A DNA stretch of 64,000 nt, from contig JBIOWE010000004.1 of the NCBI GenBank assembly GCA_044868145.1, positions 333,860 through 397,859 on the forward strand, read 5' to 3'. Source of the stretch: Patescibacteria group bacterium. Lineage in GTDB: Bacteria > Patescibacteriota > Patescibacteriia > UBA10025 > JBIOWE01. This document shows positions 1-64,000 of this stretch, one piece after another. How positions within the stretch are numbered: position 1 is the first letter of the stretch; every line of letters starts with the position of its first letter. The notes beneath the pieces are model-generated. The model saw only the letters and a list, made by a program, of their open reading frames with translations. It was not told where the DNA came from and did no database searches. Both the position numbers and the translations under genes were made by a program.

Positions 1-303
1 CGCGTTCTTCAGGGAAGGAGGGTAGCCATGATTATATTCCGGGGTTACGATAATGAATCCATCCGCCGAATTTACTTTTTCTACCCATGCCCGTTCACCT
101 TCGTCCGTATATGACTCCTCTATTTCTTTGGTGTCTTTTGCATAGTGATACAACGGTAGATCGATTGCCTTGAGGTCAACGAGTTCAGCATGCATGTCAG
201 TGCGTTTTGCGGCCAGATTGTGTATCCACTGAGCAACGCGTTCACCCGCCCGTACTTCACGAATACTGGAAAGTATGATGAGAATTTTTGGAGACTGGCC
301 CAT
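1..303 (-). CDS. NADPH-dependent FMN reductase family protein (partial; C-terminus lies beyond the window edge)
   Basis: Reverse-strand translation from the ATG at 303 reads MGQSPKILIILSSIREVRAGERVAQWIHNL...ADGFIIVTPEYNHGYPPSLKNA, a flavodoxin-like NAD(P)H-dependent FMN reductase signature. It is absent from the ORF track because no stop occurs within the window. It lies directly downstream of MarR, suggesting an operon. Confidence 0.6.
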   Translation of the reverse strand, partial: MGQSPKILIILSSIREVRAGERVAQWIHNLAAKRTDMHAELVDLKAIDLPLYHYAKDTKEIEESYTDEGERAWVEKVNSADGFIIVTPEYNHGYPPSLKNA

Positions 304-308
304 ATGCT

Positions 309-773
309 TTACGATGCCAATGTAAATTTTTCTTCTTTTGTTTCGGCCGATGCGAGTAATTTTTCAAGACTTACCTCGAAATCGTTTTTTTGTTTTGCGC
401 TCAAAACGCCAAAGAGTGTTGACAGTTGCTCATTGATTGTTTTAATCGCCTTTTCAGCGGTTGCGTGTCCTTCTTTGGTAAGCGTGAGCATGCGTTCTCT
501 TCGATTGTTCTGGTTCTCCGTGCGAAGAATTAATTTTTTCTCATGCAGAATCTCAATTTGCCTGCTTACGGCTGCTTCGGTTAAGCCGTGGAATCGAGCA
601 ATATGCTTCTGGGTGACCTGCCCGCGTTTCCGGAGCGCCATCAACATCCGAAATTGGGAAAATGTTAAGTCGAGCTGAACGTGCAGTTCGTGTGCTGCGA
701 TGCGGCCCAACACACACGTCAGCTTATGGAGCTTTACGCTAATATCCTTATTGTTTGAAGGGATTGAGACCAT
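309..773 (-). CDS. MarR family transcriptional regulator
   Basis: 154-aa winged-helix protein. The segment LRKRGQVTQKHIARFHGLTEAAVSRQIEILHEKKLILR...RRERMLTLTKEG is typical of the MarR recognition helix and wing. Confidence 0.75.
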   Translation of the reverse strand: MVSIPSNNKDISVKLHKLTCVLGRIAAHELHVQLDLTFSQFRMLMALRKRGQVTQKHIARFHGLTEAAVSRQIEILHEKKLILRTENQNNRRERMLTLTKEGHATAEKAIKTINEQLSTLFGVLSAKQKNDFEVSLEKLLASAETKEEKFTLAS

Positions 774-944
774 GGTTATCCACAGTATAGATGTTAATAG
801 TTAACAAGTCAAGTATTAATCTTAACGAGAAAAACATCGAGACAATTGCTTTGTATTTTTTTTTCGAAAACGTCGGCTCATGAGATTCTTGACAAAAACG
901 AACCATGGATGTATCATACACAATACCCCCTAGGGGTATACACT

Positions 945-1208
945 ATGAAAGAAAATAACGAAAATAAGGTATTTCCGCTCCTCCATCGAATTATCGGCCA
1001 GCTTAATGGGCTTGAGCGGATGATGAAGGAGAAACGGGATTGTCAGGAAATTATGAATCAACTCATGGCCAGTCGCGCCGCGCTTGAGAAGCTGGGCATT
1101 CTTGTTTTGCAAGATGAATCAAGCTACTGTTTTGTCGGCAAAGGTGACGCGAAGAAGCGGATGAAGAATCTTGAGAATATTACAAAGCAATTATTCAAAG
1201 TGACCTAA
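945..1208 (+). CDS. CsoR/RcnR/FrmR-family metal-sensing transcriptional repressor
   Basis: About 87 aa from the ATG at 945. HRIIGQLNGLERMMKEKRDCQEIMNQLMASRAALEKLG matches the DUF156/CsoR four-helix pattern with conserved C and H residues. The upstream part of the ORF track call (846) is probably not coding. Confidence 0.6.
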   Translation: MKENNENKVFPLLHRIIGQLNGLERMMKEKRDCQEIMNQLMASRAALEKLGILVLQDESSYCFVGKGDAKKRMKNLENITKQLFKVT

Positions 1209-1273
1209 TCTCCGCGTATTCAGAACGGAGCAAGCAAGTCAAAGTATATTCCGCAATCGTCTTAATATACCAT

Positions 1274-1396
1274 TGTCATTTCGAGCACCGACCCTGAGTT
1301 TGTCGAAGAGGAGGAGCGAGAAATCCCCATGCGAAAAGGTAGGGCAAGGAGATTCCTCGTCGCCTCTCGACAAGCTCGAGACTCCTCGGAATGACA
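1274..1396. repeat. MITE-like repeat, family B copy 1 (terminal inverted repeats TGTCATTYYGA...TCRGAATGACA)
   Basis: About 123-bp non-coding element with terminal inverted repeats (tgtcatttcgagc ... ctcggaatgaca). It shares its ends and internal blocks (gaaatccccatgcgaaaaggta, acaagctcgag) with the second copy at 21247-21372. Confidence 0.55.
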
Positions 1397-1439
1397 ACAA
1401 GAGAGCATAGTCGACTATTTATTGTTAATCTTAAAACGT

Positions 1440-1760
1440 ATGGCAAAGATTATCTTTACCGACCAAAATTTTCAAGAAGAGGTTTTGAAGTCTGATAAAC
1501 CAGTACTCGTTGATTTTTGGGCTGAATGGTGCGCACCATGCCGCATTCAAGGACCGATTATTGAGAAGCTGTCGGATGAACTCTCGGCAAAAATCAAAAT
1601 TGGCAGCATGGATGTAGACGCACATCCGCAGACATCGCAGCAATACGGCGTGTTGAGTATCCCGACGCTGTTGTTATTCAAAGGCGGCAAGGTTGTCTGG
1701 CAGGGCGTTGGCCTGCATCATGAGCCAAAAATTCGAGAGGCAATTGAGGTAGCTGTGTAA
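1440..1760 (+). CDS. trxA: thioredoxin
   Basis: 106 aa with the VLVDFWAEWCAPCR active-site region and full thioredoxin fold signature. The ATG at 1440 is preferred over the TTG at 1422. It sits directly upstream of trxB. Confidence 0.85.
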   Translation: MAKIIFTDQNFQEEVLKSDKPVLVDFWAEWCAPCRIQGPIIEKLSDELSAKIKIGSMDVDAHPQTSQQYGVLSIPTLLLFKGGKVVWQGVGLHHEPKIREAIEVAV

Positions 1761-1763
1761 TCT

Positions 1764-2687
1764 ATGGAGAAGCTCCTTATTCTTGGCTCGGGCAATGCCG
1801 GATGGACGGCCGCGCTCTACGCAGCCCGTGCAAATTTAAATCCTCTTGTTATCACGGGTGAACAAGAAGGTGGTCAACTGACTACAACAACGCTCGTGGA
1901 AAATTACCCGGGCTTTCCAGATGGTGTCCAGGGTCCAGAATTGATGGAAATATTCAAAAAGCAGGCGCTCAAGTTCGGCGCCCGTGTCAAAACCGCGCTT
2001 GCGACTTCGTTCAAAAACAAGAGCGGGTCGTTTGCCATTGGTTTGGACGATGGCGCAACCATAGAAGCTAAAAGCGTGATTATTGCCACTGGCGCGTCGC
2101 CGAAGAAACTTGGTGTGCCTGGCGAACAAGAGTACATGGGCCGTGGAGTCTCCACGTGTGCCACGTGTGACGGCTATTTTTTCCGCGGTAAGACCGTGGC
2201 AGTCATTGGCGGCGGCGATAGCGCAGCCGAAGAATCCACGTTTCTCGCGAAAGTCGTGGGAAAGGTGTGTTTGCTCGTCCGGAAGGATGTGCTACGAGCA
2301 AGTAAGATTATGCAAGAACGCGTAATGAAAAACTCCAACATTGAAATTATGTGGAATACGGAAGTTGCGGAAGTGATCGGCGATGGCAAGAAAGTGCGCG
2401 GCCTCCGTATCAAAGACAGCAAAACGAATGACGAGCGTGAACTTGCCGTTGATGGAATGTTCCTCGCTATCGGCCACATACCAAACGTAAGCATCTTCCA
2501 AGAATGGATTAAACTGAACGAGCTCGGTTATGTAGAAACCGATAGGCGGATGCACACCAATCTGCCCGGCGTGTTCGCGTCCGGCGACGTGCAGGACCAT
2601 TTGTATCGTCAAGCGGTGACCGCCGCCGGCACCGGGTGCATGGCAGCGATTGAGGCGGAGCGATACCTTGAACATCTTGACCGATAA
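1764..2687 (+). CDS. trxB: thioredoxin-disulfide reductase
   Basis: 307 aa. It has an N-terminal GSGNAGWTAALYAA FAD-binding motif, the redox-active CATCDG, a GGGDSAAEE NADPH motif and a C-terminal GDV...AAGTGCMAA region. Confidence 0.9.
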   Translation: MEKLLILGSGNAGWTAALYAARANLNPLVITGEQEGGQLTTTTLVENYPGFPDGVQGPELMEIFKKQALKFGARVKTALATSFKNKSGSFAIGLDDGATIEAKSVIIATGASPKKLGVPGEQEYMGRGVSTCATCDGYFFRGKTVAVIGGGDSAAEESTFLAKVVGKVCLLVRKDVLRASKIMQERVMKNSNIEIMWNTEVAEVIGDGKKVRGLRIKDSKTNDERELAVDGMFLAIGHIPNVSIFQEWIKLNELGYVETDRRMHTNLPGVFASGDVQDHLYRQAVTAAGTGCMAAIEAERYLEHLDR

Positions 2688-2692
2688 CAATA

Positions 2693-3955
2693 ATGGAGAC
2701 GAATTTGTACGCAGGCGCTCTCGCGCAGCTCGCAAAAGCAAAGCAACACCTTTCGCATCATGAGGATGTATCCGCGCGTCTGACAAAACCAGATCGCGTT
2801 CTTCAATTTCCCATTCGCGTCCAAATGGATAACGGAACCGAGCAGTCGTTTGAAGGATATCGGGTGCAATATAATAATAGCCGCGGGCCGTACAAAGGCG
2901 GTATCCGTTTCCATCCGCAAACGAACCTTGACGAAGTGAAGGCGCTCGCATTTTGGATGACAATGAAATGTGCAGTGGTGAACATTCCATTCGGCGGTGG
3001 CAAGGGCGGTGTTACTGTCGACCCAAAGAAATTGAGCGAGACCGAACTCGAAGGGTTAAGTCGCGGCTGGGTGACTGCGTTTGCGGAGTACATTGGTCCG
3101 GAAAAAGATGTGCCTGCGCCGGACGTGTACACTAACCCCAAGATTATGGCGTGGATGGTTGATGAGTATTCCAAAATTGTCGGTAAATGGTCGCCTACCG
3201 CATTCACTGGGAAGCCGATTGATAAAGGCGGGTCTGCCGGCCGTGAATATGCGACGGGCCAGGGTGGCTATTACGCCCTGCATGAGCTTGCGAACCGGCT
3301 TGGGCTTGAGCCAAAAAGCACGCGAGTCGCCATTCAGGGGTTTGGCAACGTTGGCTATTACACCGCCAAGATTTTGGACGCCGCTGGCTATAAAATTATC
3401 GCCCTTTCCGACTCAAAAGGCGGAATTTTAGACTTGCGCGGGCTCGGCATGGATCCGGAAAACGTTATGAAAACCAAGCAAGAAAAGGGGATGATTGAAG
3501 GGTGCTATGGTGTTGGGTCGGCTTTAGATTGTGAGAACTATAAGAAGATATCAAATAAAGAATTATTGACGCTTGAGTGTGATATCCTCGTTCCGGCGGC
3601 GCTTGAGAATCAAATTACAAAAGAAAACGCGAACCAAATGAAGGCAAAGGCCATTCTTGAAATGGCAAATGGTCCTGTTACGCCGGAAGCGGATGATATA
3701 CTGTTCGAAAAAAAGATCCACGTAGTTCCGGACATTTTGGCGAACGCAGGCGGAGTCACTGTTTCCTATTTTGAGTGGGACCAGAATATGAAGAACGAGC
3801 ATTGGTCAGAGCGAGACGTGCTGGCCAAACTTCAGTCCATCATGGTTCAGTCATTCCAAGAAGTTTGGAATATTGCGCAAGAAAAAAGGGTAGACATGCG
3901 AACCGCGGCATACGTTCTCGCCGTTCAGCGCATTGGGAGTGCCATCAAAAAGTAG
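2693..3955 (+). CDS. gdhA: Glu/Leu/Phe/Val-family glutamate dehydrogenase
   Basis: 420 aa. It carries the catalytic KGGIRFHP and GGGKGG motifs and a C-terminal Rossmann GFGNVG. Confidence 0.85.
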   Translation: METNLYAGALAQLAKAKQHLSHHEDVSARLTKPDRVLQFPIRVQMDNGTEQSFEGYRVQYNNSRGPYKGGIRFHPQTNLDEVKALAFWMTMKCAVVNIPFGGGKGGVTVDPKKLSETELEGLSRGWVTAFAEYIGPEKDVPAPDVYTNPKIMAWMVDEYSKIVGKWSPTAFTGKPIDKGGSAGREYATGQGGYYALHELANRLGLEPKSTRVAIQGFGNVGYYTAKILDAAGYKIIALSDSKGGILDLRGLGMDPENVMKTKQEKGMIEGCYGVGSALDCENYKKISNKELLTLECDILVPAALENQITKENANQMKAKAILEMANGPVTPEADDILFEKKIHVVPDILANAGGVTVSYFEWDQNMKNEHWSERDVLAKLQSIMVQSFQEVWNIAQEKRVDMRTAAYVLAVQRIGSAIKK

Positions 3956-3982
3956 TGCGCACTCTTTCAAAATAAAAACCGC

Positions 3983-4012
3983 CCTTCGAAAACTTCGAAA
4001 GGCGGAATGTTG
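3983..4012. terminator. bidirectional hairpin terminator between convergent gdhA and the TenA-like gene
   Basis: ccgcccttcgaaaacttcgaaaggcgg forms a nested palindrome (ccgcc/ggcgg with an inner ttcgaa/ttcgaa). It is flanked by an A-run on the + strand, which becomes a T-run on the - strand. Confidence 0.5.
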
Positions 4013-4021
4013 GGATAGCGG

Positions 4022-4651
4022 TCATGCCGCAAGCGTTTCAAAATAATTCAGCATATTCCACTGCGCGCTGAGCACTTCGCGCGCTTGAAGGAGCGCAACC
4101 GGATCAGGGGGCATTGCCTCTAAAATTTGTAGGGCGAACCCAATGTGCTCATGTTCATTCTCCGCGTGAACCCGGAAGAATTCCGTGGCAGGTCCATCGG
4201 TAAACCCATAGTGCTGGATGAGGCCTTTGCGTTTCAGCGCCATAACCTTTGGCAACTGAACCTCGTACACGTACATTGCCGCCACACCGGCAGATGGGCT
4301 TTTTTGAACTGCCCGTTGCAGACTCTCTGTGACTTTTGACGCAATGGCACGAGTTGCATCGTTCGCCAGATCTTTTTTCGTGAGGCCAAGCTCGAAACAA
4401 AAATCTTTGAACAAACGAACATGTTCCAGCTCATCTTGCGCGTGTTTGGTCAACTGCAAATCATCCAGCCCTTTTCCGCGAAGCCTCTCCATATTCACGG
4501 GGATGCATTCCGTTATTGGTAAATACGCAATGGCGTATTCCTTCAGTACATTCTTACTGATTTTACCATCCACCCACTTTTTATAAAATTGGTGGCCGGC
4601 TAAATCTTTATGGTGCACTGCGCGTTCCAACTGTGCAATCATTCCCTCCAC
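4022..4651 (-). CDS. TenA/PqqC-like (haem-oxygenase-like fold) protein
   Basis: 209 aa, all-helical, resembling the TenA/thiaminase-II/PqqC family from MEGMIAQLERAVHHKDLAGHQFYKKWVDGKISKNVLKEYAI... Assignment rests on pattern memory only. Confidence 0.4.
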   Translation of the reverse strand: MEGMIAQLERAVHHKDLAGHQFYKKWVDGKISKNVLKEYAIAYLPITECIPVNMERLRGKGLDDLQLTKHAQDELEHVRLFKDFCFELGLTKKDLANDATRAIASKVTESLQRAVQKSPSAGVAAMYVYEVQLPKVMALKRKGLIQHYGFTDGPATEFFRVHAENEHEHIGFALQILEAMPPDPVALLQAREVLSAQWNMLNYFETLAA

Positions 4652-4782
4652 TGCTCCTCCTTATTTTGATTGTTAAGTACGGTTTTGGTTTCTTTTTCTA
4701 AAAATAAGTGTAGACCAGTGCCGGAAATTTGTCGAGAGCCGTTCATTTCCGCTTGACACATTGTTCGACCAGGAGTATACTT

Positions 4783-4899
4783 ATGTCATATACAGGGCAA
4801 ATAGCCCTTAAACAAACAACCCCGATCAAAGGGGTATTATCGTGGCACAATGCCACATCATCCCGAATAGGGATAAAAAATATGGGCCTCCACGCGTGA
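4783..4899 (+). CDS. candidate small ORF (38 aa) between a promoter-like element and an intrinsic terminator
   Basis: AGGAG lies 7 nt upstream of the ATG at 4783. The ORF reads MSYTGQIALKQTTPIKGVLSWHNATSSRIGIKNMGLHA and is followed by hairpin ggcctcca-N14-tggaggcc plus a T-tract (4885-4926). TTGACA-17-TATACT lies at 4753-4781. It could instead be a small RNA. Confidence 0.25.
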   Translation: MSYTGQIALKQTTPIKGVLSWHNATSSRIGIKNMGLHA

Positions 4900-4926
4900 T
4901 TGCTAATGGAGGCCTTATCTTTTTCT
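4885..4926 (+). terminator. intrinsic terminator
   Basis: An 8-bp GC stem (ggcctcca/tggaggcc) is followed by ttatctttttctt. Confidence 0.55.
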
Positions 4927-5018
4927 TACGCGACCGTTTACTGTTCTGTGTGGCGGTGATATAATTATCCACAAGCAAAAAGACAAAGGGCACAAAACGC
5001 CTCTTTTTAATTGAAAAA

Positions 5019-5387
5019 ATGGACAAAACATTTGTCGAAAAAATGAGAGTAAGGCTGGAAGAGGAGCGAGAACGGCTTGCACAGCAACTAAAGCAAATGA
5101 CTGAAGCAAGAAAACTCAACCCGGACCAAATTCAGGTAAAGTGGGACGATGTTGGTTCAAAGGATGAAGACAATGCCGTTGAGGTCGCGAATTTTCAAGA
5201 CGAACTTTCCTTGGAGAAGAACTTGGAAAAAGCGCTGGAAAAGGTTAACCTTTCCTTGAAAAAAATCGAAGCCGGAACGTATGGGATCTGTGAACAATGC
5301 GGCAAAGATATCGAAGAACGCCGGCTCGAGGCATATCCCGCTGCTACCATCTGCATGCGGCATAGCGTTCAGAATGGCGGCGTATGA
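5019..5387 (+). CDS. DksA/TraR-family C4 zinc-finger protein
   Basis: 122 aa with a coiled-coil N-terminal region and a C-terminal CEQCGKDIEERRLEAYPAATICMRH C4 finger. Confidence 0.7.
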   Translation: MDKTFVEKMRVRLEEERERLAQQLKQMTEARKLNPDQIQVKWDDVGSKDEDNAVEVANFQDELSLEKNLEKALEKVNLSLKKIEAGTYGICEQCGKDIEERRLEAYPAATICMRHSVQNGGV

Positions 5388-5848
5388 GGCGTTTGCCATC
5401 GTGGTTTTTTGTTGGCCACGGCATTGTCGTTGGCCTGTTTATTCTTGATCGGATCGCCAAATGGTTCGCAATGCATCTCCTGCCTGACGCAGGAGTTTTT
5501 CTTTTTCCGGGCGTTGGGTTTGTACTTGAACGAAACCTCGGCATTGCATACAGTCTCCCACTTCAAGGCACGCTGTTGATTGTCGTTTCGTTTTGCTTGT
5601 TCATTATCCTTGGTTTTTTATTTCGTCGTGCGTTCGCACGCGGCGCAATCGCAGAGACGGTCGGGTATAGTCTGATCATCGTGGGAGCATTTTCAAATTT
5701 ACTCGACCGTTTACATTTCGGTTTTGTGACCGACTACATGACACTGACCGGCTGGCCAGTATTTAATCTCGCGGACGTGATGATTCTCAGCGGCACAGTT
5801 TTGGTTTTGACCAAAGTAATTTTTATGCGTGATACGTATCCCATGTAA
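5384..5848 (+). CDS. lspA: lipoprotein signal peptidase (signal peptidase II)
   Basis: 154 aa with 4 TM segments, the conserved NLGIAYSL region and the FNLADVMI (FNxAD) motif. Its ATG overlaps the dksA-like stop (ATGA). Confidence 0.75.
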   Translation: MRRLPSWFFVGHGIVVGLFILDRIAKWFAMHLLPDAGVFLFPGVGFVLERNLGIAYSLPLQGTLLIVVSFCLFIILGFLFRRAFARGAIAETVGYSLIIVGAFSNLLDRLHFGFVTDYMTLTGWPVFNLADVMILSGTVLVLTKVIFMRDTYPM

Positions 5849-5891
5849 CTTTACTGACTTGTTATAACGCTCTACAATAGAGACAGGACGT

Positions 5892-6902
5892 ATGAAAGCA
5901 ATTGTCTACAGAGGTAAAGAAAACGTAGTATTAAAAAATATTCCGAAACCAAGCATCGGCCATTTTGACGTGTTAATTCGTATTCGAACAGTTGGTATTT
6001 GCGGTACTGATTTACACATTTATCACGGGGGCATGAAAATGAAGCGAGACGCGGTCATGGGTCACGAATTCGCAGGTATGATAGCAGCCGTTGGGCGACA
6101 CGTAAAAAGCCTGCGAATAGGTGATCGCGTTGTCGCCGAACATATTATTGCATGCGGTCAGTGCGTATATTGCCTTGCAGGCAAGCCGAATCTTTGCCTG
6201 CGCGCGGAAGTGATCGGTTTTCACCGCCAAGGCGCACTTGCCGAATATCTTGCCGTGCCCGCCAACTTGGTGCATAAGGTGCCTAGGTCGGTCAGCATGG
6301 AAGAAGCAGCCATGATTGAGCCCCTTTCCATCGCTGTTTACGCTGTTCGCGAAGCCGGTTCGCTCATTGGCCGGAACACCGCAGTGGTTGGCCAAGGCCC
6401 GATTGGTCTATTGGTTGACCAAGTTCTTCATGCCGCAGGAAGCCATGTGGTAGGCATTGACGTGCGAGACGTTTCACTGAAATTCGCGAAGCGAAAGGGA
6501 TGGATCGATTACGCTATAAACGCGAGCCGCGGGAAAGTTCAAAATGCCATAAAGAAGTTATTCAATGATGGATTCGACGTTGTATTTGAAGTCGTTGGTA
6601 AAGAACAAACGGCTCAGCTCTCCATCAATATCGCGCGCCGAGACGGCGACGTATACTTCCTGGGAGTATTTGGAGCGCCGGCGTCACTCAATGTCATGGA
6701 AATTGTGGAAAAGGAACTGAACATCTACGGTGTCTGGCGATGCGCGTTTAGCTTTCCTGAAGCAATCGACCTTGTTGCGAAAAAGAAGGTTGACGTGAAG
6801 AGTCTTATTACGCACGTGTATCCGATTGAAAAAGCGGAACAAGCCTTGAAAGACGCAAGCGCCTACGCCGGCAATCGGATTAAAACGATTATTCGTTTTT
6901 AA
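5892..6902 (+). CDS. zinc-dependent alcohol dehydrogenase (MDR superfamily; threonine/sorbitol dehydrogenase-like)
   Basis: 336 aa with GICGTDLH, GHEFAG, structural-zinc cysteines C-x2-C-x2-C-x7-C and a Rossmann GQGPIGL. Confidence 0.8.
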   Translation: MKAIVYRGKENVVLKNIPKPSIGHFDVLIRIRTVGICGTDLHIYHGGMKMKRDAVMGHEFAGMIAAVGRHVKSLRIGDRVVAEHIIACGQCVYCLAGKPNLCLRAEVIGFHRQGALAEYLAVPANLVHKVPRSVSMEEAAMIEPLSIAVYAVREAGSLIGRNTAVVGQGPIGLLVDQVLHAAGSHVVGIDVRDVSLKFAKRKGWIDYAINASRGKVQNAIKKLFNDGFDVVFEVVGKEQTAQLSINIARRDGDVYFLGVFGAPASLNVMEIVEKELNIYGVWRCAFSFPEAIDLVAKKKVDVKSLITHVYPIEKAEQALKDASAYAGNRIKTIIRF

Positions 6903-6977
6903 TCTAATGAAATTTTTTGTAGGCCTTTGTTCACGAAAGGCACTGTTTTTTGTTATTCCTTCAACCTGGCTCTTTGA

Positions 6978-7006
6978 TTGACAGGCTAATGCTTCGGCGC
7001 TACTCT
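6978..7006 (+). promoter_or_regulatory. sigma70-like promoter (TTGACA-17-TACTCT) plus AAGGAGG RBS for the small ORF at 7027
   Basis: ttgaca at 6978-6983, tactct at 7001-7006, aaggagg at 7014-7020. Confidence 0.45.
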
Positions 7007-7026
7007 GGAAGCAAAGGAGGTACATC

Positions 7027-7218
7027 ATGAGCTTATTGCCAAACTCTGATGAGTTGCAAATCTTGCACAGCTGCGGCACCCTGGTAACGGTCCGCATTGA
7101 AGGAACGTTTGCAGGACCAATGGCCATGCCCGAGAAGTGTCCAAAATGCGGTAAGCCAGTGCAAGACGAGCGAATTAGTGATGCGTTGATCGCGTATGCC
7201 AGCAAGCATATACACTAA
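7027..7218 (+). CDS. small Cys-containing (CPKCGK) protein, zinc-ribbon-like
   Basis: 63 aa with a strong SD (AAGGAGG, 6 nt spacing), an upstream promoter and a downstream hairpin terminator at 7236-7274. Confidence 0.45.
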   Translation: MSLLPNSDELQILHSCGTLVTVRIEGTFAGPMAMPEKCPKCGKPVQDERISDALIAYASKHIH

Positions 7219-7235
7219 AAAGCATACGTGAAAAC

Positions 7236-7274
7236 AAAAAAGAGAGCGTCTTATGAAGAGCGCTCTCTGATTTT
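7236..7274. terminator. bidirectional hairpin terminator
   Basis: gagagcg-tcttatgaaga-cgctctc, with an A-run upstream and a T-run downstream. Confidence 0.5.
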
Positions 7275-7290
7275 TATTAAAGCTCCGGTG

Positions 7291-7600
7291 TTACACCGGC
7301 GCCAGTAGTTCACCGGCCTTTTCCCGAATCATTCCTTCAATTTTTCCCTTGAAGAAACTAACAAGAAAAGGTAGCTTACCTGAGACATCGATTGTCGTCG
7401 GTGTCACGCTGATACTCCCTGTTATATCATAGCCTTGTGCCGTAAACTGGAATTCCGCGGAATTTCCGTTCCATAATTCCGATGCCCCGCTGATGTATTC
7501 CGCGTACTGCTCCTTAAGCTTGGGCAGCAGCTGTTGAATGCGCCTTACTGCTTCTTCCTGCCCCCAGGGTATGGGGAATAGAAATGAACATTGAACCCAT
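7291..7600 (-). pseudogene. PHA-granule-region-like (PHA_gran_rgn/TIGR02610-like) small protein with an apparent +1 frameshift in a G5 run; or a sequencing error
   Basis: The ATG at 7600 (or 7591) follows AAAAGGAGGA and reads M(GS)MFISIPHTLG, then shifts frame at ctggggg (the + strand ccccc run at 7561-7565). It continues in the ORF-track frame as QEEAVRRIQQLLPKLKEQYAEY...WNGNSAEFQFTAQGYDITGSISVTPTTIDVSGKLPFLVSFFKGKIEGMIREK. A TTGACA-16-TATACT promoter lies at 7635-7662 on the - strand. Confidence 0.5.
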
Positions 7601-7757
7601 CGAGCATCCTCCTTTTGTTTTATTTTGAAACGGTAGTATACGGTAAATGAAGATTTTGTCAAGCGCTGATTGACAAAAAAGCTCCTATTACTATACAATA
7701 AAGGCGATATATTAATAAAAAGCCTTCCCAAAAGCTATTTGTGGAAGGTTTTTGTTT

Positions 7758-8351
7758 ATGGCGCATTTGCCAAAATTCAACATTTTCGGTCACGCACATT
7801 TTGTAACGACCAATACACATCATCGCAGGCATATTTTCCGTAATGAGAAATGTTGTGAAATTTTGATATCCGAGATTAATTTCTATCGCAACAAGTTAAG
7901 GTTCAAATTAATCGGATACTGTATTATGCTAGATCATTTGCACATGATAATTTGGTGGGATCCGGGGACCGTACCGCATTTAGTGGTCTCAGCAATTATG
8001 CATCGTATCAAAAACCATTCCGCCCGCTCGATCATCGATTCTGTATATCACACGGGTGGGCAAGGTCCCTTGACCTTGCCGCCGCGTGTGCGCCTGGGTC
8101 AAGGGACCCAGGCTACCCGAGCGGAATATCCACACAAGAGAATGAGCAGACAACAATATCAGGTATGGCAACCCTCTTTCTATGACTTTAATATTTATTC
8201 AGAGGATATGCTACATCAAAAATTAGATTATATTCACCTGAATCCTGTCCGTGCCGGGCTTGTGCGCGATCCTGTTGACTGGAAATATTCCTCTGCCCGA
8301 AATTACTATCTAGGAGACGAGTCAATGTTAAAGATTGATCGACTATTATAA
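7758..8351 (+). CDS. REP-associated tyrosine transposase (RAYT; IS200/IS605-like Y1 HuH transposase)
   Basis: About 197 aa with N-terminal GHAHFVTTNTHHRRHIF, the HuH motif DHLHMII and C-terminal LDYIHLNPVRAGLVRDPVDWKYSS, which is characteristic of RAYTs. A GGAAGG RBS sits 8 nt upstream of the ATG at 7758. GTAG-initiated palindromic REP-like repeats occur elsewhere in the window. Confidence 0.75.
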   Translation: MAHLPKFNIFGHAHFVTTNTHHRRHIFRNEKCCEILISEINFYRNKLRFKLIGYCIMLDHLHMIIWWDPGTVPHLVVSAIMHRIKNHSARSIIDSVYHTGGQGPLTLPPRVRLGQGTQATRAEYPHKRMSRQQYQVWQPSFYDFNIYSEDMLHQKLDYIHLNPVRAGLVRDPVDWKYSSARNYYLGDESMLKIDRLL

Positions 8352-8355
8352 GCAT

Positions 8356-9879
8356 ATGTCTTCAAAAATTCTGACAGCGGCAATTGTCGGTCTTGACGCG
8401 CAAGTTGTGGAGGTCGAGGCGGATCTGACGTTCGGCTTGCCGCGCATGTTTATCGTGGGCTTGCCCGACGCCGCGGTTCAGGAGGCTAAGGAGCGCGTAC
8501 GGTCCGCGCTGAAAAACAGCGGCAATGAATTTCCGCGCGGCAATGTTACGGTAAATCTTGCGCCTGCGGATTTAAAAAAAGAAGGCCCGGCCTACGACCT
8601 ACCCATCGCGCTCGCGATTCTCGCGGCGCAAGGAGTCGTGCCGGCGTCTGCAAGCGAGCGTCGCCAGTTGTTTGTGGGTGAACTCGCGCTTGACGGAACG
8701 ATTCGCGGGGTGCGCGGCGTTCTTTCTATTATGCTTATGGCGCGTGAGCTGGGCGTTCGCGATCTTTTTCTGCCCGCGGAAAATGCCGAGGAGGCGAGCA
8801 TTATTCCTGGTGTAAAGATTTTCGCGGTTGACCATCTCCGGCTGTTAATACAACACCTGCGCGGCAAACGACAACTTGCGCCGTATCGCCATCATGGTGA
8901 AACACGGCAAGCGCCGAAGCAAGAGTACGCAATGGACATGGTGTACGTGCGCGGCCAGGAACATGCGAAGCGCGCCCTCGAAATCGCCGCGGCCGGCGGT
9001 CATAACCTGCTTATGACGGGTCCTCCGGGCTCGGGAAAAACAATGCTCGCGAAAGCGCTCAGGACGATTTTACCGCCGCTCACGTTGGAAGAATCGCTCG
9101 ACGTAACCCGTATTTATTCGGTTGCCGGACTTTTACCCAAACGTCAGCCCCTGTGGCGCGACCGACCGTTTCGCTCGCCGCATCATACGGCGTCATCCGT
9201 GGCGATTGTCGGCGGTGGCTCATGGCCAAAGCCCGGTGAAATATCGCTGGCGCATCGAGGTGTGCTGTTTCTGGACGAATTCCCGGAATTCCAGCGACAG
9301 GTTCTGGAAAGTTTGCGTCAGCCGCTCGAGGAAGGCGTTGTGGTTATCTCGCGCGTGGCAAACACCCTGCAATTTCCGAGCCGGTTCATTCTCGTGGCAG
9401 CGCAAAACCCCTGCCCATGCGGGTTTAGGACCGACCCTAGCCGTCAATGTACCTGCAGTGCGGCTGAAATTGTGAAATATCGAAAAAAAATATCCGGGCC
9501 ATTGCTTGACCGCATTGACCTGCACGTTGAAGTACCTCGCGTTCCCTATGAAAAGCTTACTTCGGCTGTTGCGGGCGAATCGTCAAGTGTTTTTCGCGAC
9601 CGTGTGGCAAAGGCCCGCGATGTGCAATCGGCTCGCTTCCGCGGCGCGAATATACAAACGAACGCCGAAATGCCGATTGCGGTGATGAAGGACTATTGTC
9701 GCCCTGATACTAAAGGCGCAGAATTGTTGCGACAAGCTATGACATCATTGAATCTCTCCGCGCGGTCGTATCAACGCATACTCAAAGTGAGTCGGACCAT
9801 AGCGGACCTTGCCGGATCGGAATCCGTAACCGCCACTCATATAGCGGAGGCATTGCAGTATAGGGAAAAAAGTCAGTAG
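8356..9879 (+). CDS. comM: YifB/ComM-family Mg-chelatase-like AAA+ ATPase
   Basis: About 507 aa with an N-terminal Lon-like domain (AAIVGLDAQVVEVEADL), Walker A GPPGSGKT and a C-terminal Mg-chelatase ChlI-like region. Confidence 0.85.
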   Translation: MSSKILTAAIVGLDAQVVEVEADLTFGLPRMFIVGLPDAAVQEAKERVRSALKNSGNEFPRGNVTVNLAPADLKKEGPAYDLPIALAILAAQGVVPASASERRQLFVGELALDGTIRGVRGVLSIMLMARELGVRDLFLPAENAEEASIIPGVKIFAVDHLRLLIQHLRGKRQLAPYRHHGETRQAPKQEYAMDMVYVRGQEHAKRALEIAAAGGHNLLMTGPPGSGKTMLAKALRTILPPLTLEESLDVTRIYSVAGLLPKRQPLWRDRPFRSPHHTASSVAIVGGGSWPKPGEISLAHRGVLFLDEFPEFQRQVLESLRQPLEEGVVVISRVANTLQFPSRFILVAAQNPCPCGFRTDPSRQCTCSAAEIVKYRKKISGPLLDRIDLHVEVPRVPYEKLTSAVAGESSSVFRDRVAKARDVQSARFRGANIQTNAEMPIAVMKDYCRPDTKGAELLRQAMTSLNLSARSYQRILKVSRTIADLAGSESVTATHIAEALQYREKSQ

Positions 9880-9924
9880 ATTCAAAATTCGAAGCTCGAA
9901 ATACAAAATTCGAAACAAATTCAA

Positions 9925-10290
9925 ATGACCAAATTGCAAAATCCAAAACTATTCGACCTAGAACAGCGCACTCTATTGTTTGCAAAAAACGTGCGATTCT
10001 TTTTCGAGAAATTACCAAGAACCATCATGAACATTGAAGATGGGCGGCAGCTTATACGGTCCTCGGGTTCAATTGGCGCAAACTATATTGAAGCCAATGA
10101 GTCACTAAGCAAAAAAGATTTTCTCATGAGAATAAAAATATGTCGGAAAGAATCAAAGGAATGCAGGTTCTGGCTTCAGCTTTTTGATTTGAGGGGCCAA
10201 ACCAACCTTGAACGGGAGAGGGCTTTGTTCATCCAAGAATCTACCGAATTAATGATGATCTTTGGTTCTATCATACGAAAGTTAGAATAG
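9925..10290 (+). CDS. four-helix-bundle protein (TIGR02436; 23S rRNA intervening-sequence protein family), copy 1
   Basis: 121 aa. FDLEQRTLLFAKNVRFFFEKLPR...QLIRSSGSIGANYIEANESLSKKDFLMRIKICRKESKECRFWLQL matches the family signature. It is flanked by AAATTCGAA / TTCGGATTT short inverted repeats. Confidence 0.75.
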   Translation: MTKLQNPKLFDLEQRTLLFAKNVRFFFEKLPRTIMNIEDGRQLIRSSGSIGANYIEANESLSKKDFLMRIKICRKESKECRFWLQLFDLRGQTNLERERALFIQESTELMMIFGSIIRKLE

Positions 10291-10378
10291 GTTTTGGTCA
10301 TTGGGATTTTAGAAAATTCTTATTGTTTCGGATTTCGATATTCGGATTTCGGATTTATCCTCGATGGGTTTTTACGCC

Positions 10379-10951
10379 TTACTGGACGATGACCGTCCCG
10401 ACTCGTGAGGGGTTTAGATGGTCATGGTACGAGTAGGTGCCGGCTTGAGCGAACGTGAAGGAGTATCGTTCGCCCGGGCCAATGTTGCCTGTGCCGTCGT
10501 CATCCCAGATGCCCCGGTAGCGCAGGTGCGAGGGATGAAAGTCGGGCGCCACGTACACAGCGCTCGATCCGCTATTTGTCCAGGTCACTGTCCCGCCAAC
10601 GCCTATGGTTACCGACGCCGGCGAAAAACCTGACGATGAAACAGACACCGAGGCACTTTGCGCCAACGCCGATACGTTTGTATTGGTGTTCACGGTCGGC
10701 GCTGTGTTAACATTTTTATTTTGATTGATAGTGGTAACAGTATTCACGTTTTTATTTTGATTGACGGTGCTGTTCGTCATTGTTATGTTTGTGTTAAGCG
10801 CAGTACCGTTGATACTAACCATGCTGTTTATCGACGTATTTGTCGTATTAACATTTACTTCGGGTGGTCTTTTTGAAGATAGGTAGAAGCCTCCGCCGAT
10901 GATCAGCGCGATGGCGGCAATGATTCCTATCCATAGTAATGGTTTATTCAT
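10379..10951 (-). CDS. membrane-anchored secreted protein with Asn/Thr-rich repeats and a C-terminal cupredoxin-like domain
   Basis: Signal-anchor MNKPLLWIGIIAAIALII, TVNQNKNVNT repeats, and C-terminal GGTVTWTNSGSSAVYVAPD...GERYSFTFAQAGTYSYHDHLNPSRVGTVIVQ, a plastocyanin/amicyanin-like fold that apparently lacks the Cu-ligand Cys. Confidence 0.45.
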   Translation of the reverse strand: MNKPLLWIGIIAAIALIIGGGFYLSSKRPPEVNVNTTNTSINSMVSINGTALNTNITMTNSTVNQNKNVNTVTTINQNKNVNTAPTVNTNTNVSALAQSASVSVSSSGFSPASVTIGVGGTVTWTNSGSSAVYVAPDFHPSHLRYRGIWDDDGTGNIGPGERYSFTFAQAGTYSYHDHLNPSRVGTVIVQ

Positions 10952-11055
10952 GGAAGAAACTAAGGTAAACAAGCAAAAAAGAGTATAACAAATTCCTGCG
11001 CAGACGACCATTTTTACTGGACTTTTTGGTTAATTTGTGCTAAAATAAAAAAGAA

Positions 11056-12480
11056 ATGGCAACACAAACGCATGTCGGTCAAAATAAAAATAAAAAGGAC
11101 GAGAAGCTGATCTTGCTTCTTGAAGAGCGCGAGAAGCAAAGGCGATTACAGTGGTCGGTGTACGTTCGATACATCGTCATCGTGGTCATTGTTGCGATCT
11201 CGCTCATGGGGGCGCAGTTTCAATTGAACTACGATCTCAGGGGGATATTCCTCGCCGTCGCGCTCGCGTTCATCTTTAACATCGCTTCTAGCTTTGTATA
11301 TCGCTCAACGCGGTATCCAGAGTTTTGGCCCTATCTCGGGATCTTTTTCGACATGATCGTAATTACGATCGTGGTGCATTTCACGGGCGGTATCGAAAGC
11401 GTGTTCTTGCCGTTGTATCTGTTGCAGCTCGTAGGGACTAATTTGCATTTTTCAAAAATCGCTGGCCCTTTGAATTTTATTTTTGGCGGTAACCTGTTCA
11501 TTTTTCTTGTCCTTCTTGAACAAGCTGGCGTTATTCCGCACTACGCAACGGGTTTCTTCCCTCCTGATGCGTATCAGAATCCTCAATTTATCCTCATGGT
11601 TTCGATCACGTTGATTGCGCTCATGGGTATTTCCACGTACCGCTCGGGTCACGTTGTCTGGAGTTTACAATCTGTTGAGCGAAAATTATTCGAGCTTAAT
11701 GAAGACTTGTCTCGGATGAACCAGGCGCTAGCGGAGGCGAACAAGCGTTTGAGTGATGCAGACCAAATAAAAACGGAATTTATTTCCGTCGCCTCTCACC
11801 AGATGCGGACCCCGTTGTCTGCAATCAAATGGTCGCTTAAAATGGTCATGGATGGGGACATGGGACAGTTATCGCCCGAGCAAAAAGACGTACTACGGAA
11901 AGGCTACATGAGCAATGAGCGGATGATTGGATTGATTAACGACTTGTTGAACGTATCGCGCATCGAGGAAGGGCGCTTTCAATATCAATTTCAGCCAACC
12001 CAACTTGAAGAAGTTGTGGATCATGCGCTTGAGGAGTTGCGCTCGGAAATTGAGACTCGCAAGATTCAATTTTCCTATGCGCCTCCTCGGGAACGGTTTC
12101 CTCCGCTGAATCTTGATGAGCAAAAAATTAAGCTGGCCTTGCAGAACGTTCTCGACAACGCCTTCAAGTATACGCAGAAAGGCGGAAAAGTATGGCTTTC
12201 TCTTGATCGCGAGGACGGCCAACTACACATACGAGTGCGGGATTCAGGTGTGGGTATCCCGCAGCACCAGCAACACAGAATTTTTTCAAAATTTTTTCGG
12301 GCGGATAACGTCATTCGGATGCAAACGGAAGGATCAGGACTCGGCCTTTTCATCGTTAAGAAGATTATCGAACATCATGGCGGACGCGTTTGGTTCGAAA
12401 GCCGTGAAGAACACGGCACGACGGTTCATATGACGATTCCGCTGGTTTTTAAGCCAAGTACTGCACAAACAAGATTATGA
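11056..12480 (+). CDS. sensor histidine kinase (membrane-bound)
   Basis: 474 aa with multi-TM N-terminus, H-box ISVASHQMRTPLSAIKWSL, N-box LQNVLDNAFKY and G-boxes DSGVGIP / GSGLGLFIVKKIIEHHGG. Confidence 0.85.
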   Translation: MATQTHVGQNKNKKDEKLILLLEEREKQRRLQWSVYVRYIVIVVIVAISLMGAQFQLNYDLRGIFLAVALAFIFNIASSFVYRSTRYPEFWPYLGIFFDMIVITIVVHFTGGIESVFLPLYLLQLVGTNLHFSKIAGPLNFIFGGNLFIFLVLLEQAGVIPHYATGFFPPDAYQNPQFILMVSITLIALMGISTYRSGHVVWSLQSVERKLFELNEDLSRMNQALAEANKRLSDADQIKTEFISVASHQMRTPLSAIKWSLKMVMDGDMGQLSPEQKDVLRKGYMSNERMIGLINDLLNVSRIEEGRFQYQFQPTQLEEVVDHALEELRSEIETRKIQFSYAPPRERFPPLNLDEQKIKLALQNVLDNAFKYTQKGGKVWLSLDREDGQLHIRVRDSGVGIPQHQQHRIFSKFFRADNVIRMQTEGSGLGLFIVKKIIEHHGGRVWFESREEHGTTVHMTIPLVFKPSTAQTRL

Positions 12481-13154
12481 ACATCCCTCTCTCACCGCTT
12501 CTATTATTCTTGAACACGATAGTATGCTTTGCGTGCGGAGGAAAATTGTATGGCGTGTACCGTCGAGATCAGTCTAATAAGGTTGTGGACCATTTCGTCA
12601 AGGCGTACATTTTTTTCGCCGTTGCGTATCTCTTTTTTTCACTGCCCTGGCTCTTGATACCCCAGGAACGTTTTTATCTCGGCGTCATGATGATTTTGGG
12701 CAGCCTCTTTTTGTTCATAGCGTACGGCTACCTTACGATGACGACAACATTTTTTCTCGACCCGCTGCGGTATCGCGTCTCATTTTTCCTTTTCCTGCTT
12801 TTAGCATCGGTCGTGCTGTTGGTTGATATCGCATTTTTTTCCTTTCCTCTCTTTGATAACGCCAGCGGTCTTTTGGACTGGAACTTGGATACTGTTCCCC
12901 GAATAGCCTCCGCGGTCCTCCTGCTTTCCGTCGTTGTCCCTTCCGCGCTGTATTTTCTTTTGCAATCGTTTTCGAGCCCAAACCCTATTGTTCGAACACG
13001 ATCGCTCTTGCTTCTATTTGGGTTTTTATTATTGAGCGCTGCCGCTGTTTTGGTTTACAGTGTCAAACCTTTGCCGCTCTTAATTCTCGCGACCAGCCTG
13101 TCGACTCTCGCTTTTCTGGTCTTATTCCTCGGCGTATATTACAAAAGGCAATGA
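12477..13154 (+). CDS. polytopic membrane protein of unknown function
   Basis: 225 aa with 6+ predicted TM segments. Its start overlaps the HK stop (ATGA), and it lies between the kinase and the response regulator. Confidence 0.5.
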   Translation: MNIPLSPLLLFLNTIVCFACGGKLYGVYRRDQSNKVVDHFVKAYIFFAVAYLFFSLPWLLIPQERFYLGVMMILGSLFLFIAYGYLTMTTTFFLDPLRYRVSFFLFLLLASVVLLVDIAFFSFPLFDNASGLLDWNLDTVPRIASAVLLLSVVVPSALYFLLQSFSSPNPIVRTRSLLLLFGFLLLSAAAVLVYSVKPLPLLILATSLSTLAFLVLFLGVYYKRQ

Positions 13155-13173
13155 AAAAGAGTTCCCTCATTCT

Positions 13174-13554
13174 ATGATTCATGTACTTATTATTGAGGAC
13201 GATCAATTCCTTCGAGATTTGCTCAAGACGAAACTAGAGAAGGAGGGTTTTCGCGTTACGACAGCAATAGACGGACCTGAGGGTTGGCAAAAACTGCAGT
13301 CGGAACCTGTCGATGTTGTGCTGCTCGACATTATTCTCCCAGGATTTGATGGTTTTGAAATCCTGGCGCGCGCGCGAAAATCACCGGATGCGCAATGGAC
13401 AAAACTTCCCATTATTCTCCTCACGAATCTTGGACAAGAGGCGGACGTGGCAAAAGGAAGAACGCTTGGTGCAAACGATTACCTCATCAAGTCCAATTTT
13501 ACGCTCGACGAGATTATTCAGAAAATAAAAAAGCTGCTTGGGAAGGAGAGGTAA
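13174..13554 (+). CDS. response regulator, stand-alone receiver (CheY-like) domain
   Basis: 126 aa with the acidic pocket IIEDD, phospho-acceptor VLLDIILPGFDG and a T/K pair (LLTNLG...DYLIK). No output domain. Confidence 0.8.
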   Translation: MIHVLIIEDDQFLRDLLKTKLEKEGFRVTTAIDGPEGWQKLQSEPVDVVLLDIILPGFDGFEILARARKSPDAQWTKLPIILLTNLGQEADVAKGRTLGANDYLIKSNFTLDEIIQKIKKLLGKER

Positions 13555-13659
13555 CCCAGCACCACTTTTACAGCATTATATTTCATAGAAAATAAAGAAC
13601 GTTCATTTTGATAAATGAGCGTCTTTTTGGCCAAACAGCAAGGTAAAAGTGGTGCTGGG

Positions 13660-15111
13660 TTAGAGGTAGCTCAACGGATTCACCGGTCTGTTGTTGATGC
13701 GCACTTCAAAGTGAACATGTGTGCCTGTGCACCAACCAGTGCATCCCATCATCGCGAGTACTTGGCCACGAGATACTCGCTGCCCCGCCCGCACAAAGAT
13801 TTTGCTGGCGTGCGCGTACAAGGTTTTCATGTTGCCACCATGATTGACGATAACATTGAGTCCGTAGCCGCGGCCTGCGTTGTTCACCGATTCCACAATG
13901 CCGTCGCTCGCCGCGTAGATGGGCGAAGAGTAGTCGCCGTCAATATCAATTCCGGTGTGGCCGTAGCGGAAATATTGGTTAATGCGATGCGATGGGGTTG
14001 GCCAGAGCAATCTACCGGACGAGGTCACCCGCGCAGGCGGCGGAATATTTTGGTACGCGTACCGCGATGGCGTATACGTATTTGTTGACTTTGGCGCTTC
14101 CGGCATTGTTCCACCAGGGATAAGTAGAATTTGTCCTTTCTCGATTGCGGTTGCGTCGGCAAGGCGATTGTATTCAATGACCTCGTCAGCGCTCACGCTA
14201 TACTTTTGGGCAATTTTTGCAACCGTATCGCCGGACTGTACTTGATGGGATAACCCCGAGGCGGGCAGAATGGTTAGCTTGTCTCCCGGTCGAATATAGT
14301 CACGACTCCCGAGCCGGTTTTCCCAGAGAACGGTGTTTCCGCTTATGTGGAATTTTTCCGCTATGGTCGAGATTGTGTCGCCGGGCTCGACGTAATAATA
14401 CACAACACGGCTGCGCGGGGATTGATCGTCCGGCTCAATGAGGCCGCTCGAAACAACAGCGCCCGACACCTGCGACGTAATAACGGTCGGTTCGATAGCT
14501 TCGGCAACTTCGCCGACCACTGGCTCTTTGTTCGCGGCGGCAGCCGATTGTATCGGCTCTCGTATTGGTGCTTTAGCCGCCGATGTATCCTCAGTGAGTT
14601 GTTCAAGCGAATTATTGATAAATGTGTTAACCAGGCTGCGCTTGCCAAAATCTTCCGCACGGACTTCCCGGGCCAATACATTGTTAGAAAGCACAATGAT
14701 TCCCAAAAGAAAGACCACAATATGAATTGCTGTATTGCGCGTAAAGGGGAATGATATCGTGCTTTTTGCGGGTAGCAATTTTTTCATCATCCAGACCTTC
14801 ACGATGCGGTAGACACGGTAAAGCCGAACCAGAATATGCCGGAAGATGAAATCAGCCACAATGGTGATTGGGCGGACGATTACTAGCAGTAAGAAAAAGC
14901 CTACAGCGCGCACGCCGTAGGAAAGGAGCCGTAGGACTCCAACGGAAAGCTGAATAATGAATTTTTTGATGTGGATACGAATAGGTTGACCTCTTGTAAG
15001 TGTGTTTTTTCTTACGAGTCGCTTCGCATGATGTTTTTCCCTTGCCAGAGCGCCCTTTGCATGCTTACAGAAGTCAAGGTATAGACTACCATATTGTGAA
15101 AATACCGTCAA
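13660..15111 (-). CDS. M23 family peptidase with two LysM domains
   Basis: LysM1 is YYVEPGDTISTIAEKFHISGNTVLWENRL and LysM2 is HQVQSGDTVAKIAQKYSVSADEVIEYNRL. The C-terminal M23 region is GHTGIDIDG...GNMKTLYAHASK...GTHVHFEV. The N-terminus has two TM segments. The true start is uncertain; the internal MMKK at about 14790 is possible. Confidence 0.8.
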   Translation of the reverse strand: MTVFSQYGSLYLDFCKHAKGALAREKHHAKRLVRKNTLTRGQPIRIHIKKFIIQLSVGVLRLLSYGVRAVGFFLLLVIVRPITIVADFIFRHILVRLYRVYRIVKVWMMKKLLPAKSTISFPFTRNTAIHIVVFLLGIIVLSNNVLAREVRAEDFGKRSLVNTFINNSLEQLTEDTSAAKAPIREPIQSAAAANKEPVVGEVAEAIEPTVITSQVSGAVVSSGLIEPDDQSPRSRVVYYYVEPGDTISTIAEKFHISGNTVLWENRLGSRDYIRPGDKLTILPASGLSHQVQSGDTVAKIAQKYSVSADEVIEYNRLADATAIEKGQILLIPGGTMPEAPKSTNTYTPSRYAYQNIPPPARVTSSGRLLWPTPSHRINQYFRYGHTGIDIDGDYSSPIYAASDGIVESVNNAGRGYGLNVIVNHGGNMKTLYAHASKIFVRAGQRVSRGQVLAMMGCTGWCTGTHVHFEVRINNRPVNPLSYL

Positions 15112-15196
15112 GACTCTCTGTGAGTTGGGCGCCTTTTGCTCACGGTTTGAAAGCGAGTGGAAAACAATGGTAAACTTAATGATAAGCAGATTACGT

Positions 15197-17641
15197 ATGA
15201 GCGTTTTTGAACATCGGACTATTGAACCAAAATGGCAAGCGCGGTGGGAGCAGGCGCACGCGCACGAGACTGATCTTAAGCATTCCCAGAATAAGTGTTA
15301 CTGCTTGGTGATGTTTTCCTATCCATCAGCGAAGAAGCTGCATATCGGGCATTGGTACAATTACGGACCAACCGACACCTGGGCTCGCTGGAAGCGCCTA
15401 CAGGGATTGAATGTGTTTGAGCCAATGGGATTTGACGCATTTGGATTGCCCGCGGAAAACCAGGCAATCAAGGAACAAAGGCACCCCCGGACCATTACCT
15501 ATGAGAGTATTGATCAGATTCGCGGCCAGCTGAAACAAATTGGCGCAATGTATGATTGGTCGAAAGAAGCCATTACATCGGAGCCAGAGTATTATAAGTG
15601 GACACAGTGGATCTTTTTGCAGTTGTTCAAGCATGCGCTCGCCTACAAAAAAAAAGCGCCAGTGAATTGGTGCCCCACCGATAGAACCGTTCTGGCGAAC
15701 GAACAAGTCATTGACGGATGCTGCGAACGATGCGGTACCCCCGTCGAGCAGAAAGAACTTGAGCAATGGTTTTTTCGCATCACCGAATACGTGGAAGACT
15801 TATTAAAGTTTGACCATCTTGATTGGCCGGAGCGGACCAAGCTCGTACAAAAAAATTGGATTGGCAAGAGTGAAGGCGCCAACATTGTGTTTCAGACGGA
15901 AGACAAGAAACATCAACTTCGCGTTTTTACGACACGGCCAGACACGCTTTTTGGCGCTTCGTTCCTTGTTCTCGCGCCTGAGCATGAACTGGTTGAAGCG
16001 TTAACCCCCCCTGACCGCCGCGAGGCAGTGGCCGCGTACCGGGAGCAAGCGGGAAAGCGCACAACCGCGGAGCGCGAACTCGCTGATCGAGAAAAAACAG
16101 GAGTTCCCCTTGGCAGCTATGTGATCAATCCAGCCACAAAAACAAAAATTCCCATCTGGATCGCGGATTACGTCCTGCTTACCTATGGCTCAGGAATCGT
16201 CATGGCGGTGCCGGGCCACGACACGCGTGATTATGCCTTCGCGAAGAAATACAAGCTGCCGATTGTAAAAGTTATTAATCCACCAGGCGTTATGCCGAAG
16301 CGCCCGCTAGAAGCTGGATTAAGCGCCGGAGGTTTAGGCTATCTTGCTTCTGATCTCGAGGCGGAATGCTGGACAGGAGAAGGCACAATGATCAATTCAG
16401 GCCATTATAACGGCCTTTCCACGGAGCAAGTGCGTAAACGGATTGTTACCGATCTTGAGCGTTCCGGTCAGGCGTCGTTCGGGACGTCGCACCGCTTGCG
16501 TGATTGGCTGGTGTCGCGTCAGCGCTATTGGGGCGCGCCGATTCCCGTTATCTATTGCGATGAGCATGGAGCCGTGCCTGTACCGGAAAAGGACTTGCCC
16601 GTTTTATTGCCAGATGATGTTGATTTTCAACCAACCGGTGAGTCGCCGCTCACGCGGTCCGCATCGTTTGTTACTACCACGTGTCCTCTTTGCAAGAAGC
16701 CGGCGCGACGTGAAGTTGATACGCTCGATACATTCGTCGATTCATCGTGGTACTTTTTTCGTTATCTTTCGCCACACGACCCGTCGCAACCGTTTGACAA
16801 GAAGCTTGTAAGAAAATGGATGCCGGTTGATCTGTATGTCGGCGGCGCGGAGCATGCAACCTTGCACCTCCTGTATGCCCGGTTCATCGCCAAGGTGTTG
16901 ATGCGCGATCGCGCCTATGAACCGTTTCACAGATTGCGGCATCAAGGCACGATAACGAAAAACGGCGCCAAGATGTCGAAATCGAAAGGCAACGTGGTGA
17001 ACCCGGACGCATTCGTCGAGCAGTTTGGTTCAGACACCTTCCGCATGTTCCTGATGTTTATGGGCCCATACGAAGACGGGGGAGATTGGAGTGATCGCGG
17101 CATTCTTGGGATTCGTCGGTTTCTTGACCGCGTCTATACTGTCTACACGTCAGCGCCCCTCGTCGAAGCTTCTGCCCCAATCCTGGCGCGTCAATTGTTG
17201 CACCGGACCATCCACAAGGTAAGCGCTGATTTGGACAAGATGCATTTTCACACGGCCATCGCCAGCCTTATGGAATGTTTAACCGGTTTGACCAAGCTGG
17301 GCGGGCTTACCAAGGACCAGGGCCAAACCTTTCTCACCTTGCTGGCGCCGTTTGCACCGCATCTTGCCGAAGAACTCTGGGAGCGTATTGGTCATGCAAA
17401 CTCCATTTTCACAGAACACTGGCCTTCGTTTGACCCTAGTGCAATTGAAGAAACGACGGTGCCACTGATCCTGCAAGTGAACGGAAAACTGCGCGACACG
17501 CTCACGGTCGAAAAGGGACTGAATGATCAAGAGCTTGTTCGCCTTGCGCAAGGCAGCCAAAAGGTGCAAAAATACATTAGTGGCAAAACAATCCGCAGAA
17601 CCATTGTAGTAAAAGATAAACTGGTCAATTTCGTCCTATGA
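15197..17641 (+). CDS. leuS: leucine--tRNA ligase
   Basis: About 815 aa with the class I HIGH-type motif (AKKLHIGHWYNY), CP1 editing domain, the zinc motif CERCGTP and KMSKS (AKMSKSKGN). Start is at MSVFEHRTIEPKWQARW (15197); the ORF-track upstream extension is unlikely. Confidence 0.9.
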   Translation: MSVFEHRTIEPKWQARWEQAHAHETDLKHSQNKCYCLVMFSYPSAKKLHIGHWYNYGPTDTWARWKRLQGLNVFEPMGFDAFGLPAENQAIKEQRHPRTITYESIDQIRGQLKQIGAMYDWSKEAITSEPEYYKWTQWIFLQLFKHALAYKKKAPVNWCPTDRTVLANEQVIDGCCERCGTPVEQKELEQWFFRITEYVEDLLKFDHLDWPERTKLVQKNWIGKSEGANIVFQTEDKKHQLRVFTTRPDTLFGASFLVLAPEHELVEALTPPDRREAVAAYREQAGKRTTAERELADREKTGVPLGSYVINPATKTKIPIWIADYVLLTYGSGIVMAVPGHDTRDYAFAKKYKLPIVKVINPPGVMPKRPLEAGLSAGGLGYLASDLEAECWTGEGTMINSGHYNGLSTEQVRKRIVTDLERSGQASFGTSHRLRDWLVSRQRYWGAPIPVIYCDEHGAVPVPEKDLPVLLPDDVDFQPTGESPLTRSASFVTTTCPLCKKPARREVDTLDTFVDSSWYFFRYLSPHDPSQPFDKKLVRKWMPVDLYVGGAEHATLHLLYARFIAKVLMRDRAYEPFHRLRHQGTITKNGAKMSKSKGNVVNPDAFVEQFGSDTFRMFLMFMGPYEDGGDWSDRGILGIRRFLDRVYTVYTSAPLVEASAPILARQLLHRTIHKVSADLDKMHFHTAIASLMECLTGLTKLGGLTKDQGQTFLTLLAPFAPHLAEELWERIGHANSIFTEHWPSFDPSAIEETTVPLILQVNGKLRDTLTVEKGLNDQELVRLAQGSQKVQKYISGKTIRRTIVVKDKLVNFVL

Positions 17642-18252
17642 ACATGGTCAGCATTGATCCCAAGAACCCGCAGGCAAGCGTCATTGCCCAGGCAGTGCGC
17701 ATCCTCCGGCAAGGAGGCGTGGTCGCATACCCAACGGACACGGCGTACGGTCTCGCATGCGACGCACTCAATGAAGAGGCGATTGGTAAGATATTCATTA
17801 TGAAAAAGCGGTACCAGAAACCGCTTCCGGTTGCGGTAGCGAATATGAAAATGGCTGAAACGGTCGCAATAATGAGCGAGCAAGAAAAAAAGATTGCGAA
17901 GAAGTATTGGCCAGGCCCTTTGAGCATTATTGTGCAAAAAAAAGATTCAGTACCGCCCGCGTTAACGCTTGGCTTGCAAACCATTGGCGTGCGCATCCCC
18001 AACCACCCTGTTGCGCTGGCGCTGGTTAGTGCTTTTGGCAAGCCGATTACCTCCACGAGTGCCAATATTACCGGTCAGGGGAATTGCTATAACGCGGAAT
18101 GCGTGCATAGAAATTTCCGTTCTGAAATTGCAAAACCTGATCTCATCCTCGACGGCGGAGAATTACCCGAAGTGCCGGTCTCGACCGTCATCCAAGTGCA
18201 AGCCGGAAAGGTCCACATCGTTCGTGAAGGACCGGTGAAGGTTGGTTTCTAG
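17638..18252 (+). CDS. tsaC: L-threonylcarbamoyladenylate synthase (Sua5/YrdC/TsaC family, short form)
   Basis: 204 aa containing VVAYPTDTAYGLACDA and KKRYQKPLPV. Its ATG overlaps the leuS stop. Confidence 0.8.
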   Translation: MNMVSIDPKNPQASVIAQAVRILRQGGVVAYPTDTAYGLACDALNEEAIGKIFIMKKRYQKPLPVAVANMKMAETVAIMSEQEKKIAKKYWPGPLSIIVQKKDSVPPALTLGLQTIGVRIPNHPVALALVSAFGKPITSTSANITGQGNCYNAECVHRNFRSEIAKPDLILDGGELPEVPVSTVIQVQAGKVHIVREGPVKVGF

Positions 18253-18255
18253 CAC

Positions 18256-19446
18256 ATGCCGCGACATTTCCACGCCCATCTCCCGCATTATTTTTCCAAG
18301 CACCCCTCGCGTTCGCTCGTAGAACTCTTTTGGTCAGTGGGCATTCTCGATTTTGCGACCGCAGCAGTTTCGCTCTTCGAGCCGATTTTTTTATACGTGA
18401 TCGGCTACTCGCTTGCCCAGATAATGTTGTTCTATCTGATCACGTACGGGGCGTACATCTTACTTCTGCCGTTCGGCGCGAAGATCGCGGGAAAGGCAGG
18501 ATACGAGCATGCGATTTTTTATAGTCAATTTTTCTTTATCGCCTACTACCTCTGTCTGTTCGCCATTCCAAACGTCCCGGCATTCTTTTTTGCCGCGCCG
18601 ATTATTTTCGCAATCCAAAAGGCGCTCTATTGGCCAGCGTTCCATGCGGACGTCACCGTATTTTCCCAAGCCGGACAGCGCGGCCGTGAATTAGGGAGCA
18701 TTATAACGATAAGTCGTGTGGCCTACATCCTCGGTCCCGTGGCAGCTGGATTTTTACTGGAGCGTGCTAATTTTAGCGTACTGTTTATCGTGGCGTCTTG
18801 TTTGTTTCTGGTTTCCACCATCCCCCTGTTTCGCATGCATGAGGTGCGCGAGACGACGTCTTTTTCGTATCCCAAAGTATTTCGCACCATGCGGGAAAAA
18901 ACTCATCGACGTAATTTTTTCGCGTTCCTCGGTTTTGGCGAGGAACTCATCGTGTTAACGCTTTGGCCGATCTTTATCTACACAATCGTTGGTGATTTTC
19001 TTGAGCTTGGTTCTTTGGTCGCGCTCGCAACTGTCACCACGGCTCTTTTTGTGCTGCTTTGGGGTAAAATGGCCGATAGGCAATCAAAGCAGCGTGCGCT
19101 TTCTGTGGGCGTTCTTTTTGCAGCGATTGCGTGGATTTTGAGAATTTTCGCACGCAGCGTGCCTCACGTTTTTGGGATTGACACGCTCTCGCGGTCATCG
19201 AAAGAAGCCTTGGTTATACCGCTTTTTGCCCAAGTATACGAATACGCCAGACGCGAAGGTCCGCTTACCTATATGGTGTTTTTCGAGTCGTCGCTAGGGA
19301 TCGGAAAATTTCTTACTGCGCTTTTGCTATTCATCCTTTTTTCGCTGACGTCGATTTCATGGCCAACGGTGTTCATTATTGGAGCGGCCCTGACGCTACT
19401 GTACCTCTTGTTTAAGCCGGCGGAGTCGAACGAACCCATTTCATAA
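18256..19446 (+). CDS. MFS-type transporter
   Basis: 396 aa with about 12 TM helices and basic loops between TM2/3 and TM8/9. Confidence 0.6.
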   Translation: MPRHFHAHLPHYFSKHPSRSLVELFWSVGILDFATAAVSLFEPIFLYVIGYSLAQIMLFYLITYGAYILLLPFGAKIAGKAGYEHAIFYSQFFFIAYYLCLFAIPNVPAFFFAAPIIFAIQKALYWPAFHADVTVFSQAGQRGRELGSIITISRVAYILGPVAAGFLLERANFSVLFIVASCLFLVSTIPLFRMHEVRETTSFSYPKVFRTMREKTHRRNFFAFLGFGEELIVLTLWPIFIYTIVGDFLELGSLVALATVTTALFVLLWGKMADRQSKQRALSVGVLFAAIAWILRIFARSVPHVFGIDTLSRSSKEALVIPLFAQVYEYARREGPLTYMVFFESSLGIGKFLTALLLFILFSLTSISWPTVFIIGAALTLLYLLFKPAESNEPIS

Positions 19447-19449
19447 CGC

Positions 19450-19476
19450 GTAGGTCGGGGCCAGGCCCCGACCTAC
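19450..19476. repeat. REP-like palindrome, copy 1 (GTAGGTCGGGGCCAGGCCCCGACCTAC)
   Basis: Perfect 12-bp arms around AGG with GTAG...CTAC termini, the form associated with RAYT transposases. It lies intergenic between the MFS gene and rsmA. Confidence 0.65.
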
Positions 19477-19491
19477 CGGGGTATTTTCGGT

Positions 19492-20346
19492 ATGACTATC
19501 GCATTAGAACAAACAATAAAAAATCTCAAGGCAGAGTATCGTTTTAGACCATCGCGATCATCCGGACAAAATTTTTTAATTGATGCCGAAACGCTTCAGG
19601 TCATGGTGCGTTCGGCAGATCTTCATCCTGATGACGTCATTTTGGAAATTGGCGCGGGGTTCGGCACGCTTACGTTTGAACTTGCGAAACGTGCGTCGCG
19701 CATGATTGCCGTTGAACTTGACCGTCGGCTCGCTGCGGCGCTTGCCACGGAAGTACAAAAACGGTCAGCCGCCAATATCGAGGTGATACCCGGTGATATT
19801 TTTTCACGATGGCGCGAATTGCATAAAACGGTCCACGACCTCGGTTACAAAATCGTGGCAAATCTTCCATACAATATCACCTCGCGCGTTCTTGGCGAGT
19901 TCGTCAGCATAAAACCCCGACCGTCCTCTATGACGGTTATGGTTCAGAAAGAAGTTGCCGAGAGAGTTGTTGCTGCGCCGGGCAAAACAAGCGTGTTGTC
20001 TATTGTCTGCCAATTGTACGGAGAACCGAGGATTGCGTCTACCGTGCCCGCTTCGCATTTTTGGCCCCAGCCCTCGGTCGATTCCGCCATACTGCATATC
20101 GCACAGATCGGTCTGCGCCATTCAAAGGTCCTGGGAGCGATTCCGGAAAGGAAATTTTTCCAAATCGTACGGATTGGGTTTGCCGCCCGGCGTAAACAAC
20201 TGCAAAACAATCTTGCAAACGGTTTCCGCGCTTCCCGTGACCGAGCAAAGGAATGGCTGCGCTTGGCGAATCTTTCCGAGACTGTTCGTGCGCAAGATTT
20301 GTCAGTGCAGGACTGGACTAAACTGGCCAAAATCATTGCCAAGTAG
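19492..20346 (+). CDS. rsmA: 16S rRNA (adenine1518/1519-N6)-dimethyltransferase
   Basis: 284 aa with GQNFLID, SAM-binding EIGAGFGTLT and NLPYNITS. Confidence 0.9.
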   Translation: MTIALEQTIKNLKAEYRFRPSRSSGQNFLIDAETLQVMVRSADLHPDDVILEIGAGFGTLTFELAKRASRMIAVELDRRLAAALATEVQKRSAANIEVIPGDIFSRWRELHKTVHDLGYKIVANLPYNITSRVLGEFVSIKPRPSSMTVMVQKEVAERVVAAPGKTSVLSIVCQLYGEPRIASTVPASHFWPQPSVDSAILHIAQIGLRHSKVLGAIPERKFFQIVRIGFAARRKQLQNNLANGFRASRDRAKEWLRLANLSETVRAQDLSVQDWTKLAKIIAK

Positions 20347-20369
20347 GTCGGTGCCAGGCTCCAACCTGC
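20343..20369. repeat. REP-like palindrome, copy 2 (degenerate: GTAGGTCGGTGCCAGGCTCCAACCTGC)
   Basis: The 5' arm matches copy 1; the 3' arm carries substitutions. Its GTAG overlaps the rsmA TAG stop. Confidence 0.5.
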
Positions 20370-20395
20370 CGTGTTGTAATGAGAATTAATTTTGT

Positions 20396-20424
20396 TTGAC
20401 ACAACGACCCTTCTGTGATATAAT
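20396..20424 (+). promoter_or_regulatory. consensus sigma70 promoter (TTGACA-17-TATAAT) at the head of the giant-protein/T4SS-like operon
   Basis: ttgaca at 20396-20401, a 17-nt spacer, and tataat at 20419-20424. The first ATG of the downstream gene is at 20459. Confidence 0.6.
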
Positions 20425-20458
20425 TTTTGTACTAAACGAGAAAAAAATCAAGACAAAA

Positions 20459-21235
20459 ATGACCCCTGTGCCCGAACAAAAAAATGAACAAACGGAAGGG
20501 GTAAAAAATTTTAGTACGGGGCAAAATCTTTCGAAGAAACAACAGAAATTCGCACTTCTTCTCGTTGCGTTCATCGGTTTTTTGGCGATTGGTATCGCGG
20601 TGTATCAATTTTTTCATACCTTACGCGCGCCGTTTGCCATCAAAAACGTTGCTCTTAATATCAACGGTCTTACCACGCAACAAGCATTGATCGAGGGATT
20701 GCGCACGAAAGACACGGACGAGGACGGCATTTCCGATTACGACGAACTGTATACATACCGAACAAGCCCCTATCTTGCGGATTCGGATAGCGACAAGATT
20801 TCGGATAAAGACGAACTTGCCGCAGGAAAAAATCCAAATTGTCCGGAAGGGAAAGACTGTCTTCAGCCGAGCATTACCAATACTAATTCTCTCGTTGTCA
20901 TCCCGGGCACGCCCCAGGCAAGCGATATTCCGATAGCGACATTGCGCCAAACATTGAAAGACGCGGGCGCGCCGGAAGACGTTTTGAATGGTATGTCGGA
21001 CGACGAACTGCGCCAACTCTATCAAGAGGTAGTCCAGGAGCAAGGCGGCGCACAAAATCTGAACGCCGGCGCATCTGACGCAACAATATCTCTCAGTACG
21101 CTTCAGAATCTTACTCCCTCAGAAATTCGGCAGTTCTTAATCCAGAGCGGCATTTCTGAAAGCACACTCAATGACGTGAATGACGAACAGTTACAAGCCA
21201 TTTTTCAAGAGGCATTGGCACAATATACGCAATAG
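20459..21235 (+). CDS. membrane-anchored protein with Asp-rich Ca-binding-like repeats (DTDEDGISDYDE / DSDSDKISDKDE)
   Basis: About 258 aa with TM helix FALLLVAFIGFLAIGIAVY and thrombospondin-type-3-like D-x-D-x-D-G motifs. It is the first gene of the operon that leads into the giant protein. Confidence 0.5.
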   Translation: MTPVPEQKNEQTEGVKNFSTGQNLSKKQQKFALLLVAFIGFLAIGIAVYQFFHTLRAPFAIKNVALNINGLTTQQALIEGLRTKDTDEDGISDYDELYTYRTSPYLADSDSDKISDKDELAAGKNPNCPEGKDCLQPSITNTNSLVVIPGTPQASDIPIATLRQTLKDAGAPEDVLNGMSDDELRQLYQEVVQEQGGAQNLNAGASDATISLSTLQNLTPSEIRQFLIQSGISESTLNDVNDEQLQAIFQEALAQYTQ

Positions 21236-21246
21236 CCAAAAACCAG

Positions 21247-21372
21247 TGTCATTCTGACCCCGCCGAATGGCGGGGGAAGAATCCCCAAGCAAAAACGTAT
21301 TGGCAGGGAGATCCTTCGACTCCGTCCCTCCCCCTCGGCAAGCTCGAGGTCGGGACTTCGCTCAGGATGACA
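21247..21372. repeat. MITE-like repeat, family B copy 2
   Basis: tgtcattctgacc ... ctcaggatgaca termini. It shares internal blocks with the copy at 1274-1396 and contains the hairpin ccccgccgaatggcggggg, which is also found in the 46.3-46.6 kb cluster. Confidence 0.55.
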
Positions 21373-21390
21373 GCAACATAGCAAGCCCAC

Positions 21391-24300
21391 ATGTTTAGCA
21401 AAGAGAAAAAAACTAAACGTACCATACGATTCATCGCTGGTTTCATCCTGGTGAGTATACTGTTTATCATCGGTGGGACCGTGTTTTTGTATACGAGAAG
21501 CGCTCAGGCGCAGTTTGGTATTCCCGGCGTTCCACAGCCCACGATAGTTGTTGAGGACGTTCCGGCAAAAGTATTAAACGCGATCAATAAAGCGATAAAA
21601 ACTGCGGCCGATGTTGCGTTCAAAAACGTGCTTCGGCAGTTTTTGAATAAAATTGCGTACGACGCGGCGGTGTACGTCGCCTCCGGCGGCAAAGGCCAAA
21701 AGCCATTGTTTTTGACGAACCCCGGCCAACTCCTTGAAAAAACCGCGGACAATGCGTATGGCGAGTACCTCGATAATCTTTCAAAACAGGTTTGGGGAAA
21801 ATCATTGTGTGATCAGCCCCCGTTTATTAAAGCGCGTTTGGATGTTTGGGCGCGCCAGGTGAAAGACCCGAAGATCACGCAGGCAACCTGCCCTGTGTCC
21901 GCGGCTGTCGCGAACATTCAACGCAGCACGCATGAGCAACTTGTTGACTTTTCAAAAAAATTCAATCCGCAAGCTTCTGAATTTGGGGCGTATCTCTCTA
22001 TTATTTCCGGCGCGGAACAATTCAGCTCGAAGCAAGTTGAATCAACGAAATTCGTTAAGCAACTCGAAGGGGAGTTTGAGTCCGTGAAGAGTACGATCAC
22101 CGGAGCGGTGAAGACGCCCGCGCGCACCGTTGGCGACGCGCTTTCCAGCATCGTGCCGGAATCCATTAAACCGTATGCGACCTATACCGGTACGGCGATA
22201 GCCGACGCTATCGGCGTGTTCACGAATACGCTTACGAGTAAATTGATTGAGCGGATATTTAAAAAAGGTTTTAACCCGGAAGCAGACACGAGCTTTAGAG
22301 AATTTGTCGGCACATCTTCCTCCGGCGTCGCGGCGGCACGAACATTGTTTGCCTCACTCAATCAGCCGGATTTTAATGTTGGGGGATCGCAAGACATTCT
22401 CAATATACTCGCTTCTTGCCCGCCGACCCCAGCCTATAATAATTGCATTATCGATGAAAAATTCCGCATTGCCATTGAGCAGGAGTTAACCGTTGGAGAG
22501 GCATTGCAGCAAGGACTGCTTGATAGTTCAAAAATTTTCGGTTTCGACGCGCAAGGGCGCGAACCGACCTTTCGAAATGGCTATCCATACCGAAGCTTGC
22601 TCGTTTTGCGGCACTATAGAATTATTCCTGCCGGATGGGAGCTTGCTGCGGGGTACATTCAGAAATTTGAACCCGGCAACTACACGCTTGGCGGTCTGGT
22701 CGCGCAGTATGAACAGAAAGAGAAGTCGCCGGGCCAGCCAAATCCGTTTTATCATCTGATTGACCCGAACTGGGTGTTGAAAGCTCCGGAATTATTTTGT
22801 CGCAGGCAGGGCGCGGGCGAACAGGTGACCAACGAACAATTTAGCCCAACCTTTAATCTGGACGACCCAAACAATCAAATTTCCACCCGACAAGTGCAGC
22901 GAGCGGATTACTGCGCGGACGAGCAAACGTGTCTTTTTGAAAACGAGGACGGTTCGTGCAAACGGTTCGGCTATTGCGTCGAAGAAAAGCCAATCTGGCG
23001 GTTCCAAGGGACGCAATGCGCCTCCCAGTTCTCAACGTGTCAGGCATTTCAGAAACAAGACGGCACATCAGTCGCATACGTGCAAAACACCATTGATTAC
23101 AACAGTTGCAACGCGAACAACGCCGGCTGCCAAATTTATTGTACGGAATTCAACACCTCGACGAATCAATGGCAATGCGACACGGGCGACAATCTTAGTA
23201 CGGGAGAAAGTAATATCATCAGCTTCAACGGTCAGGTGCAATCGTGTAATGCAACCGCTGCGGGGTGCAGTGAATTCATTCGCACAAAAGACGGGCTCGG
23301 CACGAACATTCTTGCGAACGGAAGTTTTGAAAAATTCTCCGGCACGATTAATGACCAAACAAAGGATACCGTAGACCAATGGGGACTTGCTGACGTTTCG
23401 TCTGAAGCGTTTTCTGGACTTGCGGCCGCACAGATTGTTCCGAATGATTCCATTGTGAGCGTACCGCTTGCTACGGGCTTTGCGGTTGGAGGTCGGACAT
23501 TTACGTTGTCGTTTCATGGGAAGCGTATTAGTGGCGATTGCTCGAGCGGCAACACCTATTCACTCGAGACTCAAGGCGCGCCAAGCCCGGAACTTTCGAC
23601 CTCGTTCACCTATTTCGATTCATGGACCAGGTATGCGGGCACTATCACGTTCCCCGTTGGCACGCCCGCGACGAACTTGGTTGTCCGCGTTGGCAATAAT
23701 GCGACGTGTACGAGCGTGGTTGACGCCGTACAGCTCGAAGAAGGCAGCCAGCCCAGCGACTACAAGGACTACGGGTCAGTGAACAAATTATATTTGAATG
23801 GCCAGCGTATTTCCTGTTCTGATGAAGAAGTGGGCTGTGAGCAGTACACGTCCGTTACGACAGGCGAATCAATCCCAGGCAAAGTAACGAACCCCCAGAT
23901 TTGCGATCCGAATGACCCAAGCTCTTGTGACCAGTGCCCTGTTCAGTACTTGGGGTGCAAGGCCTATCGAGAAATGCCAATCACGAATACACCGCAACGG
24001 CCAGGGCAAGATATTATTTCCTTTATTGCTTCCACGGGCCAAGCGTGCCCCGCGTCAGCCGTGGGCTGCGAAGAGTACACGAATCTCGACGAAGTGGCGG
24101 GTGGCGGCGAAGGTCTGGAATATTACAGCTTGATTCGACAGTGCGTGAAAGACGATGCACCGAACATCGGCACCTACTACACGTGGGTCGGTTCGGATGA
24201 ATTCGGATATCAATTGAAAAAATTCGAGCTGAAAAAAAGTAACTTAGGCGGTGCGCCCTGCACGAACCTCGGCATTGACAACCCGAGTTTGCCCGGCCAA

Positions 24301-27300
24301 TATCAGTGGCCGAATTGCGTTGACGGACAAACGTTTGATGAAAACGGCGACGGTATATCCGAAACCCACGATGCGGCAACGTGTCCATTGAACCAGGTTG
24401 GGGTAAATCCAGATTGTACGCAGTTTTATGACGATATCGGCAACACCTACACAGTGCTCAAGTCAAGAATCGCCTACGCAGATGCGAACTGCCACCCATA
24501 CAGGAACACTATAGACGGACAGGCAGTGACGTACCATCTTATTCCTGGCCAGGGCATTCAGTGCTCGGCCCAGTATGCGGGCTGTCGCGAGTACAAAGGC
24601 AACGCCGGAACGAACATCCGCACACTTATTTCATCCGACTTTGAGTCCGGCTCCATTAATCCGTGGGCGTCTGATGCGCCGGGGAACTTGAACCCCAGCA
24701 CGGAATCAGTGCAAGTGGGCGGGCACTCCATGCTCGTGTTGACAACCGCCTCGACGAATGTGGAGACGCTCATAACGCAAGGGAAATCGTATCTCATTTC
24801 ATTCTGGGCAAAATCAGACAGCGCGGATACGATTGTGCGCGTTGGCTTTACGAATCCGAATATCGTTTTCCCGGGTCAGGCAGCCGTGAAAGTCCAGGAT
24901 TGGAACCGCTATCAAATGGGTCCGGTATTTTTGAACCAGCCAGTAACCGCGGGCGCGAAGCTTTCCATTTTCTCGGCTGGCGATGCATTCTTTGTTGATA
25001 ATATCATCGTCCAGGAAGTGGTCGATAATATTTATATGATCAAGGGTTCCTACCAAGAATGCGCCGGCTATGAAAACTGCGATGCGTACCGCGACCGCGA
25101 CAACCAAACCCATTACCTGAAATCCTTCTCGAATTTGTGCGCGTCCGATAAAGTCGGCTGCGAAGCAATGATTGACACGAAAAATTCAAGCTCGGCGTTC
25201 AGCGAACAGTTTACGGCGAATCCGGAGCGCGGGGATATGAATGGCGATGGCAAGTACACGTTCGAAGACGGTGAGTACATTATGAATTACATATTTAATC
25301 GGGATGGGCCAAAACCGTATCCAGTACTGCTTGCGGATGTAAACGGTTCTGGCACGATCTCGCTTAGCGACCAAATCTATCTTGTGAATTATATTAATGG
25401 AAACGGCCCCGCACCCGTGCCCTACAATGCGACAAAGCGAACAATCCCTGACGATAGCTACGTGTACATGGTCAATGACCCTGCAAAATACTGCGATGCC
25501 CAAGAAAAAGGCTGTTCAAGACTGGGGACCGTTAACTTTAATTTGAACAATCAGGTTTCCGGATACGCTGATACGTACCTCATCAATAATCCCGATACCT
25601 ATGGTCAGACGCTGTGCAAGTCCTCCGAGCAGAGTTGCGCCGCATTCAACACGGGCAGCGGTACGTCATACTTTAAAGATCCCAAGCGTCAATGTGAATA
25701 TCGAGATGTTGGTGCCGGCCGAACCGGCTGGTACAGAGTAGGGAGTGCGTCATTGACGCCGGATTGTCCGGTCGCGACTGGTTTTTGTTTCGGCGGCGCA
25801 AACGCAGGCGCTGCGTGTGACATCGATAGTGATTGCGGAAGCAACATATGCAAATCTTCTTCGGAAGGCCTTTCTCAGCCGACGAACGGGTGGGTCGGAA
25901 TCTGCCCGGCGGGCCAATCCGGTTGCCAGGAATACAGCGACCCGACGGAATCGCTCGATGCCTCCGTTGGGCAGTGCAAGGTGAATTTGAATACTGGGAC
26001 ATACGAAACGGTGTGTACCGCGGGCGACGGAGCTGGAACGACTAATTGCGATCCGAGCAATCCTGCGCCAGTCTGCGATCCGGATGCTGATGGTGTGAAT
26101 GGCGTCTGCAGCGTCAGCGCAGTGTCTTGCAAACCATATTACTACGTTAATCAAAGCATTGACACCTCATCTTGCTTCGGAACCGTGGACCCGCGTATCG
26201 GGTGCCGTCTGTTCTATGATAGCTCGCAAGGCGCAGCAACGTATGACAGCAGGGCGACCTATACAGAGGTAGATCGCATCAAGCAGCCAACAGCGCCAGT
26301 CACCTGCGCCGATCCAAACAATTGCGATTCAAACCTTATCGTCAAAGTCCGGAACGATCGGGAATGCGGTAAATGGCTCGAATGCGCGACGTCGACTAGA
26401 GTAACGAATACCCGTGGAGAGGTGGAAGAGCTCTGTTTCGATATTAAGGCGTGCAATAAGATTGATCCGAAAACAGGCGCATGCATAGGTACGCGTGCGT
26501 GCTCAAATGATTCGACAAAGAGTTGTACGACCAACGCGGACTGCACGGGAGGTGGAACCTGTGTAGAGCTTGATATTCAGAATTCTAACATTACGCCGCA
26601 CGCCTCAACAAACGTTGATGTCATTAAAAATTCGTCCGGTATTGTTAAGGCAGGCGTGAACTGGGGTTGCTCTAACGATCCTGCCATTGTATGTAAAATA
26701 GATGCGGACTGCGGCTTGGGTAATAAGTGTCAAATCATCAGCGGATTTTACCCCGTGCGCGCCATGACCGAGATTGGGTTAGGAGGCGCTAGCGACGTTG
26801 ATCTTGTAGCCACCGGCGACATGGGGGATATTGATCTGAACGAAGGGTACAAGAAAACGTTTCCAGCCGGTTGGGAACGATCAGGGGCGGACCTCACGCG
26901 GGTGATTGAAGAGGCCTTGGACGGGACGCCGGATCGAGCAAAGATTGACGAAAATAACGTGTTGGTGGTGGACACGAACAGCACCGTCGCCGGGGAAGGC
27001 GTGCAATACCAGCTAACCGGTGTTGGTTCGGCGGAATACGTGGTTTCGCTCAATGCTCGATTCGATGCAACCCCTGAACCGGACGACATGATCGCCGTGA
27101 AGCTTGGCTATTTTAATTCGCTAGGCGTGCTTATTGGTTCGCAATTGATTGGGGACCGTATTCAGCCGACCACCTCATGGGCAAAGTTCGTGTTCGGTCC
27201 TTTGACGCCGAATATTCCCGCGAGCACGGACTCGGTAAAACTGCAGATTGTGCAGGAATCAGCCTCAGGAGGAGACGTGCAAAACGGCATAACGTTTTAT

Positions 27301-29271
27301 CTGGATAACGTTTCCATGAAACCAACGCTCGAAGTGCAAAGCGATCCGCCGAACCCTTCCAATAAGTTAACGCGGACGTGCCGCATGTACCCGCGCTCGG
27401 ATTCAACCCTCTGTCGGTACATTGATAGTAATGGAGCGGAATACAAAGGGTGGTTCGGCTATTGTATTGAACAAGACCCGAAGAATCCGAGCCAATGCAT
27501 TACCTGGTGGCCCGTTGATATTATCGCCGGAGAGTCGAACGTGTTCGGTGCCGGCGTAAAAGCCGGGTATGCGGATCGTGCTCCCTTATATATGTGCGTG
27601 GATTCAAGAGGCAATTATAACCGCGCCGGCAACAAGTATATAATCACAGCTAATGCATATTCCATGTTTTATCTTGACGGCGACTCGTGCGGTAATTCTT
27701 CCGGGGTTGGAAGTTGCGGTCCGACTGCCACGGATATCTACGGTCGGAGTTATTCATATAATTGTAAAGTCAATGGTGCAGGGTTTACATTCGGCGGATG
27801 TGTGCGTAATGCGAGCGGAGGCGGACAAGCGAATTATCGCTATTGGAATATTCCTTCGGCAGGGCAACCAGAATATGGTCTTTTTGATTACGAAATCGAA
27901 CGTGTACTAGGCAGAAAAGTGTCAAATCGCGGTGAATATCCGAACTCCTTCGTCTTAACTGCCAACGATGCCACCACTGACCCAGACCCGGACTTTGTTG
28001 GCCTGCAAGGTAACCTTCCGCTTAACGGTTCCGCATGGGTGTTTAAGTGTTCTCACACCGATGCAGTTTGCGGCGGGCAAGATTTACGCGTTGCCCTAGT
28101 ATTCGACGGTCAGCATCGCTTAATTCGCTACTATGTCTACCTGGATGACTGGACGGGAAGCGAAAACGAAGCCGGAGCGTTCACTCTTGATTTTTATCTC
28201 CGTGAGCAGTGCGAAGCGCTCGCGCAAGTGGTAAAGTCCGGCGGCGATAACGTTGCTTGGGCTGGCAGGTCCTCTTCAGGGTCGCCGTATACCGCTCAAG
28301 ATTTGCAATATAATTATCTGACTGATTTTGCACCATTCGGCGGTGTGCTACAACCAAAGCCGGAAGGCAGCACGCCGGATAGTTGGGCAGTCCCTGTCTA
28401 CGCGGAGCAACGCCAAAATCCGCGAGATACTTCGACGGCTCGGGCGGGCAGCGCCTATGCGTGCGATAATGGTAACTGCAGCACGCGCATGTGCAGTAAT
28501 AGCAGCACGAACGATTGTTCGGACGATAATAAGATTAACACGTGCTTGAAAGGCCAGGATGGTGTGGTGAATACGGCGGATGATGGCTACTGTATTGGAC
28601 TTGGTCCATACCCGCCTGGCGGCACGGGCGGCGGCGTGTGGGCGAGCGGCAAAACCATTGCCCTGGGCATTGATCGCCTCAAGCGTCTATTCGCCGACGT
28701 ATACGTAAGTTGGGCATGGGACTATGCGCAGGGAAAATACGTTATTCAGCAGCCGATTATCAATGCATGGCAGGCTAGCTTTGACGGGATGAGTGAATGT
28801 CCCGGAGCACGCCCGGGTTACCCCAACGATTACTGCGGCATTCGGCCGCAAGCCGGCAACTTACGCATTGTTGCGGGCGGCTCTTCGTATAAATCCGGAG
28901 ATATTACGATCCAGAGCGGTGACACAATACAACTAACATTCACGAGTACGGCAGATCGCGAGCAACTACCGTTGCAGCGCATTCGCATCGATTGGCAGGG
29001 GAATGGCTTTAATACAAATCCCAACGATGGCGATGTTGATGAACCGTGGGGCTTTGCACCCAAAGGCGACCCCGCGAACCCGCATTGGTATAACCACACG
29101 TATACTTCCATTGACGCGGCCACCTGTCCGGGCACCGGCTGCAAGCCGACAATTCAACTAATCGACAACTGGGGTTGGTGCAGTGGTGGATCCGGTGTGG
29201 ACAGGCGGAACGTTCCGGACGGAGTATGTACGTCCGTTGACACCTATCCGGATGATATTATTGTCCAGTAG
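21391..29271 (+). CDS. giant (2626-aa) cysteine-rich extracellular protein with an N-terminal TM anchor and a dockerin-type Ca-binding repeat pair
   Basis: Single long ORF with N-terminal TM RFIAGFILVSILFIIGGTVFLY and more than 100 Cys in recurring C-x-C / CxxC contexts. A dockerin-like tandem (DMNGDGKYTFEDGEYIMNYIFNRDG...ADVNGSGTISLSDQIYLVNYINGNG) lies at about 25234-25410, with Gly-rich C-terminal stretches. The stop is 5 nt before the VirB6-like gene. Confidence 0.7.
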   Translation: MFSKEKKTKRTIRFIAGFILVSILFIIGGTVFLYTRSAQAQFGIPGVPQPTIVVEDVPAKVLNAINKAIKTAADVAFKNVLRQFLNKIAYDAAVYVASGGKGQKPLFLTNPGQLLEKTADNAYGEYLDNLSKQVWGKSLCDQPPFIKARLDVWARQVKDPKITQATCPVSAAVANIQRSTHEQLVDFSKKFNPQASEFGAYLSIISGAEQFSSKQVESTKFVKQLEGEFESVKSTITGAVKTPARTVGDALSSIVPESIKPYATYTGTAIADAIGVFTNTLTSKLIERIFKKGFNPEADTSFREFVGTSSSGVAAARTLFASLNQPDFNVGGSQDILNILASCPPTPAYNNCIIDEKFRIAIEQELTVGEALQQGLLDSSKIFGFDAQGREPTFRNGYPYRSLLVLRHYRIIPAGWELAAGYIQKFEPGNYTLGGLVAQYEQKEKSPGQPNPFYHLIDPNWVLKAPELFCRRQGAGEQVTNEQFSPTFNLDDPNNQISTRQVQRADYCADEQTCLFENEDGSCKRFGYCVEEKPIWRFQGTQCASQFSTCQAFQKQDGTSVAYVQNTIDYNSCNANNAGCQIYCTEFNTSTNQWQCDTGDNLSTGESNIISFNGQVQSCNATAAGCSEFIRTKDGLGTNILANGSFEKFSGTINDQTKDTVDQWGLADVSSEAFSGLAAAQIVPNDSIVSVPLATGFAVGGRTFTLSFHGKRISGDCSSGNTYSLETQGAPSPELSTSFTYFDSWTRYAGTITFPVGTPATNLVVRVGNNATCTSVVDAVQLEEGSQPSDYKDYGSVNKLYLNGQRISCSDEEVGCEQYTSVTTGESIPGKVTNPQICDPNDPSSCDQCPVQYLGCKAYREMPITNTPQRPGQDIISFIASTGQACPASAVGCEEYTNLDEVAGGGEGLEYYSLIRQCVKDDAPNIGTYYTWVGSDEFGYQLKKFELKKSNLGGAPCTNLGIDNPSLPGQYQWPNCVDGQTFDENGDGISETHDAATCPLNQVGVNPDCTQFYDDIGNTYTVLKSRIAYADANCHPYRNTIDGQAVTYHLIPGQGIQCSAQYAGCREYKGNAGTNIRTLISSDFESGSINPWASDAPGNLNPSTESVQVGGHSMLVLTTASTNVETLITQGKSYLISFWAKSDSADTIVRVGFTNPNIVFPGQAAVKVQDWNRYQMGPVFLNQPVTAGAKLSIFSAGDAFFVDNIIVQEVVDNIYMIKGSYQECAGYENCDAYRDRDNQTHYLKSFSNLCASDKVGCEAMIDTKNSSSAFSEQFTANPERGDMNGDGKYTFEDGEYIMNYIFNRDGPKPYPVLLADVNGSGTISLSDQIYLVNYINGNGPAPVPYNATKRTIPDDSYVYMVNDPAKYCDAQEKGCSRLGTVNFNLNNQVSGYADTYLINNPDTYGQTLCKSSEQSCAAFNTGSGTSYFKDPKRQCEYRDVGAGRTGWYRVGSASLTPDCPVATGFCFGGANAGAACDIDSDCGSNICKSSSEGLSQPTNGWVGICPAGQSGCQEYSDPTESLDASVGQCKVNLNTGTYETVCTAGDGAGTTNCDPSNPAPVCDPDADGVNGVCSVSAVSCKPYYYVNQSIDTSSCFGTVDPRIGCRLFYDSSQGAATYDSRATYTEVDRIKQPTAPVTCADPNNCDSNLIVKVRNDRECGKWLECATSTRVTNTRGEVEELCFDIKACNKIDPKTGACIGTRACSNDSTKSCTTNADCTGGGTCVELDIQNSNITPHASTNVDVIKNSSGIVKAGVNWGCSNDPAIVCKIDADCGLGNKCQIISGFYPVRAMTEIGLGGASDVDLVATGDMGDIDLNEGYKKTFPAGWERSGADLTRVIEEALDGTPDRAKIDENNVLVVDTNSTVAGEGVQYQLTGVGSAEYVVSLNARFDATPEPDDMIAVKLGYFNSLGVLIGSQLIGDRIQPTTSWAKFVFGPLTPNIPASTDSVKLQIVQESASGGDVQNGITFYLDNVSMKPTLEVQSDPPNPSNKLTRTCRMYPRSDSTLCRYIDSNGAEYKGWFGYCIEQDPKNPSQCITWWPVDIIAGESNVFGAGVKAGYADRAPLYMCVDSRGNYNRAGNKYIITANAYSMFYLDGDSCGNSSGVGSCGPTATDIYGRSYSYNCKVNGAGFTFGGCVRNASGGGQANYRYWNIPSAGQPEYGLFDYEIERVLGRKVSNRGEYPNSFVLTANDATTDPDPDFVGLQGNLPLNGSAWVFKCSHTDAVCGGQDLRVALVFDGQHRLIRYYVYLDDWTGSENEAGAFTLDFYLREQCEALAQVVKSGGDNVAWAGRSSSGSPYTAQDLQYNYLTDFAPFGGVLQPKPEGSTPDSWAVPVYAEQRQNPRDTSTARAGSAYACDNGNCSTRMCSNSSTNDCSDDNKINTCLKGQDGVVNTADDGYCIGLGPYPPGGTGGGVWASGKTIALGIDRLKRLFADVYVSWAWDYAQGKYVIQQPIINAWQASFDGMSECPGARPGYPNDYCGIRPQAGNLRIVAGGSSYKSGDITIQSGDTIQLTFTSTADREQLPLQRIRIDWQGNGFNTNPNDGDVDEPWGFAPKGDPANPHWYNHTYTSIDAATCPGTGCKPTIQLIDNWGWCSGGSGVDRRNVPDGVCTSVDTYPDDIIVQ

Positions 29272-29275
29272 CGCG

Positions 29276-32053
29276 ATGAAATCGCTCGCAGGCATATTCG
29301 CTTCTCTGAATCCACGCGGCCAAACTTTGCGCCGCGGTATGGTTTTATTGGCCGGCGTTGCTGTCGCGGGAGGCCTCCTGCTCGTTACCACGCAGCCAGC
29401 GCATGCCTCTATTTTGGGAGACGTTGGCGATAAAATCGCCGGATGGATTGCCGGCATTCTTTTTGCCATAGCCACTGTTCTCGGCAAGCTCTTGCTTGTG
29501 GCGATAGAGTTGTTGTTGGCTATTGTGACCTATAATAATTTTACGGACACGGATGCCGTAGTTCGTGGATGGGTGATTGTACGTGATATTGGCAACATGC
29601 TTTTTGTACTGATTTTGCTGACGATGGCATTTGGTACAATCTTGCGTATTCAAACGTACCGGTGGAGTCGGCTCTTAGGTCGCATCATTATGATGGCGAT
29701 TCTGATCAACTTCTCACGAATGATCGCCGGATTCTTCATTGACATTGCGCAGGTGATCATGCTCACGTTTGTTAACGCGTTTGCCCAAAACGCGGCAGGT
29801 ACGTTTACGAACGTCTGGGGCTTAAACGATCTTCTGTCCTTTCTAGATCAACCGAATCCACCTGCAGGCGTTGAGTTACTCGGCTCGGCTTTTTTTATGA
29901 ATGTGTTGCTCGTCGTCGCCATTGTCGTGATGTTCGTTATGGTACTGGTCTTTCTCATGCGCATTATCATGCTCTGGATTCTGGTGGTTCTTTCGCCCAT
30001 TGCGTACCTGCTCTACGCCTTCCCGGCCGGACAGCGTTATGCAAGTCAGTGGTGGGGCGCGTTTGGCCGGTACGTGGTGATTGGCCCGGTCCTTGCGTTT
30101 TTTATCTGGTTCTCGCTCTATATACTTGGTCAATTTCCTGCAGAAGCTTTGTTGAATAAGCCTAGAGCCAGTGTTTCCGGACAGACCGAAGAGCTTTCCG
30201 CAACAGTTATCAAGGCAGGTAGTTCCACAAATATTTTAAATTTCATTATCGCGACTGCCATGCTTGTTGGCTCATTGATGGTGGCGAGACAGATGGGCGG
30301 AATGGCGGGCGCTGCGGCAAGTACGGCCATCGGTAAACTTCGCGCAGCTGGCGCCGGCGCGATCCGCGCGCCGTTGCGCCTTGGCCGCGCTGCCCTGCGT
30401 GGCGCCGGCCAGGTGACTGCCGGAGGATTTGACGCACTGTCGCGGGCAAGGCCTGTGAGAGAGGGGCTCGCGAGAGTTGGCGCATCAGGCATTCCATTGG
30501 TTCGTGACCTTGCTGCCAGAACCCTTGTCGCTTCCGCACAAAGAGAAAAGTCCTATGAAGAACAGGCTGAACGATACGCCAGATTTGTACCTGACACACG
30601 CGTACGAAGTCGATATGCTAATGCTAGATTTGCCATTACGCCGAAACAACGAGCCATGCAACGGGCCTTTCGTAAGCAATCTCCCAGTACCATTAATAAA
30701 GAAGACGAGTTAATAAAATTTGTTGAAGGAATGGATGATGAAGCACTGCGTAAAGTTAAAGACGCAGAGTGGGCAGCAATCGGTAGGAGAGGAATACGAT
30801 TAGGCGCACTAGGACGCGGAGATACGATCATCCGTAAAGATCGCGATGCGCTTGGCGCGTACAATAGGGGTCGAAGCGAATTTTTTACAGCAAAAGGGTT
30901 ACCAGATGGTCTTGATACAGTGGGGGAGGTAGGCCTAAACCAAAACAACCGACCATTAACGGGTTCGAACCGCTTTGGCAACGTACCGAGTCCGGGAACC
31001 ACATATTACGATCGGGTTATGCGGGAAGGGAAGTCTAAGCATCAATATAGATTGGTAGAAGACGAAGAACGGCCAGCAGCAGCAAAGGCAGCAAAGCGCG
31101 GAGAGGGGAATCTGAGCGTTGGTAAATTTGATACAGGCCAAAGCAATGCTCTTGCCGTAGATTTTGACAAATTAGGACTGGAATTTTTGCGTCCGACTGC
31201 TACCCAAAAGTTTAGCCAGACAAAAGGCATTAATATTGATGATCGTGGAGAGATCAGGCAAGTCGCCTCAAAAATGGTTGGCGTTCTTGATCAGGAAATT
31301 GGTAAATTGCGACAACAAGGGGGTCAAGATCGGCGCATTCAAGAGCTTGAACGTTCCCGCGAACGTTTCAGTAAGCCAGAGTCATTTGATCGATTGAATC
31401 TGCTTAACTCAAGTAGCGAAGGTTACGGTGTGCGTGACTTAATGAAAACGCATGTTCATGAAGACTACCATGCAACAGGTGTCAAAGATGAAGAATCCGT
31501 GACGCGCCTAACCGAGCACACGATGCAAAACAGGATTTATAGTCTACGCAAAGGCATTGGAGGGAGCGTCGCAGCAGGCGAATCGAACGTTAATGACATT
31601 CTTACTAAAGAGCGGGGAAGCTTGCGTGCTGAATTCAGCGCGCGACCAAGAACCCGCATTCGAACGGAAACGCCACCAGTCAGCGAAAATGTTGGGAAAC
31701 AAGTTCAGGAGGCCGCAGACTTTCATGGACAATTAGAACAGATGCCGGTGGAAGAGTTTGCGAAGAATGCCAATGAAATAGCAGAACAAGTAAAGAAATT
31801 ATCAGAAGGCCTGAAACAACTGGGAGGCAAGATTGAGGGAGTGCCTAATGTCAATACTCTTGAGAATCAAGTTCGCACCGGTCAATTTACGCCTGAACAA
31901 TGGAAAATCTTTACGAATGATTTTGGAAAGCTTGCGAAAGCTTTGGAAGAACGAACCTCTGCAACGGGGCAAAAACCAACGCAGCCAAAACCTCCACAGC
32001 CACCTGCAAGCAAACCGCCTGAAGAAGAAATTTTTGAATCACCATTTGCATAG
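29276..32053 (+). CDS. VirB6/TrbL-like polytopic T4SS membrane protein with a long hydrophilic C-terminal tail
   Basis: About 925 aa from the ATG at 29276. The N-terminal 330 aa have 6-7 TM helices arranged as in TrbL/VirB6 (LGKLLLVAIELLLAIVTYNNFTD...NMLFVLILLTMAFGTILR...FFMNVLLVVAIVVMFVMVLVFLM). The tail is charged and coiled-coil-rich, ending in Pro-rich KPTQPKPPQPPASKPP. Confidence 0.55.
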   Translation: MKSLAGIFASLNPRGQTLRRGMVLLAGVAVAGGLLLVTTQPAHASILGDVGDKIAGWIAGILFAIATVLGKLLLVAIELLLAIVTYNNFTDTDAVVRGWVIVRDIGNMLFVLILLTMAFGTILRIQTYRWSRLLGRIIMMAILINFSRMIAGFFIDIAQVIMLTFVNAFAQNAAGTFTNVWGLNDLLSFLDQPNPPAGVELLGSAFFMNVLLVVAIVVMFVMVLVFLMRIIMLWILVVLSPIAYLLYAFPAGQRYASQWWGAFGRYVVIGPVLAFFIWFSLYILGQFPAEALLNKPRASVSGQTEELSATVIKAGSSTNILNFIIATAMLVGSLMVARQMGGMAGAAASTAIGKLRAAGAGAIRAPLRLGRAALRGAGQVTAGGFDALSRARPVREGLARVGASGIPLVRDLAARTLVASAQREKSYEEQAERYARFVPDTRVRSRYANARFAITPKQRAMQRAFRKQSPSTINKEDELIKFVEGMDDEALRKVKDAEWAAIGRRGIRLGALGRGDTIIRKDRDALGAYNRGRSEFFTAKGLPDGLDTVGEVGLNQNNRPLTGSNRFGNVPSPGTTYYDRVMREGKSKHQYRLVEDEERPAAAKAAKRGEGNLSVGKFDTGQSNALAVDFDKLGLEFLRPTATQKFSQTKGINIDDRGEIRQVASKMVGVLDQEIGKLRQQGGQDRRIQELERSRERFSKPESFDRLNLLNSSSEGYGVRDLMKTHVHEDYHATGVKDEESVTRLTEHTMQNRIYSLRKGIGGSVAAGESNVNDILTKERGSLRAEFSARPRTRIRTETPPVSENVGKQVQEAADFHGQLEQMPVEEFAKNANEIAEQVKKLSEGLKQLGGKIEGVPNVNTLENQVRTGQFTPEQWKIFTNDFGKLAKALEERTSATGQKPTQPKPPQPPASKPPEEEIFESPFA

Positions 32054-32055
32054 CC

Positions 32056-33402
32056 ATGGCATACATAGACGACATCGCACAAAAGTATAATGCGTTGCCT
32101 ATGGAAGTACGCACGAAACTGCAAACACAGGACGTTCGGCAGGAAATTTTCGGATTGGAAAGGCGGTACGCCGTGAAGCTGAATTTCTTGCTCATGCTCG
32201 TTTTGACGGGAGAATTGGCGATCGAAGATATTCCCGAATACATGCAAAAACGATTTCAGTTGACGGATGAAGACAGTATCGCTTTTAAAAAGGCGCTCAT
32301 TGCCCGCGTATTGAAAGCATTTCTCGAGCCCGAAGACTTGAAGCAGCTCACGCCGACAAATGAAATGAAAGATATACTGCAAGGCAAGCTTGTGCAAATT
32401 TTTGAGGGTACGGAAGAAGCGAAAGCGGAGTTCAACGAAAAGATGGCGTATGCTCTTGTCGCGGACGACGATGCGGAACCCGATGAACTTGCAAAGCTGT
32501 TATACGCGAATCAAGAACGTCTAACGCAAAAACGCCTAACACTGGAGGACAGGCCGCAAGAGCCTACCATCGCGAACTGGCTCAAGGACTTTATCCTTTT
32601 TGCCGGCGCGATGACGTTCGATAACGTGACGCTGACTCGCTATATGACCACGTCCGCAAACGTCCAAGTACTCGATCCAGGTGAGCGAGAGCGCGTGGCG
32701 AAACTGATGAAATTGTATCGAGCTGTGAAGTTCTATCCTGCTAGTATGCCCAACGACCCGAACGAATGGGAGTTTATTGCGGAAGAGCAGCAGGAAGAGT
32801 TGACAAAAACTCGCCCCGGCGCGGTTTTCACACCCTATTTCCCGTCGGCAGAAAGGATCCCCTCGCTTGGTGAGCGCTTTCGAGCGCACGAAAAAAAGTT
32901 TGAAACGATTCTCAAAAAAGAGGACGAGTTACTTGCGAGCACACAAGGAGACGTCGAGCGTATCAAGCGCGAGCTTGCAAACGCGGCGCGCAGTGGTGAT
33001 GAGGTAACACTTAGCGCGTGCATGCAGCTTCTCGCCCGCGCGGGCATGCTCATGACCATTCTGAAGCAACAACCCGCATGGCTTGATGCGACGCTTGCAT
33101 CAGTTCGTAGAAAATACGAATCGACGATTGGTAAAGTAGCCCTGGATCAACTTATTGAGAACGCAAAAATCAACCCGGTTTCCTTGCCGCTTCTTTCAGA
33201 ATTCCTTCAATATCTCTTGAAAGAGCGCGGCAAGATGAGTGAAAGCGAATCTGCGCTCGTCGGCGTGCATATTGGCCAAACCGTGCAAGGGGAAAAACAA
33301 ACCCTGGCGTTCGGGAACGAAGCAACGGGTGAATTTGAATGGGTGAAGAACCGCGTCGAGGGCGGCACGTTGGTGAGCGAGCTGACGCAAAACCCGTCAT
33401 AG
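32056..33402 (+). CDS. hypothetical protein (448 aa), last gene of the first T4SS-like operon
   Basis: Soluble, helical, no recognisable motif. Its start is 3 nt after the VirB6-like stop. Confidence 0.4.
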   Translation: MAYIDDIAQKYNALPMEVRTKLQTQDVRQEIFGLERRYAVKLNFLLMLVLTGELAIEDIPEYMQKRFQLTDEDSIAFKKALIARVLKAFLEPEDLKQLTPTNEMKDILQGKLVQIFEGTEEAKAEFNEKMAYALVADDDAEPDELAKLLYANQERLTQKRLTLEDRPQEPTIANWLKDFILFAGAMTFDNVTLTRYMTTSANVQVLDPGERERVAKLMKLYRAVKFYPASMPNDPNEWEFIAEEQQEELTKTRPGAVFTPYFPSAERIPSLGERFRAHEKKFETILKKEDELLASTQGDVERIKRELANAARSGDEVTLSACMQLLARAGMLMTILKQQPAWLDATLASVRRKYESTIGKVALDQLIENAKINPVSLPLLSEFLQYLLKERGKMSESESALVGVHIGQTVQGEKQTLAFGNEATGEFEWVKNRVEGGTLVSELTQNPS

Positions 33403-33686
33403 GATATTCTTTAGACAGAAAAAGCCCTTCCCACCGAGGGTTTTTGTTTTTATAGTTATCATCGCCCCTCCGGGAGTGTACGCGCCTGTACAAGGTTCGC
33501 AGGACTCCCCTCCTTACCAAGGAGGGGAAGAACGGACGACACAGGCTTCGACCCAAGATAGTTTCTCAAGGGGAGGTCCGAGGGGCAGTCCAAAACCATA
33601 TGACGACCCTCTTTAATAGAAAGTTATTACCTTAAAACGCGGCCTTTTCGCATTAAAAAATGCTCCTTACGGCAATAAATCCCGGT

Positions 33687-33715
33687 TTGATTTTTTTGGC
33701 AACTTCTGATATAAT
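33687..33715 (+). promoter_or_regulatory. sigma70-like promoter (TTGATT-17-TATAAT) for the second T4SS-like operon
   Basis: ttgatt at 33687-33692 and tataat at 33710-33715. A 13-bp tandem duplication, tttcatggttgaa x2, follows at 33739-33766. Confidence 0.4.
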
Positions 33716-33763
33716 AAACTCCGCAGCACGTGGTAAAAAAGCACTATTTCATGGTTGAATTTC

Positions 33764-34894
33764 ATGGTTGAAACGATGAACAATTTGCCAGACGGCATGC
33801 TCATCCGCACGAAAGACGGAAAATATAAAATTGTCCAGCATGGCGAGCTTGTTGCCTATCAACCGTCCGTAACCGTTGCAGCGTCAATCATGACGCAAAC
33901 GATACCACATCCGAACGAGCCGACTGCACCGCTTGCGCCGCGGTTCGCTAAAACGACCGCAGCGTTTTACATGCATCCTGACGACGAAGAAGAGATACGC
34001 CGCCACGAAGAGAAAGTACAGATGGTGACCGAGGAGGAGTCGGTGCACGAGATCGATCCAATTATCACCGGCATTGTCAGTAAACACAACTTGACGTTTC
34101 CCGACGACGTGTTGCGGAAGCGATTTTGGAGCATCGCGTCCTCTCGCTTGACGCAAATGCGTGATTCGTTGGAAACCCATGATGCGCTTACTCGGCCCGC
34201 GAAAGTTGGCGGCATGGGATACGATGAGGTCTTGAGTCAAAACATTCTGAGTACCTTGGAGCAGGAGTCATCAAACATTCACGACACAATGCAATCCGCG
34301 CCGCGGTCTCATGCACCGGAGCCGCCAGCAGGTCGCCCAACCGGAGCCCTCGAGCAGCAGCCGATGCGCCCGACTATTCCGCAAGCCCTAGCCCGGCCCG
34401 TGCAGCCGCTAAGAATGCAACAGCCCGAACCTCGACCAGTACCCCTGCCGCAACCGATTATGCCACCAGTGCGATCAGTAGATCGTCCAGTACCGCAGAT
34501 GCCACGCGTGATGCGCGAAACGATCATGACGGAACGACAGCCGGTCGTTGACATACGAAGACCAACGCGCGTTGTTGGACCAGTCGAAGAGCTGAGCGTA
34601 ACTTCAGTTGAAGATTTTCGAAAGCTCGGACGATCGCTTGAGGAACAAACAAAAAAAATGTTACAAAAGTTTGATCTACTTGCTGATGAATCTCTTTTGA
34701 AAAAAGCCGATGGCATTACCGCATGGCACACCTCGCCGATGTATCAATTATACGTAGACGTTGGTAGGGAGAGCATTGAGAGTGGTAAGTCAATTGCGGA
34801 TGTTGTGGCAGGGCGCGCTGCCGCGTCAAAACCAACTATAGCTGCGGAGGAATTCTATGCGATTGCCGACATGAATAAACGTTTGAGATTTTAA
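33764..34894 (+). CDS. hypothetical protein with a central Pro/Gln-rich linker
   Basis: About 376 aa containing PEPPAGRPTGALEQQPMRPTIPQALARPVQPLRMQQPEPRPVPLPQPIMPP. Start ambiguous among 33755 (TTG), 33764 and 33776. Confidence 0.4.
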   Translation: MVETMNNLPDGMLIRTKDGKYKIVQHGELVAYQPSVTVAASIMTQTIPHPNEPTAPLAPRFAKTTAAFYMHPDDEEEIRRHEEKVQMVTEEESVHEIDPIITGIVSKHNLTFPDDVLRKRFWSIASSRLTQMRDSLETHDALTRPAKVGGMGYDEVLSQNILSTLEQESSNIHDTMQSAPRSHAPEPPAGRPTGALEQQPMRPTIPQALARPVQPLRMQQPEPRPVPLPQPIMPPVRSVDRPVPQMPRVMRETIMTERQPVVDIRRPTRVVGPVEELSVTSVEDFRKLGRSLEEQTKKMLQKFDLLADESLLKKADGITAWHTSPMYQLYVDVGRESIESGKSIADVVAGRAAASKPTIAAEEFYAIADMNKRLRF

Positions 34895-34897
34895 CAC

Positions 34898-35320
34898 ATG
34901 CAACAGTTTGTTGTTCCACAATTCATTGATGTAGAAAGCAAAATTATCGGTCCACTGACTGTGCGGCAGTTTTTGATTTTCTTATTGGCCGCCGGTCTAA
35001 TTTTTGCAACGTTCAAGATTTTTTCCTTTGCGCCAGCGGCCGTGCTCACTATTCTGATATTCGCAATCGCGGTTGTCTTCGCTGCGGTCAAAATTAACGG
35101 TCGGCCATTCCATTATTTTATTATTTCGCTTATCCAAACGAGCAAGCGGCCCCCACTGAAAATATGGGAAAAACAATTGACGCAACATGAGCGAAAACGC
35201 AAAGACAAAGAAAAGACTGAACGAACCGAGATTATTGTGGCAAAGAAACCATTGACAAAATCGCGCCTGACCGAACTTTCCCTCATCGTCGACACCGGAG
35301 GCGCGTTTAAAGAAGAGTAA
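34898..35320 (+). CDS. PrgI-family (VirB3-like) T4SS membrane protein
   Basis: 140 aa with the N-terminal signature MQQFVVPQFIDVESKIIGPLTVRQFLIFLLAAGLIF, followed by a second TM helix. Confidence 0.65.
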   Translation: MQQFVVPQFIDVESKIIGPLTVRQFLIFLLAAGLIFATFKIFSFAPAAVLTILIFAIAVVFAAVKINGRPFHYFIISLIQTSKRPPLKIWEKQLTQHERKRKDKEKTERTEIIVAKKPLTKSRLTELSLIVDTGGAFKEE

Positions 35321-35324
35321 GAGT

Positions 35325-36002
35325 ATGGCAAAAGACGAAAAAAAACGAAAAGAAGCTTATTCAACCCAGCGTTATTTGGACATTTTGGAAATCAAAGACG
35401 ACTGTGTTGTTTTGAAGGATGGCACGCTCCGCGGGGTTATGCTGGTTTCGTCGATCAACTTTGCGCTCAAGTCCGAAGAAGAGCAGAATGCTGTTATATC
35501 CGGGTACATGCAGTTTTTGAACTCACTGGATTTTCCCATTCAGATCGTCGTTCAATCACGCAAATTGAATATTGACGAATACATTGAACGACTCAAAGAT
35601 ATCGAGAAGCGGCAAACGAATGATCTCTTACGCATCCAAACGCAAGAATATCGTCAGTATATCGGTGAACTTGTCGAACTATCGGATATCATGAGCAAGA
35701 AGTTTTATGTTGTCATTCCATTCGCACCCGGCAAAGGAGGCACGAAGAAATTCTTTTCCGTGTTCCGAGAAGCGCTCTCACCGACGTCGGTGATCCATTT
35801 GAAACAAAAAAAATTCGAAAAGTATCGGGACGAGCTTGGTAAGCGTGTCGGATACGTTTTGAGCGGACTTTCTTCAACCGGCTTGAATGCGGTTCAGCTT
35901 GACACCCAGGGTCTCATTGAGCTGTATTACGACACGTACAATCCGGAAATCGCGCCCCAACAAAAATTTGTGGAAGCGAATAAACTTAATCTTGAAGCAT
36001 AA
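35325..36002 (+). CDS. VirB4/TraE-like conjugative ATPase, N-terminal fragment (split gene)
   Basis: 225 aa. LDILEIKDDCVVLKDGTLRGVMLVSSINFALKSEEEQNAVISGYMQFLNSLDFPIQIVVQSRKLNIDEY matches the N-terminal region of Gram-positive VirB4 (PrgJ/TraE). It ends with a TAA 2 nt before the ATG of the next ORF. Confidence 0.6.
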   Translation: MAKDEKKRKEAYSTQRYLDILEIKDDCVVLKDGTLRGVMLVSSINFALKSEEEQNAVISGYMQFLNSLDFPIQIVVQSRKLNIDEYIERLKDIEKRQTNDLLRIQTQEYRQYIGELVELSDIMSKKFYVVIPFAPGKGGTKKFFSVFREALSPTSVIHLKQKKFEKYRDELGKRVGYVLSGLSSTGLNAVQLDTQGLIELYYDTYNPEIAPQQKFVEANKLNLEA

Positions 36003-36004
36003 TT

Positions 36005-37918
36005 ATGGTTGAATTTTTCCGAAAACGCACGCCATTGCCAACGGAGCCCCTTGGGCAGCTGACGTCCGAAGAGCAGCGTCGGCTCCGGGAGCAAACGATT
36101 GAGGAAAAAAAGGAAACTCTGGAAGCCGAGCAGGTGTACAGACGCGGTGTTGTCACCGTTCGGGATTTGATCGCGCCTTCGGCGATGAAGGTAGAACCAC
36201 GGTACATGGAGCTCAATGGCAGGTTTGTTCGGACGATTTTCGTCGTCGCCTATCCGCGCTACATTAGCGTTGGCTGGTTCGCGCCGATCATCAATTTAAA
36301 CACGCCGCTTGATATTTCAATGTTTTTTTACCCGCTTGGCTCCGAGGTCATTTTGAAGCAGCTAAGAAATAAAGTTGGCGCGTTGCAAGCGCAAATTCTC
36401 TCGGACGCGGAAAAAGGCGCGCCGCGCGATCCTATACGCGAAACTGCGCTTCGCGACATAGAAAAACTTCGCGACGACTTGACGCAAGGAATTGAGAAAT
36501 TTTTTCAATATGCGCTCTATGTAACGTTGTACGCGGATTCAAAGGAGCAGCTTGAACAAATTTCGGAAAAAGTGGAAACGCTGTTCGGAACCCGACTCAT
36601 TTATACCAAACGCGTTCTCTATCAAGCAGAGCAAGGTTTTAATTCAACCCTGCCCCTTGGAACGGACCAGCTCATGATTGCGTTTAACATGAATACGTCG
36701 CCATGCGCGTCGTCGTTTCCTTTTATTTCTTCCGAGCTTACGTCTGACAATGGTATTTTGTACGGTATTAACCGTCATAATAACAGTTTGATACTTTTCG
36801 ACCGGTTTTCGCTGCAAAACGCAAATTCCGTGGTGTTTGCGACGTCAGGCGCCGGCAAGAGTTACGCAATCAAACTCGAAGTGCTCCGCAGTATGATGCT
36901 CGGAACGGACGTTATTATTATTGACCCGGAACGCGAGTACAAATATTTATCCGATGCAGTAGGAGGGACGTACATAAACATCTCACTGAACTCGGAAAGT
37001 AAGATTAACCCCTTTGACTTGCCGAAAAATCCAGGCGACGAAAAGCCGGCAGACATCATTCGTTCGGCGGTCATTGCGCTCAAGGGTCTTGTTCGTTTGA
37101 TGCTCGGGGAGCTTTCCCACGAAGAGGACGCGATTGTTGATCGTGCGCTCATCGAGACCTATGCCAAAAAAGACATTACACCGGACGCGGACCTTTCCAA
37201 AGTCGAATCGCCTCTTATGAGCGACTTTCAGGAAGTGCTTTCCGGCATGGCTGGAGCGGACAATCTCGTTACGCGGCTGCGAAAGTTCACCGAAGGCACG
37301 TTTTCCGGGTTGTTCAATAGTCCGACAAACGTGGAGATTAATAATCAACTGGTTGTTTTCACTGTACGGGACTTGGAAGATGAGCTGCGACCTATCGGGA
37401 TCCAAATCATTATTGCGCATATTTGGAACGTCGTCCGCTCGCAACTGAAAAAACGCATTCTTGTTATTGACGAAGGATGGTGGCTGATGCAGCATGAAGA
37501 TTCGGCCAAGTTTATTTTCGCGCTCGTGAAGCGATGCCGAAAATATTACCTCGGCATTACGACGATTACGCAAGACGTCACTGACTTTTTACGGTCGCCG
37601 TATGGCCAAGCCATAGTGACCAACTCCTCCATTCAGTTGCTTATGAAACAGTCGCCCGCGGCCATTGATATCGTCGCGAAGACTTTTTTACTCACGGAGG
37701 GCGAACGGTACCTGCTCCTCGAGAGTAACGTTGGCGAGGGAATTTTCTTTGCGGGCGCCAAGCACGCCGCCATTAAGGTGGTTGCCTCCTACACCGAAGA
37801 TCAGGTGATTACGTCTGACCCGCGCCAGCTCTTAGAAATCGAGCAAGCAAAAAAGGAGTTTGAGCAACAGTTTGCAGAGCAAGGCGCTGAACGCCAGCCC
37901 CAGGCTGCCGCAACATAA
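36005..37918 (+). CDS. VirB4-like T4SS ATPase (central and C-terminal ATPase domains)
   Basis: 637 aa with Walker A FATSGAGKSYAIK and Walker B/helical region ILVIDEGWWLM. It continues the VirB4 N-region homology (GRFVRTIFVVAYPRYISVGWFAPIINLNTPLDISMFFYP). Confidence 0.8.
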   Translation: MVEFFRKRTPLPTEPLGQLTSEEQRRLREQTIEEKKETLEAEQVYRRGVVTVRDLIAPSAMKVEPRYMELNGRFVRTIFVVAYPRYISVGWFAPIINLNTPLDISMFFYPLGSEVILKQLRNKVGALQAQILSDAEKGAPRDPIRETALRDIEKLRDDLTQGIEKFFQYALYVTLYADSKEQLEQISEKVETLFGTRLIYTKRVLYQAEQGFNSTLPLGTDQLMIAFNMNTSPCASSFPFISSELTSDNGILYGINRHNNSLILFDRFSLQNANSVVFATSGAGKSYAIKLEVLRSMMLGTDVIIIDPEREYKYLSDAVGGTYINISLNSESKINPFDLPKNPGDEKPADIIRSAVIALKGLVRLMLGELSHEEDAIVDRALIETYAKKDITPDADLSKVESPLMSDFQEVLSGMAGADNLVTRLRKFTEGTFSGLFNSPTNVEINNQLVVFTVRDLEDELRPIGIQIIIAHIWNVVRSQLKKRILVIDEGWWLMQHEDSAKFIFALVKRCRKYYLGITTITQDVTDFLRSPYGQAIVTNSSIQLLMKQSPAAIDIVAKTFLLTEGERYLLLESNVGEGIFFAGAKHAAIKVVASYTEDQVITSDPRQLLEIEQAKKEFEQQFAEQGAERQPQAAAT

Positions 37919-37924
37919 ACATCT

Positions 37925-38509
37925 ATGAACAGAAAATATCTTCTTTTTCTCGGCATCTTCGTCGGTTTGCTCCTTATTGCCGCGGCCGTTTTATTTTTTT
38001 TGAATCGGCAGCCAGCGGCAAACCAGAATACCGGCAATCAGAATACAAATACCCAGATCGTGGTGAATACTAATGTCACCAATACCGCAACGAACGTGCA
38101 AGCCGTTAATGAGCAGGAGAAGACGAAGCTCGAATTAAGCCGGATCGCTCTTTCATTCGCTGAACGGTTTGGGACATATTCGAATCAGTCGGATTTTGAA
38201 AATGTCGAAAGCCTGAAAGTGTTCATGACCGGCAGCATGCAAACGTGGGCCGACGGATTTGTGGCCAGCGCGCGCCAGCAGAACGCCGACTCCTCAATTT
38301 ATTACGGTGTCACCACAAAAGTCATTACGTCAAAGAATGTCCGTTTTGACGAAACGCACGCGGATTTTGTCTTTACGACCCAGCGAATAGAATCAACCGG
38401 CACGACGGATAACAATCGAGTTTTTTTCCAGGATATTTCCATCAAGTTCGTGAAAGAAGGATCGCAATGGAAAGTAAACGAGGCAACGTGGCTTGATATT
38501 AAAGCTTAG
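37925..38509 (+). CDS. membrane-anchored protein, possible VirB8-like (NTF2-fold) component
   Basis: 194 aa with a single N-terminal TM (LLFLGIFVGLLLIAAAVLFFL), an Asn/Thr-rich linker and a roughly 130-aa globular domain. Its position after VirB4 suggests a PrgL/VirB8 analogue, but this is inference only. Confidence 0.3.
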   Translation: MNRKYLLFLGIFVGLLLIAAAVLFFLNRQPAANQNTGNQNTNTQIVVNTNVTNTATNVQAVNEQEKTKLELSRIALSFAERFGTYSNQSDFENVESLKVFMTGSMQTWADGFVASARQQNADSSIYYGVTTKVITSKNVRFDETHADFVFTTQRIESTGTTDNNRVFFQDISIKFVKEGSQWKVNEATWLDIKA

Positions 38510-38510
38510 T

Positions 38511-39095
38511 ATGGCGAACGACATCGATAGCCTGCAGTCCGGACGAAGCCCGGGTTCGCGCGAGGAGCAGAAAACGATCGCGCAACAGCTTGAAAAAGAA
38601 ACGGCGCGCAAGATGTACCTGAACCGCCGCGCAACAGAGCAAACAACGCTTCGCGAGCTGCCGTCGAGTCGAACAACAAAACCAGAACAAGAAGAAGCGC
38701 GGTCCGAGGAAGAAGAATCTAGCCAGTCGTTCGTTGAGAATGAAGACCAGTCGAATGTGTCGCAGGGCCAGGAACGATCCGTGGCCAGTTCTTTTCAGCA
38801 AAAACTACAGATGGCCCGACAGGTCGCGAGCAAGGAGGTAAAAACAGAGATGTCAGTTGCTGCCGAAGCTACCGCAAAGGCTGCATCACGAGCCGCTGTT
38901 ATGGCTGTGCGAGGCGCGGCGCTTGCCGTGATCAACGCAGTCGGCGCGGTTATAGGATTTATTGCGGGGTTTGGCTGGCCGGTGTTACTTGGAATTTTAA
39001 TAGTTATTGTGCTTGGCTTTCTCATAAGTGATCCAGTATCTGCTTCCAAACTTGGCGTGTGCTTCATTGTTGAAGCCCTGGGCTTTAGTTGCTGA
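38511..39095 (+). CDS. hypothetical protein with an acidic N-terminal region and a C-terminal two-helix hydrophobic hairpin
   Basis: About 195 aa from the ATG at 38511. The C-terminus reads AAVMAVRGAALAVINAVGAVIGFIAGFGWPVLLGILIVIVLGFLI. Confidence 0.35.
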   Translation: MANDIDSLQSGRSPGSREEQKTIAQQLEKETARKMYLNRRATEQTTLRELPSSRTTKPEQEEARSEEEESSQSFVENEDQSNVSQGQERSVASSFQQKLQMARQVASKEVKTEMSVAAEATAKAASRAAVMAVRGAALAVINAVGAVIGFIAGFGWPVLLGILIVIVLGFLISDPVSASKLGVCFIVEALGFSC

Positions 39096-39100
39096 TAGAT

Positions 39101-40075
39101 ATGAATCATCGAACCAGAATTTTCCTCTTTTTTCTTGCAATCTTTGTTCTTTCTCTTTTTGTATTGCCGCACGCAGCCTCCGCCCAACTCCAGACGCTCA
39201 CGGACGTCTGCAAAGTGACAAATGAAAAGGACGCGATCCACCTGAATGTCGGGTTTTCGGTACCGGGCGTCATTTTCGAACTGCCCGCGGGCAGCGGCGA
39301 ATTTTACGTGAAGAATTTCGGATGCTATATCGGCGGGTTTTATCGTTACTTTGCCGGCGTGGCTGGCATTCTCGCGGCCGTGCTTATCATGTGGGGTGGG
39401 TATAAATACGTTACATCGTTCGGCAACCCTAGTAGACTCTCCGATGCGAAAGACACGATTCAACAGGCGTTGATTGGGCTCGCGTTCGTGCTCGGCACAT
39501 ACATTATTCTCTACACTATTAATCCGAACCTTGTCATTCTGCAAACGCCACAGTTGCCTATCATTCCTTCCGTTGAGCTCACCAAATCTTACGACTGGGA
39601 AAATGTACGATTCTGTCGAGAAAAAGCACAGTTTACAACTGCCAGCTGCGGAGGAATCTTCAATGCGGGTAAGACTGATGAGTGCCGAATGGTCAGCAAC
39701 GGTTGCAAGAATTCGAACGGCATTTGCGTGGCGGCCAAGAACAGTTACGCTGGATTAACGCGACCAGCCGATCTAAAACAAGGTGATATTTTCATCAATT
39801 GTCAGGAGTCAATATTGTTGTCCTACACAAAACCCGGGGAGTCCGAGGAGAAAGAGAGAACCTTGGTTGGAGATCCGAACGTGGACTGTGGCTACATCAA
39901 AGATGATATCGGCGGTCTACATTTAACCGGAAATCGAGGCGTTGGCATGAAATGCCCAGCGGATAAATATGGATGTGTGATTATTAATGACGCCGGGTTC
40001 GTGATTTACGGAGCGGGAGACTTACAACCTGGCAATGGAATTATTGGAGCATTTCTCAATGCAACATGCTATTAG
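39101..40075 (+). CDS. secreted protein with a pilin-like two-helix membrane module and a Cys-rich C-terminal domain
   Basis: Signal peptide MNHRTRIFLFFLAIFVLSLFVLPHAASA. The module GGFYRYFAGVAGILAAVLIMWGGYKYVTSFGNPSRLSDAKDTIQQALIGLAFVLGTYIILYTINPNLV is paralogous to the N-terminal region of the VirB1-like protein at 41346. The C-terminal domain carries about 12 Cys. Confidence 0.5.
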   Translation: MNHRTRIFLFFLAIFVLSLFVLPHAASAQLQTLTDVCKVTNEKDAIHLNVGFSVPGVIFELPAGSGEFYVKNFGCYIGGFYRYFAGVAGILAAVLIMWGGYKYVTSFGNPSRLSDAKDTIQQALIGLAFVLGTYIILYTINPNLVILQTPQLPIIPSVELTKSYDWENVRFCREKAQFTTASCGGIFNAGKTDECRMVSNGCKNSNGICVAAKNSYAGLTRPADLKQGDIFINCQESILLSYTKPGESEEKERTLVGDPNVDCGYIKDDIGGLHLTGNRGVGMKCPADKYGCVIINDAGFVIYGAGDLQPGNGIIGAFLNATCY

Positions 40076-40089
40076 AATAATAACGTACT

Positions 40090-41346
40090 ATGCGTAGAAT
40101 TTTTGTCATCGCTGGCTTCGCACTCCTTGTGGTAGGCATTGGTATTGCCATTTATTTTGTATTTTTCCGCGGCGCTGGTGGACCCACGAATAACGCGAAC
40201 GTCGGAAACGCGAACACGAACATTGGCGGTTTTCCTGTCACCAACGGCAACGTGAACGGCTCCATTGTAAACTTTACGGTTAACGGAAACGTCAACGTGG
40301 GAGGTCCAATTACGAATGCAGTCTTGCCGGAAATAGATACCATCGCTCGGGGAGGAAAAACGCTCACGAACGATCTTTCCCAACAAAGCATCATGGCTCC
40401 GTCGATCGGGCCAGACGGCAAAAGCGTCGTGTTTTACGATCCGATCACCGGACTGTTTTATGAGCTGTCGCCTGACGGAAAAACGAAACGACAGCTTTCC
40501 GACCAACGTTTTCCGAACGCCGAGAAAATATCCTGGGCGCCAGACGGCACCCGCGCCATTGTTACGTTTCCGGACGGAAGCAAAGTGCTGTACGATTTTT
40601 CGACCAAGCAACAAGTAACGCTCCCGCGCGAATGGGACAACATTGTGTTTTCCGGCGATGGAACAAAAATAGGGTTTAAAGACTTGCAGGAAAACGTGGA
40701 TAACCGGTGGCTCTCAATTGCGAATCCGGATGGGTCAAGCGTGCAATCGATTGAGCCAATTGGCGACAAAGGGGACGACGTTCAGGTTGCCTGGTCGCCG
40801 ACGAGCCAGGTGATAGCTTTATTCCGCGAGGGCAGTTCGGGTTCAACCCAGGAAGTGTTTCCCATTGGGCAGCACGGTGAGAACTTTAAATCCTTTGCCG
40901 TGGATGGCCGGGGCTTTGAAGGCGCATGGTCTCCGAAGGGCGACCGCTTGCTCTATAATGTGTTTAACGCGGGTTCGGACTACAAACCGACCCTTTGGAT
41001 CGTGGACGCATCGGGCGATAACATCGGGAACAACAACCGCGCTCTGGGCGTGCAAACCTGGGCGAATAAGTGCGTTTTCTCGAGCGATAACGTCACGATA
41101 TTTTGTGCGGTGCCGAGCGATTTACCAGAGGGAGCTGCGTTGTATCCGGACATCGCTCAAAACGTGCCGGATACGTTTTATCGCATCAATACACAAACGG
41201 GTTTGAGGACGGTTCTCGCGCAACCCGTCAATGCTCAAGGCGGCGGTTCGTATACGGTTCGATCGCCTTTTCTATCCGAAGGTGAACAGAATTTGTACTT
41301 CACGGATTCGTTGAGCGGGCGCCTCTATACAATTCAATTAAAATAA
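40090..41346 (+). CDS. TolB-like PD40/WD40-type beta-propeller protein, membrane-anchored
   Basis: 418 aa with N-terminal TM and repeated SWAPDGTRAIV / VFSGDGTKIGF / AWSPTSQVIAL / AWSPKGDRLLY blades. Confidence 0.55.
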   Translation: MRRIFVIAGFALLVVGIGIAIYFVFFRGAGGPTNNANVGNANTNIGGFPVTNGNVNGSIVNFTVNGNVNVGGPITNAVLPEIDTIARGGKTLTNDLSQQSIMAPSIGPDGKSVVFYDPITGLFYELSPDGKTKRQLSDQRFPNAEKISWAPDGTRAIVTFPDGSKVLYDFSTKQQVTLPREWDNIVFSGDGTKIGFKDLQENVDNRWLSIANPDGSSVQSIEPIGDKGDDVQVAWSPTSQVIALFREGSSGSTQEVFPIGQHGENFKSFAVDGRGFEGAWSPKGDRLLYNVFNAGSDYKPTLWIVDASGDNIGNNNRALGVQTWANKCVFSSDNVTIFCAVPSDLPEGAALYPDIAQNVPDTFYRINTQTGLRTVLAQPVNAQGGGSYTVRSPFLSEGEQNLYFTDSLSGRLYTIQLK

Positions 41347-42356
41347 TGGTCATAAGATTTTCTTTTCGCAAGGCCGTTCTTATTGGGCTTGCATTGGTTT
41401 TTGCATTCGTTATGTTCAACGTCCTTGCGTTAGCCGCGCACGCTCAACAGGATACGTCAAAGGGCGCAACTTTTCGTCCGAACATCACTATTCCCGGCTC
41501 CAAGTTTATCGCAGGCCAAGAAGTCGTAATTAACGGTGATACCATCGGCGAATGGATCGCCGCGTTTTACGTATTTTTTGTCGGCATCGCCGGCATACTT
41601 GCCACAGTCATGATTATGTGGGGCGGCTACAAGTATATTACCTCATTCGGCAATGCAACGCGCACGCAGGGCGCAAAAGATACGATCACCCAGGCGCTCA
41701 TCGGTTTAGCAATGACGCTCGGCGCTTACATTATCCTCCTCACCATCAATCCGAACCTCGTGCAGTTTAAAAGCTTGACGTTGGCGCCGATTCCCTCTCA
41801 CGAACTTGGCGAGCGCGGGGAAGCAAGTCTCAAAGGCGCGGCGCACTGGGACGGCAATAACGTGGCGACCTACGACAATCTCTTGAGAGCTGCGGCGGAT
41901 AGCTACGGACTTGACCGCGATTGGATGAAAGCAATTATGCTTGTTGAGTCAGGCGGGAATCCGAACGCGGTGTCGCCCGCGCAGGCATGCGGGCTTATGC
42001 AGCTTCTGCCTTCCACGGCGAACTTGACGTGTGAGCAACTAAAGAATCCCGCAGCAAACATTGACGCGGCAGGGAAGTATTTGCGAAGCCTGACGAACCT
42101 GACGTGCCCGCAAAATGCAACGTTGAGAGACAATACGGCTGTTTCCTGTGATCCGAGAAAAACGAAATGTCGAAACGGCGATATTCATTACATCGTGGCC
42201 GCGTACAACGGTGGCGTTGGGGCGAACTGTTCAAGCGTTTCTTGCCCGGGCAGTACCTGGTGGGAATGCCCGGTGAACACAGGATTTGACGAAACGAGAA
42301 GTTACGTTCAACTGGTCCAAACCGCATACGACAAAATAAAGCTGAATGGGTGGTAG
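41346..42356 (+). CDS. VirB1-like lytic transglycosylase (SLT domain) with an N-terminal pilin-like membrane module
   Basis: 336 aa. The N-terminal module IAAFYVFFVGIAGILATVMIMWGGYKYITSFGNATRTQGAKDTITQALIGLAMTLGAYIILLTINPNLV matches that of 39101. The SLT catalytic region is DRDWMKAIMLVESGGNPNAVSPAQACGLMQLLPSTA (ES...GLMQ). Confidence 0.7.
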   Translation: MVIRFSFRKAVLIGLALVFAFVMFNVLALAAHAQQDTSKGATFRPNITIPGSKFIAGQEVVINGDTIGEWIAAFYVFFVGIAGILATVMIMWGGYKYITSFGNATRTQGAKDTITQALIGLAMTLGAYIILLTINPNLVQFKSLTLAPIPSHELGERGEASLKGAAHWDGNNVATYDNLLRAAADSYGLDRDWMKAIMLVESGGNPNAVSPAQACGLMQLLPSTANLTCEQLKNPAANIDAAGKYLRSLTNLTCPQNATLRDNTAVSCDPRKTKCRNGDIHYIVAAYNGGVGANCSSVSCPGSTWWECPVNTGFDETRSYVQLVQTAYDKIKLNGW

Positions 42357-42454
42357 GACGTACGACCGCATATAGCTTATGGCGTATAGTATATAGAAGT
42401 TTGCAAGAAGGTTTTTCTATAAGCCATACGCTATAGGCAAAGATGGTGTGGGGA

Positions 42455-42495
42455 TAAAAAACTCCCATTCGTTATTTTGAATGGGAGTTGAATGA
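42455..42495 (-). terminator. intrinsic terminator for the minus-strand small gene
   Basis: A 10-bp stem aactcccatt/aatgggagtt is followed on the minus strand by TTTTTTATCC. Confidence 0.6.
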
Positions 42496-42512
42496 TGTTG
42501 CCCATTGCGGGC

Positions 42513-42761
42513 TTACTTACCTCCTTTCAAGTAAGCATCGAGGCCATGTTTAACAGCCTCTGATGTCAGTTTTACAGTTTGATGGAGTGTTTCAACTCGC
42601 TGCTTCCAGCCGGGGAGACCGCCGCGAACCGCTATAGGATCATTTTGATCGGTATAAAATTCCTGTGTCTCGGGATTGTAATAGAGTTTACTCGATCCCG
42701 CCGTGGCAGCGAGAAATATTTCGTTGTCTCTTTGCTTTTGCTTCTTCGTTTTGACTATCAT
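42513..42761 (-). CDS. hypothetical small protein (82 aa)
   Basis: Complete ORF with a downstream intrinsic terminator. No recognisable family. Confidence 0.35.
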   Translation of the reverse strand: MIVKTKKQKQRDNEIFLAATAGSSKLYYNPETQEFYTDQNDPIAVRGGLPGWKQRVETLHQTVKLTSEAVKHGLDAYLKGGK

Positions 42762-43049
42762 TGTTCACCACCTCATTTAAGGGCTTTTGGTTGTTGTCAA
42801 TTAAACTTTTTGAAGCAAAGCGTTGTTCTATGGTCCTCTGGTACGATATATTCTACTCCATGTCATAGGCGCCCAACCCTCCTTTCGTTGTAGTCGTAAA
42901 GAACGTTATACAAGTTTTTTCAAAAAGAGTGAGCAGGGTTCCTTCCCGAGGTGGTAAGCCCAGGTCAAAACCGCCGCTTCACTCTTTTCTGATTGTCAAT
43001 GTGTAATACAGTATTATCTTCACCAATGAGCCAGTTTGTCAAGCCCTTT

Positions 43050-45113
43050 TTATTCCATGTGAATTTTTTTGCTGAAGTAAGCCATTTTTTTCTTGAGCAG
43101 CGGATAAAGCGTGAGCTCCGGATCTCTCTGCATAACCCAGTCGCTGGCTTCGCGCGCCTTCTGGATAATCGCGACATCTGTTAATTTTGCCATTTTGAGG
43201 TCGGGAAATCCTGCTTGACGTAGTCCGTACACCTCGCCAGGTCCTCGGAACTCGAGATCTTTTTCCGCGAGCTGGAACCCGTTTTCTGATTCTACGAGTG
43301 CCCGTAACCTTTGCTGCGTTAGGTCGTTCGCAGTTTCGGTAAACAAAAAACATGTGGACTGGTGTTCGCTCCTGCCGATGCGCCCGCGAAATTGGTGTAG
43401 CTGCGCCAGCCCGAATCGTTCCGCGCTTTCGATAATCATGGCGGTCGCGTTTGGAACGTCAATGCCAACCTCAACGACCGGCGTTGCCACCAGGATTTTT
43501 ATGTCGCCTTCTGCGAATGCGCGCATAACATGTTCTTTTGCCTGAATGCGTAATTTTCCGTGCAAGAGACCAAGTGCGATATCCGGGAACACGTTTTTTT
43601 TAAGGCGTTCAAATTCAGCGGTTGCGGCTTTTACACCAAGAACGTCCGAAGGATCAATGAGCGGGCAGATGACAAATGCTTGGTGACCTTTCTTGATTTC
43701 TTCGCGAACGAATGCATACGTCGCCTGCCTGTCTTGGGGCGGCACAATTTCTGTGATGATTTTTTTTCTCCCAGGCGGCATTTCGTCAATGATCGAAAGG
43801 TCCAAGTCGCCGTAGAGCGTCAGCGCAAGTGTGCGCGGAATTGGGGTTGCGGTCATGGACAAAAGATGGGGAAGAAGTCCTTTGGAGCGCTGTTTTAATT
43901 TCTTTCGTTGCTCAACGCCGAAGCGGTGCTGCTCGTCTATAATGACGAGACCGAGCCGTTTGAACTCAACTTTTTGTTGGATCAACGCGTGGGTTCCAAC
44001 CACGCAAGAGAGTTTCCCGCTTGCGATTGCCTTGAGTATCACAGATTGTGTAACATGTTGCTCTCTCATTTTTTTTGATGAACGAGTGAGCAGACCGATT
44101 TCAATGCTCATCGGCGCGAGCAGCTCGCGTACTTTTTTACTGTGCTGCTCGGCGAGAATTTCTGTTGGCGCCATGAGTGCCGATTGAAAGCCGGCACGGA
44201 CCGCGCTCACCATCGCCATCGCCGCAACAACCGTTTTGCCCGACCCAACGTCGCCCTCCAGCAGCCGATTCATCGGCGTACGTTTTTCCATGTCGCGGAG
44301 GATTTCCCACGCGGCCTTTTTCTGCGCCTGCGTGAGTGTGAATGGGAGCGAGCCAACGAATTTCCGTATGTAGTCTTGCTGGTACGGGATCGCCGGCGCC
44401 TGCTCTTGCATCAGGCTGCGCCGTGAAATCCTCGCTTTCAGGAGGAGCGTAAAGAGCTCGTTAAATTTGAGCCGTTCTTGCGCCTTTTGGAGCAGCGCGG
44501 GGTTTTCGGGAAAATGGATTTGTTGAACCGCCGTGCGCAACTCCATGAGTTTATGCGTTTGAACAATATCGGGCGGAAGCCAATCGACAATTTGGCGAAT
44601 GAGCGGAAATACCAACTTAATAAAGTAACGCAGTTGTTTGTTTGTCAGCTCTTCCGTAAGCGAATACACAGGCACGATGCGCGCAGTATGAATTTGTTCC
44701 TTCCGTTCCTTTTCATAGGTAGGACTCACCATCTGGAATCCGTATTCGCTGGATTCCACTTTTCCTGAAAGATAGACGGCGTCGCCCACGTTTAACACTT
44801 TCGTGAGGAACGGTTGATTAAACCATATAATTTTCAGTGACCCCGACGCATCGGAAACAAGCGCTTCCGTCAGCATTTTTCGGCGATAAGGTGATCGACG
44901 ATTCTCGATGAGATTGACCTTAACTTTAATCGTAGCCCGTTGGCCGGGCGCGAGCGCGTTAATCGTATCCACGTGAGAAAGATCCTCGTACCGCATCGGA
45001 TAGTAACCCAACAGTTCCGCGACCGATTCTATGCCAAGGTTGCGCAGACGCCTGGCAATGGTTTTCCCAACTCGCGGCAATTGCTCGACAGGTGATTGAA
45101 GTGTTAGCACCAT
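43050..45113 (-). CDS. recG: ATP-dependent DNA helicase RecG
   Basis: 687 aa with an N-terminal wedge domain, helicase motifs I GDVGSGKT, II DEQHRFG and VI QLHQFRGRIGR. Confidence 0.9.
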   Translation of the reverse strand: MVLTLQSPVEQLPRVGKTIARRLRNLGIESVAELLGYYPMRYEDLSHVDTINALAPGQRATIKVKVNLIENRRSPYRRKMLTEALVSDASGSLKIIWFNQPFLTKVLNVGDAVYLSGKVESSEYGFQMVSPTYEKERKEQIHTARIVPVYSLTEELTNKQLRYFIKLVFPLIRQIVDWLPPDIVQTHKLMELRTAVQQIHFPENPALLQKAQERLKFNELFTLLLKARISRRSLMQEQAPAIPYQQDYIRKFVGSLPFTLTQAQKKAAWEILRDMEKRTPMNRLLEGDVGSGKTVVAAMAMVSAVRAGFQSALMAPTEILAEQHSKKVRELLAPMSIEIGLLTRSSKKMREQHVTQSVILKAIASGKLSCVVGTHALIQQKVEFKRLGLVIIDEQHRFGVEQRKKLKQRSKGLLPHLLSMTATPIPRTLALTLYGDLDLSIIDEMPPGRKKIITEIVPPQDRQATYAFVREEIKKGHQAFVICPLIDPSDVLGVKAATAEFERLKKNVFPDIALGLLHGKLRIQAKEHVMRAFAEGDIKILVATPVVEVGIDVPNATAMIIESAERFGLAQLHQFRGRIGRSEHQSTCFLFTETANDLTQQRLRALVESENGFQLAEKDLEFRGPGEVYGLRQAGFPDLKMAKLTDVAIIQKAREASDWVMQRDPELTLYPLLKKKMAYFSKKIHME

Positions 45114-45265
45114 ATGTTCATTGTACAGATTTCCCGTACGAAAAAATAGAGGTATTACCTCTACTCATTCGTCAGTGCTGTAATTATACATTTCGCGCGA
45201 ACCTACTTTTCCACCCGAGGCGGACCAGCCATTTGGTTGAGAACGGAACTACGGATTTTTTGCCG

Positions 45266-46204
45266 TTATTTAACTTTGATTACCACTTTGCCTTTCGGTT
45301 TCCCTGCCTCAAGATACTTGAGGGCTTCGGCCGTTTCATCCAAAGAAAAGACTTTGTCGATATGCACCTTCACTATACCTCGTTCAACCAATTCGGTTAA
45401 TTTTCCAAGTCGCTCTCCGGTCACCTGGGTAGACTGCGAAATTGCGTTGACTCCGTATTTTTTCATAAGTCCTTGGTTGGGTTGTTCTCCCATGGAAACG
45501 ATCACACCGCCTTTTTGAAGAACTGAAAAAGAACGGGCATAGGTTTCGCCGCCCACAGTATCAAAGACGGCATCGAAATTTTTTACCCCGTCCTCAAATT
45601 TTTGAGACTTGTAGTCAATAACTTGATCTGCGCCCAATCCTTTTACATATTCGGCATCTTCCGCGCTTGCAGTAGCCGCCACGGTCGCACCGAGATGCTT
45701 CGCTATCTGAACGGCAAACGTACCAATGCCTCCAGCACCGCCATGAATAAGAACCTTTTGCTTTTTTTTAAGTTTCATATGCTGGAACAATGCTTGGACG
45801 GCGCTCACTCCTGCCAAGGGCAAACCGGCCGCTTCTTCATGGCTAAGATTTTTAGGTTTTATGGCCACAGATGCTACCTTTGCAAGAGTATATTCCGCAA
45901 ACGATCCTGAACCGCCGCGTAAGAAGCTAGCTCGTCCGTATACTTCCTCACCTTTGCGAACTGTCGTAACCCCAGAGCCCGTTTCCGAGACCACTCCTGA
46001 GAAATCTCCCCCCAAGGTTGCGGGAAATTGCAACGACATCATTTTACTCATCAATCCTTGACGGATCTTCCAGTCAGAGGGATTCACTCCTGCGGCATAT
46101 ACTTCAACCACAATCTCTCCTTCGGAAGCCACGGGCTTCAGCACATTGTTATTAATCTCCACAACTTCACCGCCTCCGTATCTAATGATTTGTGCTGATT
46201 TCAT
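45266..46204 (-). CDS. NADPH:quinone oxidoreductase (MDR/zeta-crystallin-like zinc-independent dehydrogenase)
   Basis: 312 aa with an ADH_N-like domain and a Rossmann GGAGGIGTFAVQIAK. Confidence 0.75.
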   Translation of the reverse strand: MKSAQIIRYGGGEVVEINNNVLKPVASEGEIVVEVYAAGVNPSDWKIRQGLMSKMMSLQFPATLGGDFSGVVSETGSGVTTVRKGEEVYGRASFLRGGSGSFAEYTLAKVASVAIKPKNLSHEEAAGLPLAGVSAVQALFQHMKLKKKQKVLIHGGAGGIGTFAVQIAKHLGATVAATASAEDAEYVKGLGADQVIDYKSQKFEDGVKNFDAVFDTVGGETYARSFSVLQKGGVIVSMGEQPNQGLMKKYGVNAISQSTQVTGERLGKLTELVERGIVKVHIDKVFSLDETAEALKYLEAGKPKGKVVIKVK

Positions 46205-46289
46205 AGGATAGTGTTGAGTTTAATTAATAGGAACGCTAACAGATTTACGCCAGAATCATCTCCGAACAAGTTACATTTGGTGCGTCCAA

Positions 46290-46560
46290 GAGCCTGCCTG
46301 CCCTGTCTGCCGACAGGCAGGTGGCAGGCAGGGATTTGTCACCCCGTGGGTGATCACCCAAAGGGCGGAACCTCACGACAAAAATTTTATTTATTGGTTG
46401 GTTTGGTGCAGTATATACGCGTTGATTCGAGCGGATTTCGCGGGCGGCGGCTAGCGCCCCGGAGTTTATCCCGCCGAATGGCGGGCCCCCGCAGCCGCCG
46501 CCCCTCCAGAGGCGGGCAGGCCGGGCGCGCCTTGGAGTTTATCCCGCACCCTTGCGGTGC
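46290..46560. repeat. cluster of GC-rich palindromic/hairpin repeats
   Basis: Hairpins gcctgccctgtctgccgacaggcaggtggcaggcagg and gtcaccccgtgggtgatcaccc are followed by two tandem units GGAGTTTATCCCGC + hairpin (cccgccgaatggcggg; ccgcacccttgcggtgcgg). The first hairpin also occurs in the MITE at 21247-21372. Confidence 0.5.
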
Positions 46561-46684
46561 GGGGACGATGGCAAGTTTTTCTACGGATTCCGAATTAGTA
46601 CAGATTCGGAATTCGTAGGTAAAGGCTATTCGACTTTACCTTTGGCGGCAAATTCTTTAGTTCTGAAAATCGTTCAACAAAAAA

Positions 46685-47218
46685 CTACTTGTATTCCCTT
46701 GGTCCATACGGAGCGTTATATCTACCCAACATATAACCCCAAGCATTATCTCCAACTTTGGGACTCAAATTCTCGTCCAATAGAAAAAGGATGTCATCAT
46801 TTACTTTCCAATAGTATCGAAAATCTCGGTTAGCATTAGAATCTAGTTCGTACACTACTGCCTGCGGATAATCTTTGACACCATGACGTACCGTCAACGC
46901 TCCTTGTGTGACGATTCTATCGTTTCCTTTGCTCCCGATAAGTCCTAGCCAATATGTAGTTGGGGCTTTAGTTTCTTGATTTTGATACAGCGTAAGCTGT
47001 ACCTTCATCCTTCCACCAACACAGATTACGACTGGGCATGAGACGCGGCCCTCAAAAACGGCAAGAATCGTGTCTCCGTTGGCGTTTACCTCTGGGTATG
47101 GAGGTTCAAAGGTAGTCGGGGCCTTGTGGAAATAACCGTTTTGAAACAGCCAAAAAACAACTCCCAAAATGATAATGATCGGGATAATAAGGATAATAGT
47201 TTTTCGCGATAGTTTCAT
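46685..47218 (-). CDS. hypothetical membrane-anchored protein (177 aa)
   Basis: N-terminal TM IILIIPIIIILGVVFWLF. No recognisable family. Confidence 0.4.
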   Translation of the reverse strand: MKLSRKTIILIIPIIIILGVVFWLFQNGYFHKAPTTFEPPYPEVNANGDTILAVFEGRVSCPVVICVGGRMKVQLTLYQNQETKAPTTYWLGLIGSKGNDRIVTQGALTVRHGVKDYPQAVVYELDSNANRDFRYYWKVNDDILFLLDENLSPKVGDNAWGYMLGRYNAPYGPREYK

Positions 47219-47280
47219 ACTACCGACAAGTTTCGGACAGAGGTGTCAAGCGCCTTATCGATTTTCGCTCATTTTCTGAC

Positions 47281-47305
47281 TGGTGCGCCCAACAGGACTT
47301 GAACC
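47281..47305 (-). other. orphan tRNA 3'-end fragment (T-arm + acceptor + CCA: GGTTCAAGTCCTGTTGGGCGCACCA)
   Basis: The minus-strand sequence ends in a canonical T-loop (TTCAAGT), a 7-nt acceptor strand, a discriminator and CCA. No matching 5' half (GCGCCCA) lies within about 90 nt upstream. Confidence 0.4.
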
Positions 47306-47371
47306 CCGCAAAATTTCTCGCTTTCGCTCGAAATATGCGGGACAAGACTGTGACCGAATCCTTGTTCATAA

Positions 47372-47446
47372 TGCGCTCGGGAGGATTTGAACCTCCGGCC
47401 TCCAGATCCGCAATCTGGCGTTCTATCCGGGCTGAACTACGAGCGC
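47372..47446 (-). tRNA. tRNA-Arg (anticodon GCG)
   Basis: The minus strand folds as a canonical cloverleaf: GCGCTCG TA GTTC AGCCCGGATA GAAC G CCAGA TTGCGGA TCTGG AGGCC GGAGG TTCAAAT CCTCC CGAGCGC A. It has a 7-bp acceptor, 5-bp anticodon stem and 7-nt loop with GCG at positions 34-36. Confidence 0.75.
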
Positions 47447-47646
47447 GTCAAAAAGTTTACTCTATCCGGGCTGCCTGTCCGCCGATCCGAGCTTAGCGAG
47501 GAATAGGCGGAAGCTATGGGCGCATGTAATGGATATGTTGACTAGAACGTATTTTACTCTTGACTGAGTCCCGATGTTCGCCAAAGGCGAAATCGAGATC
47601 CCGACTACCGACTCATCGTCGGAACGTCGGGACTACGGGCGCATAT

Positions 47647-48141
47647 TTAAAGCTTCAAGTATCTCGCCACCGCATCAGACAGCGATTCGTTTTCTCTCGT
47701 AAGGTCTTCTTGGAGGTACTGCAGCAAGATTTTGCGCAGGCGAATTGGGTTTTGATTGACGAGCGAGATGGAAAGATAGGGTCGCAGTGATGACTTAAAA
47801 TCTAGATAGAGTGTTTTTACGTCGGGCGGTTCATAAATAATCCAGAATCCTTTTATTTCTTTGTAAGGGTAAAACGATTCTCCTATCAATATGCCTTCTT
47901 CAGAAATTTGTATGGGCACGTTTAGGGGCTCTCGTTTGTTGCGTATGTATTGAATCAGAATGACCAGGAAAATAATAATGATAAATAGGTAGCTTCTTGT
48001 CCAAATGGAAAAAATAAGAAGGCCGAATATGGCTAGCGCCATCCAGAGAAACCAGCGCCGCGTTCGTTTGTGTTTGATGAATTCGGGAAACGTCCATTCC
48101 GCAAGGACTTTTCCATAGTCAGGTTGTGTTGGCTCTGCCAT
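47647..48141 (-). CDS. hypothetical membrane protein (about 164 aa)
   Basis: Start taken at MAEPTQPDYG (48141), because the ORF-track N-terminal extension overlaps tRNA-Ser. It has two TM helices and a C-terminal globular region (bPH-like, speculative). Confidence 0.4.
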   Translation of the reverse strand: MAEPTQPDYGKVLAEWTFPEFIKHKRTRRWFLWMALAIFGLLIFSIWTRSYLFIIIIFLVILIQYIRNKREPLNVPIQISEEGILIGESFYPYKEIKGFWIIYEPPDVKTLYLDFKSSLRPYLSISLVNQNPIRLRKILLQYLQEDLTRENESLSDAVARYLKL

Positions 48142-48165
48142 AAGATTTATAAATAATACTCTGAC

Positions 48166-48255
48166 TGGCGGAGAGAGAGGGATTCGAACCCCCGATGGCT
48201 TTGCAGCCATAGCGGTTTTCAAGACCGCCCCATTCAACCACTCTGGCATCTCTCC
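48166..48255 (-). tRNA. tRNA-Ser (anticodon TGA)
   Basis: 90-nt class II tRNA on the minus strand: GGAGAGATGCCAGAGTGGTTGAATGGGGCGGTCTTGAAAACCGC + long variable arm TATGGCTGCAAAGCCATC + GGGGGTTCGAATCCCTCTCTCTCCGCCA. CCA is encoded. Confidence 0.85.
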
Positions 48256-48262
48256 CTATGGG

Positions 48263-48357
<95 letters not shown>

Positions 48358-48564
48358 AAAAGTTCAGCTTCGCTGAACTGATTAAATGTGAAGGCCTCGC
48401 GGTTCCGGGGCGTCCTTTAGACGCCCGTGAACTGCTCCCGTAGGTCGCAGTTCACCCGCTCAGCCAACTCTCCATCCAAGATTATGTTTGCTGCCTGATT
48501 ATACCACTTCTTCTTTTTAATTTACACAAAAAGGCACTCAATTCTACAATGTGTCATAGGAGGC

Positions 48565-48673
48565 GTCAACCCCCACACCAATTTCAAAACAATCAACTTA
48601 TTCAGAGCGGGCTCATTTCATAGTTGAGCATCTCTTCTTCGATAAAACATTGATTGAAATTGGTGTGGGGTCA
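48565..48673. repeat. MITE-like repeat, family C copy 1 (TIR GTCAACCCCCACACCAATTTCAA)
   Basis: About 109-bp element with 20-23 bp terminal inverted repeats (gtcaacccccacaccaatttcaa ... ttgaaattggtgtggggtca), between the tRNA cluster and the hisS 3' end. Confidence 0.6.
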
Positions 48674-48679
48674 AGTGTT

Positions 48680-49993
48680 TTACGGTAGATGTTTGCGTAG
48701 GTAGGTAGCTATTTGGTTGATTGGCACCGTTTCCTGCTTTGCCGTTTTGAGATTTTTTATGCTTACCGCATCGCTCTCTTTTTCCTTCGGCCCGACGAGG
48801 AGCGCGAATTCGTAATTTTGCTTGCCCGCGTATTCAAATTGTTTGCTCACTGTCGCGTTCTCCAAGTACAGGTCGGTCGCAATGCCCGTCCTGCGCAGCT
48901 CGGTCGCGAGTTGCAACGCATCACTCATAAAATTTTTATTCCATACGAGCGTCAGTACGTTCACTATAGGGCGTTCGTTTCGCTCTTTTTTGTTTGTCAC
49001 AATGTCTGCAATTCGTTCAATGCCGATCGAACAGCCACACGCCGGAATGGTTTTTTTCGCAAACATGCCGATGAGATTATCATAGCGCCCTCCACCGGCA
49101 ATACTGCTTCTCAAATCCGGTGAGAAAAATTCAAAAATGGGTCCGGTATAGTAGTCGAGTCCGCGCGCGAGAAACGGGCGGAAAACAATACTGGCTTTTT
49201 CTACGAACGGTTCCGTCAGTTTCAGAATTTCGTCCACTTCTTGCAATCCCACTCGACCCGTTTCGTTTGATGCTACTTTTTTTCGCACAACGTCCTCGGC
49301 ATCCTTTGTGCCCAAGTCGGCCATCAGTTCGTCAATGACGGTTTGCGCTACCTGTTTGTTCTTGAGTTCTTGCTTGATTTCTTCCAATGAATTTTTTCCC
49401 AGTTTGTCGAGCACGATTAAGACATCATTTTGTTTTGCAGCCTGAACCCCGTAGGCATCTAGCAAACCCGTCAGCACTTTTCTTGAATTGAGGCGAATCT
49501 CAAATTGTTGTATGCCCATGGCGCTGATTGCGTCCGCAATAGCAAGGATGATTTCCGCATCAGCGGCAATGTAGTCTGTGCCGACGGTATCAATATCGCA
49601 TTGCACGAGTTCGCGGTAGCGACCCTTGCCAGGTCGGTCAGCGCGCCAAACCGGCACAATTTGATATCGTTTGAATATCCGCGGCAGCTTCCCTGCGTAT
49701 TCCGCAACGACGCGAGCAAGCGGGATCGTCAAGTCGTAGCGGAGCGCGAGATCTGGCTCGCCGGTTTTTTCTTGGTCACCGCGCTTCAAAATTTTATACA
49801 TGAGTTTTTCTCCCTCCTCACCGTATTTGCCGGAGAGAATCTCCAATCGTTCAAATGCAGGCGTTTCCAAAGGCAGAAACCCATATGTTTCAAAAACCGT
49901 TTTCGCGGAACGAAACAGCGCTTCCCGAAACCGTACGTCTTCGGGAAGAAAATCACGCGTGCCTGATGGCGGTGTTGTGTTTATTTTTTTCAT
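48680..49993 (-). CDS. hisS: histidine--tRNA ligase
   Basis: About 437 aa from MKKINTTPPSGTRDFLPEDV, with class II motifs (ETPAFE...LRYDLT; GGGRYDNL) and a C-terminal anticodon-binding domain. Confidence 0.85.
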   Translation of the reverse strand: MKKINTTPPSGTRDFLPEDVRFREALFRSAKTVFETYGFLPLETPAFERLEILSGKYGEEGEKLMYKILKRGDQEKTGEPDLALRYDLTIPLARVVAEYAGKLPRIFKRYQIVPVWRADRPGKGRYRELVQCDIDTVGTDYIAADAEIILAIADAISAMGIQQFEIRLNSRKVLTGLLDAYGVQAAKQNDVLIVLDKLGKNSLEEIKQELKNKQVAQTVIDELMADLGTKDAEDVVRKKVASNETGRVGLQEVDEILKLTEPFVEKASIVFRPFLARGLDYYTGPIFEFFSPDLRSSIAGGGRYDNLIGMFAKKTIPACGCSIGIERIADIVTNKKERNERPIVNVLTLVWNKNFMSDALQLATELRRTGIATDLYLENATVSKQFEYAGKQNYEFALLVGPKEKESDAVSIKNLKTAKQETVPINQIATYLRKHLP

Positions 49994-49998
49994 ACGCT

Positions 49999-50685
49999 TT
50001 AAACGTTCGATGCCTTTGCTATAACCCATGCAATGACGGTTTCTGTGCCGGCTTTTTTTAAAACGCTTGCACATTCCTCAAGTGTAGCGCAGGTCGTGGC
50101 AACGTCATCGAAAAGTATAACATGTTTCGGCGGCTGCTTGTAGCGCACGATTTTGAAAGCATTGCGAATATTCGTGAGCCGCTCTTCGGACCCAAGCGAA
50201 ACCTGAGGCGCGGTATTCTTCGAACGTATAAGGACTTTTGTCTCAAGTGCAAGATCAAGTGAATGCGTCAGTTCTTTGGCGATAAGCTCTGATTGGTTAA
50301 ATCCGCGTTCCCGCTCGCGCTTACGGTGCAACGGCACAGGCAGTACGATGCTGGCGCGCGCAAGGTCTGTGCCGGATTGTTGCCCCCATTGGGTATGGCT
50401 GCGCAAGAAACAGGTTGCAAGAATTGGCGCAAGCGTAACCACCCCGTTGTATTTCAGAAGATGGATCGCTTCCTGAACGACGTTTTCTTCATACGCAGTT
50501 GCCGCGAACAAACCGTCGAGATAACTGAACGGTCCAGTCTTAAAATATCGCGGCTTCAGGGCTAGTCCTTGTTCGCAGGACGCACAGAGCCAGTATCCAT
50601 CTTTGCCACAGCCCAGGCACGTGATTGGAAAGACTATTTCAAGTAGCACTGCCAATATTTTTTGTATTACTTTTTTCACTGCCAT
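49999..50685 (-). CDS. comF: ComF-family protein (phosphoribosyltransferase domain, N-terminal zinc ribbon)
   Basis: About 228 aa with FPITCLGCGKDGYWLCASCEQ and the PRTase motif HVILFDDVATTCATL. Confidence 0.75.
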   Translation of the reverse strand: MAVKKVIQKILAVLLEIVFPITCLGCGKDGYWLCASCEQGLALKPRYFKTGPFSYLDGLFAATAYEENVVQEAIHLLKYNGVVTLAPILATCFLRSHTQWGQQSGTDLARASIVLPVPLHRKRERERGFNQSELIAKELTHSLDLALETKVLIRSKNTAPQVSLGSEERLTNIRNAFKIVRYKQPPKHVILFDDVATTCATLEECASVLKKAGTETVIAWVIAKASNV

Positions 50686-50746
50686 ATGTTTCAAAAACAA
50701 AACACCTTCCTCTGGGGAAGGCGTTTTCATTATTGATTCGTGACTT

Positions 50747-53263
50747 TTACTCTAGCACAATCTTTTTATCCCGTACAGTCGCAGATACGGTATCGCCGTT
50801 TTGCCATTTGTTATCGAGCATACCTTGCGCAAGCGCGTTCTCTAGTTGTTCCTGAACCGTACGCTTGACGGCGCGGGCGCCTTGTTCAGGTTTATAACTC
50901 ATTTCTGCGATGAACTTCACGATCTTTTTATCGTACTCCAAGGCGAGATCCTGGTCAGCGAGTTTATTCGTCAGCTCCTTGAGCTCGAGCTCAACAATAG
51001 AAAATATTTCTTCAAGCGCGAGTGGTTTAAAAACGATAATCCTGTCAATGCGATTCAAAAATTCCGGACGGAATTTCCGTTCTAAGTCTTTCAATACCTG
51101 CACTTTAATCTGTTCGTATTTTTCCTTTGCCGCACGTTTATCTTCAGATGACTCCGCCGTAAAACCGATGCTCGCAGCCTTATTCAAATTTTCCAATCCG
51201 ACATTCGAGGTCATAATGATAATCGTGTTTTTAAAATTCACTTTTTTTCCGATGGCGTCAGTCAAATGCCCATCTTCCAGTACTTGGAGCAAGAGATTAA
51301 AAACCTCTGGGTGGGCTTTTTCGATTTCATCAAACAGTACAACGCTGTACGGCTTGCGTCGGACCGGTTCCGTCAGCTTGCTGCCTTCTTTGTAACCAAC
51401 GTATCCTGCCGGGGCGCCGATCAGCTTGGAGATATTAAAGCTTTCCGCAAATTCAGACATGTCAATGCGGATGAGCGCATGTTCGTCCTCGAACACTGTT
51501 TTTGCCAGCACTTTCGCAGTTTCCGTTTTGCCGACACCCGATGGCCCCAAGAAAATAAAGGAGCCCAAAGGTCGGTTCGGGTTCGCGAGCCCGACCCGGG
51601 AGCGCCGGATACTGTCCGAGATGGCCTTGAGCGCTTCCGCTTGGCCGACGATTCTTGCGCTGAGTACTTTTTCTAAATGCAGCAACCGCTCCTTTTCCGC
51701 AACAATAAGATCCTGCAAGGGGATTTTGGTTATGCGGGAGATAACCTCGGCTACATCCTTTTCAGTGATTTTACCGATGTACTTGCGGGATTCTTGGGCT
51801 TTTCTCTCGCGTAGAACGGCGAGCTTGGATTGAACAGTTTGTTCTTGCGTTTTAATACGCAGCGCTTCTTCGAACCGTTCTTGATTCACCGCAACGTGCT
51901 TTTTTTGCTGTATTTTGTTCACCTCTTGTTCAAGGGTGCGGATTTCCCGCGTAAGCGAATCGGTTTTTTGGTTCACTTTCATTTTCGAAGCCGCCTCGTC
52001 AATTAAATCAATTGCTTTATCCGGCAAGAACTTATCTTGGAGATAGCGAGTGCTTAACGTGACTGCGGCACGAATCGCATCGTCAGTAATATGGACGAGA
52101 TGATATTTTTCGTAATTTTCTTTGATGCCCTGGAGTACCTCGACAGTTTCTTCCGGCGTTGCCTCTTCGACCATAATCGGTTGAAACCGACGTTCGAGTG
52201 CTGCATCTGATTCTATATGCTTGCGGTACTCGTCCATGGTTGTTGCACCGATCACGCGCACCTCGCCTTTTGCGAGCGCGGGTTTCAAAATATTTGCCGC
52301 GTCCATTGATCCGGATGCTGACCCCGCGCCGATAATGGTGTGTAATTCGTCAATGAACAGGATGATATTCGGATCCGCCTTAATCTCGTCTATGATTTGT
52401 TTTAGGCGGCTTTCAAATTCGCCCCGGTAAATTGTGCCGGCAACCACAAGGCTAAGGTCGAGCTTTAGTATTTTTTTGTTCAGAAGCGCGTCCGGGACTT
52501 CTCCGTGAATGATTTTTTTCGCAAGCCCTTCGACGATTGCTGTTTTGCCGACGCCGGGATCTCCAATCAGTACGGGGTTATTTTTTGTCCTGCGAGAAAG
52601 AATATGGATGAGTCGTTCAATTTCTCGGCCGCGCCCAATCACAGGATCGATGCTGCGCTGGAGCGTTTCGTTCGTCAGGTTCGTCGAAAAGAAGTCCAGC
52701 GCAGAAGATTTTTGCTGATCTTTTTGTCCCTCGCGTTGGTCCAGCTTTTCCAAATCCTTGTCTTGGTCAAAAAATTGGGCAAGATCGGGAAAGCGCGAAG
52801 TGCTCTTCATGACTGTAGCGAGGTGCGCTTTGAGTTGGTTGAGGTTCACCTGGCTTTCTTCCCATAGTTCGATCATCGTTGGGTTATTCACGTTGATCAA
52901 ACTCATCAGAAGATGCTCGGTGCCAATATACTTATGTTTATATTGGTGGGCAAAGAGTGCGGCTTTTTCAATCGTTTTTTTGGTGTCTTCGGACAATTTC
53001 AATTTTCCAGTCTTTGCCTTTTCCGCGTCAACAGTACGGACTGATGGTTTATTGCGTTCAATAACGCTCGAACGCACGCGTTCCGCGGTCAGCTTGAACT
53101 TGGCTAAAATCTCCGCGCCAATGCTTCCCTTCTGCAAAATTAATCCATACACAAGATGCTCGGGGTTCACAGCTGCATGGCCGAGCGACGTGGAAAGCTC
53201 CTGGGCTTTCTTTAGCGCATTCTTCAAATGCGCAGTGAATTTATCTAATATTTTCGGGTACAT
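50747..53263 (-). CDS. clpC: ClpC/ClpB-family AAA+ chaperone (two Clp_N repeats, two AAA+ modules, short middle domain, hence ClpC-like)
   Basis: 838 aa with D1 Walker [10 protein letters not shown]2 Walker [10 protein letters not shown], and sensor/arginine-finger regions. Confidence 0.85.
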
Positions 53264-53301
53264 TTTTGGTCGGAGAGATTATAACACTACTGTATTTTAC
53301 C

Positions 53302-53412
53302 GTCAACCCCCACACCAATTTCAATTAATGTTTGATTGAAAAAGAGGAGGGTAGTTTGTGAAATGAGTTTCTTCTGAATGCGCTGATTGTTTTAAAATTG
53401 GTGTGGGGGTCA
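53302..53412. repeat. MITE-like repeat, family C copy 2 (opposite orientation to copy 1)
   Basis: gtcaacccccacaccaatttcaa ... ttaaaattggtgtgggggtca. Internally it is similar to the reverse complement of copy 1. Its right TIR contains the stop codon of the minus-strand gene at 53410. Confidence 0.6.
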
Positions 53413-54087
53413 TGCCGTTTTGGCCGGTTCCGGTGTTTTTGGCCTTACTGTTCGCAAACTTTCGTACATCATATATATGTAAATGACAACAAACGGCCCA
53501 AAGAGAAGCTCGAGAACATTTCCAAGCAGCGTCGAATATAGACCAATTGAGCCAATGATGAGTGAGATAATGCCAATAAGTACTAATCTCCCAAAGACCT
53601 CCCAAAACCGTCCTTTGACATAGGTGACGCTTTGTTTGATTGCTTGCCAACCGGTCTTCCCCTCTGTTACCACAATCGCCTGGCTAAAAATAAACCACAC
53701 AATCGCCACGATGCCGGGTACAATCAACAGGATGAGTCCAGCGAGAATAATGGCGGCCATGATTACCGATGTCAGTACCATGCTTGGCCATAACGTCCAC
53801 CCTTTTTTCCATAAGGCGGAAAACGAAGGAGGCATTGCGCGCTGTTGCAAGTAATAATAGTACGCTCCGGCTCCCCAAACAGACAATACGACTGAAACCA
53901 CAGACACGAAGATTGACCAATGATTGTATTGATCCGCGGTCACCAGATGGAAAAAAAATCCGAGATCGATCGCAAGAAACGGAGCAGAAACGACGATCGC
54001 GATAAGGACCAGCGTCTGAAAATGCTTTTTATACCACTGAATAGTATCGCGAATCAGTTGATTGATTTGAATAAATTGTTGTTCCAT
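53410..54087 (-). CDS. polytopic membrane protein of unknown function (about 225 aa)
   Basis: Start taken at MEQQFIQINQ (54087), just downstream of the htpX stop. It has 5-6 TM helices. Confidence 0.45.
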   Translation of the reverse strand: MEQQFIQINQLIRDTIQWYKKHFQTLVLIAIVVSAPFLAIDLGFFFHLVTADQYNHWSIFVSVVSVVLSVWGAGAYYYYLQQRAMPPSFSALWKKGWTLWPSMVLTSVIMAAIILAGLILLIVPGIVAIVWFIFSQAIVVTEGKTGWQAIKQSVTYVKGRFWEVFGRLVLIGIISLIIGSIGLYSTLLGNVLELLFGPFVVIYIYMMYESLRTVRPKTPEPAKTA

Positions 54088-54091
54088 ATTT

Positions 54092-54994
54092 TTAGCCCAT
54101 GTGTCGAAGCGCCGCGATTCGTTCCTCGATCGGAGGATGCGTTGAGAAGAGGCGAGCCAGTCCTGACATTGCTTTCGCACCGAAAGGATTCGAGATAAAG
54201 AGATGCGCTGTGGCGTTGTTCGCTCGTTGCATTGGCTGTTGTTCGCGTCCGATTTTTTCCAACGCCTTGGCAAGACCTTCTGGATAGCGCGTCAGCAAAG
54301 CGCCGGACGCGTCCGCAAGCAATTCTCTGCGTCGAGAAACTGCGAGTTTAATTAATTGCGCGATAATCGGCGAAAATATGAGCAAGACCAATCCGATGGC
54401 GAAGAGGATAATCTGTGCTTGACCGCCGCCCCGGTTTCCGCCGCCCCTCCCACCACCGATAAATCGGACGCGGAAAAACCAGTTCCCGAGCAGAGCCACC
54501 ACGCCGACAAGAACGAGGACGATCATCATCAACCGAATGTCGTAGTTTTTGATGTGCGAAAGTTCATGACCAATAACGCCTTCGAGCTCCTCGTTCTCCA
54601 ATTTTTCAATTGCGCCCGTCGTAATGGCGAGAGAAGCGCGCTTTGGGTCACGACCGGTGGCGAAAGCGTTAATGGCCGGGTCATTAATGATATAGACCCT
54701 TGGTACAGGAAGGCCGGATGCAATGCAAAGGTTTTCCACCATGCGATAGACATACGGGTTTTCATCTTTGGCGATCGGATGTGCGCCTGATGCCGCGAGT
54801 GCTATTTTATCGCCGGAAAAGTAGCTGACGAGCGTCATAACGAACGCGATCATTCCCGCAATAATCAACCCTGCATAGCCCGATTCCGACGTCTGGCCGA
54901 ACACCCAGCCCAAGAAGAGAACAAACCCTATGAATAATAGAATGAGTATAAACGATTTTCTCTTATTGGCACCTATGTAGGAATATGTCGTCAT
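54092..54994 (-). CDS. htpX: zinc metalloprotease HtpX (M48 family)
   Basis: 300 aa with HELSHIKNYD (HExxH), a Gly-rich GGGRGGGNRGGG loop and 4 TM helices. Confidence 0.85.
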   Translation of the reverse strand: MTTYSYIGANKRKSFILILLFIGFVLFLGWVFGQTSESGYAGLIIAGMIAFVMTLVSYFSGDKIALAASGAHPIAKDENPYVYRMVENLCIASGLPVPRVYIINDPAINAFATGRDPKRASLAITTGAIEKLENEELEGVIGHELSHIKNYDIRLMMIVLVLVGVVALLGNWFFRVRFIGGGRGGGNRGGGQAQIILFAIGLVLLIFSPIIAQLIKLAVSRRRELLADASGALLTRYPEGLAKALEKIGREQQPMQRANNATAHLFISNPFGAKAMSGLARLFSTHPPIEERIAALRHMG

Positions 54995-55022
54995 CGTGCT
55001 AATCTGTTAAACAGATAATCAG

Positions 55023-55394
55023 TTAATTGGAGGGCTTTTTTTGACGGATCGAGGTAATAAAGCTATTAATTGCCTTGGCCAGATATTGGTACTTGTCGTC
55101 CAGTTCATCAAAGGTTTTCTTATCAATGTATTTTAGCCCTTGTGCTGCGGAAAGATGGCTCCTTGTTTCTTCGACTGATCCGCGAGCTATAACAAGAAGT
55201 TGGATGCGATCTTGATAGCCGTACCGTCCATGACTTTCTGCAATATTTGCCATAATGGATAGGGCGGATTTTTTTAATTGTGCAGTCAGCAAGAAAGTCT
55301 CTTCTTTTGGAAATTGCTTGCAAGCATTATAAACCCTAAGCAGAAGGGCGTATGCTTCTTGCCAAATTCTCAAATCCCGAAAAGAGTCAACCAT
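55023..55394 (-). CDS. four-helix-bundle protein (TIGR02436 family), copy 2
   Basis: 123 aa. DLRIWQEAYALLLRVYNACKQFPKEETFLLTAQLKKSALSIMANIAESHGRYGYQDRIQLLVIARGSVEETRSHL matches the family. It is flanked by CCAATTAACTG / CCGATTAACTGG inverted repeats. Confidence 0.75.
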   Translation of the reverse strand: MVDSFRDLRIWQEAYALLLRVYNACKQFPKEETFLLTAQLKKSALSIMANIAESHGRYGYQDRIQLLVIARGSVEETRSHLSAAQGLKYIDKKTFDELDDKYQYLAKAINSFITSIRQKKPSN

Positions 55395-55437
55395 AAACCG
55401 TTTTGCCGATTAACCGATTAACTGGTTCGCTGATTCG

Positions 55438-56001
55438 CTAAAACTTCACCTTGACCGGTTCTCGTGCAGCACCTTCCGCCTCTTCCAGCTCAAAGAATTC
55501 GAAGGGTTTGAAGCCCATCATGCCGGCGATGAGTGAGTTCGGAAATACTTGCATCGCTGTGTTGAAGTCGCGGACATTGCCGTTGTAGAATCGACGCGCC
55601 GCCTGAATTTTGTTTTCCGTGTCCGATAGTTCGTCCTGGAGTTTTGCGAAGTTTTCGTTTGCTTTTAACTGAGGGTAATTCTCCGCCAGCGCGAACAGAC
55701 TTTTCAGTGCGCCGGACAGCATGTTCTCCGCTTGACCTTTTTCCCCGGCGCCTTGCGCGCCCATTGCTTTCGACCGAGCTTCTGTAACTTTATAGAACAC
55801 TTCCTTCTCGTGCGCCGCGTAGCCCTTTACCGTTTCCATCAAGTTTGGAATGAGGTCGTAGCGACGTTTGAGCTGCACGTCGATGTCGGCCCACGCTTCG
55901 TTCGTCTGATTTCGTTTCCGAATCAGGCTGTTATAAACGCCGACGAGCCAGAATACCACAAGGGCGATTGCAGCGAGGATGATCCATGTAACAGTTGACA
56001 T
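55438..56001 (-). CDS. lemA: LemA family protein
   Basis: 187 aa with an N-terminal TM and the LemA signature NSLIRKRNQTNEAWADIDVQLKRRYDLIPNL. Confidence 0.8.
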   Translation of the reverse strand: MSTVTWIILAAIALVVFWLVGVYNSLIRKRNQTNEAWADIDVQLKRRYDLIPNLMETVKGYAAHEKEVFYKVTEARSKAMGAQGAGEKGQAENMLSGALKSLFALAENYPQLKANENFAKLQDELSDTENKIQAARRFYNGNVRDFNTAMQVFPNSLIAGMMGFKPFEFFELEEAEGAAREPVKVKF

Positions 56002-56048
56002 ATTGTTCTTTTTCCTCGTTCACGATATTCGCGTGAACAAATTAATGG

Positions 56049-56528
56049 TTATTTGATATTGATAAGATAAATAAGATCCGCGTCGACGACAAGTTGTGCA
56101 TTTGCATTTTTCGACGACTGGACGATAACCGTATTGCCGTTATGCAGGTCCGCTTTCTGTACTTCGGTTGTTTGTGAATAAAACGCGTCCGTGTTGGTCC
56201 TCTTGTTTGTCGTATTGATGCGTACGATCCTTGTTGCGTTCGTTATGTTGACCGTAAATGAATAGGAAGTTCGCTTGGCAGTGGATGGATCGGTTACCTG
56301 CACTTTCACGGCTAACGCGTTATCGTTCACGTCGGTAATTTCTCCGCGCCATTGGTACATGGGTTGCTGCGTTTGCTGCGACGCTATGTAAGATTCTATG
56401 GTTTTAACCGTTTGTTCTTCATTCTTTTGCGATCGAATTTCAGTCAGAAGCAGCACAACGACCAAAGCGGCAAAGGTAATGAGGATCGTAATCTCCAATA
56501 AAAATTTTTTATTTTCTTTTCTTGACAT
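56049..56528 (-). CDS. hypothetical membrane-anchored protein
   Basis: About 160 aa from the ATG at 56528 (MSRKENKKFLLEITILITFAALVVVLL). Its start codon overlaps the -35 of the divergent promoter. Confidence 0.4.
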   Translation of the reverse strand: MSRKENKKFLLEITILITFAALVVVLLLTEIRSQKNEEQTVKTIESYIASQQTQQPMYQWRGEITDVNDNALAVKVQVTDPSTAKRTSYSFTVNITNATRIVRINTTNKRTNTDAFYSQTTEVQKADLHNGNTVIVQSSKNANAQLVVDADLIYLINIK

Positions 56529-56550
56529 TTTCAAGAAATCTTGGTACAAT
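56522..56550 (+). promoter_or_regulatory. near-consensus sigma70 promoter (TTGACA-17-TACAAT) for the first YVTN-propeller paralog
   Basis: ttgaca at 56522-56527, a 17-nt spacer, and tacaat at 56545-56550. Confidence 0.55.
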
Positions 56551-56637
56551 GAATCAGTACGAAAAACGGTTTCATGAGTTGATTATCACGTATTTTCGTG
56601 ATTCTGTCAATTTATTTACCATTTTAAAACAAACAGA

Positions 56638-59600
56638 AGTGCGGGAGAGACGAACAAAAGAAAAAACTGTATCAGCATGGGTGCGTGTTTCTCTCTTTTC
56701 TTCTTTTTTGATTGCCATAATCGTTTTCTTTTCAAGCGCTGGAGTCTCCGCGTTAATTCAAGAGCCAACCGACGTACCACCCGGAGACAACCTCTCCGGT
56801 TTTCTTGATGTTGGGCCATTGAGTCAGGCAAAGCGGGGCGCGCTTCGCCTCGGAAGCAACGTAACGTCCAGCACACAGCTTGATGTCAACGGGTCAGGGT
56901 ACCTCAATGCGCTGACCGTCGATCAGAATCTCACCGTGAATGGCAATACGCTTTTTGTTGACTCGCAAAATAATCGGATTGGACTTGGGACGTTGACGCC
57001 TGCGTATACGCTTGACGTCCTCGGGGGTGGCGTGAGCGTTACGACGCCAGTTTCCGGTGCATGGGGAGTCGCCGTCTGGAGCAGTGACCATGATGCTAGC
57101 TATGGAAAAGGCGCTTCTGGAATCCAAGCGACAAACAATCATGGTGACGGTTCCGGCGTGTGGGGATCGAGTGCATCCACATATGGTTTGTTTGGCGAAA
57201 GTACGAATGGTTCCGGCGTTATTGGTCGCGTAACAGGACTAGCCGGCGGATACGGCGTCTACGCGATGAATGCAAACGTCACAACAGGTTGGGCAGGATA
57301 TTTTACGGGACGTCTTTTTTCATCGAACGACGTGATTGGCCGCAGATTTTTGCCGGAACAATTGCAATCGTCGCTTGTGCCATTCGCGCAAGGCCAGGAA
57401 CTTTCCACGCGGAGCACGTATAATTTATACAAACCGCGCGATCTGGCATTCGACGGAACAAACATCTGGGTGTTGCGCGATCAATTCAGCGGCGAAGTTT
57501 CCAAAGTCCGTCCTGAAGACGGTTTGAAGCTTTCCGACGTTTTGCTTGATGATCCCCAAGGCCGCGAGCCAACGCGATTGATTTACGCCGCGAACTACCT
57601 TTGGACGTCGAATAAAAGCGGCACGAATGTGACGCGTATTGACCCTGCGACAAGCACGCAAACGCATTTTTCAACTGTACCGATTGGTGTCAACTGCGCT
57701 GATCTCACCCAATCGGAGGGTACGTATTATGTTGGTTGTAACCCGACTGCGCTGGTGTATGACAGCGCCACTGCGGGCGGCCCATATGTGTGGGTGTCGA
57801 GTTATACTGACCCGCAGCCGTCTAACGGTACGCTTGGCACGAGCAGTATTGTTCGCATCCGCTTGTCCGACGGAGTGCGCACAGGATTCCTTTTGCAAAA
57901 TTCGGGCAGCGTCCTCGGGGTGAATCCCGTGGCCATTGCGTTTGACGGAACAAATATTTGGACAGTCAATTTTGGCATTCACGGAAGTATCGGTACGCCA
58001 AATGCTCCTGTCACCTTGGCTGACAGCGTTACCAAGTTCCAGGCATCGGACGGTGCGTTCCTCGGGACGTTTTCGCTCGGTACGTGCAACTACCCCATTG
58101 ATATCGTTTACGAAAATGTAGGCAGTCGCCTGTGGGTAGTCTGCAATCAAATGCGTTCATGGGAGAATAATGTGATTCGTTTTAATCCATCTTCGAATGC
58201 CGCGGACGGGGCGTTTTTGTCTGGTGGAGATTATCCCAACCGCATTGCCGTGGACAGCATTACCTCGACCGGTCCGTATGTCTGGGTAACGCATCTCCAA
58301 GGCGTCTCGCGACTCAAAGCATCCGACGGATCTGTTGTGGGACCTTTTACAACGGGCGCAAGTCCCGGCGGGATGACCACGGAGAAAACGTACACGCAAG
58401 GTGCGACAACGTATACGTATCTCTGGACCGCCGATAATCTGTCCTATCAACTTTCCAAGTTCAAGTCGAGCGATGGTGTGCTACAAGGCAATTTTGTGAT
58501 CGAGGGAACCGAGGTCGCAGGAATGACTTTTGACGGAACATACGTATGGACCGCGAACAAAAATTCACGCACGGTCTTTAAAATACGCGTGGCTGACGGC
58601 CAACGGGTTGGCGCCTATACGCTGAATGCGCCGAGCCCACGCCAAGTGTTGTACGACGGTCAAAACGTTTGGGTAACACATTTTTACAGTTATACGCAAA
58701 CGTCAATTTCAAAATTGCGCGCGAGTGATGGCACATTACTCTTTGAAAAAGTATTGACACAAGCGCATGCTGATCCGAAAGGTATGTTCCTTGATACGGT
58801 TACGTCCGGTGGACCGTATGTATGGATCCTCGTGGCAGGTTGGGGTATTCCGAATGAAAGCCATCTTATCCGCTACAAAATTTCCGACAATAGCGAAACA
58901 CGTTTCAACCTGGGTCTCAATACCGCATTGAACCCCCAAGCGCCCGCAAGTATGGTATATGACGGGCAATATCTTTGGATAAGCGCATTCTATGATCCGG
59001 ATCCCAATACCATCAATACCGCGGGCGAGACGTCGAGCCTCGTTCGGGTAGATATTCAGAGTTGTTCAGGCTCATGCTCGATCTTCATAACAACTCCTCC
59101 GTCAGGCCATTACTTACCTCTCGGTATTGCATACGACGGTAAATATCTTTGGACCGCTAATTCTGGGGTAGGCAGCGTGAGTAAGTGGAATCCTAACGGC
59201 GATGGCACCGTAACAGAAATCGCTAATTATCCTGTGAATGTGGATACGTCGGCTGGCCAGCCAGTAGACAACCCGCGCCAAGTTGTTTTTGACGGAACGT
59301 TTGTGTGGGTGGGACTCACGAAGCGAATAGACACGAACAATTATCTTTCCATTCTCCGAGCATCCGACGGAGCAGTTGTTAAAAACAATATCCAGTATGC
59401 GAGCTACGTTTCGCCCGCGAGTTTTGCGTTCGATGGAAGTTTTGTCTGGCTCGGCGGGGATTATTTGAAGGGACTGTACAAATTTTACTCTGGTGCTGGA
59501 TATGGTAAAGAAATTATCGAAGGGGTGGTCCGCCTGCAGAACAGCGTACCGGGTGAATTGGACACTGGCAATATCAATGTGAGCGGAATAGGGACAATTG

Positions 59601-59782
59601 GCGGAAACGCGATTGTGGGCGCAAACGTCATCGCTTCGAGCAACGCATGGGGAGGCGCATCAGATACGCTTGTCAATGTCGCTGGACAAGGGACATATAA
59701 CTGTCCCGACGGTTATTTCGTTAAAGATATTGTGGTGGACGGGAGCAATAACCCGACGCAATTAAAATGCAGGCCATTGTAA
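56638..59782 (+). CDS. secreted tail-fibre-like / YVTN-type beta-propeller repeat protein, paralog 1
   Basis: Up to 1086 aa. The start is uncertain: the GTG at 56638 gives MRERRTKEK + hydrophobic signal-anchor, and the ORF-track start lies inside the promoter. It has an N-terminal Gly-rich repeat region (QLDVNGSGYLNALTVDQNLTVNGNTLFVDSQNNRIGLGT...), at least 9 repeats of the motif [AV]FDG[TSQK]x[IVL]W[VT], and the C-terminal tail CPDGYFVKDIVVDGSNNPTQLKCRPL. Confidence 0.6.
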
Positions 59783-59795
59783 TAACCATATCATG

Positions 59796-59822
59796 GTAGG
59801 TCGGGGCCAGGCTCCGACCTAC
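59796..59822. repeat. REP-like palindrome, copy 3 (GTAGGTCGGGGCCAGGCTCCGACCTAC)
   Basis: Near-identical to copy 1. It sits just upstream of paralog 2, and the ORF-track ATG at 59793 immediately abuts its GTAG. Confidence 0.65.
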
Positions 59823-59834
59823 GAAGTCACTGAA

Positions 59835-61838
59835 ATGCAAAAACGAATGAGACAAATGAAAGCTGTATACGCAAAACCCCTTGTTATTATGGGTATGGCT
59901 TCGGTCATAATCGGAATGTCGTTTATTTTACACGCGACGCAAGCCGCGTGGGTTGACCCCGGATCTCCTGCGCCGCAGGACAACATTTATCAGCTTATTA
60001 ATATTGGTTCAACTGATCAGGTACGACAAGGTAAACTGCTTCTCAGCCGAGATTATAAACCGGAAGAGACGTTAACGCTGAGCTACCCGCTTGAAGTTGT
60101 CGGACAGCCGCTTGCCACGGGGTTTAACGTGTCTGGTCTGCTTACCCTGGACGGAAATTTGATCGTTGACACAAACACACTGTATGTAGACAGCACGAGC
60201 AACCTCATCGGCATAGGCCTTGCTCCTGACCCTGCCTACAAGCTGACTATTACAGGTGGTGGAAACGGATTGCGCATCGGCGGCGGTTCAGGGGTCGCTG
60301 GTCCAGCATTGAACGTGAGCGCAGTTGGCAACAGTGCGATTTACGCAAAATCACTTGGGTCAACAGCGACGTACGCAGCGATCTTTGGCGAAGGTGTCAC
60401 GGGCGATGGAATCAACGGAATCAATAACTATGCAGGTGCAGTAACAACAAATATCCCCGCGGGCGCGCGAGGAGCCAACACTGGTGCCAGCCCTGGAGCG
60501 CCGGGAGTTCTTGGGACGACTGCAAGCGCAACTGGCGCAAGCGTGCGTGGTGAACTAACGGATCTAATGAACATCAACGGTTGGGCAGGCTATTTTGCCG
60601 GACGCGTGCGCGCGTCGTCGGACGTCGTTGGTAATAAATTTATTCCATCCGCGTTCCAACAATCCGTGCTTCCATATATCACCGATTATTCGCTGGGGGA
60701 TTACGCTGCGAGCACTTCCCCGTCTAGCCTTGCGTTCGATGGCAGTTCCGTTTGGGTGGCGAACGCTGGCTCGACGAACGTTTCCAAAATCCGCGCTTCA
60801 GACGGAAAAAAGATATTCGACGTGAATATGGGCTTTACCCCGCTCGACGTTGTGTTCGATGGCCAAAATGTCTGGGTATCGTATAACAACAGCGGTGGAA
60901 AATTGGCAAAGCTGAACCCGCAAGATGGTTCTATCGCACTGACGATTGATACCTCGCCGCGGTCGGACCTTCAAAATCTGCTCATTACGTTCGATGGAAC
61001 GCTGAAATATATTTGGGCAGCGTCGTCGAGCGGGAATGAGGTGCGACGGTATGCCGTTGATGGCAGCAGTCTCTGCTCGTATGGCACTAATCTCTCAAAT
61101 CCTCAAGGACTCGCCTACGATGGTACAAACATTTGGATAGCAAGTAGAAGCAACAATACGGTGCACCGCATTCAATCCAGTTGTGCGGTAAGCAATTTTC
61201 TCTCCGGCTCGAATCAAGTCGCCGTGAATGCGCCGAACAGACTCCTGTTCGACAACACGAATATGTGGGTGGTGAGTGACGCTGCGTCGGGAACGGGCAA
61301 CGTTACACGGATTTCATCGAGTGGCGCCACGACGTCTCACTCCACTGCGGTTGCAAGCGCGTTTGACTTGTCGTTCGACGGATCATTTGTCTGGATTACG
61401 CACAACAGCGGCACGATCGTTCGAATGAGCGCTCAAACGGGCCAGGCCGTCAAAACGTTCGATGCGAATGGCGCGTCCGCAAACAATGGCCGAGGTATTG
61501 TCTATGATGGCACATACATGTGGATTGGCTATGACGCTGGAACGACAATTTCAAAATACGTCACAGGAACCGGCTGGTCGCAGCCCGACCTTGCTGGCTA
61601 TCTTTTTTTGCAAAACGTTAGTCCATTTATTACGCAAACCGGCAGCTTCAATATCTCCGGCACTAGTGTTATCGGCACCTCACTGACTGTCGCGGGCAAT
61701 CTCGATGCGACGGCTAATACTTGGAATGGGATCGATGCAACACCTGCGCCGGGCAGCGGGTGTTTGAATGGACAATTCGTTAAAGGATTTACGTTGACGG
61801 GCTCTGGAATTGTGAATTTGATATGTAGACCATTATAA
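59835..61838 (+). CDS. secreted tail-fibre-like / YVTN-type beta-propeller repeat protein, paralog 2
   Basis: About 667 aa from MQKRMRQMKAVYAKPLVIMGMASVIIGMSF (signal-anchor). It has a Gly-rich N-region, FDG..VW repeats (LAFDGSSVWVAN, VVFDGQNVWVSY, LAYDGTNIWIAS, LSFDGSFVWITH, IVYDGTYMWIGY) and the tail CLNGQFVKGFTLTGSGIVNLICRPL. Confidence 0.6.
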   Translation: MQKRMRQMKAVYAKPLVIMGMASVIIGMSFILHATQAAWVDPGSPAPQDNIYQLINIGSTDQVRQGKLLLSRDYKPEETLTLSYPLEVVGQPLATGFNVSGLLTLDGNLIVDTNTLYVDSTSNLIGIGLAPDPAYKLTITGGGNGLRIGGGSGVAGPALNVSAVGNSAIYAKSLGSTATYAAIFGEGVTGDGINGINNYAGAVTTNIPAGARGANTGASPGAPGVLGTTASATGASVRGELTDLMNINGWAGYFAGRVRASSDVVGNKFIPSAFQQSVLPYITDYSLGDYAASTSPSSLAFDGSSVWVANAGSTNVSKIRASDGKKIFDVNMGFTPLDVVFDGQNVWVSYNNSGGKLAKLNPQDGSIALTIDTSPRSDLQNLLITFDGTLKYIWAASSSGNEVRRYAVDGSSLCSYGTNLSNPQGLAYDGTNIWIASRSNNTVHRIQSSCAVSNFLSGSNQVAVNAPNRLLFDNTNMWVVSDAASGTGNVTRISSSGATTSHSTAVASAFDLSFDGSFVWITHNSGTIVRMSAQTGQAVKTFDANGASANNGRGIVYDGTYMWIGYDAGTTISKYVTGTGWSQPDLAGYLFLQNVSPFITQTGSFNISGTSVIGTSLTVAGNLDATANTWNGIDATPAPGSGCLNGQFVKGFTLTGSGIVNLICRPL

Positions 61839-61844
61839 ATATTG

Positions 61845-61873
61845 ACCTTGGTCAGGGCGAGGCCCTGACCTAC
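61845..61873. repeat. REP-like palindrome, copy 4 (variant: GGTCAGGGCGAGGCCCTGACCTAC)
   Basis: Perfect 9-bp arms with a CTAC 3' end, sharing the GCC..GACCTAC architecture. It sits just upstream of paralog 3. Confidence 0.5.
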
Positions 61874-61885
61874 GAGCGTGCTGAA

Positions 61886-63844
61886 ATGAAAAATCGAAAG
61901 CAACAACAGAAAAGAATAAAGAAATTTGCAGTTGTCTGCTTCATGTTTAGCGTTGTCGCAATTGTGTTGTTATTTGGATTCGGCATTGCCCGCGGTCAAT
62001 GGCAAGAGCCGACGGTCCCGCCGCCCGGATCAAATGTATCAGCGCCGATCAGTGTTGACGATCTAGTGGAAGCGAAGCAAGGCGGGCTGCTCATTGACCC
62101 AACGTATGTACTGGGAAGCGCCTTCTCATTACGTGGTGGTTCAAAGCTCGATGTCCGTGGCGAGGTGAAAGTTACGGGCACCTCCGCGGAGGTCGGTGGC
62201 GGCCTACAGATAGACAATTCGAGCGACGATTCTCTTGTTGTCTCGGGTACGCAAGTAGGTATTGGCACGGATGCGTTCGGTGTGGGGTACAAACTGACCG
62301 TAAATGGCGGCGGCATTGGCATTGGTTCGGAGGCGACGCCAGTGAGTAGTGACGGCGTGTATGCCTACAGCAATAATAACTGGGGGATTATCGCCGCCAG
62401 TACGGATGCTTCGGGCCGGGGCGCGGCATACGGCGAATATGCAGCCGGGTACGGCGTGCACGGCAAGAGTACTGCCGGCGCTGGCGTTATGGGTCAGTCC
62501 GCGGTGGGTTACGGCGTGTATGCGCACACAGCAAACGGCGGCACAACGTTACTCGGCGTGAATACGCTCACCGCCGGCAATTTCTGGGCGGGATATTTCG
62601 TGGGCAAACTCGGCGCAAGCGATGAAGTCGTTGGCGCGAAATTTTTGCCGACAAAATTGCAAAACTCACTCGTGCCGTACACGGTTGGTTGGCGGCAAAC
62701 ATTTACAACGGCCGTCGATGGTCCCGCGAACCTCGCGTTTGACGGCACGTACATCTGGGCCGCGAACGTGAACAGCACGACGGTTTCGAAGATTCGCGCG
62801 AGCGACGGGGTGAAAGTAACGGACGTGACCATTGGCAATGGAGTTCTTGACGTGGTGTTTGACGGAAGTTTTGTCTGGGTGTCTCGCTCCGGCGCATCGA
62901 ACCAGTTGGCAAAAGTTAATCCGTGGACTAATGCGATCGTCGCAACCTATGGCATTGACGCGAATGCGGCGAATCTACTTGTAACATCAGAAGGTGCGAA
63001 CACGTTTATCTGGTACGCGTCTACGTCAACGAATGCGGTACGCAAGTTGAACGCGAACGGCGTGCTGCAATGTTCGGCATCCGGACTCTCAACGCCGCGC
63101 GGGCTCGCGTACGACGGGATAAATGTGTGGGTTGCGAACAACGGAGCAAACAATGTTCTACGCATAAACTCAACATGCGGCAGTGTGGGCTCGTCTGTCG
63201 CTGTGACCGCACCGTTCAGACTCGCCTTTGACGGTTCTTACATGTGGGCGACAACGCGCAACGCCAGCTCGACAAACAACGTTACGAAAATATACGGCGC
63301 TGATGGCGTGATTGCGGGAACGTATTCAACGGGCGTGGCCCAGGCGAATGATTTAGCGTTCGACGGAACATTCTTCTGGGTGACGCACGATACCGCGGTT
63401 GTACGCATAGGCGCTGGCGACGGAACCGTGTATCCGGCGTTGACCAACCCGGGCGGTAACGCGTCAGGGGTCGTGTTCGACGGCACATACGCGTGGGTCG
63501 GGAAAGGATCAGGTAATGCGGTTGATCGCTATTACTCTGGCTCTGGCTGGGGTCATACCGACCCTTCAAGCATGGTCCAACTGCAAAGCTCGACGCCAGG
63601 CACTGCTCAAATCGGAGGATTCGCCATCACAGGGTCGGCCACGCTTGGCGGAAGCTTACAAGTCAACACAGGCGATCTGTCCGTGACCGGCAATACCTGG
63701 GGTGGGACAGCTGATCAATCAACTAGCGTTTCCGGAAATTCAGGAACAAATTCCTATAATTGCTCAACGAACGGATATTTCGTGAAAGGCATTGAGGTGA
63801 ACGCGTTCGGGCAAATCGTCAACTTTTTCTGTAGGCCACTATGA
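61886..63844 (+). CDS. secreted tail-fibre-like / YVTN-type beta-propeller repeat protein, paralog 3
   Basis: 652 aa with MKNRKQQQKRIKKFAVVCFMFSVVAIVLLFGF (signal-anchor), a Gly-rich N-region, FDG..W repeats (LAFDGTYIWAAN, VVFDGSFVWVSR, LAYDGINVWVAN, LAFDGSYMWATT, LAFDGTFFWVTH, VVFDGTYAWVGK) and the tail CSTNGYFVKGIEVNAFGQIVNFFCRPL. Confidence 0.6.
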   Translation: MKNRKQQQKRIKKFAVVCFMFSVVAIVLLFGFGIARGQWQEPTVPPPGSNVSAPISVDDLVEAKQGGLLIDPTYVLGSAFSLRGGSKLDVRGEVKVTGTSAEVGGGLQIDNSSDDSLVVSGTQVGIGTDAFGVGYKLTVNGGGIGIGSEATPVSSDGVYAYSNNNWGIIAASTDASGRGAAYGEYAAGYGVHGKSTAGAGVMGQSAVGYGVYAHTANGGTTLLGVNTLTAGNFWAGYFVGKLGASDEVVGAKFLPTKLQNSLVPYTVGWRQTFTTAVDGPANLAFDGTYIWAANVNSTTVSKIRASDGVKVTDVTIGNGVLDVVFDGSFVWVSRSGASNQLAKVNPWTNAIVATYGIDANAANLLVTSEGANTFIWYASTSTNAVRKLNANGVLQCSASGLSTPRGLAYDGINVWVANNGANNVLRINSTCGSVGSSVAVTAPFRLAFDGSYMWATTRNASSTNNVTKIYGADGVIAGTYSTGVAQANDLAFDGTFFWVTHDTAVVRIGAGDGTVYPALTNPGGNASGVVFDGTYAWVGKGSGNAVDRYYSGSGWGHTDPSSMVQLQSSTPGTAQIGGFAITGSATLGGSLQVNTGDLSVTGNTWGGTADQSTSVSGNSGTNSYNCSTNGYFVKGIEVNAFGQIVNFFCRPL

Positions 63845-64000
63845 AGAAAAATTTTTACCGAGCTTCAGCTCAGGGTGCAAGAATTATGGCTTTAGCCATT
63901 ACGAAGCATGCTCAATAAGATAAATCCATATTGGCCAAATAATACTACCTATTTCTTAACTGGCTCTACCTTCCTCCACTATCCTTATTTTAAAGAAGAT

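Follow-up and report, generated by a model that had tools for sequence, protein, structure and literature searches.

The DNA analysed here (the window) is a 64-kb stretch of a Patescibacteria genome, in agreement with the streamlined host assumed in the initial annotation. The part that concerns us is centred on an ORF assigned to the REP-associated tyrosine transposases (RAYTs), which lies immediately upstream of comM and contains, in frame, a pair of REP-type hairpins. The features of this locus are the following:

7662-7635, minus strand: divergent partner of the sigma-70-like promoter (consensus scan only)
7670-7699, plus strand: sigma-70-like promoter TTGACA-18-TACAAT, 11/12 (consensus scan only)
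7718-7751, plus strand: predicted 5'-UTR hairpin (-22.9 kcal/mol, z = -3.9), with a T run after it
7758-8351, plus strand: RAYT ORF, 197 aa, intact (start ATG at 7758, stop TAA at 8349-8351)
7935-7943, plus strand: HUH motif H60-L61-H62, read from the sequence
8053-8119, no strand assigned: REP doublet (REPIN-like), in frame in the RAYT ORF, recognized by inverted repeat and covariation
8056-8082, plus strand: left REP unit, GTGG-GCAAGGTC-CCTT-GACCTTGC-C (covariance model R1, 36.4 bits)
8090-8116, minus strand: right REP unit, GTAG-CCTGGGTC-CCTT-GACCCAGG-C (covariance model R1, 39.3 bits)
8229-8231, plus strand: putative catalytic tyrosine Y158, in LDYIHLNPV, from alignment to TnpAREP
8356-9879, plus strand: comM/yifB, Mg-chelatase-like AAA+ ATPase (gene call, Pfam domains, homologues named YifB)

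Judging from the consensus match, the RAYT gene is apparently transcribed from a promoter of its own, downstream of which the 7718-7751 hairpin is positioned. The gene had been credited with a good ribosome-binding site: an SD-like GGAAGG is indeed found about 10 nt 5' of the ATG, but it corresponds to the 3' arm of the predicted hairpin, in which it would be held. The gene is flanked by a PHA-granule gene and by comM, with tiny gaps on both sides; comM starts 4 nt past the RAYT stop codon, and the two genes are probably co-transcribed.

No inverted repeats of the IS type were detected in the RAYT flanks, as stated in the initial annotation. Terminal hairpins were not detected either, and neither the ORF list nor the gene calls contain a tnpB-like ORF adjoining the gene. 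The RAYT clade to which the ORF belongs is represented by one gene in the 64-kb window. Gene order is conserved: RAYT-comM-HisKA is found in the window and in L015 and L016 (L numbers designate loci on other contigs), RAYT-comEC in L010 and L018, and mgsA-RAYT-EamA in L020, L023, L026 and L027. Given the absence of tnpB and of flanking repeats, the single clade copy in the window and the conserved gene order, the RAYT gene does not belong to an insertion sequence.

The curated NCBI RAYT model NF047646 matched the ORF with 110.3 bits (cut-off 80). By contrast, the transpos_IS200 model scored 28.6 bits, below its cut-off of 55; the Pfam Y1_Tnp domain was found with 35.6 bits. The HUH motif, DHLHMII, occupies residues 59-65, and its two histidines, H60 and H62, are invariant in the alignment of homologues (A1), in which Y158 is nearly invariant. 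LDYIHLNPV aligns by phmmer with VDYIYINPV of E. coli TnpAREP (PDB 4er8), and the match spans both the Tyr helix and the C-terminal block: LDYIHLNPVRAGLVRDPVDWKYSS (residues 156-179), previously singled out as the RAYT-specific stretch, aligns to the catalytic-helix region of the E. coli protein, and the block YI..NPV..G.V....W.[YF]S is present and aligns to 4er8 residues 92-137. The AF2 model of the protein has a mean pLDDT of 81.6 (more than 90 in the core). Its top PDB match with Foldseek is 4er8_A (E = 1e-8, TM 0.73, target-normalised), which ranks ahead of the ISDra2, IS608 and IS200 TnpAs. On the strength of its profile matches, its motifs and its predicted fold, the ORF is a genuine domesticated RAYT, i.e. 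a Y1 HUH enzyme, and not an IS200/IS605 TnpA; on this point the initial annotation was right, down to the HUH motif and the C-terminal block. The presence of a RAYT in Patescibacteria is by itself not new, as annotations exist in NCBI and JGI records.

The initial annotation called for a search for REP doublets (REPINs) flanking the gene. The extragenic flanks of RAYT contain no REP-type unit; the units sit inside the ORF, at 8053-8119. Two hairpins with GGGT(A/G)G heads and perfect stems, inverted relative to each other, make up the doublet, each unit having a GT[AG]G head and an 8-bp stem. With inverted heads at both ends and a spacer of variable length (11-14 nt) between the units, it has the arrangement of a REPIN. 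It encodes residues 99-121, part of a loop with predicted disorder (residues 99-132 have a pLDDT below 50) that is placed between helix 77-96 and strand 142-146 of the model. Folded as RNA, the doublet reaches -46.2 kcal/mol (z = -5.4). Scans are specific for these hairpins only when they require a perfect stem or use a covariance model; GT[AG]G hairpins sought with one mismatch allowed are no more frequent than in shuffles. In the 64-kb window no second copy of the doublet or of its hairpins was found, and the loci of about 20 kb around the homologues contained no second copy of the doublet.

Inverted GT[AG]G-headed perfect hairpins are present in the same loop of all ten homologous genes whose DNA was retrieved, as well as in the window gene. 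Many representatives, among them P0312, P0352, P0320 and P0443, have arrays of repeated peptides in the loop. Of the aligned genes, 10/10 have the left head in codon phase 1; the phase of the right head varies. The proteins encoded by the doublet-bearing genes are only 44-63% identical, and still the hairpins are perfectly paired. Indeed, in the alignment of ten genes (A2), 13 of the 16 stem pairs are altered on both sides, a value reached by 0/500 shuffles, and 97.3% of the cells are paired, compared with 82.5% in the shuffles and 24-45% when the partners are slid. One stem change of the window gene, G>A with C>T, is compensated and alters the amino acid encoded by either arm (R>Q and S>L). 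Within the doublet, third-codon-position identity is 0.77-0.87 versus 0.37-0.47 in the rest of the gene, and GC content is 0.54-0.69 versus 0.28-0.45. The loop sequence is common to both units within one gene, which indicates concerted evolution.

These data mean that what is maintained in the doublet is its nucleic-acid structure, not the peptide. The covariation demonstrates maintenance of the hairpins, and would be compatible with selection on DNA or on mRNA. In A2, a few sense-strand G-U pairs are tolerated, and A-C mismatches (equivalent to G-U on the other strand) are equally frequent. The loop peptide, GRRGPLTSP...GQGTQATR, was also considered as a protein motif and rejected, on account of the compensated non-synonymous stem changes, the frame shifts of the right head and the predicted disorder. 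Likewise, an 'outer helix' formed by GGGTAG and CTACCC was discarded: it displays no two-sided changes and amounts to two conserved inverted heads.

Elsewhere in the window, palindromes of a related type lie dispersed between genes, and the start of another Y1-like gene is found at the window end:

19450-19476, no strand assigned: dispersed palindrome copy 1, perfect, 13-bp arms, 3 nt past a stop codon
20343-20369, plus strand: copy 2, degenerate, 4 mismatches (covariance model 16.8 bits, E = 0.07)
59796-59822, no strand assigned: copy 3, 1 mismatch, 13 nt past a stop codon
61847-61873, minus strand: copy 4, 5 mismatches, single GTAG head on the minus strand
63908-64000, plus strand: second, divergent Y1_Tnp-like gene, start only, cut by the window end

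At least four GTAG-initiated palindromes had been reported in the window, and four loci of the 27-nt family GTAGGTCGGGGCCAGGCCCCGACCTAC were indeed recovered, versus 0 expected in shuffles. When the entire window was scanned with the covariance model and unfiltered, these four palindromes and the two units of the RAYT ORF were retrieved, and nothing more. Two of the copies are near-perfect and two are degenerate; each lies 0-13 nt past a stop codon, and the TAG of copy 2 is itself the stop codon of an rsmA-like ORF (19492-20346). Copy 1 folds as RNA with -27.3 kcal/mol. Among the mismatches of copy 4 is a stem change that is compensated (G>A/C>T). Copies 3 and 4 lie in paralogous contexts and may represent a single insertion duplicated with its paralogous gene. 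GTAG-type REPs are recognized by a 5-13 bp stem with GTAG at one end and by a position immediately 3' of ORFs, with unidirectional or convergent neighbours; a genome holds anything from about 20 units to thousands (Di Nocera 2013, PMC3733652). The dispersed copies have this form (GTAG and 8-9 bp stems, or 13-bp arms counting the heads), and their count is 4 in 64 kb.

When the copies on related contigs are included, 11/11 dispersed copies are located 0-30 nt past a stop codon, with unidirectional or convergent genes around them, and 0/11 lie between divergent genes. Given this location at gene 3' ends and these neighbours, the GTAG palindromes behave like REPs. A near-exact 27-mer pattern gave one match (a Patescibacteria contig) in 185,579 species representatives and was found on 7 metagenome contigs; the identical 27-mer is present on other Patescibacteria contigs with a GC content of 34-41%. 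The palindromes were discounted as intrinsic terminators, since these strong hairpins are not followed by a T tract. A terminator scan of 7200-10400 contained no palindrome or hairpin of this kind, and Rfam returned no family matching the hairpins (only 3 tRNAs were found).

The pairing of RAYT with cognate REPs that the initial annotation put forward holds only in part: REP-like palindromes are present, but the embedded units of the ORF differ from the four dispersed ones in stems and loop, and no unit flanks the gene, the nearest palindrome (19450) being 11 kb off. The dispersed palindromes match the REP embedded in a sister subfamily of RAYTs (P0035/P0036-type, 40% identical), where the exact 27-mer occurs in frame (RSGPGPDL) in the same loop. 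Embedded and dispersed units nevertheless have in common the GTAG head, an invariant G-C closing pair and their geometry, and when both kinds are aligned together (A3), 98.8% of the cells are paired and 8 of the 9 pairs covary. At one homologous locus (L025), the stem of the embedded left REP, GTCGGAGC, differs from the dispersed stem of the window, GTCGGGGC, by a single compensated base pair, and a symmetric GTAG palindrome is found just 5' of the RAYT gene of that locus. Most of the 20-kb loci around homologous RAYTs contain no dispersed REP of any kind.

The gene beginning at 63908 adds a second candidate enzyme. Of the 31 residues encoded within the window, 29 are identical to the protein encoded at L013 2521-3108, which scores 30.6 with Pfam Y1_Tnp (cut-off 23) and only 44.5 with NF047646 (cut-off 80). 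It starts 2-4 kb from palindrome copies 3 and 4, and may bear on the question of the enzyme by which the palindromes are served. Mobilization of the four dispersed palindromes by the RAYT of the window is plausible but unproven, because the palindromes match the sister subfamily, a second Y1-like gene is present and no REPs flank the RAYT gene.

The palindromes could instead be served by a P0035/P0036-type RAYT outside the window or by the 63908 gene, or be immobile relics whose only present role is that of mRNA 3' hairpins, a reading against which we lean only slightly. Besides the exact 27-mer carried by P0035/P0036-type genes and not by the ORF, co-occurrence speaks for it: the metagenomes Ga0180007 (L003-L005, L008 and L007) and Ga0315289 (L009 and L006), which have dispersed 27-mers, also contain genes of this type, and one 42-kb contig appears to bear both a P0036-type and a window-type RAYT. 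Distances agree as well, copy 4 being 2 kb from the 63908 gene start and no copy being less than 11 kb from the RAYT gene. However, the slot upstream of comM is occupied by P0035 in L015 and L016 but by the window-type RAYT in the window, and L013, which has the paralogue of the Y1-like gene, contains no 27-mer in 20 kb. Moreover, the features common to embedded and dispersed units make cross-recognition plausible, as E. coli TnpAREP relies mainly on GTAG and the lower stem (PMC3479197).

If it works as E. coli TnpAREP does (PMC3479197), the RAYT would bind a single-stranded DNA hairpin with GTAG at its 5' foot, and would cut and rejoin DNA through Tyr158 with the help of a metal ion bound by the HUH motif. 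The doublet codes for a disordered surface loop and would at the same time act as a heritable cis-acting site for the enzyme, whether as a bound substrate, as a master copy or as a hairpin of the gene or its mRNA with a self-limiting regulatory effect. The four palindromes, all at gene 3' ends, are REPs of this structural class in dispersed form; a RAYT of the same family probably spread them, and their position allows them to double as mRNA 3' hairpins. Overall, we consider it probable that an intact domesticated RAYT, a structure-conserved in-ORF doublet serving as its cis site and dispersed REPs of the same class occur together here. A more specific proposal, which we make tentatively and would not ourselves favour over its negation, is that a RAYT lineage found mostly in Patescibacteria has internalised its recognition doublet and has kept it by compensatory evolution as a master copy, as an in-cis autoregulatory operator, or as both.

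Two other explanations of the doublet have to be weighed. The intragenic hairpins might act purely on the mRNA, as a brake on translation or on RNA stability, with no DNA recognition by the protein. The low free energy of the doublet RNA, the tolerance of a few G-U pairs on the sense strand and the 5'-UTR hairpin that would sequester the SD-like motif are all consistent with such a brake, yet it would need neither conserved GGGT(A/G)G heads inverted on both strands nor identity with a dispersed class of DNA palindromes, and the A-C mismatches are as frequent as the G-U ones; we regard it as unlikely. Alternatively, the hairpins could be a passive, neutral in-frame REP insertion, comparable to intragenic GTAG REPs or to the palindromic elements of Rickettsia, that is tolerated by the loop and has no role for the enzyme. 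In-frame intragenic GTAG REPs have been recorded in many genes (PMC3733652), and L018 contains one in a Lactamase_B/comEC-like gene as well; the insert coincides with a loop predicted to be disordered, whose content differs sharply among close relatives (e.g. L009 and L013). A neutral relic would, however, be expected to decay, whereas both hairpins are perfect in ten genes despite the divergence of the proteins. The 13 stem pairs with two-sided changes, the conserved synonymous sites, the constancy of the site and of the left-head phase in every gene and the loop sequence shared by the two units point the same way and make this explanation quite improbable. Finally, an active IS200/IS605-type insertion sequence with this gene as its transposase is scarcely credible: Pfam gives only the generic Y1_Tnp domain and the fold is common to the IS608 and ISDra2 TnpAs, but the RAYT model was passed and the IS200 model was not, tnpB, terminal hairpins and inverted repeats are lacking around a gene with tiny gaps to its neighbours, and a single clade copy in the window goes with synteny kept across distant genomes.

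The preferred reading, a RAYT with its cis site inside the ORF, can be set against known systems. With the TnpAs of IS608 and ISDra2 the protein shares its fold, the HUH and Tyr chemistry and presumably the recognition of subterminal hairpins through a 5' guide tetranucleotide, but it lacks IS ends and tnpB, gives no indication of being multicopy, and falls below the IS200 cut-off. E. coli TnpAREP (YafM; PDB 4ER8; Ton-Hoang 2012, Messing 2012) is its best match in both sequence and fold: both proteins are Y1 HUH enzymes with the C-terminal block, both are associated with hairpins having GTAG at the 5' foot, and both are encoded in the chromosome outside any IS. They differ in host (Proteobacteria for the E. 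coli enzyme) and in the loop between the HUH motif and the WQP strand, which is some 35-45 aa longer in the window RAYT. Furthermore, the E. coli gene is flanked by intergenic REP/BIME arrays (REPtron), whereas the window RAYT has flanks devoid of REPs and an in-ORF doublet; intergenic flanks barely exist at this locus, and the REP-type hairpins lie inside the ORF instead.

The REPIN-RAYT systems of Pseudomonas and Enterobacteria (Bertels & Rainey 2011; Bertels 2017, groups 2 and 3) likewise have two REPs in inverted orientation with a short spacer of variable sequence between them, and their RAYTs, like that of the window, are single-copy (here one gene of its clade in the window), syntenic and apparently vertical within sublineages. 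Their REPINs, however, are extragenic, flank the RAYT gene and number tens to hundreds, whereas the doublet described here is intragenic and unique in 64 kb; unlike REPIN doublets, the dispersed elements of the window are single symmetric palindromes with another stem. A replicating population of extragenic doublets, which characterizes REPINs, was found neither in the window nor in the loci of about 20 kb around the homologues.

Rickettsia palindromic elements (RPEs) are palindromic repeats translated within host proteins, where they are tolerated in loops. The intragenic GTAG/CGTC REPs described by Di Nocera (2013; PMC3733652) are also translated in their host protein and tolerated in loops, often in genes of DNA metabolism, and their effect on the proteins was considered difficult to assess. 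Those REPs are scattered in assorted genes, and no transposase figures among the host genes in the accessible part of the supplementary files (PMC3733652); here, by contrast, it is the RAYT gene that hosts the hairpins, at a site and in a phase that do not vary within the clade, and the stems show compensatory evolution. The literature searched contained nothing relevant on REPs inside RAYT genes or on RAYT biology in CPR.

What RAYTs bring to their hosts and how REPs or REPINs are coupled to them are open questions on which this locus bears: a structure-conserved in-ORF doublet points to a direct, selectable relation in cis between enzyme and hairpins, and extends REP-RAYT biology to ultra-small CPR genomes. 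If the proposal is true, the gene would be a self-contained REPIN-RAYT unit fitted to genomes with almost no intergenic space, and its product would be the first transposase-family enzyme with its DNA substrate within its own coding sequence. As a compact one-gene system, it lends itself to tests of binding, cleavage and autoregulation. The locus also shows that being the closest RAYT to a REP family is no guarantee of being its partner. Lastly, a warning for annotation follows from the translated hairpins: the odd Gly/Arg/Pro-rich loops of these RAYTs are translated palindromes.

The ORF at 7758-8351 (ATG at 7758, stop codon at 8349-8351) encodes a 197-residue protein in which the DHLHMII motif and the C-terminal block described in the initial annotation were both found:

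aa 59-65: DHLHMII motif, with the HUH histidines H60 and H62
aa 156-179: LDYIHLNPVRAGLVRDPVDWKYSS block, containing Tyr158

The Pfam assignment did not go beyond the generic Y1_Tnp domain (35.6 bits). The curated NCBI equivalog model for REP-associated tyrosine transposases (RAYTs), NF047646, was clearly passed (110.3 bits for a cut-off of 80) and the IS200/IS605 model was not reached (28.6 bits for a cut-off of 55). The sole significant sequence match among solved structures was E. coli TnpAREP (4er8), with an alignment spanning the WQP strand, the Tyr helix and the RAYT-specific C-terminal block. An AlphaFold model computed from 17 homologues has a core with a pLDDT above 90, and its top PDB fold match is again 4er8_A (E = 1e-8), with the ISDra2, IS608 and IS200 transposases ranking lower. 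Neither flanking inverted repeats nor tnpB, the latter named beforehand as evidence against a RAYT, were found around the gene. These data show that the gene is a RAYT, as initially proposed, and not an IS transposase. The call itself is ordinary, being already made by annotation pipelines for relatives: NCBI or JGI label some CPR homologues RAYT, so that finding the family in CPR is no novelty as such.

A GC-rich inverted repeat was found within the RAYT ORF, consisting of two perfect, inverted hairpins with a GT[AG]G head at each foot, which is the anatomy of a REP doublet (REPIN):

8056-8081, + strand: left hairpin, GTGG-GCAAGGTC-CCTT-GACCTTGC
8116-8091, - strand: right hairpin, GTAG-CCTGGGTC-CCTT-GACCCAGG

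REP doublets, envisaged by the initial annotation on either side of the gene, are absent from its extragenic flanks; the doublet is inside the ORF instead. In this respect the gene differs from the closest known systems, the E. coli REPtron and the Pseudomonas REPIN-RAYT systems, which are defined by REPs or REPINs in the flanking extragenic space. The doublet encodes residues 99-121, inside a segment (99-132) that is disordered in the AlphaFold model and located between helix 77-96 and strand 142-146. Every homologous gene whose DNA was retrieved from independent assemblies (loci L010, L013, L018, L020, L021, L023/L024, L025, L026 and L027) carries a doublet at the same site, 63-67 nt long including 3 nt past each head, and in nearly all of these loci the surrounding ~20 kb contain no further perfect hairpin with a GT[AG]G head. 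Stems and loops vary from gene to gene with pairing retained, as illustrated by the left units:

Window: GCAAGGTC-CCTT
L010, L013, L018, L021: GCGAGGTC-CCTT
L020: ACGAGGTC-CCTT
L026: GCGAAAGC-CCTC
L027: GCAAGGC-TTTTAT
L023: TCGAGGC-GTTTCT
L025: GTCGGAGCA-TC

In a 10-gene alignment, standard pairs occupied 97.3% of the cells, compared to 82.5% in column shuffles and 24-45% with slid partners, and all 8 pairs of the left hairpin covaried. Two-sided changes affected 13 of the 16 hairpin pairs, a value reached by none of 500 shuffles. The window's own stem change is non-synonymous in each arm (R>Q, S>L). All left heads fall in codon phase 1; the right head is in another reading frame in two genes. 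When the window was compared with five genes having the same CCTT-loop stems, third-codon identity was 77-87% in the doublet versus 37-47% in the rest of the gene, and the GC content of the doublet (54-69%) exceeds that of the remainder of the same genes (28-45%). Pairing, two-sided changes, phase, third positions and GC content together show selection on nucleic-acid structure, not on the peptide: the RAYT ORF holds a REP doublet that is conserved through compensatory evolution.

All 108 collected homologues map to one single place in the window. The window belongs to a Patescibacteria (CPR) bacterium; RAYT homologues and the best named ComM homologues come from Patescibacteria, Kerfeldbacteria, Buchananbacteria and Kuenenbacteria. 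The gene is tightly packed among housekeeping genes. Its neighbours in the window are a PHA-granule gene, transcribed divergently, and comM/yifB, the start of which is 4 nt past the RAYT stop. The neighbourhood is kept within sublineages:

Window, L015/L016: RAYT-comM
L010, L018: RAYT-comEC
L020, L023, L026, L027: mgsA/rarA-RAYT-EamA

Four different hairpin variants occur among the members of the last group. The pattern is consistent with vertical descent, the hairpins evolving in situ, and inconsistent with repeated insertion. Note that RAYTs of this clade repeatedly lie beside, or overlap with, genes whose products handle single-stranded DNA (comM/yifB, comEC, mgsA/rarA), often with gaps of just 0-4 nt, which could reflect functional coupling or merely dense CPR gene packing:

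Window: 8356-9879
L015: 4816-6342
L010: 10588-12087
L018: 10537-12048
L020: 3076-4359
L023: 8710-9999
L027: 218-1486

The spacer upstream of the RAYT contains two divergent predicted promoters, listed with their consensus matches:

7670-7699, + strand: sigma-70-like promoter, 11/12
7662-7635, - strand: sigma-70-like divergent partner, 11/12

A predicted 5'-UTR hairpin (7718-7751, -22.9 kcal/mol), with A and T runs alongside, may be an attenuator. The good RBS noted initially is only partly borne out, because the SD-like GGAAGG, though present, is sequestered in this hairpin.

The GTAGGTCGGGGCCAGGCCCCGACCTAC palindrome occurs at four loci in the window, whereas shuffles predict none; this agrees with the at least four GTAG palindromes counted initially and shows that the window contains a small GTAG-REP family:

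19450-19476: copy 1, perfect match to the consensus
20343-20369: copy 2, 4 mismatches
59796-59822: copy 3, 1 mismatch
61847-61873: copy 4, 5 mismatches; one head is missing and a G>A/C>T stem change is compensated

A + strand stop codon precedes all four by 0-13 nt; the GTAG head of copy 2 itself provides the TAG stop (20343-20346) of an rsmA/ksgA-like ORF (19492-20346). As RNA, the palindromes fold at -18 to -27 kcal/mol, and no T tract was found after them. Rfam matches in the window were limited to three tRNA genes (47372-47446, 48169-48255 and 48269-48357 (-)). Copies 3 and 4 have paralogous contexts, each following the CRPL-stop end of tandem surface-protein paralogues, and may represent a single insertion duplicated along with its gene. 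The region (56522-63844) encodes three such large secreted or surface proteins (1086, ~667 and 652 aa), all terminating in C-R-P-L-stop, with a palindrome after the first two; the ORF called at 59793-61838 begins within copy 3 (MVGRGQAPTY...), and its start is probably over-extended. After these paralogues comes another, divergent Y1_Tnp-like gene, truncated at the end of the window (63908-64000, +; MLNKINPYWPNNTTYFLTGSTFLHYPYFKED), whose start is identical at 29 of 31 positions to a 196-aa protein (L013, 2521-3108) that passes Pfam Y1_Tnp (30.6 bits, cut-off 23) and fails NF047646 (44.5 bits, cut-off 80).

Near-exact copies of the palindrome are rare elsewhere: a search of 185,579 species genomes gave a single Patescibacteria contig, and two JGI metagenomes gave seven contigs, all with a GC content of 34-41%. 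These copies, too, closely follow ORFs, the adjacent genes being unidirectional or convergent, a placement described for GTAG REPs (PMC3733652). Locus L003 has two identical copies (1092-1120 and 4069-4097) of another symmetric palindrome, GTTGGCGAGACGTCGACGTCTCGCCAAC, with a GTTG instead of a GTAG head, one of them separated by 60 nt from a variant of the 27-mer with which it shares an intergenic region.

Several observations link the embedded and the dispersed elements. The exact 27-nt palindrome is found, read in frame as RSGPGPDL, inside the same loop of P0035/P0036, a 40% identical sister subfamily that passes NF047646 (126.6 bits) and whose gene, like the window RAYT, is immediately upstream of comM and a histidine kinase; one 42-kb contig appears to hold both RAYT types. 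The embedded left unit of L025, GTAG-GTCGGAGCA, is one compensated base pair off the window's dispersed stem, and L025 has, besides its doublet, a symmetric GTAG palindrome (GGGTAGGCTGGCCGACGTCGGCCAGCCTACCC, 9867-9894) 106 nt upstream of the RAYT (10001-10594). This contig, possibly not CPR, has 55% GC and pyrimidine and PLP biosynthesis genes, with the RAYT between pyrC and carB. In an alignment mixing embedded and dispersed units, 98.8% of positions are paired, 8 of 9 pairs covary and the closing pair after the head is an invariant G-C. The corresponding covariance model retrieved the two embedded units and the four palindromes from the whole window, nothing more, and a few additional units from related loci. 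One of the latter, in L018, whose contig has a doublet-bearing RAYT, is a single GGGTAG-headed unit with one mismatch (GACAGATC-CCCT-GACCTGTC, 13949-13977 (-)) that lies in frame within a Lactamase_B/comEC-like gene and encodes QDRSGDLSYPQ.

The initial observation is confirmed and its interpretation supported in part: a RAYT and a REP-like family are both present, but this RAYT is only a candidate partner of the four palindromes, as its embedded units differ from them, the 27-mer is that of the sister gene and most homologue loci yielded no dispersed REP. The divergent Y1-like gene at 63908 and the apparent co-occurrence of both RAYT types on one 42-kb contig also weigh here. Binding by TnpAREP depends on the lower stem and on the 5' GTAG, and its cleavage occurs at CT dinucleotides (PMC3479197). 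By analogy, we infer that the window RAYT would recognize GTAG-footed hairpins on single-stranded DNA, in which case the embedded doublet would be its cis site. One possibility is that the doublet acts as a bound substrate or a master copy inseparable from the gene; another is a self-limiting structure, at the level of either the gene or its mRNA. In-frame intragenic GTAG REPs are known from other genes (PMC3733652; the word 'transposase' does not occur in the supplementary text searched), and the REP/RAYT papers covered by our limited search make no mention of REPs inside a RAYT ORF. An embedded, covarying REP doublet has no precedent in the papers searched and is of interest for the role of RAYTs.

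A library-wide search showed how large the wider family is: 7,604 representatives at a threshold of E <= 1e-3, and 27 when it is set to E <= 1e-30. Variable loops split many relatives and some contain repeated peptide arrays, a hint that REP arrays embedded in ORFs may be a more general feature. One further case was found at the DNA level: in L009, three GGGTAC-headed hairpins (7745-7863; orientation - + -) occupy the same loop of a RAYT homologue (7372-8049) whose N-terminus is ~85% identical to protein P0011. They are read in frame and have a CTCA loop and mutually different 8-10 bp stems, each paired. Five distant representatives of 230-270 aa (P0312, P0352, P0320, P0443 and P0350) carry peptide modules repeated two or three times in the loops that flank the central helix, e.g. 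SRRQEPPLLSEKRIEQGLYS and KRLGDGFTPSPIQADG, three times each; these look like translated repeat arrays.

Follow-up and report, generated by a model that had tools for sequence, protein, structure and literature searches.

Short palindromic repeats tagged with GTAG recur in a 64,000-nucleotide stretch of DNA from a Patescibacteria group bacterium; this whole stretch is referred to here as the window. The tag raises the question whether the repeats form a single family that was spread by a RAYT, i.e., a REP-associated tyrosine transposase, or whether they are hairpins that came to lie at these places for some other reason. The first-pass annotation had described four copies as GTAG-initiated, REP-like palindromes, and all four were found in the follow-up analysis (Table 1). 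Copy 4 fits that description in part, as its 5′ GTAG foot is gone while the 3′ CTAC is retained; earlier placed at 61845-61873, it aligns best from position 61847.

Table 1. Repeat copies, RAYT gene and in-gene hairpins of the window. Mismatches are relative to the family reference in the window, GTAGGTCGGGGCCAGGCCCCGACCTAC, and number 0, 4, 1 and 5 in copies 1 to 4.
Feature	Position	Strand	Description
REP-like copy 1	19450-19476	+	GTAGGTCGGGGCCAGGCCCCGACCTAC; 13+1+13 palindrome without mismatch, double-foot
REP-like copy 2	20343-20369	+	GTAGGTCGGTGCCAGGCTCCAACCTGC; 4 mismatches, decayed
REP-like copy 3	59796-59822	+	1 mismatch, giving a G.U wobble on the + strand
REP-like copy 4	61847-61873	+	5 mismatches; best alignment; stem at 61850-61870
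RAYT / TnpAREP-type Y1 (HUH) transposase gene	7758-8351	+	197 aa; NCBIfam NF047646, PF01797
Hairpin h1 in RAYT coding sequence	8056-8079	+	in frame; GTGG foot followed by GCAAGGTC CCTT GACCTTGC
Hairpin h2 in RAYT coding sequence	8093-8116	-	GTAG foot on the - strand; inverted relative to h1

The 27-nt element consists of a 12-bp stem and a 3-nt loop. Its 5′ GTAG foot is present in copies 1 to 3, and the 3′ CTAC, which is the GTAG of the other strand, in copies 1, 3, and 4. All four copies carry the central A on the + strand and thus have the same polarity. In copy 4, a G-to-A change in the left arm is paired with a C-to-T change in the right arm, a compensatory change of one pair. The copies share 22 to 27 of 27 bases. 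This goes beyond the mere GC stems that unrelated terminator hairpins would have in common, the outcome that had been named as the one to speak against a family. When the window was shuffled with its dinucleotide composition preserved, the 27-mer was never matched with 3 or fewer mismatches, and a degenerate core of the sequence returned 8 strand-hits (4 sites) compared to a shuffle mean of 0.09. The density in the window, 4 copies in 64 kb or about 1 per 16 kb, therefore stands against an expectation of zero by chance. A fuzzy scan allowing up to 6 mismatches, combined with half-site scans, revealed no fifth copy in the 64-kb window. The same scans found no REPIN-type inverted doublets among the dispersed window copies; all four are singlets, and the pairing into REPINs for which a check had been proposed was not observed. 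A search of the window against Rfam at gathering thresholds returned three tRNAs only and no match at the repeats.

Every copy starts 0 to 13 nt after a stop codon and is flanked by co-directional genes on the + strand, in agreement with the earlier placement of the repeats between genes at gene ends. Copy 1 is located between an MFS transporter gene (18256-19446), whose stop codon precedes it by 3 nt, and rsmA, whose ATG (19492) follows 15 nt after the copy. At the other end of the rsmA open reading frame (19492-20346), the GTAG of copy 2 supplies the TAG stop at 20344-20346, as had been noticed in the first pass, and the Pfam RrnaAD match runs to the final residue of the protein. A sigma-70-like promoter matching at 12 of 12 positions is located 3′ of copy 2 at 20396-20424. 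Copies 3 and 4 occupy the two gaps within a set of three tandem paralogs (56522-63844). Copy 3 begins 13 nt past the stop codon of paralog 1 (56522-59782), and 12 nt separate its end from the probable start of paralog 2, ATG 59835. Copy 4 begins 8 nt past the stop codon of paralog 2, and 12 nt likewise separate its end from the ATG of paralog 3 at 61886. Because these two copies lie between tandem paralogs and each is trailed by the same 12 nt and "...CTGAA ATG", they may not be independent insertions, and their source may be tandem gene duplication rather than transposition.

Copy 3 also falls within the first 10 codons of an open reading frame at 59793-61838, and the ATG at 59793 next to it had been suspected of creating a spurious N-terminal extension. 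BLASTP alignment of paralog 2 with paralog 3 begins at residue 15 of this frame, i.e., at ATG 59835, which corresponds to the first methionine of the paralog. Therefore, ATG 59793 is very probably a spurious start and 59835 the real one. Recognition of the repeats has consequences for annotation in the form of this extension, the stop codon of rsmA, and markers of intercistronic sites.

Folding analyses separated copy 2 from the others. Copies 1, 3, and 4 are much more stable than shuffled sequences as RNA or single-stranded DNA (z of -3.2 to -6.3); their single-stranded DNA folds reach -10.6 to -14.2 kcal/mol with z of -4.9 to -6.3, and copy 1 gives -14.2 kcal/mol (z of -6.3) as DNA and a z of -3.2 as RNA in context. 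The fold of copy 2 is no better than that of shuffled sequence in either form (z of -0.6 to -0.9). As RNA, hairpins of the family are predicted at about -19 to -27 kcal/mol. No U-tract follows the stem at any of the four window copies, and none of the four stems was picked up by a terminator scan, which called just an alternative 6-bp stem at 19465-19482 that overlaps copy 1. Covariation in the 27-mer family was not above that of shuffles, in a set that is biased by the search pattern and has a sequence identity of 92%. Low covariation together with such identity fits a generic structural hairpin less well than it fits template copying or recognition of a specific sequence.

The window itself encodes a RAYT. 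Its product scores 110.3 bits against the NCBIfam model NF047646, "REP-associated tyrosine transposase" (cutoff 80), and 35.6 bits against the Pfam family Y1_Tnp, PF01797 (cutoff 23). The HUH motif reads DHLH and is accompanied by WQ and by the tyrosine motif YIHLNP, then YSSARNYY. Among solved structures, the sole relative is E. coli TnpAREP (PDB 4ER8). The gene yifB (8356-9879) is located directly 3′ of the RAYT gene. A tblastn search found no second RAYT in the 64-kb window. No GT[AG]G-footed hairpins are present within 1 kb on either side of the RAYT gene, and the nearest 27-mer is 11 kb off.

Within the coding sequence of this RAYT, hairpins h1 and h2 have the core GGTCCCTTGACC in common and together constitute a REPIN-like inverted pair at 8056-8116, which translates as ...GGQGPLTLPPRVRLGQGTQAT.... 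Relatives of this type of RAYT (type A) retain both hairpins, and h2 is identical in one of them, L103, despite a protein identity of 57%. Compared to its counterparts in relatives (GGCGAGGTC...GACCTCGCC), h1 shows a compensatory, non-synonymous change that altered the amino acids encoded by both arms. This single event suggests that what selection acts on may be the hairpin in the nucleic acid rather than the peptide. In the 914 kb scanned, neither h1 nor h2 has a dispersed copy. In L103, the RAYT gene is adjoined by ComEC.

Outside the window, the 27-mer was found at 11 loci, on Patescibacteria contigs with a GC content of 33-41%. Among representative genomes, in a collection that did not include the window's own genome, a scan with the degenerate core identified three contigs of the 34%-GC Patescibacteria MAG JAHIRB01, whose copies possess the CTAC foot and one of which is the identical 27-mer. 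About 64 single matches in high-GC representative genomes have no feet and were treated as chance. A metagenome scan added more low-GC contigs (0.34-0.41), including two pairs of orthologous loci. High-GC metagenome matches were set aside, and a group of 49% GC (L077, L082, L092, and L093) represents a different, multi-hairpin element. Viral contigs gave no match to the pattern, and therefore no link to phages was indicated. In relatives, the eight dispersed copies are sited between open reading frames that are unidirectional or convergent, or downstream of one frame, and none lies between divergent frames. At L070 and L081, copies are found beside other GC-rich palindrome families in BIME-like clusters. 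Several low-GC copies are flanked by T/A runs, namely at L025 (T8, with the flank "CTACAAATTTTTTTT"), at L074 and L091 (on either side), and at L008. Proteins of the window have no relatives at 90% identity or above and are singletons in this respect. The hosts of the 27-mer are not close kin of the window organism, because their YifB, GDH, and LeuRS proteins are just 64%, 59%, and 43-52% identical, respectively, to those of the window.

Some occurrences of the 27-mer are themselves part of RAYT genes. The exact sequence is present in frame, translated as GRSGPGPDL, inside the genes of P0035 and P0036 (L076, L079, and L095-L100), and the 27-mer-bearing RAYT of the L076/L079 group is also located just upstream of yifB. 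The protein loop that the 27-mer encodes there corresponds to the one that houses h1/h2 in the window RAYT. P0109 represents a third RAYT lineage (45% identical, 33% GC); its gene carries one complete 27-mer with a left half copy on one side and a right half copy on the other (L106, 2369-2455). At L091, a 27-mer lies 5.3 kb from another RAYT. RAYTs of type B, to which P0035, P0036, and P0109 belong, have the motifs [DN]HFH, WQ, and YIHYNP. A search for homologs of P0035 returned no protein from the same 414-kb contig as the window among the matches listed, i.e., no type-B RAYT. Given that the window RAYT contains another REP pair, h1/h2, and has no 27-mer at its flanks, the gene for the cognate enzyme may be located elsewhere in the genome. 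Because the 27-mer is embedded in the genes of P0035, P0036, and P0109, the cognate RAYT is probably of type B, like these proteins, rather than the type A enzyme of the window.

Repeats and enzymes of this kind have been described before. Quentin, Siguier, Chandler, and Fichant (2018; PMC6006769) reported "double foot" REPs with a 5′ GT[AG]G and a 3′ C[TC]AC for TnpAREP subclass 2.4, which is RAYT Group 4 of Bertels and in which REPs are inserted in frame within tnpAREP, between HuH and Y. Their Table 1 gives NH[IFV]H, WQ, and YIxNNP for this subclass, without a C-terminal tail domain. The window system resembles it in the double-foot hairpin, in a protein of about 194 aa with WQ, in a patchy taxonomic distribution, and in the in-frame REPs, which are represented here by h1/h2 in the window RAYT and by the 27-mer in the RAYTs of L076, L079, and L106. 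However, the proteins here have DHLH or NHFH and YIH[LYE]NP with an SS-containing tail (YSSARNYY), the insertion is located between the post-HUH helix and the WQ strand instead of at beta3:alphaC, the window RAYT is not flanked by a dispersed REP, and the host is Patescibacteria-like, a group that the study does not mention. The window RAYT would thus not be filed firmly in subclass 2.4, as its WQ fits and its HuH, Y, and tail do not strictly do so. The in-gene REP is not new, because it matches the descriptions in PMC6006769. GTAG double-foot REPs and in-gene REPs are a known class, and the Patescibacteria-like host is the part for which no report was found: in literature searches, no paper was found that connects Patescibacteria or the candidate phyla radiation with REPs or RAYTs.

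Compared to the REP/BIME elements and TnpAREP (YafM; PDB 4ER8; PMC3479197) of E. coli, the window repeats have in common the GTAG foot, a GC-rich palindrome (imperfect in E. coli), an extragenic position after stop codons, and an HUH-Y1 enzyme homologous to the window RAYT. In E. coli, however, GTAG is found on one side only, the stems are bulged and about 35 nt long, the copies number in the hundreds with BIME clustering, and REPs flank tnpAREP, whereas the element here is a 27-nt perfect dyad with feet on both sides, and its window copies occur as singlets. REPINs of Pseudomonas fluorescens (Bertels and Rainey 2011; PMC3116915) are likewise short palindromic repeats tied to single-copy, vertically inherited RAYTs, and h1/h2 in the window RAYT make up an inverted REP doublet of that sort, while the dispersed 27-mers are not doublets. 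Di Nocera, De Gregorio, and Rocco (2013; PMC3733652) described GTAG REPs as 20-40 bp palindromes that lie mostly downstream of open reading frames, between unidirectional or convergent genes, with some copies intragenic and some families present in several species. The 27-mer agrees with that super-family in palindrome length, GTAG tag, siting at gene 3′ ends, in-gene copies, and a family extending over several species, and differs in that the tag is unpaired at one end there and base-paired with CTAC here. It was also proposed that a double-foot REP could come from the central deletion of an inverted REP dimer (PMC6006769); the longer form at L106, with half copies around a full copy, is consistent with such an origin.

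The reading of the GTAG repeats as RAYT substrates, which the first-pass annotation had put forward, is supported at the sequence level by the RAYT gene in the window, by the 27-mer in RAYT genes of relatives, and by the published double-foot REPs (PMC6006769). With good confidence, we regard the four copies as one GTAG-type double-foot REP family whose hairpins are recognised and spread by a RAYT and which survive at gene 3′ ends. The non-autonomous elements would fold into a hairpin on single-stranded DNA, and a RAYT/TnpAREP HUH-tyrosine enzyme would recognise the hairpin and its GTAG foot, cut, and rejoin, so that the family spreads and persists. Copies would be expected to last where they are least harmful, just past stop codons of co-directional or convergent genes. 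Once inserted, they would give rise, on transcription, to stable RNA hairpins at 3′ ends or between cistrons. Transcribed REP hairpins can reportedly stabilise upstream mRNA, as in the work on the malE-malF REP, and the RNA hairpins here probably block 3′ exonucleases or modulate read-through or the expression of the neighbouring cistron. Mobility by RAYT and any effect at the RNA level are what we infer from these features. Some observations count against the family as an active one or against mobility as the whole explanation. Copies 2 and 4 are decayed, and the family may be inactive in this genome; the T/A runs in low-GC relatives mean that terminator function could explain part of the retention there.

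A quite improbable explanation is an origin in place, by which the repeats would be ordinary intrinsic terminators or hairpins that stabilise mRNA, immobile and without any link to a transposase. The position of every copy at a gene 3′ end agrees with it, as do the T/A runs beside some low-GC copies (one side at L025, both sides at L074 and L091) and the placement of copy 2 at an operon boundary, directly before the perfect promoter. However, the window copies lack a U-tract and none has its own stem called as a terminator, copies 1, 3, and 4 are intercistronic and 12-15 nt from the next start codon, and the 27-mer stands in frame within the coding sequence of RAYTs, at which site a terminator would do harm. 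Furthermore, terminators of independent origin would not have 22-27 of 27 bases in common, and they would not be expected to be identical between genomes that range from 33 to 49% GC and have proteins as divergent as given above. Sequence conservation between distant genomes would also be compatible with double-stranded palindromes that are bound by a regulator, a nucleoid protein, or a DNA-uptake receptor of the host and are not transposase substrates. Near-perfect dyad symmetry suits a dimeric DNA-binding protein, and Patescibacteria have competence genes, such as the ComEC gene of L103. Uptake sequences of the DUS/USS type in Neisseria and Haemophilus occur at a density far above about 1 per 16 kb. 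The window repeats are far sparser than such known sequences and follow stop codons rather than lying in promoters, and the REP model alone explains both the 27-mer in the coding sequences of three RAYT lineages and the GTAG/CTAC feet; we consider binding sites very improbable. CRISPR-type, operator, and DNA-uptake-sequence readings were considered and rejected.

Relic copies are the main alternative, as two of the four are decayed. The repeats would then be orphan REPs whose spreading RAYT was lost, or never was the enzyme of the window, and which are now decaying or retained by the host. The 4-5 mismatches of copies 2 and 4 and the lost fold of copy 2 point in this direction, and so do the different REP pair of the window RAYT, its lack of a flanking 27-mer, and the absence of a type-B RAYT from the same 414-kb contig among the P0035 homologs listed; REPs left without tnpAREP after gene loss are discussed in PMC6006769. 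On the other hand, the perfect copy 1 and the single, wobble-compatible change in copy 3 suggest recent copying or strong constraint. In addition, the homolog search rests on a word index and covers assembled sequence only, and the window is a small part of the genome. We judge relic status somewhat unlikely and favor the RAYT-spread family.

As a RAYT-spread family, the repeats extend REP-RAYT systems, including in-gene REPs, to ultra-small genomes of the Patescibacteria type, in which repeats have been thought scarce. The 27-mer is a marker that can be searched for easily in related genomes, and its identity across divergent hosts makes it tractable to ask whether a REP family and its RAYT are spread together by horizontal transfer. 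An unlikely extension of this idea is that the in-gene REP serves as a heritable "seed" within the RAYT gene, so that enzyme and substrate move together by horizontal transfer; the window genome would then be a recipient whose seed-bearing RAYT has been lost or is located elsewhere. Such joint transfer would account for the identical 27-mer in Patescibacteria genomes of 33-49% GC, whose housekeeping proteins share just about 45-64% identity. If this is true, the in-gene REP would be a functional part of the system, either as donor copy or as autoregulatory hairpin, instead of an accident that is tolerated. The seed reading would also explain how RAYT orthologs keep their ends and swap the REP-encoding loop, as is seen between L091 and L102, where the N- and C-terminal parts are kept and the loop is exchanged. 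Across about 190 homologs, this loop ranges from about 5 to about 100 residues, and its long forms often resemble translated palindromes.

The loop that precedes the WQ motif of REP-associated tyrosine transposases (RAYTs) can be as short as about 5 residues or as long as about 100 among P0001–P0190, the homologs of the window RAYT and of P0035, a type B protein whose gene carries the 27-nt GTAG...CTAC palindrome (the 27-mer) in frame. In many of these lineages the loop resembles a translated GC-rich palindrome, with peptides such as GRRGPLTSP..LGQGTQATR, GRSGPGPDL (the translated in-frame 27-mer), ALAPRPEL, GSRGVSAST and two copies of HRAGNLSS, among others. This pattern points to a single RAYT site that would have been hit by repeated in-frame REP insertion. 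The RAYT of contig L091 is close to P0011, encoded on contig L102, in its N- and C-terminal parts, while its middle is swapped for three hairpins of another family. Judged from these two sequences, RAYT orthologs seem to undergo turnover of the REP-encoding loop.

The window's own RAYT gene, of type A, contains an inverted, in-frame pair of REP-like hairpins. RAYT relatives of only 54–57% identity retain the pair in their DNA sequence, and comparison with these relatives revealed one compensatory change, with amino acids altered on both arms. No dispersed copies of these hairpins were found in 914 kb of sequence. Individual contigs carried several RAYT-like genes: the 42-kb contig L102 (ERZ27247128 k141_455160), taken with L095, has one gene each of type A and type B plus a weak Y1_Tnp gene, and L106 carries two RAYTs inside 4.4 kb. 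For genomes of this small size, RAYT genes seem to be unusually common.

Features of the window and of related contigs
Feature	Location	Description
Hairpin pair in RAYT gene	window 8040–8125 (gene 7758–8351)	feet GTGG and GTAG; common core GGTCCCTTGACC
RAYT with exchanged middle	L091 7372–8070	hairpin core GATCTGAGGATC
BIME-like clusters with 27-mer	L070 3984–4094; L081 97–1037; L008 ~4555–4621; L025 2396–2417	
27-mer-like element	L089 3609–3635	GTAGGTCGGGGCGTAGCCCCGACCTAC; both feet, same stem
Multi-hairpin intergenic element	L092 ~12000–12260; L093 ~2400–2650; also L077, L082	~230 nt, conserved
Sigma-70-like promoter after REP copy 2	window 20396–20424	TTGACA, 17 nt, TATAAT, with TG
2626-aa ORF	window 21391–29271	
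Three tandem paralogous ORFs	window 56522–63844	1086, 681, 652 aa
Promoter-like site ahead of paralogs	window 56522–56550	TTGACA 56522–56527, 17 nt, TACAAT 56545–56550
Leucyl-tRNA synthetase genes	L095 9180–12248; L098 11214–14780	1022–1188 aa

In low-GC Patescibacteria contigs, the 27-mer adjoins other GC-rich palindrome families (e.g., GTTGGCGAGACGTCGACGTCTCGCCAAC and GAAAGCGACATTGGCCAATGTCGCTTTC) in BIME-like clusters. The L089 element, from a 72% GC metagenome contig of a high-GC organism, may by its sequence represent a related REP family outside Patescibacteria. The multi-hairpin element is distinct from REP and entered the data set solely through the resemblance of one stem to the REP core. 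It has closing ends ACTGATGTTACGCA...TGCGTAACATCAGT, several GAAA-type loops and a compensatory change between contigs (GACGCTGAAAGCGTC versus GACCCTGAAAGGGTC), and relaxing the Rfam cutoff to E≤1 still produced no match for it.

Directly after REP copy 2 lies a perfect sigma-70-like promoter. The TTG "start" of ORF 20396–21235 is its –35 box, and the true start must therefore lie further downstream. In an exact look-up against ~15 billion proteins, eight window proteins were each the sole member of their own 90%-identity cluster and therefore have no close relative sequenced. No record with these boundaries exists for the products of rsmA, whose stop is supplied by REP copy 2, and of 61886–63844, suggesting that gene calls differ beside the repeats.

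The tandem paralogs share a C-terminal ...FVK...CRPL, the second and third are 36% identical, and none had a Pfam match; together with the 2626-aa ORF, they may be cell-surface proteins. In the leucyl-tRNA synthetases of relatives, Abhydrolase/Ser_hydrolase Pfam matches fall within the synthetase, apparently reflecting a domain insertion.

Follow-up and report, generated by a model that had tools for sequence, protein, structure and literature searches.

The 22-kb cluster at positions 20396-42356 of the window (the whole 64-kb stretch analyzed, part of a 414-kb contig) is confirmed as a genuine type IV secretion system (T4SS) locus of the kind known from Patescibacteria/CPR. As claimed in the preliminary description, it spans roughly 22 kb and resembles a T4SS; all 13 ORFs are present, co-directional on the + strand and arranged in two operons with an extended -10 promoter before each (Table 1). 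Taken as a whole, the locus is probably a T4SS derived from monoderm conjugation, with an ABY1-like arrangement and with the giant protein as part of the machine.

Table 1 Features of the locus and its surroundings (window coordinates).
Feature	Position	Strand	Description	Detail
IS200-like transposase	7752-8351			within the 64-kb window
comM-like gene	8335-9879			within the 64-kb window
P1	20396..20424	+	promoter	TTGACA-17-TATAAT with TGn extended -10; 12/12 match
g01	20459..21235	+	258-aa bitopic membrane protein, TSP3-like Asp-rich Ca-binding repeat	weak Pfam TSP3_bac; one TM segment
Hairpin	21251..21282	+	GC-rich, in the g01/giant gene gap	14-nt arms, 86% complementary
g02	21391..29271	+	giant Cys-rich exported protein, 2626 aa	intact ORF; 98 Cys; one N-terminal hydrophobic segment
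g03	29339..32053	+	extended VirB6/TrbL-like polytopic membrane protein	904 aa by gene call; 925 aa from ATG 29276
g04	32056..33402	+	448-aa predicted cytoplasmic helical protein, last gene of operon 1	place after VirB6 conserved
Terminator-like hairpin and T run	33420..33455	+	end of operon 1, intrinsic type	10-pair stem (hairpin 33420-33445), then GTTTTTAT
P2	33687..33715	+	promoter	TTGATT-17-TATAAT with TGn; 10/12 match plus TG
g05	33797..34894	+	365-aa predicted cytoplasmic protein, Pro-rich linker, first of operon 2	
g06	34898..35320	+	PrgI/VirB3-like small membrane protein	Pfam PrgI E 1e-8, 36 bits vs GA 27
g07	35325..36002	+	TrsD/TraC-like, VirB4 N-terminal domain equivalent, 225 aa	TrsD 5.6e-7; precomputed PF26593 TraC-like
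g08	36005..37918	+	VirB4-type ATPase, 637 aa	Walker A (SGAGKS) and Walker B (VIDEGW) read in translation
g09	37925..38509	+	VirB8-like bitopic protein, 194 aa	N-terminal TM segment and NTF2-like domain; VirB8 fold match
g10	38493..39095	+	200-aa low-complexity protein, C-terminal TM helices	gene call
g11	39089..40075	+	VirB2-like pilin module and 12-Cys C-terminal domain, 328 aa	PF18895 E 5.8e-6, at GA
g12	40090..41346	+	membrane-anchored PD40-type beta-propeller, 418 aa	PD40 23.1 bits vs GA 20.9; weak TolB
g13	41346..42356	+	VirB2-like pilin module and SLT lytic transglycosylase, 336 aa	SLT 6.5e-19; PF18895 6.6e-9
Inverted repeat	42368..42438	.	imperfect, 22-nt, directly 3' of g13	
recG	43050-45113	opposite to T4SS genes	downstream neighbour	
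comF-like gene	49999-50730			within the 64-kb window

Chromosomal setting and transcription signals

The cluster is flanked by housekeeping genes, with LeuRS, Sua5, MFS and KsgA on the upstream side and RecG on the other, and its GC content equals that of the flanks, without a compositional break. A synteny check in related genomes, proposed earlier, shows that the gene order giant-VirB6-448-379-PrgI-TrsD-VirB4-VirB8-pilin-propeller-pilinSLT-recG (the last on the opposite strand) is repeated across 80 related loci. That many divergent genomes keep the locus in one and the same housekeeping setting implies vertical inheritance rather than mobility, and on this genomic evidence indicates what appears to be a fixed chromosomal system. 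By sequence comparison it is nearest to MAGs of the Falkow-, Kerfeld- and Uhrbacteria type (ABY1-like), not to Saccharibacteria.

Pfam searches of 53 ORFs of the window, including every distinct ORF of at least 400 aa, found no VirD4/T4CP, relaxase or integrase domain, and no att-like boundary was found within the 64 kb. The reported lack of a coupling protein and relaxase therefore holds for the window, and no relaxase or T4CP of a complete conjugative module adjoins the locus there. Together with the shared housekeeping context and the even composition, these absences make it highly improbable that the locus is a conjugative element served in trans by a relaxase, coupling protein and oriT elsewhere, or the decayed remnant of one, even though its VirB4 exceeds the cutoff of the conjugal-transfer family CD1110, its gene order is like that of pCF10-type operons and the window holds an IS200-like transposase. 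VirD4 homologues in Patescibacteria often lie far from virB4, T4CP homologues being common but distal, and 109 relaxases are recorded in 103 genomes (PMC12102498), which would suit such an element, and a T4CP or relaxase may lie elsewhere on the 414-kb contig; the core ORFs are all intact and conserved, which argues against a decaying remnant.

The two near-consensus promoters described for the operons are both present. P1 is the sole zero-mismatch extended -10 site of the window, and six such sites, P2 included, occur at up to two mismatches against 0.34 expected. Position 20396 is no start codon; it belongs to the -35 hexamer, and g01 begins at ATG 20459, where the gene call also places it. 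The GC-rich hairpin preceding the giant gene is a possible attenuator, and the inverted repeat after g13 a possible terminator.

Components of the translocon and the cell-wall apparatus

The membrane translocon gene set comprises an extended VirB6, PrgI/VirB3, a TrsD-like protein with a VirB4 ATPase, and a VirB8-like protein. The VirB4 (g08) scores 372.6 bits against NCBIfam conju_CD1110 (cutoff 325) and matches Pfam P-loop_TraG (3.8e-27) and AAA_10. Its best relatives are 72-82% identical and nearly all from Patescibacteria MAGs, a few record titles being evidently mislabelled, while the best plasmid VirB4s, of the CD1110 family and from monoderm hosts, share 29-36% identity. By similarity the protein would belong to the Patescibacteria clade, which supports the earlier reading of a T4SS of Gram-positive type that lacks both relaxase and coupling protein, as proposed for episymbiotic CPR. 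NCBIfam VirB4_plasma aligns to g07 over model positions 93-284 (2.2e-12) and to g08 over 270-892. The earlier statement that VirB4 is split is correct in that there are two ORFs, but not in the sense of a broken gene: the TrsD-like gene (221-277 aa, most about 225 aa) is separate in 80 of 80 loci, and this fixed pairing rules out a broken virB4.

VirB6 (g03) is recognized by a weak but recurrent match to Pfam TrbL (E 4.6e-5; 23.7 bits, slightly below the GA of 25.9), found in 8 of 36 family members with a best value of 3.9e-7. A 19-residue hydropathy scan gives eight hydrophobic windows, two of them overlapping, hence about 7 TM segments, followed by a C-terminal hydrophilic extension of ~550 aa. 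No PDB sequence matched the family profile; the position upstream of PrgI/VirB4 is conserved in related loci, and the assignment as a polytopic VirB6/TrbL-like protein stands. PrgI, whose Pfam score bears out the original call, is found in 77 of 80 loci. The fold match likewise upholds the VirB8-like anchor, and most of the tentative calls for the middle genes proved right. Family matches for VirB3, VirB4, VirB6 and VirB1 were all obtained in the profile searches, that for VirB6 at the score given.

The wall and extracellular gene set comprises two VirB2-like pilin modules, one with SLT, together with a beta-propeller anchored in the membrane and one small membrane protein. The predicted pilin-like pair, one Cys-rich and one a VirB1-like SLT hydrolase, is recovered, with T4SS_pilin PF18895 in both; the two modules are 45% identical. 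The motifs ES, GLMQ and AYNGG can be read in the SLT domain of g13, which may take the VirB1 role. The propeller between them, correctly foreseen as TolB-like although the TolB match is weak, has an N-terminal TM segment and a conserved place between the pilin genes.

Three genes are unassigned: g04 has no match in Pfam, NCBIfam or PDB, g05 none to a family or PDB entry, and g10 none in Pfam or NCBIfam. In 73 of 80 loci PrgI is immediately preceded by a g05 homologue, and a positional analogue of g10 with the same architecture is present in one related locus (L002). The absence of a recognizable fold or family for these three, the VirB6 score below GA and the missing PDB match of the VirB6 family profile count against our preferred explanation.

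The giant protein and its linkage to virB6

The giant protein is, as described earlier, a 2626-aa Cys-rich surface protein with an N-terminal TM segment. Besides a signal/anchor and a conserved domain at the N-terminus, it contains jelly rolls of CBM-like type, one segment resembling a dockerin and numerous disulfide modules. Pfam matches to CBM_4_9 and Dockerin_1 are weak, and a PDB dockerin matches at 0.003. An AF2 model of residues 36-1200 has confident beta-sandwich domains, with CBM4/16/22 matches at E~1e-7, its N-terminal 300 residues being low-confidence. These CBM-like and dockerin-like folds suggest a sugar-binding surface protein. There are 371 homologues at E<=1e-5, with lengths of 1627-3615 aa among the 120 matches listed; 40 Cys are invariant among 38 family members, and the N-domain is common to 1233 cluster-50 representatives. 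The preceding g01 is a membrane protein as claimed, but is Asp-rich only in its TSP3-like repeat (7.2% Asp overall), and weakly matches the NCBIfam MtsD/CglD thrombospondin-type models.

Operon 1 would co-transcribe virB6 with this giant Sec-exported, disulfide-rich protein and the TSP3-like membrane protein, judging from a single promoter for g01 through g04. Only 68 nt lie between the giant stop codon and the called start of VirB6, whose frame is already open before that stop. A + strand pattern scan of 29271-33420 found no convincing terminator between the two genes; three weak patterns (29438-29455, 29870-29889 and 29914-29932) each fall within the VirB6 frame. The ksgA-g01-giant-VirB6-g04 block is kept in six further loci (L082-L087), where a g01 homologue (30-45% identity) immediately precedes the giant gene, and giant-VirB6-g04 stays intact despite a displaced VirB4 module, for example in L082 and L086. 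Of the 37 loci in which VirB6 is in view, 26 have the giant C-terminus immediately upstream of it, and 3 more have another large Cys-rich ORF in that place. DsbA-like genes inside the T4SS cluster of relatives fit a disulfide-rich extracellular partner.

This linkage is what weighs against a reading we consider rather doubtful, that the T4SS call is right and the giant protein and g01 are an unrelated surface adhesin pair between ksgA and virB6. With its Sec-type signal the giant protein can be exported independently of the T4SS, and it might be a mere neighbouring adhesin beside ksgA, to which its gene is also tightly linked. A different gene occupies the place upstream of virB6 in L046, L062, L069 and L075, and large Cys-rich exported proteins are widespread in CPR genomes (PMC4736985). 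The only genetics comes from Saccharibacteria, whose studied cluster has no such protein.

Relation to known systems and proposed function

Relaxase-less chromosomal T4SSs of Patescibacteria have already been published (Wang 2023; Quiñonero-Coronel 2025), so the T4SS idea is not new. A survey of 2,474 Patescibacteria virB4 genes describes TrsD, PrgI, VirB6, VirB2-like pilins and ksgA, with recG/comF/radA neighbours in ABY1 (PMC12102498). The present locus shares with that ABY1-class system a VirB4 nearest to those of Patescibacteria MAGs, a TrsD-like gene that is separate and adjoins virB4, a VirB8-like protein (homologues of which are found almost only in ABY1), ksgA/recG/comF neighbours, a chromosomal location and the lack of a relaxase or nearby T4CP; it differs in the fusion of the VirB1 function to a pilin module. 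The survey detected no adhesins, and its text and two of its supplements make no mention of a giant CBM/dockerin protein or a TSP3-like protein.

Southlakia epibionticum requires its cluster SEML1_0006-0019 (Wang et al. 2023, Cell, PMC10633639) to grow as an epibiont. That cluster, like the present one, encodes VirB4 preceded by a TrsD-like protein, PrgI, pilins, an NTF2-like protein and a hydrolase of lysozyme type; its VirB6-like proteins are likewise extended, with long hydrophilic tails, and it contains no relaxase or T4CP. Gene order and orientation differ. S. epibionticum has two VirB6-like proteins, short pilins in a tandem array of six and a phage-tail-lysozyme hydrolase, and a giant protein is absent from its cluster; essentiality is demonstrated in S. 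epibionticum only.

MPF-FATA systems (pCF10 prgA-pcfG; CTn2/CD1110 subclass) share the VirB4 family, PrgI beside VirB4, VirB6 upstream, and VirB8-like and cell-wall hydrolase genes downstream. The pCF10 operon is also headed by the gene of a large surface adhesin, PrgB, to which the giant protein has no detectable homology. Unlike these systems, the present one has no relaxase, T4CP or oriT in the 64-kb window and appears chromosomal and vertically inherited; it also has VirB2-like pilins, normally absent in Gram-positive systems (PMC12857230). The pilin modules weakly match the pilin-like Mbov_0395 family of Mollicute ICE T4SSs (NCBIfam Mbov_0392-0397), and the TrsD-like and VirB4 ORFs match the Mbov_0397 VirB4 model, all under curated cutoffs; Mollicute systems are on mobile ICEs.

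An import role, like that of Helicobacter ComB or archaeal Ced, is unlikely; in this reading DNA or nucleotides taken up from host or environment would feed a cell unable to make nucleotides. The VirB4 does match the DNA-import ATPase CedB (3.7e-10), but far more weakly than conjugative VirB4 (39 vs 373 bits). The surroundings include genes for competence and recombination (comM-like, comF-like, recG), and functional coordination has been suggested for comF/recG/radA near ABY1 T4SSs (PMC12102498); recG synteny may be positional only, and neither comEC nor dprA is at the locus. Nucleotide uptake has been proposed as a candidate role (PMC11665869), with which a system without T4CP or relaxase is compatible. 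However, as relayed in PMC12857230 (citing Wang 2023), comEC deletion in S. epibionticum ends competence and not viability, whereas the T4SS is essential, which suggests that the essential role is not classical transformation.

We favor instead a lineage descended from monoderm conjugation machinery (MPF-FATA, CD1110-like VirB4), probably contact-dependent and non-conjugative. The VirB4 ATPase would provide the energy to build a short pilus or conduit that crosses the wall where the SLT domain has opened it, and the giant protein would bind host-surface glycans and hold the channel against the host, a role like that of PrgB-type adhesins in Gram-positive conjugation. The cargo passing between epibiont and host would be something other than relaxase-piloted DNA. 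In those parts of the Patescibacteria T4SS literature that were examined, the pairing of the giant protein and g01 with virB6 is not discussed. The system itself is already published, and the giant protein, whose gene consistently accompanies virB6, is the one under-described feature of the locus.

Gene content of the two operons

The locus at 20396-42356 contains 13 ORFs, all on the + strand and co-directional. As the preliminary description proposed, they form two operons, each headed by a promoter, and at the level of sequence this layout appears sound; a hairpin and T-run lies between them. Position 20396, the start coordinate given in that description, is the beginning of a perfect promoter and hence a –35 box; the first gene is called from the ATG at 20459. 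Extended –10 sites with at most two mismatches occur six times in the window, compared to 0.34 expected, and each of the six precedes a gene. The 394-nt gap between the operons contains a perfect 10-nt hairpin (TCCCCTCCTT/AAGGAGGGGA) at 33506-33528, and an imperfect 22-24-nt inverted repeat at 42368-42438 lies directly 3' of the last type IV secretion system (T4SS) gene. An Rfam scan returned three tRNAs only, with no match for either element.

Features of the T4SS locus and its surroundings (window positions; GA, Pfam gathering score)
Feature	Position	Strand	Evidence or remark
comM-like gene (Mg-chelatase/ChlI)	8335-9879	+	flanks T4SS locus, outside operons
Promoter P1	20396-20424	+	TTGACA-17-TATAAT with TGn extension, perfect
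Hairpin and T-run	33420-33455	+	3' of the 448-aa gene
Promoter P2	33687-33715	+	extended –10, 10/12 match
PrgI/VirB3	34898-35320	+	Pfam PrgI E 1e-8, above GA
TrsD-like 225-aa ORF	35325-36002	+	TrsD 5.6e-7; directly upstream of VirB4 ORF
VirB4-type ATPase	36005-37918	+	P-loop_TraG 3.8e-27; Walker A and B intact
VirB2-like pilin module and 12-Cys domain	39089-40075	+	PF18895 T4SS-pilin, at or above GA
VirB2-like pilin module and SLT lytic transglycosylase	41346-42356	+	PF18895 at or above GA; SLT 6.5e-19; ES, GLMQ, AYNGG motifs
recG	43050-45113	–	flanks T4SS locus
comF-like gene (double zinc ribbon and PRTase)	49999-50730	–	flanks T4SS locus, outside operons

The Pfam match of the PrgI/VirB3-like protein bears out its earlier assignment. 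The 637-aa VirB4 protein, at 372.6 bits, exceeds the cutoff of 325 set for the NCBIfam model "VirB4-like conjugal transfer ATPase, CD1110 family" (MPF-FATA). VirB4 had been described as split into two ORFs, and on one NCBIfam VirB4 model positions 93-284 are matched by the 225-aa TrsD-like ORF and positions 270-892 by the 637-aa protein; the two complement each other as portions of a canonical VirB4. The split is real but does not represent damage. In 80/80 loci (the best 80 of 501 relatives) the TrsD-like ORF is separate from virB4, with lengths of 221-277 aa that mostly lie near 225 aa, which makes the "split VirB4" an ancient fixed arrangement. Recent pseudogenisation is ruled out by the separateness and like sizes of the two ORFs in all 80 loci and by their agreement with the published TrsD and VirB4 arrangement.

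The polytopic protein of the first operon (904/925 aa) shows eight hydrophobic windows in a hydropathy scan, two of them overlapping, giving about seven transmembrane segments. Its TrbL/VirB6 match is just under the Pfam GA (E 4.6e-5 for the N-terminal 450 aa). TrbL is the sole recurrent family among 36 orthologues (8/36 match, best E 3.9e-7), and the VirB6/TrbL match, weak in this protein, thereby recurs in its family. For the 194-aa protein, tentatively called VirB8-like, no family was found at the sequence level, and PDB sequence-profile searches with the VirB8-like, 365-aa, 448-aa and VirB6 families gave nothing meaningful. Its structure, predicted from eight homologues, has an overall pLDDT of 79, with the C-terminal domain mostly at 82-97. 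As modelled, the protein corresponds to the structural definition of a VirB8-like subunit, an N-terminal transmembrane helix followed by an NTF2-like domain that matches VirB8 structures, and the original call is upheld. The 448-, 365- and 200-aa proteins have no detectable family or solved relative in Pfam, NCBIfam or PDB, and all are conserved or positionally conserved; a homologue search with the 365-aa protein returned only nine proteins, all unannotated.

The second operon also encodes the pair of pilin-like proteins recognized earlier, one Cys-rich and one carrying an SLT domain. Their pilin modules are paralogous (45% identity over 168 residues), and between the two genes lies that of the TolB-like propeller, a membrane-anchored PD40-type beta-propeller. 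In several relatives the cluster contains an extra ORF that is missing from the window (L002 15697-16341, L001 15885-16529, L005 14797-15426 and L087 26802-27545). The ORF is DsbA-like in L002, with a CPYC motif in the translation, and in L087, with DSBA/Thioredoxin_4 Pfam matches; in L001 and L005 an ORF of similar size, 209-214 aa, occupies the same slot between the propeller and pilin-SLT genes. A DsbA in the cluster of these relatives would fit oxidative folding of Cys-rich extracellular parts.

Chromosomal setting and relatives

The locus is chromosomal and not an island with recognisable borders. LeuRS, Sua5, an MFS transporter and KsgA are encoded upstream; downstream, recG runs in the opposite direction and is followed by tRNAs and by genes for HisRS, a ComF-like protein and a ClpB/ClpC-type Clp ATPase. 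GC content is constant across the locus, with no break against the flanks, and divergent genomes have these chromosomal genes next to the locus as well. In line with the preliminary description, which saw no VirD4 or relaxase, a Pfam scan of 53 ORFs, including every distinct ORF of at least 400 aa in this 64-kb window of a 414-kb contig, found no VirD4/TcpA coupling protein, relaxase or integrase. No oriT was recognised in the window, and the inverted repeats found look like terminators. A conjugative MPF-FATA T4SS or ICE differs in having its relaxase and oriT, a VirD4/TcpA coupling protein and an integrase with boundaries or a plasmid location, none of which was found in the window. An ordinary ICE is ruled out by the lack of relaxase, coupling protein and integrase in the window, together with the housekeeping flanks and the synteny.

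VirB4 was searched for in GTDB genomes, with each species represented by one genome, and 501 relatives were found. Identity in the best 80 is 71-82%, and almost all of these are titled Patescibacteria, Falkowbacteria, Kerfeldbacteria, Uhrbacteria or Parcubacteria; they probably belong mostly to class ABY1 in GTDB. The best plasmid-borne VirB4s, from Firmicutes and Actinobacteria, are only 29-36% identical. Judged by sequence, VirB4 appears to belong to the Patescibacteria clade that is sister to MPF-FATA. An origin in Saccharibacteria is ruled out, as the relatives found are MAGs of the Falkow-, Kerfeld-, Uhr- and Parcubacteria types and the cluster of Southlakia epibionticum differs. Searches by tblastn with every window protein recovered a common gene order in related genomes, a check that had been proposed at the outset: giant-protein C-terminus, VirB6, the 448-aa protein, a 379-aa protein (the counterpart of the 365-aa one), PrgI, TrsD, VirB4, VirB8-like protein, pilin, propeller and pilin-SLT, with recG on the other strand. 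The record titles of many related contigs read "uncultured Gammaproteobacteria bacterium", and a single contig each is assigned to Pirellulales, Planctomycetota or Nanoarchaeota. Every one of these contigs nevertheless encodes a VirB4 of the Patescibacteria type, at 71-81% identity and with the gene context unchanged, and the records are probably mislabelled or mis-binned.

Several further genes lie in the surroundings. An IS200-like Y1 transposase is encoded at 7752-8351 (+), and two "23S rRNA intervening sequence protein" four-helix-bundle genes (PF05635) at 9925-10290 (+) and 55023-55394 (–), the second of which also matches bAvd-like. At 56522-63844 (+) are three tandem paralogous large ORFs of 1086, 681 and 652 aa with no Pfam match, each with one N-terminal transmembrane anchor, then a Pro-rich motif (PPGDN, PAPQDN or PPPGSN), and a common C-terminal motif ending ...FVKG...CRPL. 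An extended –10 promoter at 56522-56550 heads the array, and the listed TTG start of its first ORF is the –35 box. From their sequences, the three look like secreted or surface fibre proteins.

The giant protein and its linkage to VirB6

The 2626-aa Cys-rich surface protein of the preliminary description is encoded by an intact ORF. The protein contains 98 Cys, and its N-terminus is of the Sec type and ends in AQA. Of the candidates scored, 371 are homologues at E<=1e-5; lengths range from 1627 to 3615 aa in the 120 listed, and all named ones among the matches listed are Patescibacteria. Conservation extends along the whole length and is strongest at residues 50-1500, with 40 Cys invariant among 38 diverse family members and a strongly conserved domain at residues 335-475 (GYPYRSL...DPNWVLKAP). 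A search with the N-terminal 465 residues alone found 1233 representatives (50% clustering), of which 1087 have E<=1e-10. Nearly all of the 150 listed are very large proteins in which the matching region starts no more than a few hundred residues from the N-terminus. Pfam matches are near threshold (Dockerin_1, 22.4 bits vs a GA of 22.9; CBM_4_9, 24.1 vs 25.9). The dockerin segment matches a solved PDB dockerin at 0.003, and no cohesin partner was identified for it. Residues 36-1200 were modelled with AlphaFold at a mean pLDDT of 65, with the first 300 residues poor and the beta-sandwich domains confident; in a fold search with the predicted model the latter match CBM4/16/22 modules at E~1e-7.

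In six further loci, ksgA, a TSP3-like membrane protein (218-290 aa, 30-45% identical to the 258-aa protein of the window), the giant, the VirB6 homologue and the homologue of the 448-aa protein follow in the same order. The block of giant, VirB6 and 448-aa homologue is intact even in two of the six, L082 and L086, in which the PrgI-VirB4 module does not directly follow it. In L082, genes for a PEP-utilising enzyme and a HAD hydrolase and IS200-like genes are among those that intervene, and VirB4 is elsewhere on the same contig; one IS200-like gene among those parting the two T4SS modules of this close relative (JBAZCI010000003.1) lies at 24210-24779. In 49 related loci the available DNA reaches 9 kb or more upstream of virB4, and VirB6 is visible in 37 of them. 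The giant C-terminus lies right before VirB6 in 26 of these 37 and another large Cys-rich ORF in three more; in several of the remainder the retrieved DNA ends at VirB6, which puts its upstream neighbour out of view. We read the giant as a conserved module that would be co-expressed with VirB6, the alternative being a merely positional linkage. In the complete 1.08-Mb genome CP060223.1 (L083), which is one of the six further loci, three consecutive large genes at 10001-25368, coding for 2046, 1523 and 1545 aa with fn3/Big_7-type matches in the second, stand before the TrbL-like gene in place of the single giant. This suggests that the extracellular component has expanded by modules or undergone fission.

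In the accessible parts of the published accounts of Patescibacteria T4SS, the giant is the one element of the locus left untreated. The 2025 survey states that "No adhesins ... were detected" (PMC12102498), and its two searchable supplements contain no dockerin, CBM or TSP3 terms. We put forward tentatively, as an idea somewhat short of probable, that the giant CBM/dockerin protein and the TSP3-like protein are integral, unrecognised extracellular T4SS parts of non-Saccharibacteria Patescibacteria. They would form a host-glycan docking module, the "missing adhesin" of that survey, co-expressed with VirB6 and setting host range, and the N-terminal 460-residue domain (>1000 representative clusters, no known fold) would couple it to the channel or pilus.

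Relation to published systems and proposed mechanism

Wang et al. 2023 showed by Tn-seq that the T4SS cluster SEML1_0006-0019 is essential for epibiotic growth of S. epibionticum, the only organism in which this requirement has been shown, and noted pilin genes in the cluster, which is without relaxase and coupling protein (PMC10633639). Quiñonero-Coronel et al. 2025 surveyed 2,474 Patescibacteria virB4 genes, most in a clade sister to MPF-FATA, and found VirB8 homologues almost only in ABY1, ksgA near virB4 (in ABY1 also recG, radA and comF), relaxases essentially absent and T4CP (coupling protein) homologues mostly far from virB4 (PMC12102498). A 2025 review lists the Patescibacteria systems as a new T4SS group (PMC12857230); they are the first T4SS reported essential for their own carrier, in a role described as completely unknown (PMC12857230, PMC11665869). 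The window locus resembles these chromosomal systems in VirB4, the separate TrsD-like gene, PrgI/VirB3 and VirB6 near virB4, PF18895 pilins and a chromosomal context without relaxase (within the window). The preliminary description had suggested a relaxase- and T4CP-less T4SS of the episymbiotic CPR type. Since the locus matches the published description point by point (PMC10633639, PMC12102498), this interpretation is supported but not new: the locus is a true and intact representative of a system type that is already known and was described recently.

Its genes are those of a translocon of the monoderm type that includes pilin-like and wall-lytic components; they are arranged in two operons and vertically inherited. 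VirB4 and its TrsD-like partner, anchored by PrgI/VirB3 and the VirB8-like protein around VirB6, would drive the channel; the pilin-SLT protein would open the wall locally, and the pilin modules and propeller would make up the extracellular part. The giant and the Ca-binding TSP3-like protein may bind surface glycans of a partner cell. With neither a relaxase nor a T4CP close by, classical conjugation is disfavoured; protein export and nucleic-acid import are both possible. The comM, comF and recG genes around the locus correspond to the competence/recombination neighbourhood described for ABY1 T4SS loci (PMC12102498), and this neighbourhood possibly favours import. Among components of DNA-uptake systems of the ComB/Ced type, a weak NCBIfam CedB match of VirB4 is the only one found, and no comEC was seen in the window.

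All functional work on Patescibacteria T4SS has been done in Saccharibacteria. The locus reveals no new principle. It does provide a clean example, intact throughout, from another class that is uncultivated: its operon boundaries are defined, its VirB8 is supported by fold, a pilin module is fused to SLT, and a conserved giant protein, predicted to bind glycans, is linked to virB6. Its interest is moderate and comes mostly from the giant-protein/VirB6 module. If the giant is the host-docking element, it would provide a handle on host specificity in lineages without a known host.
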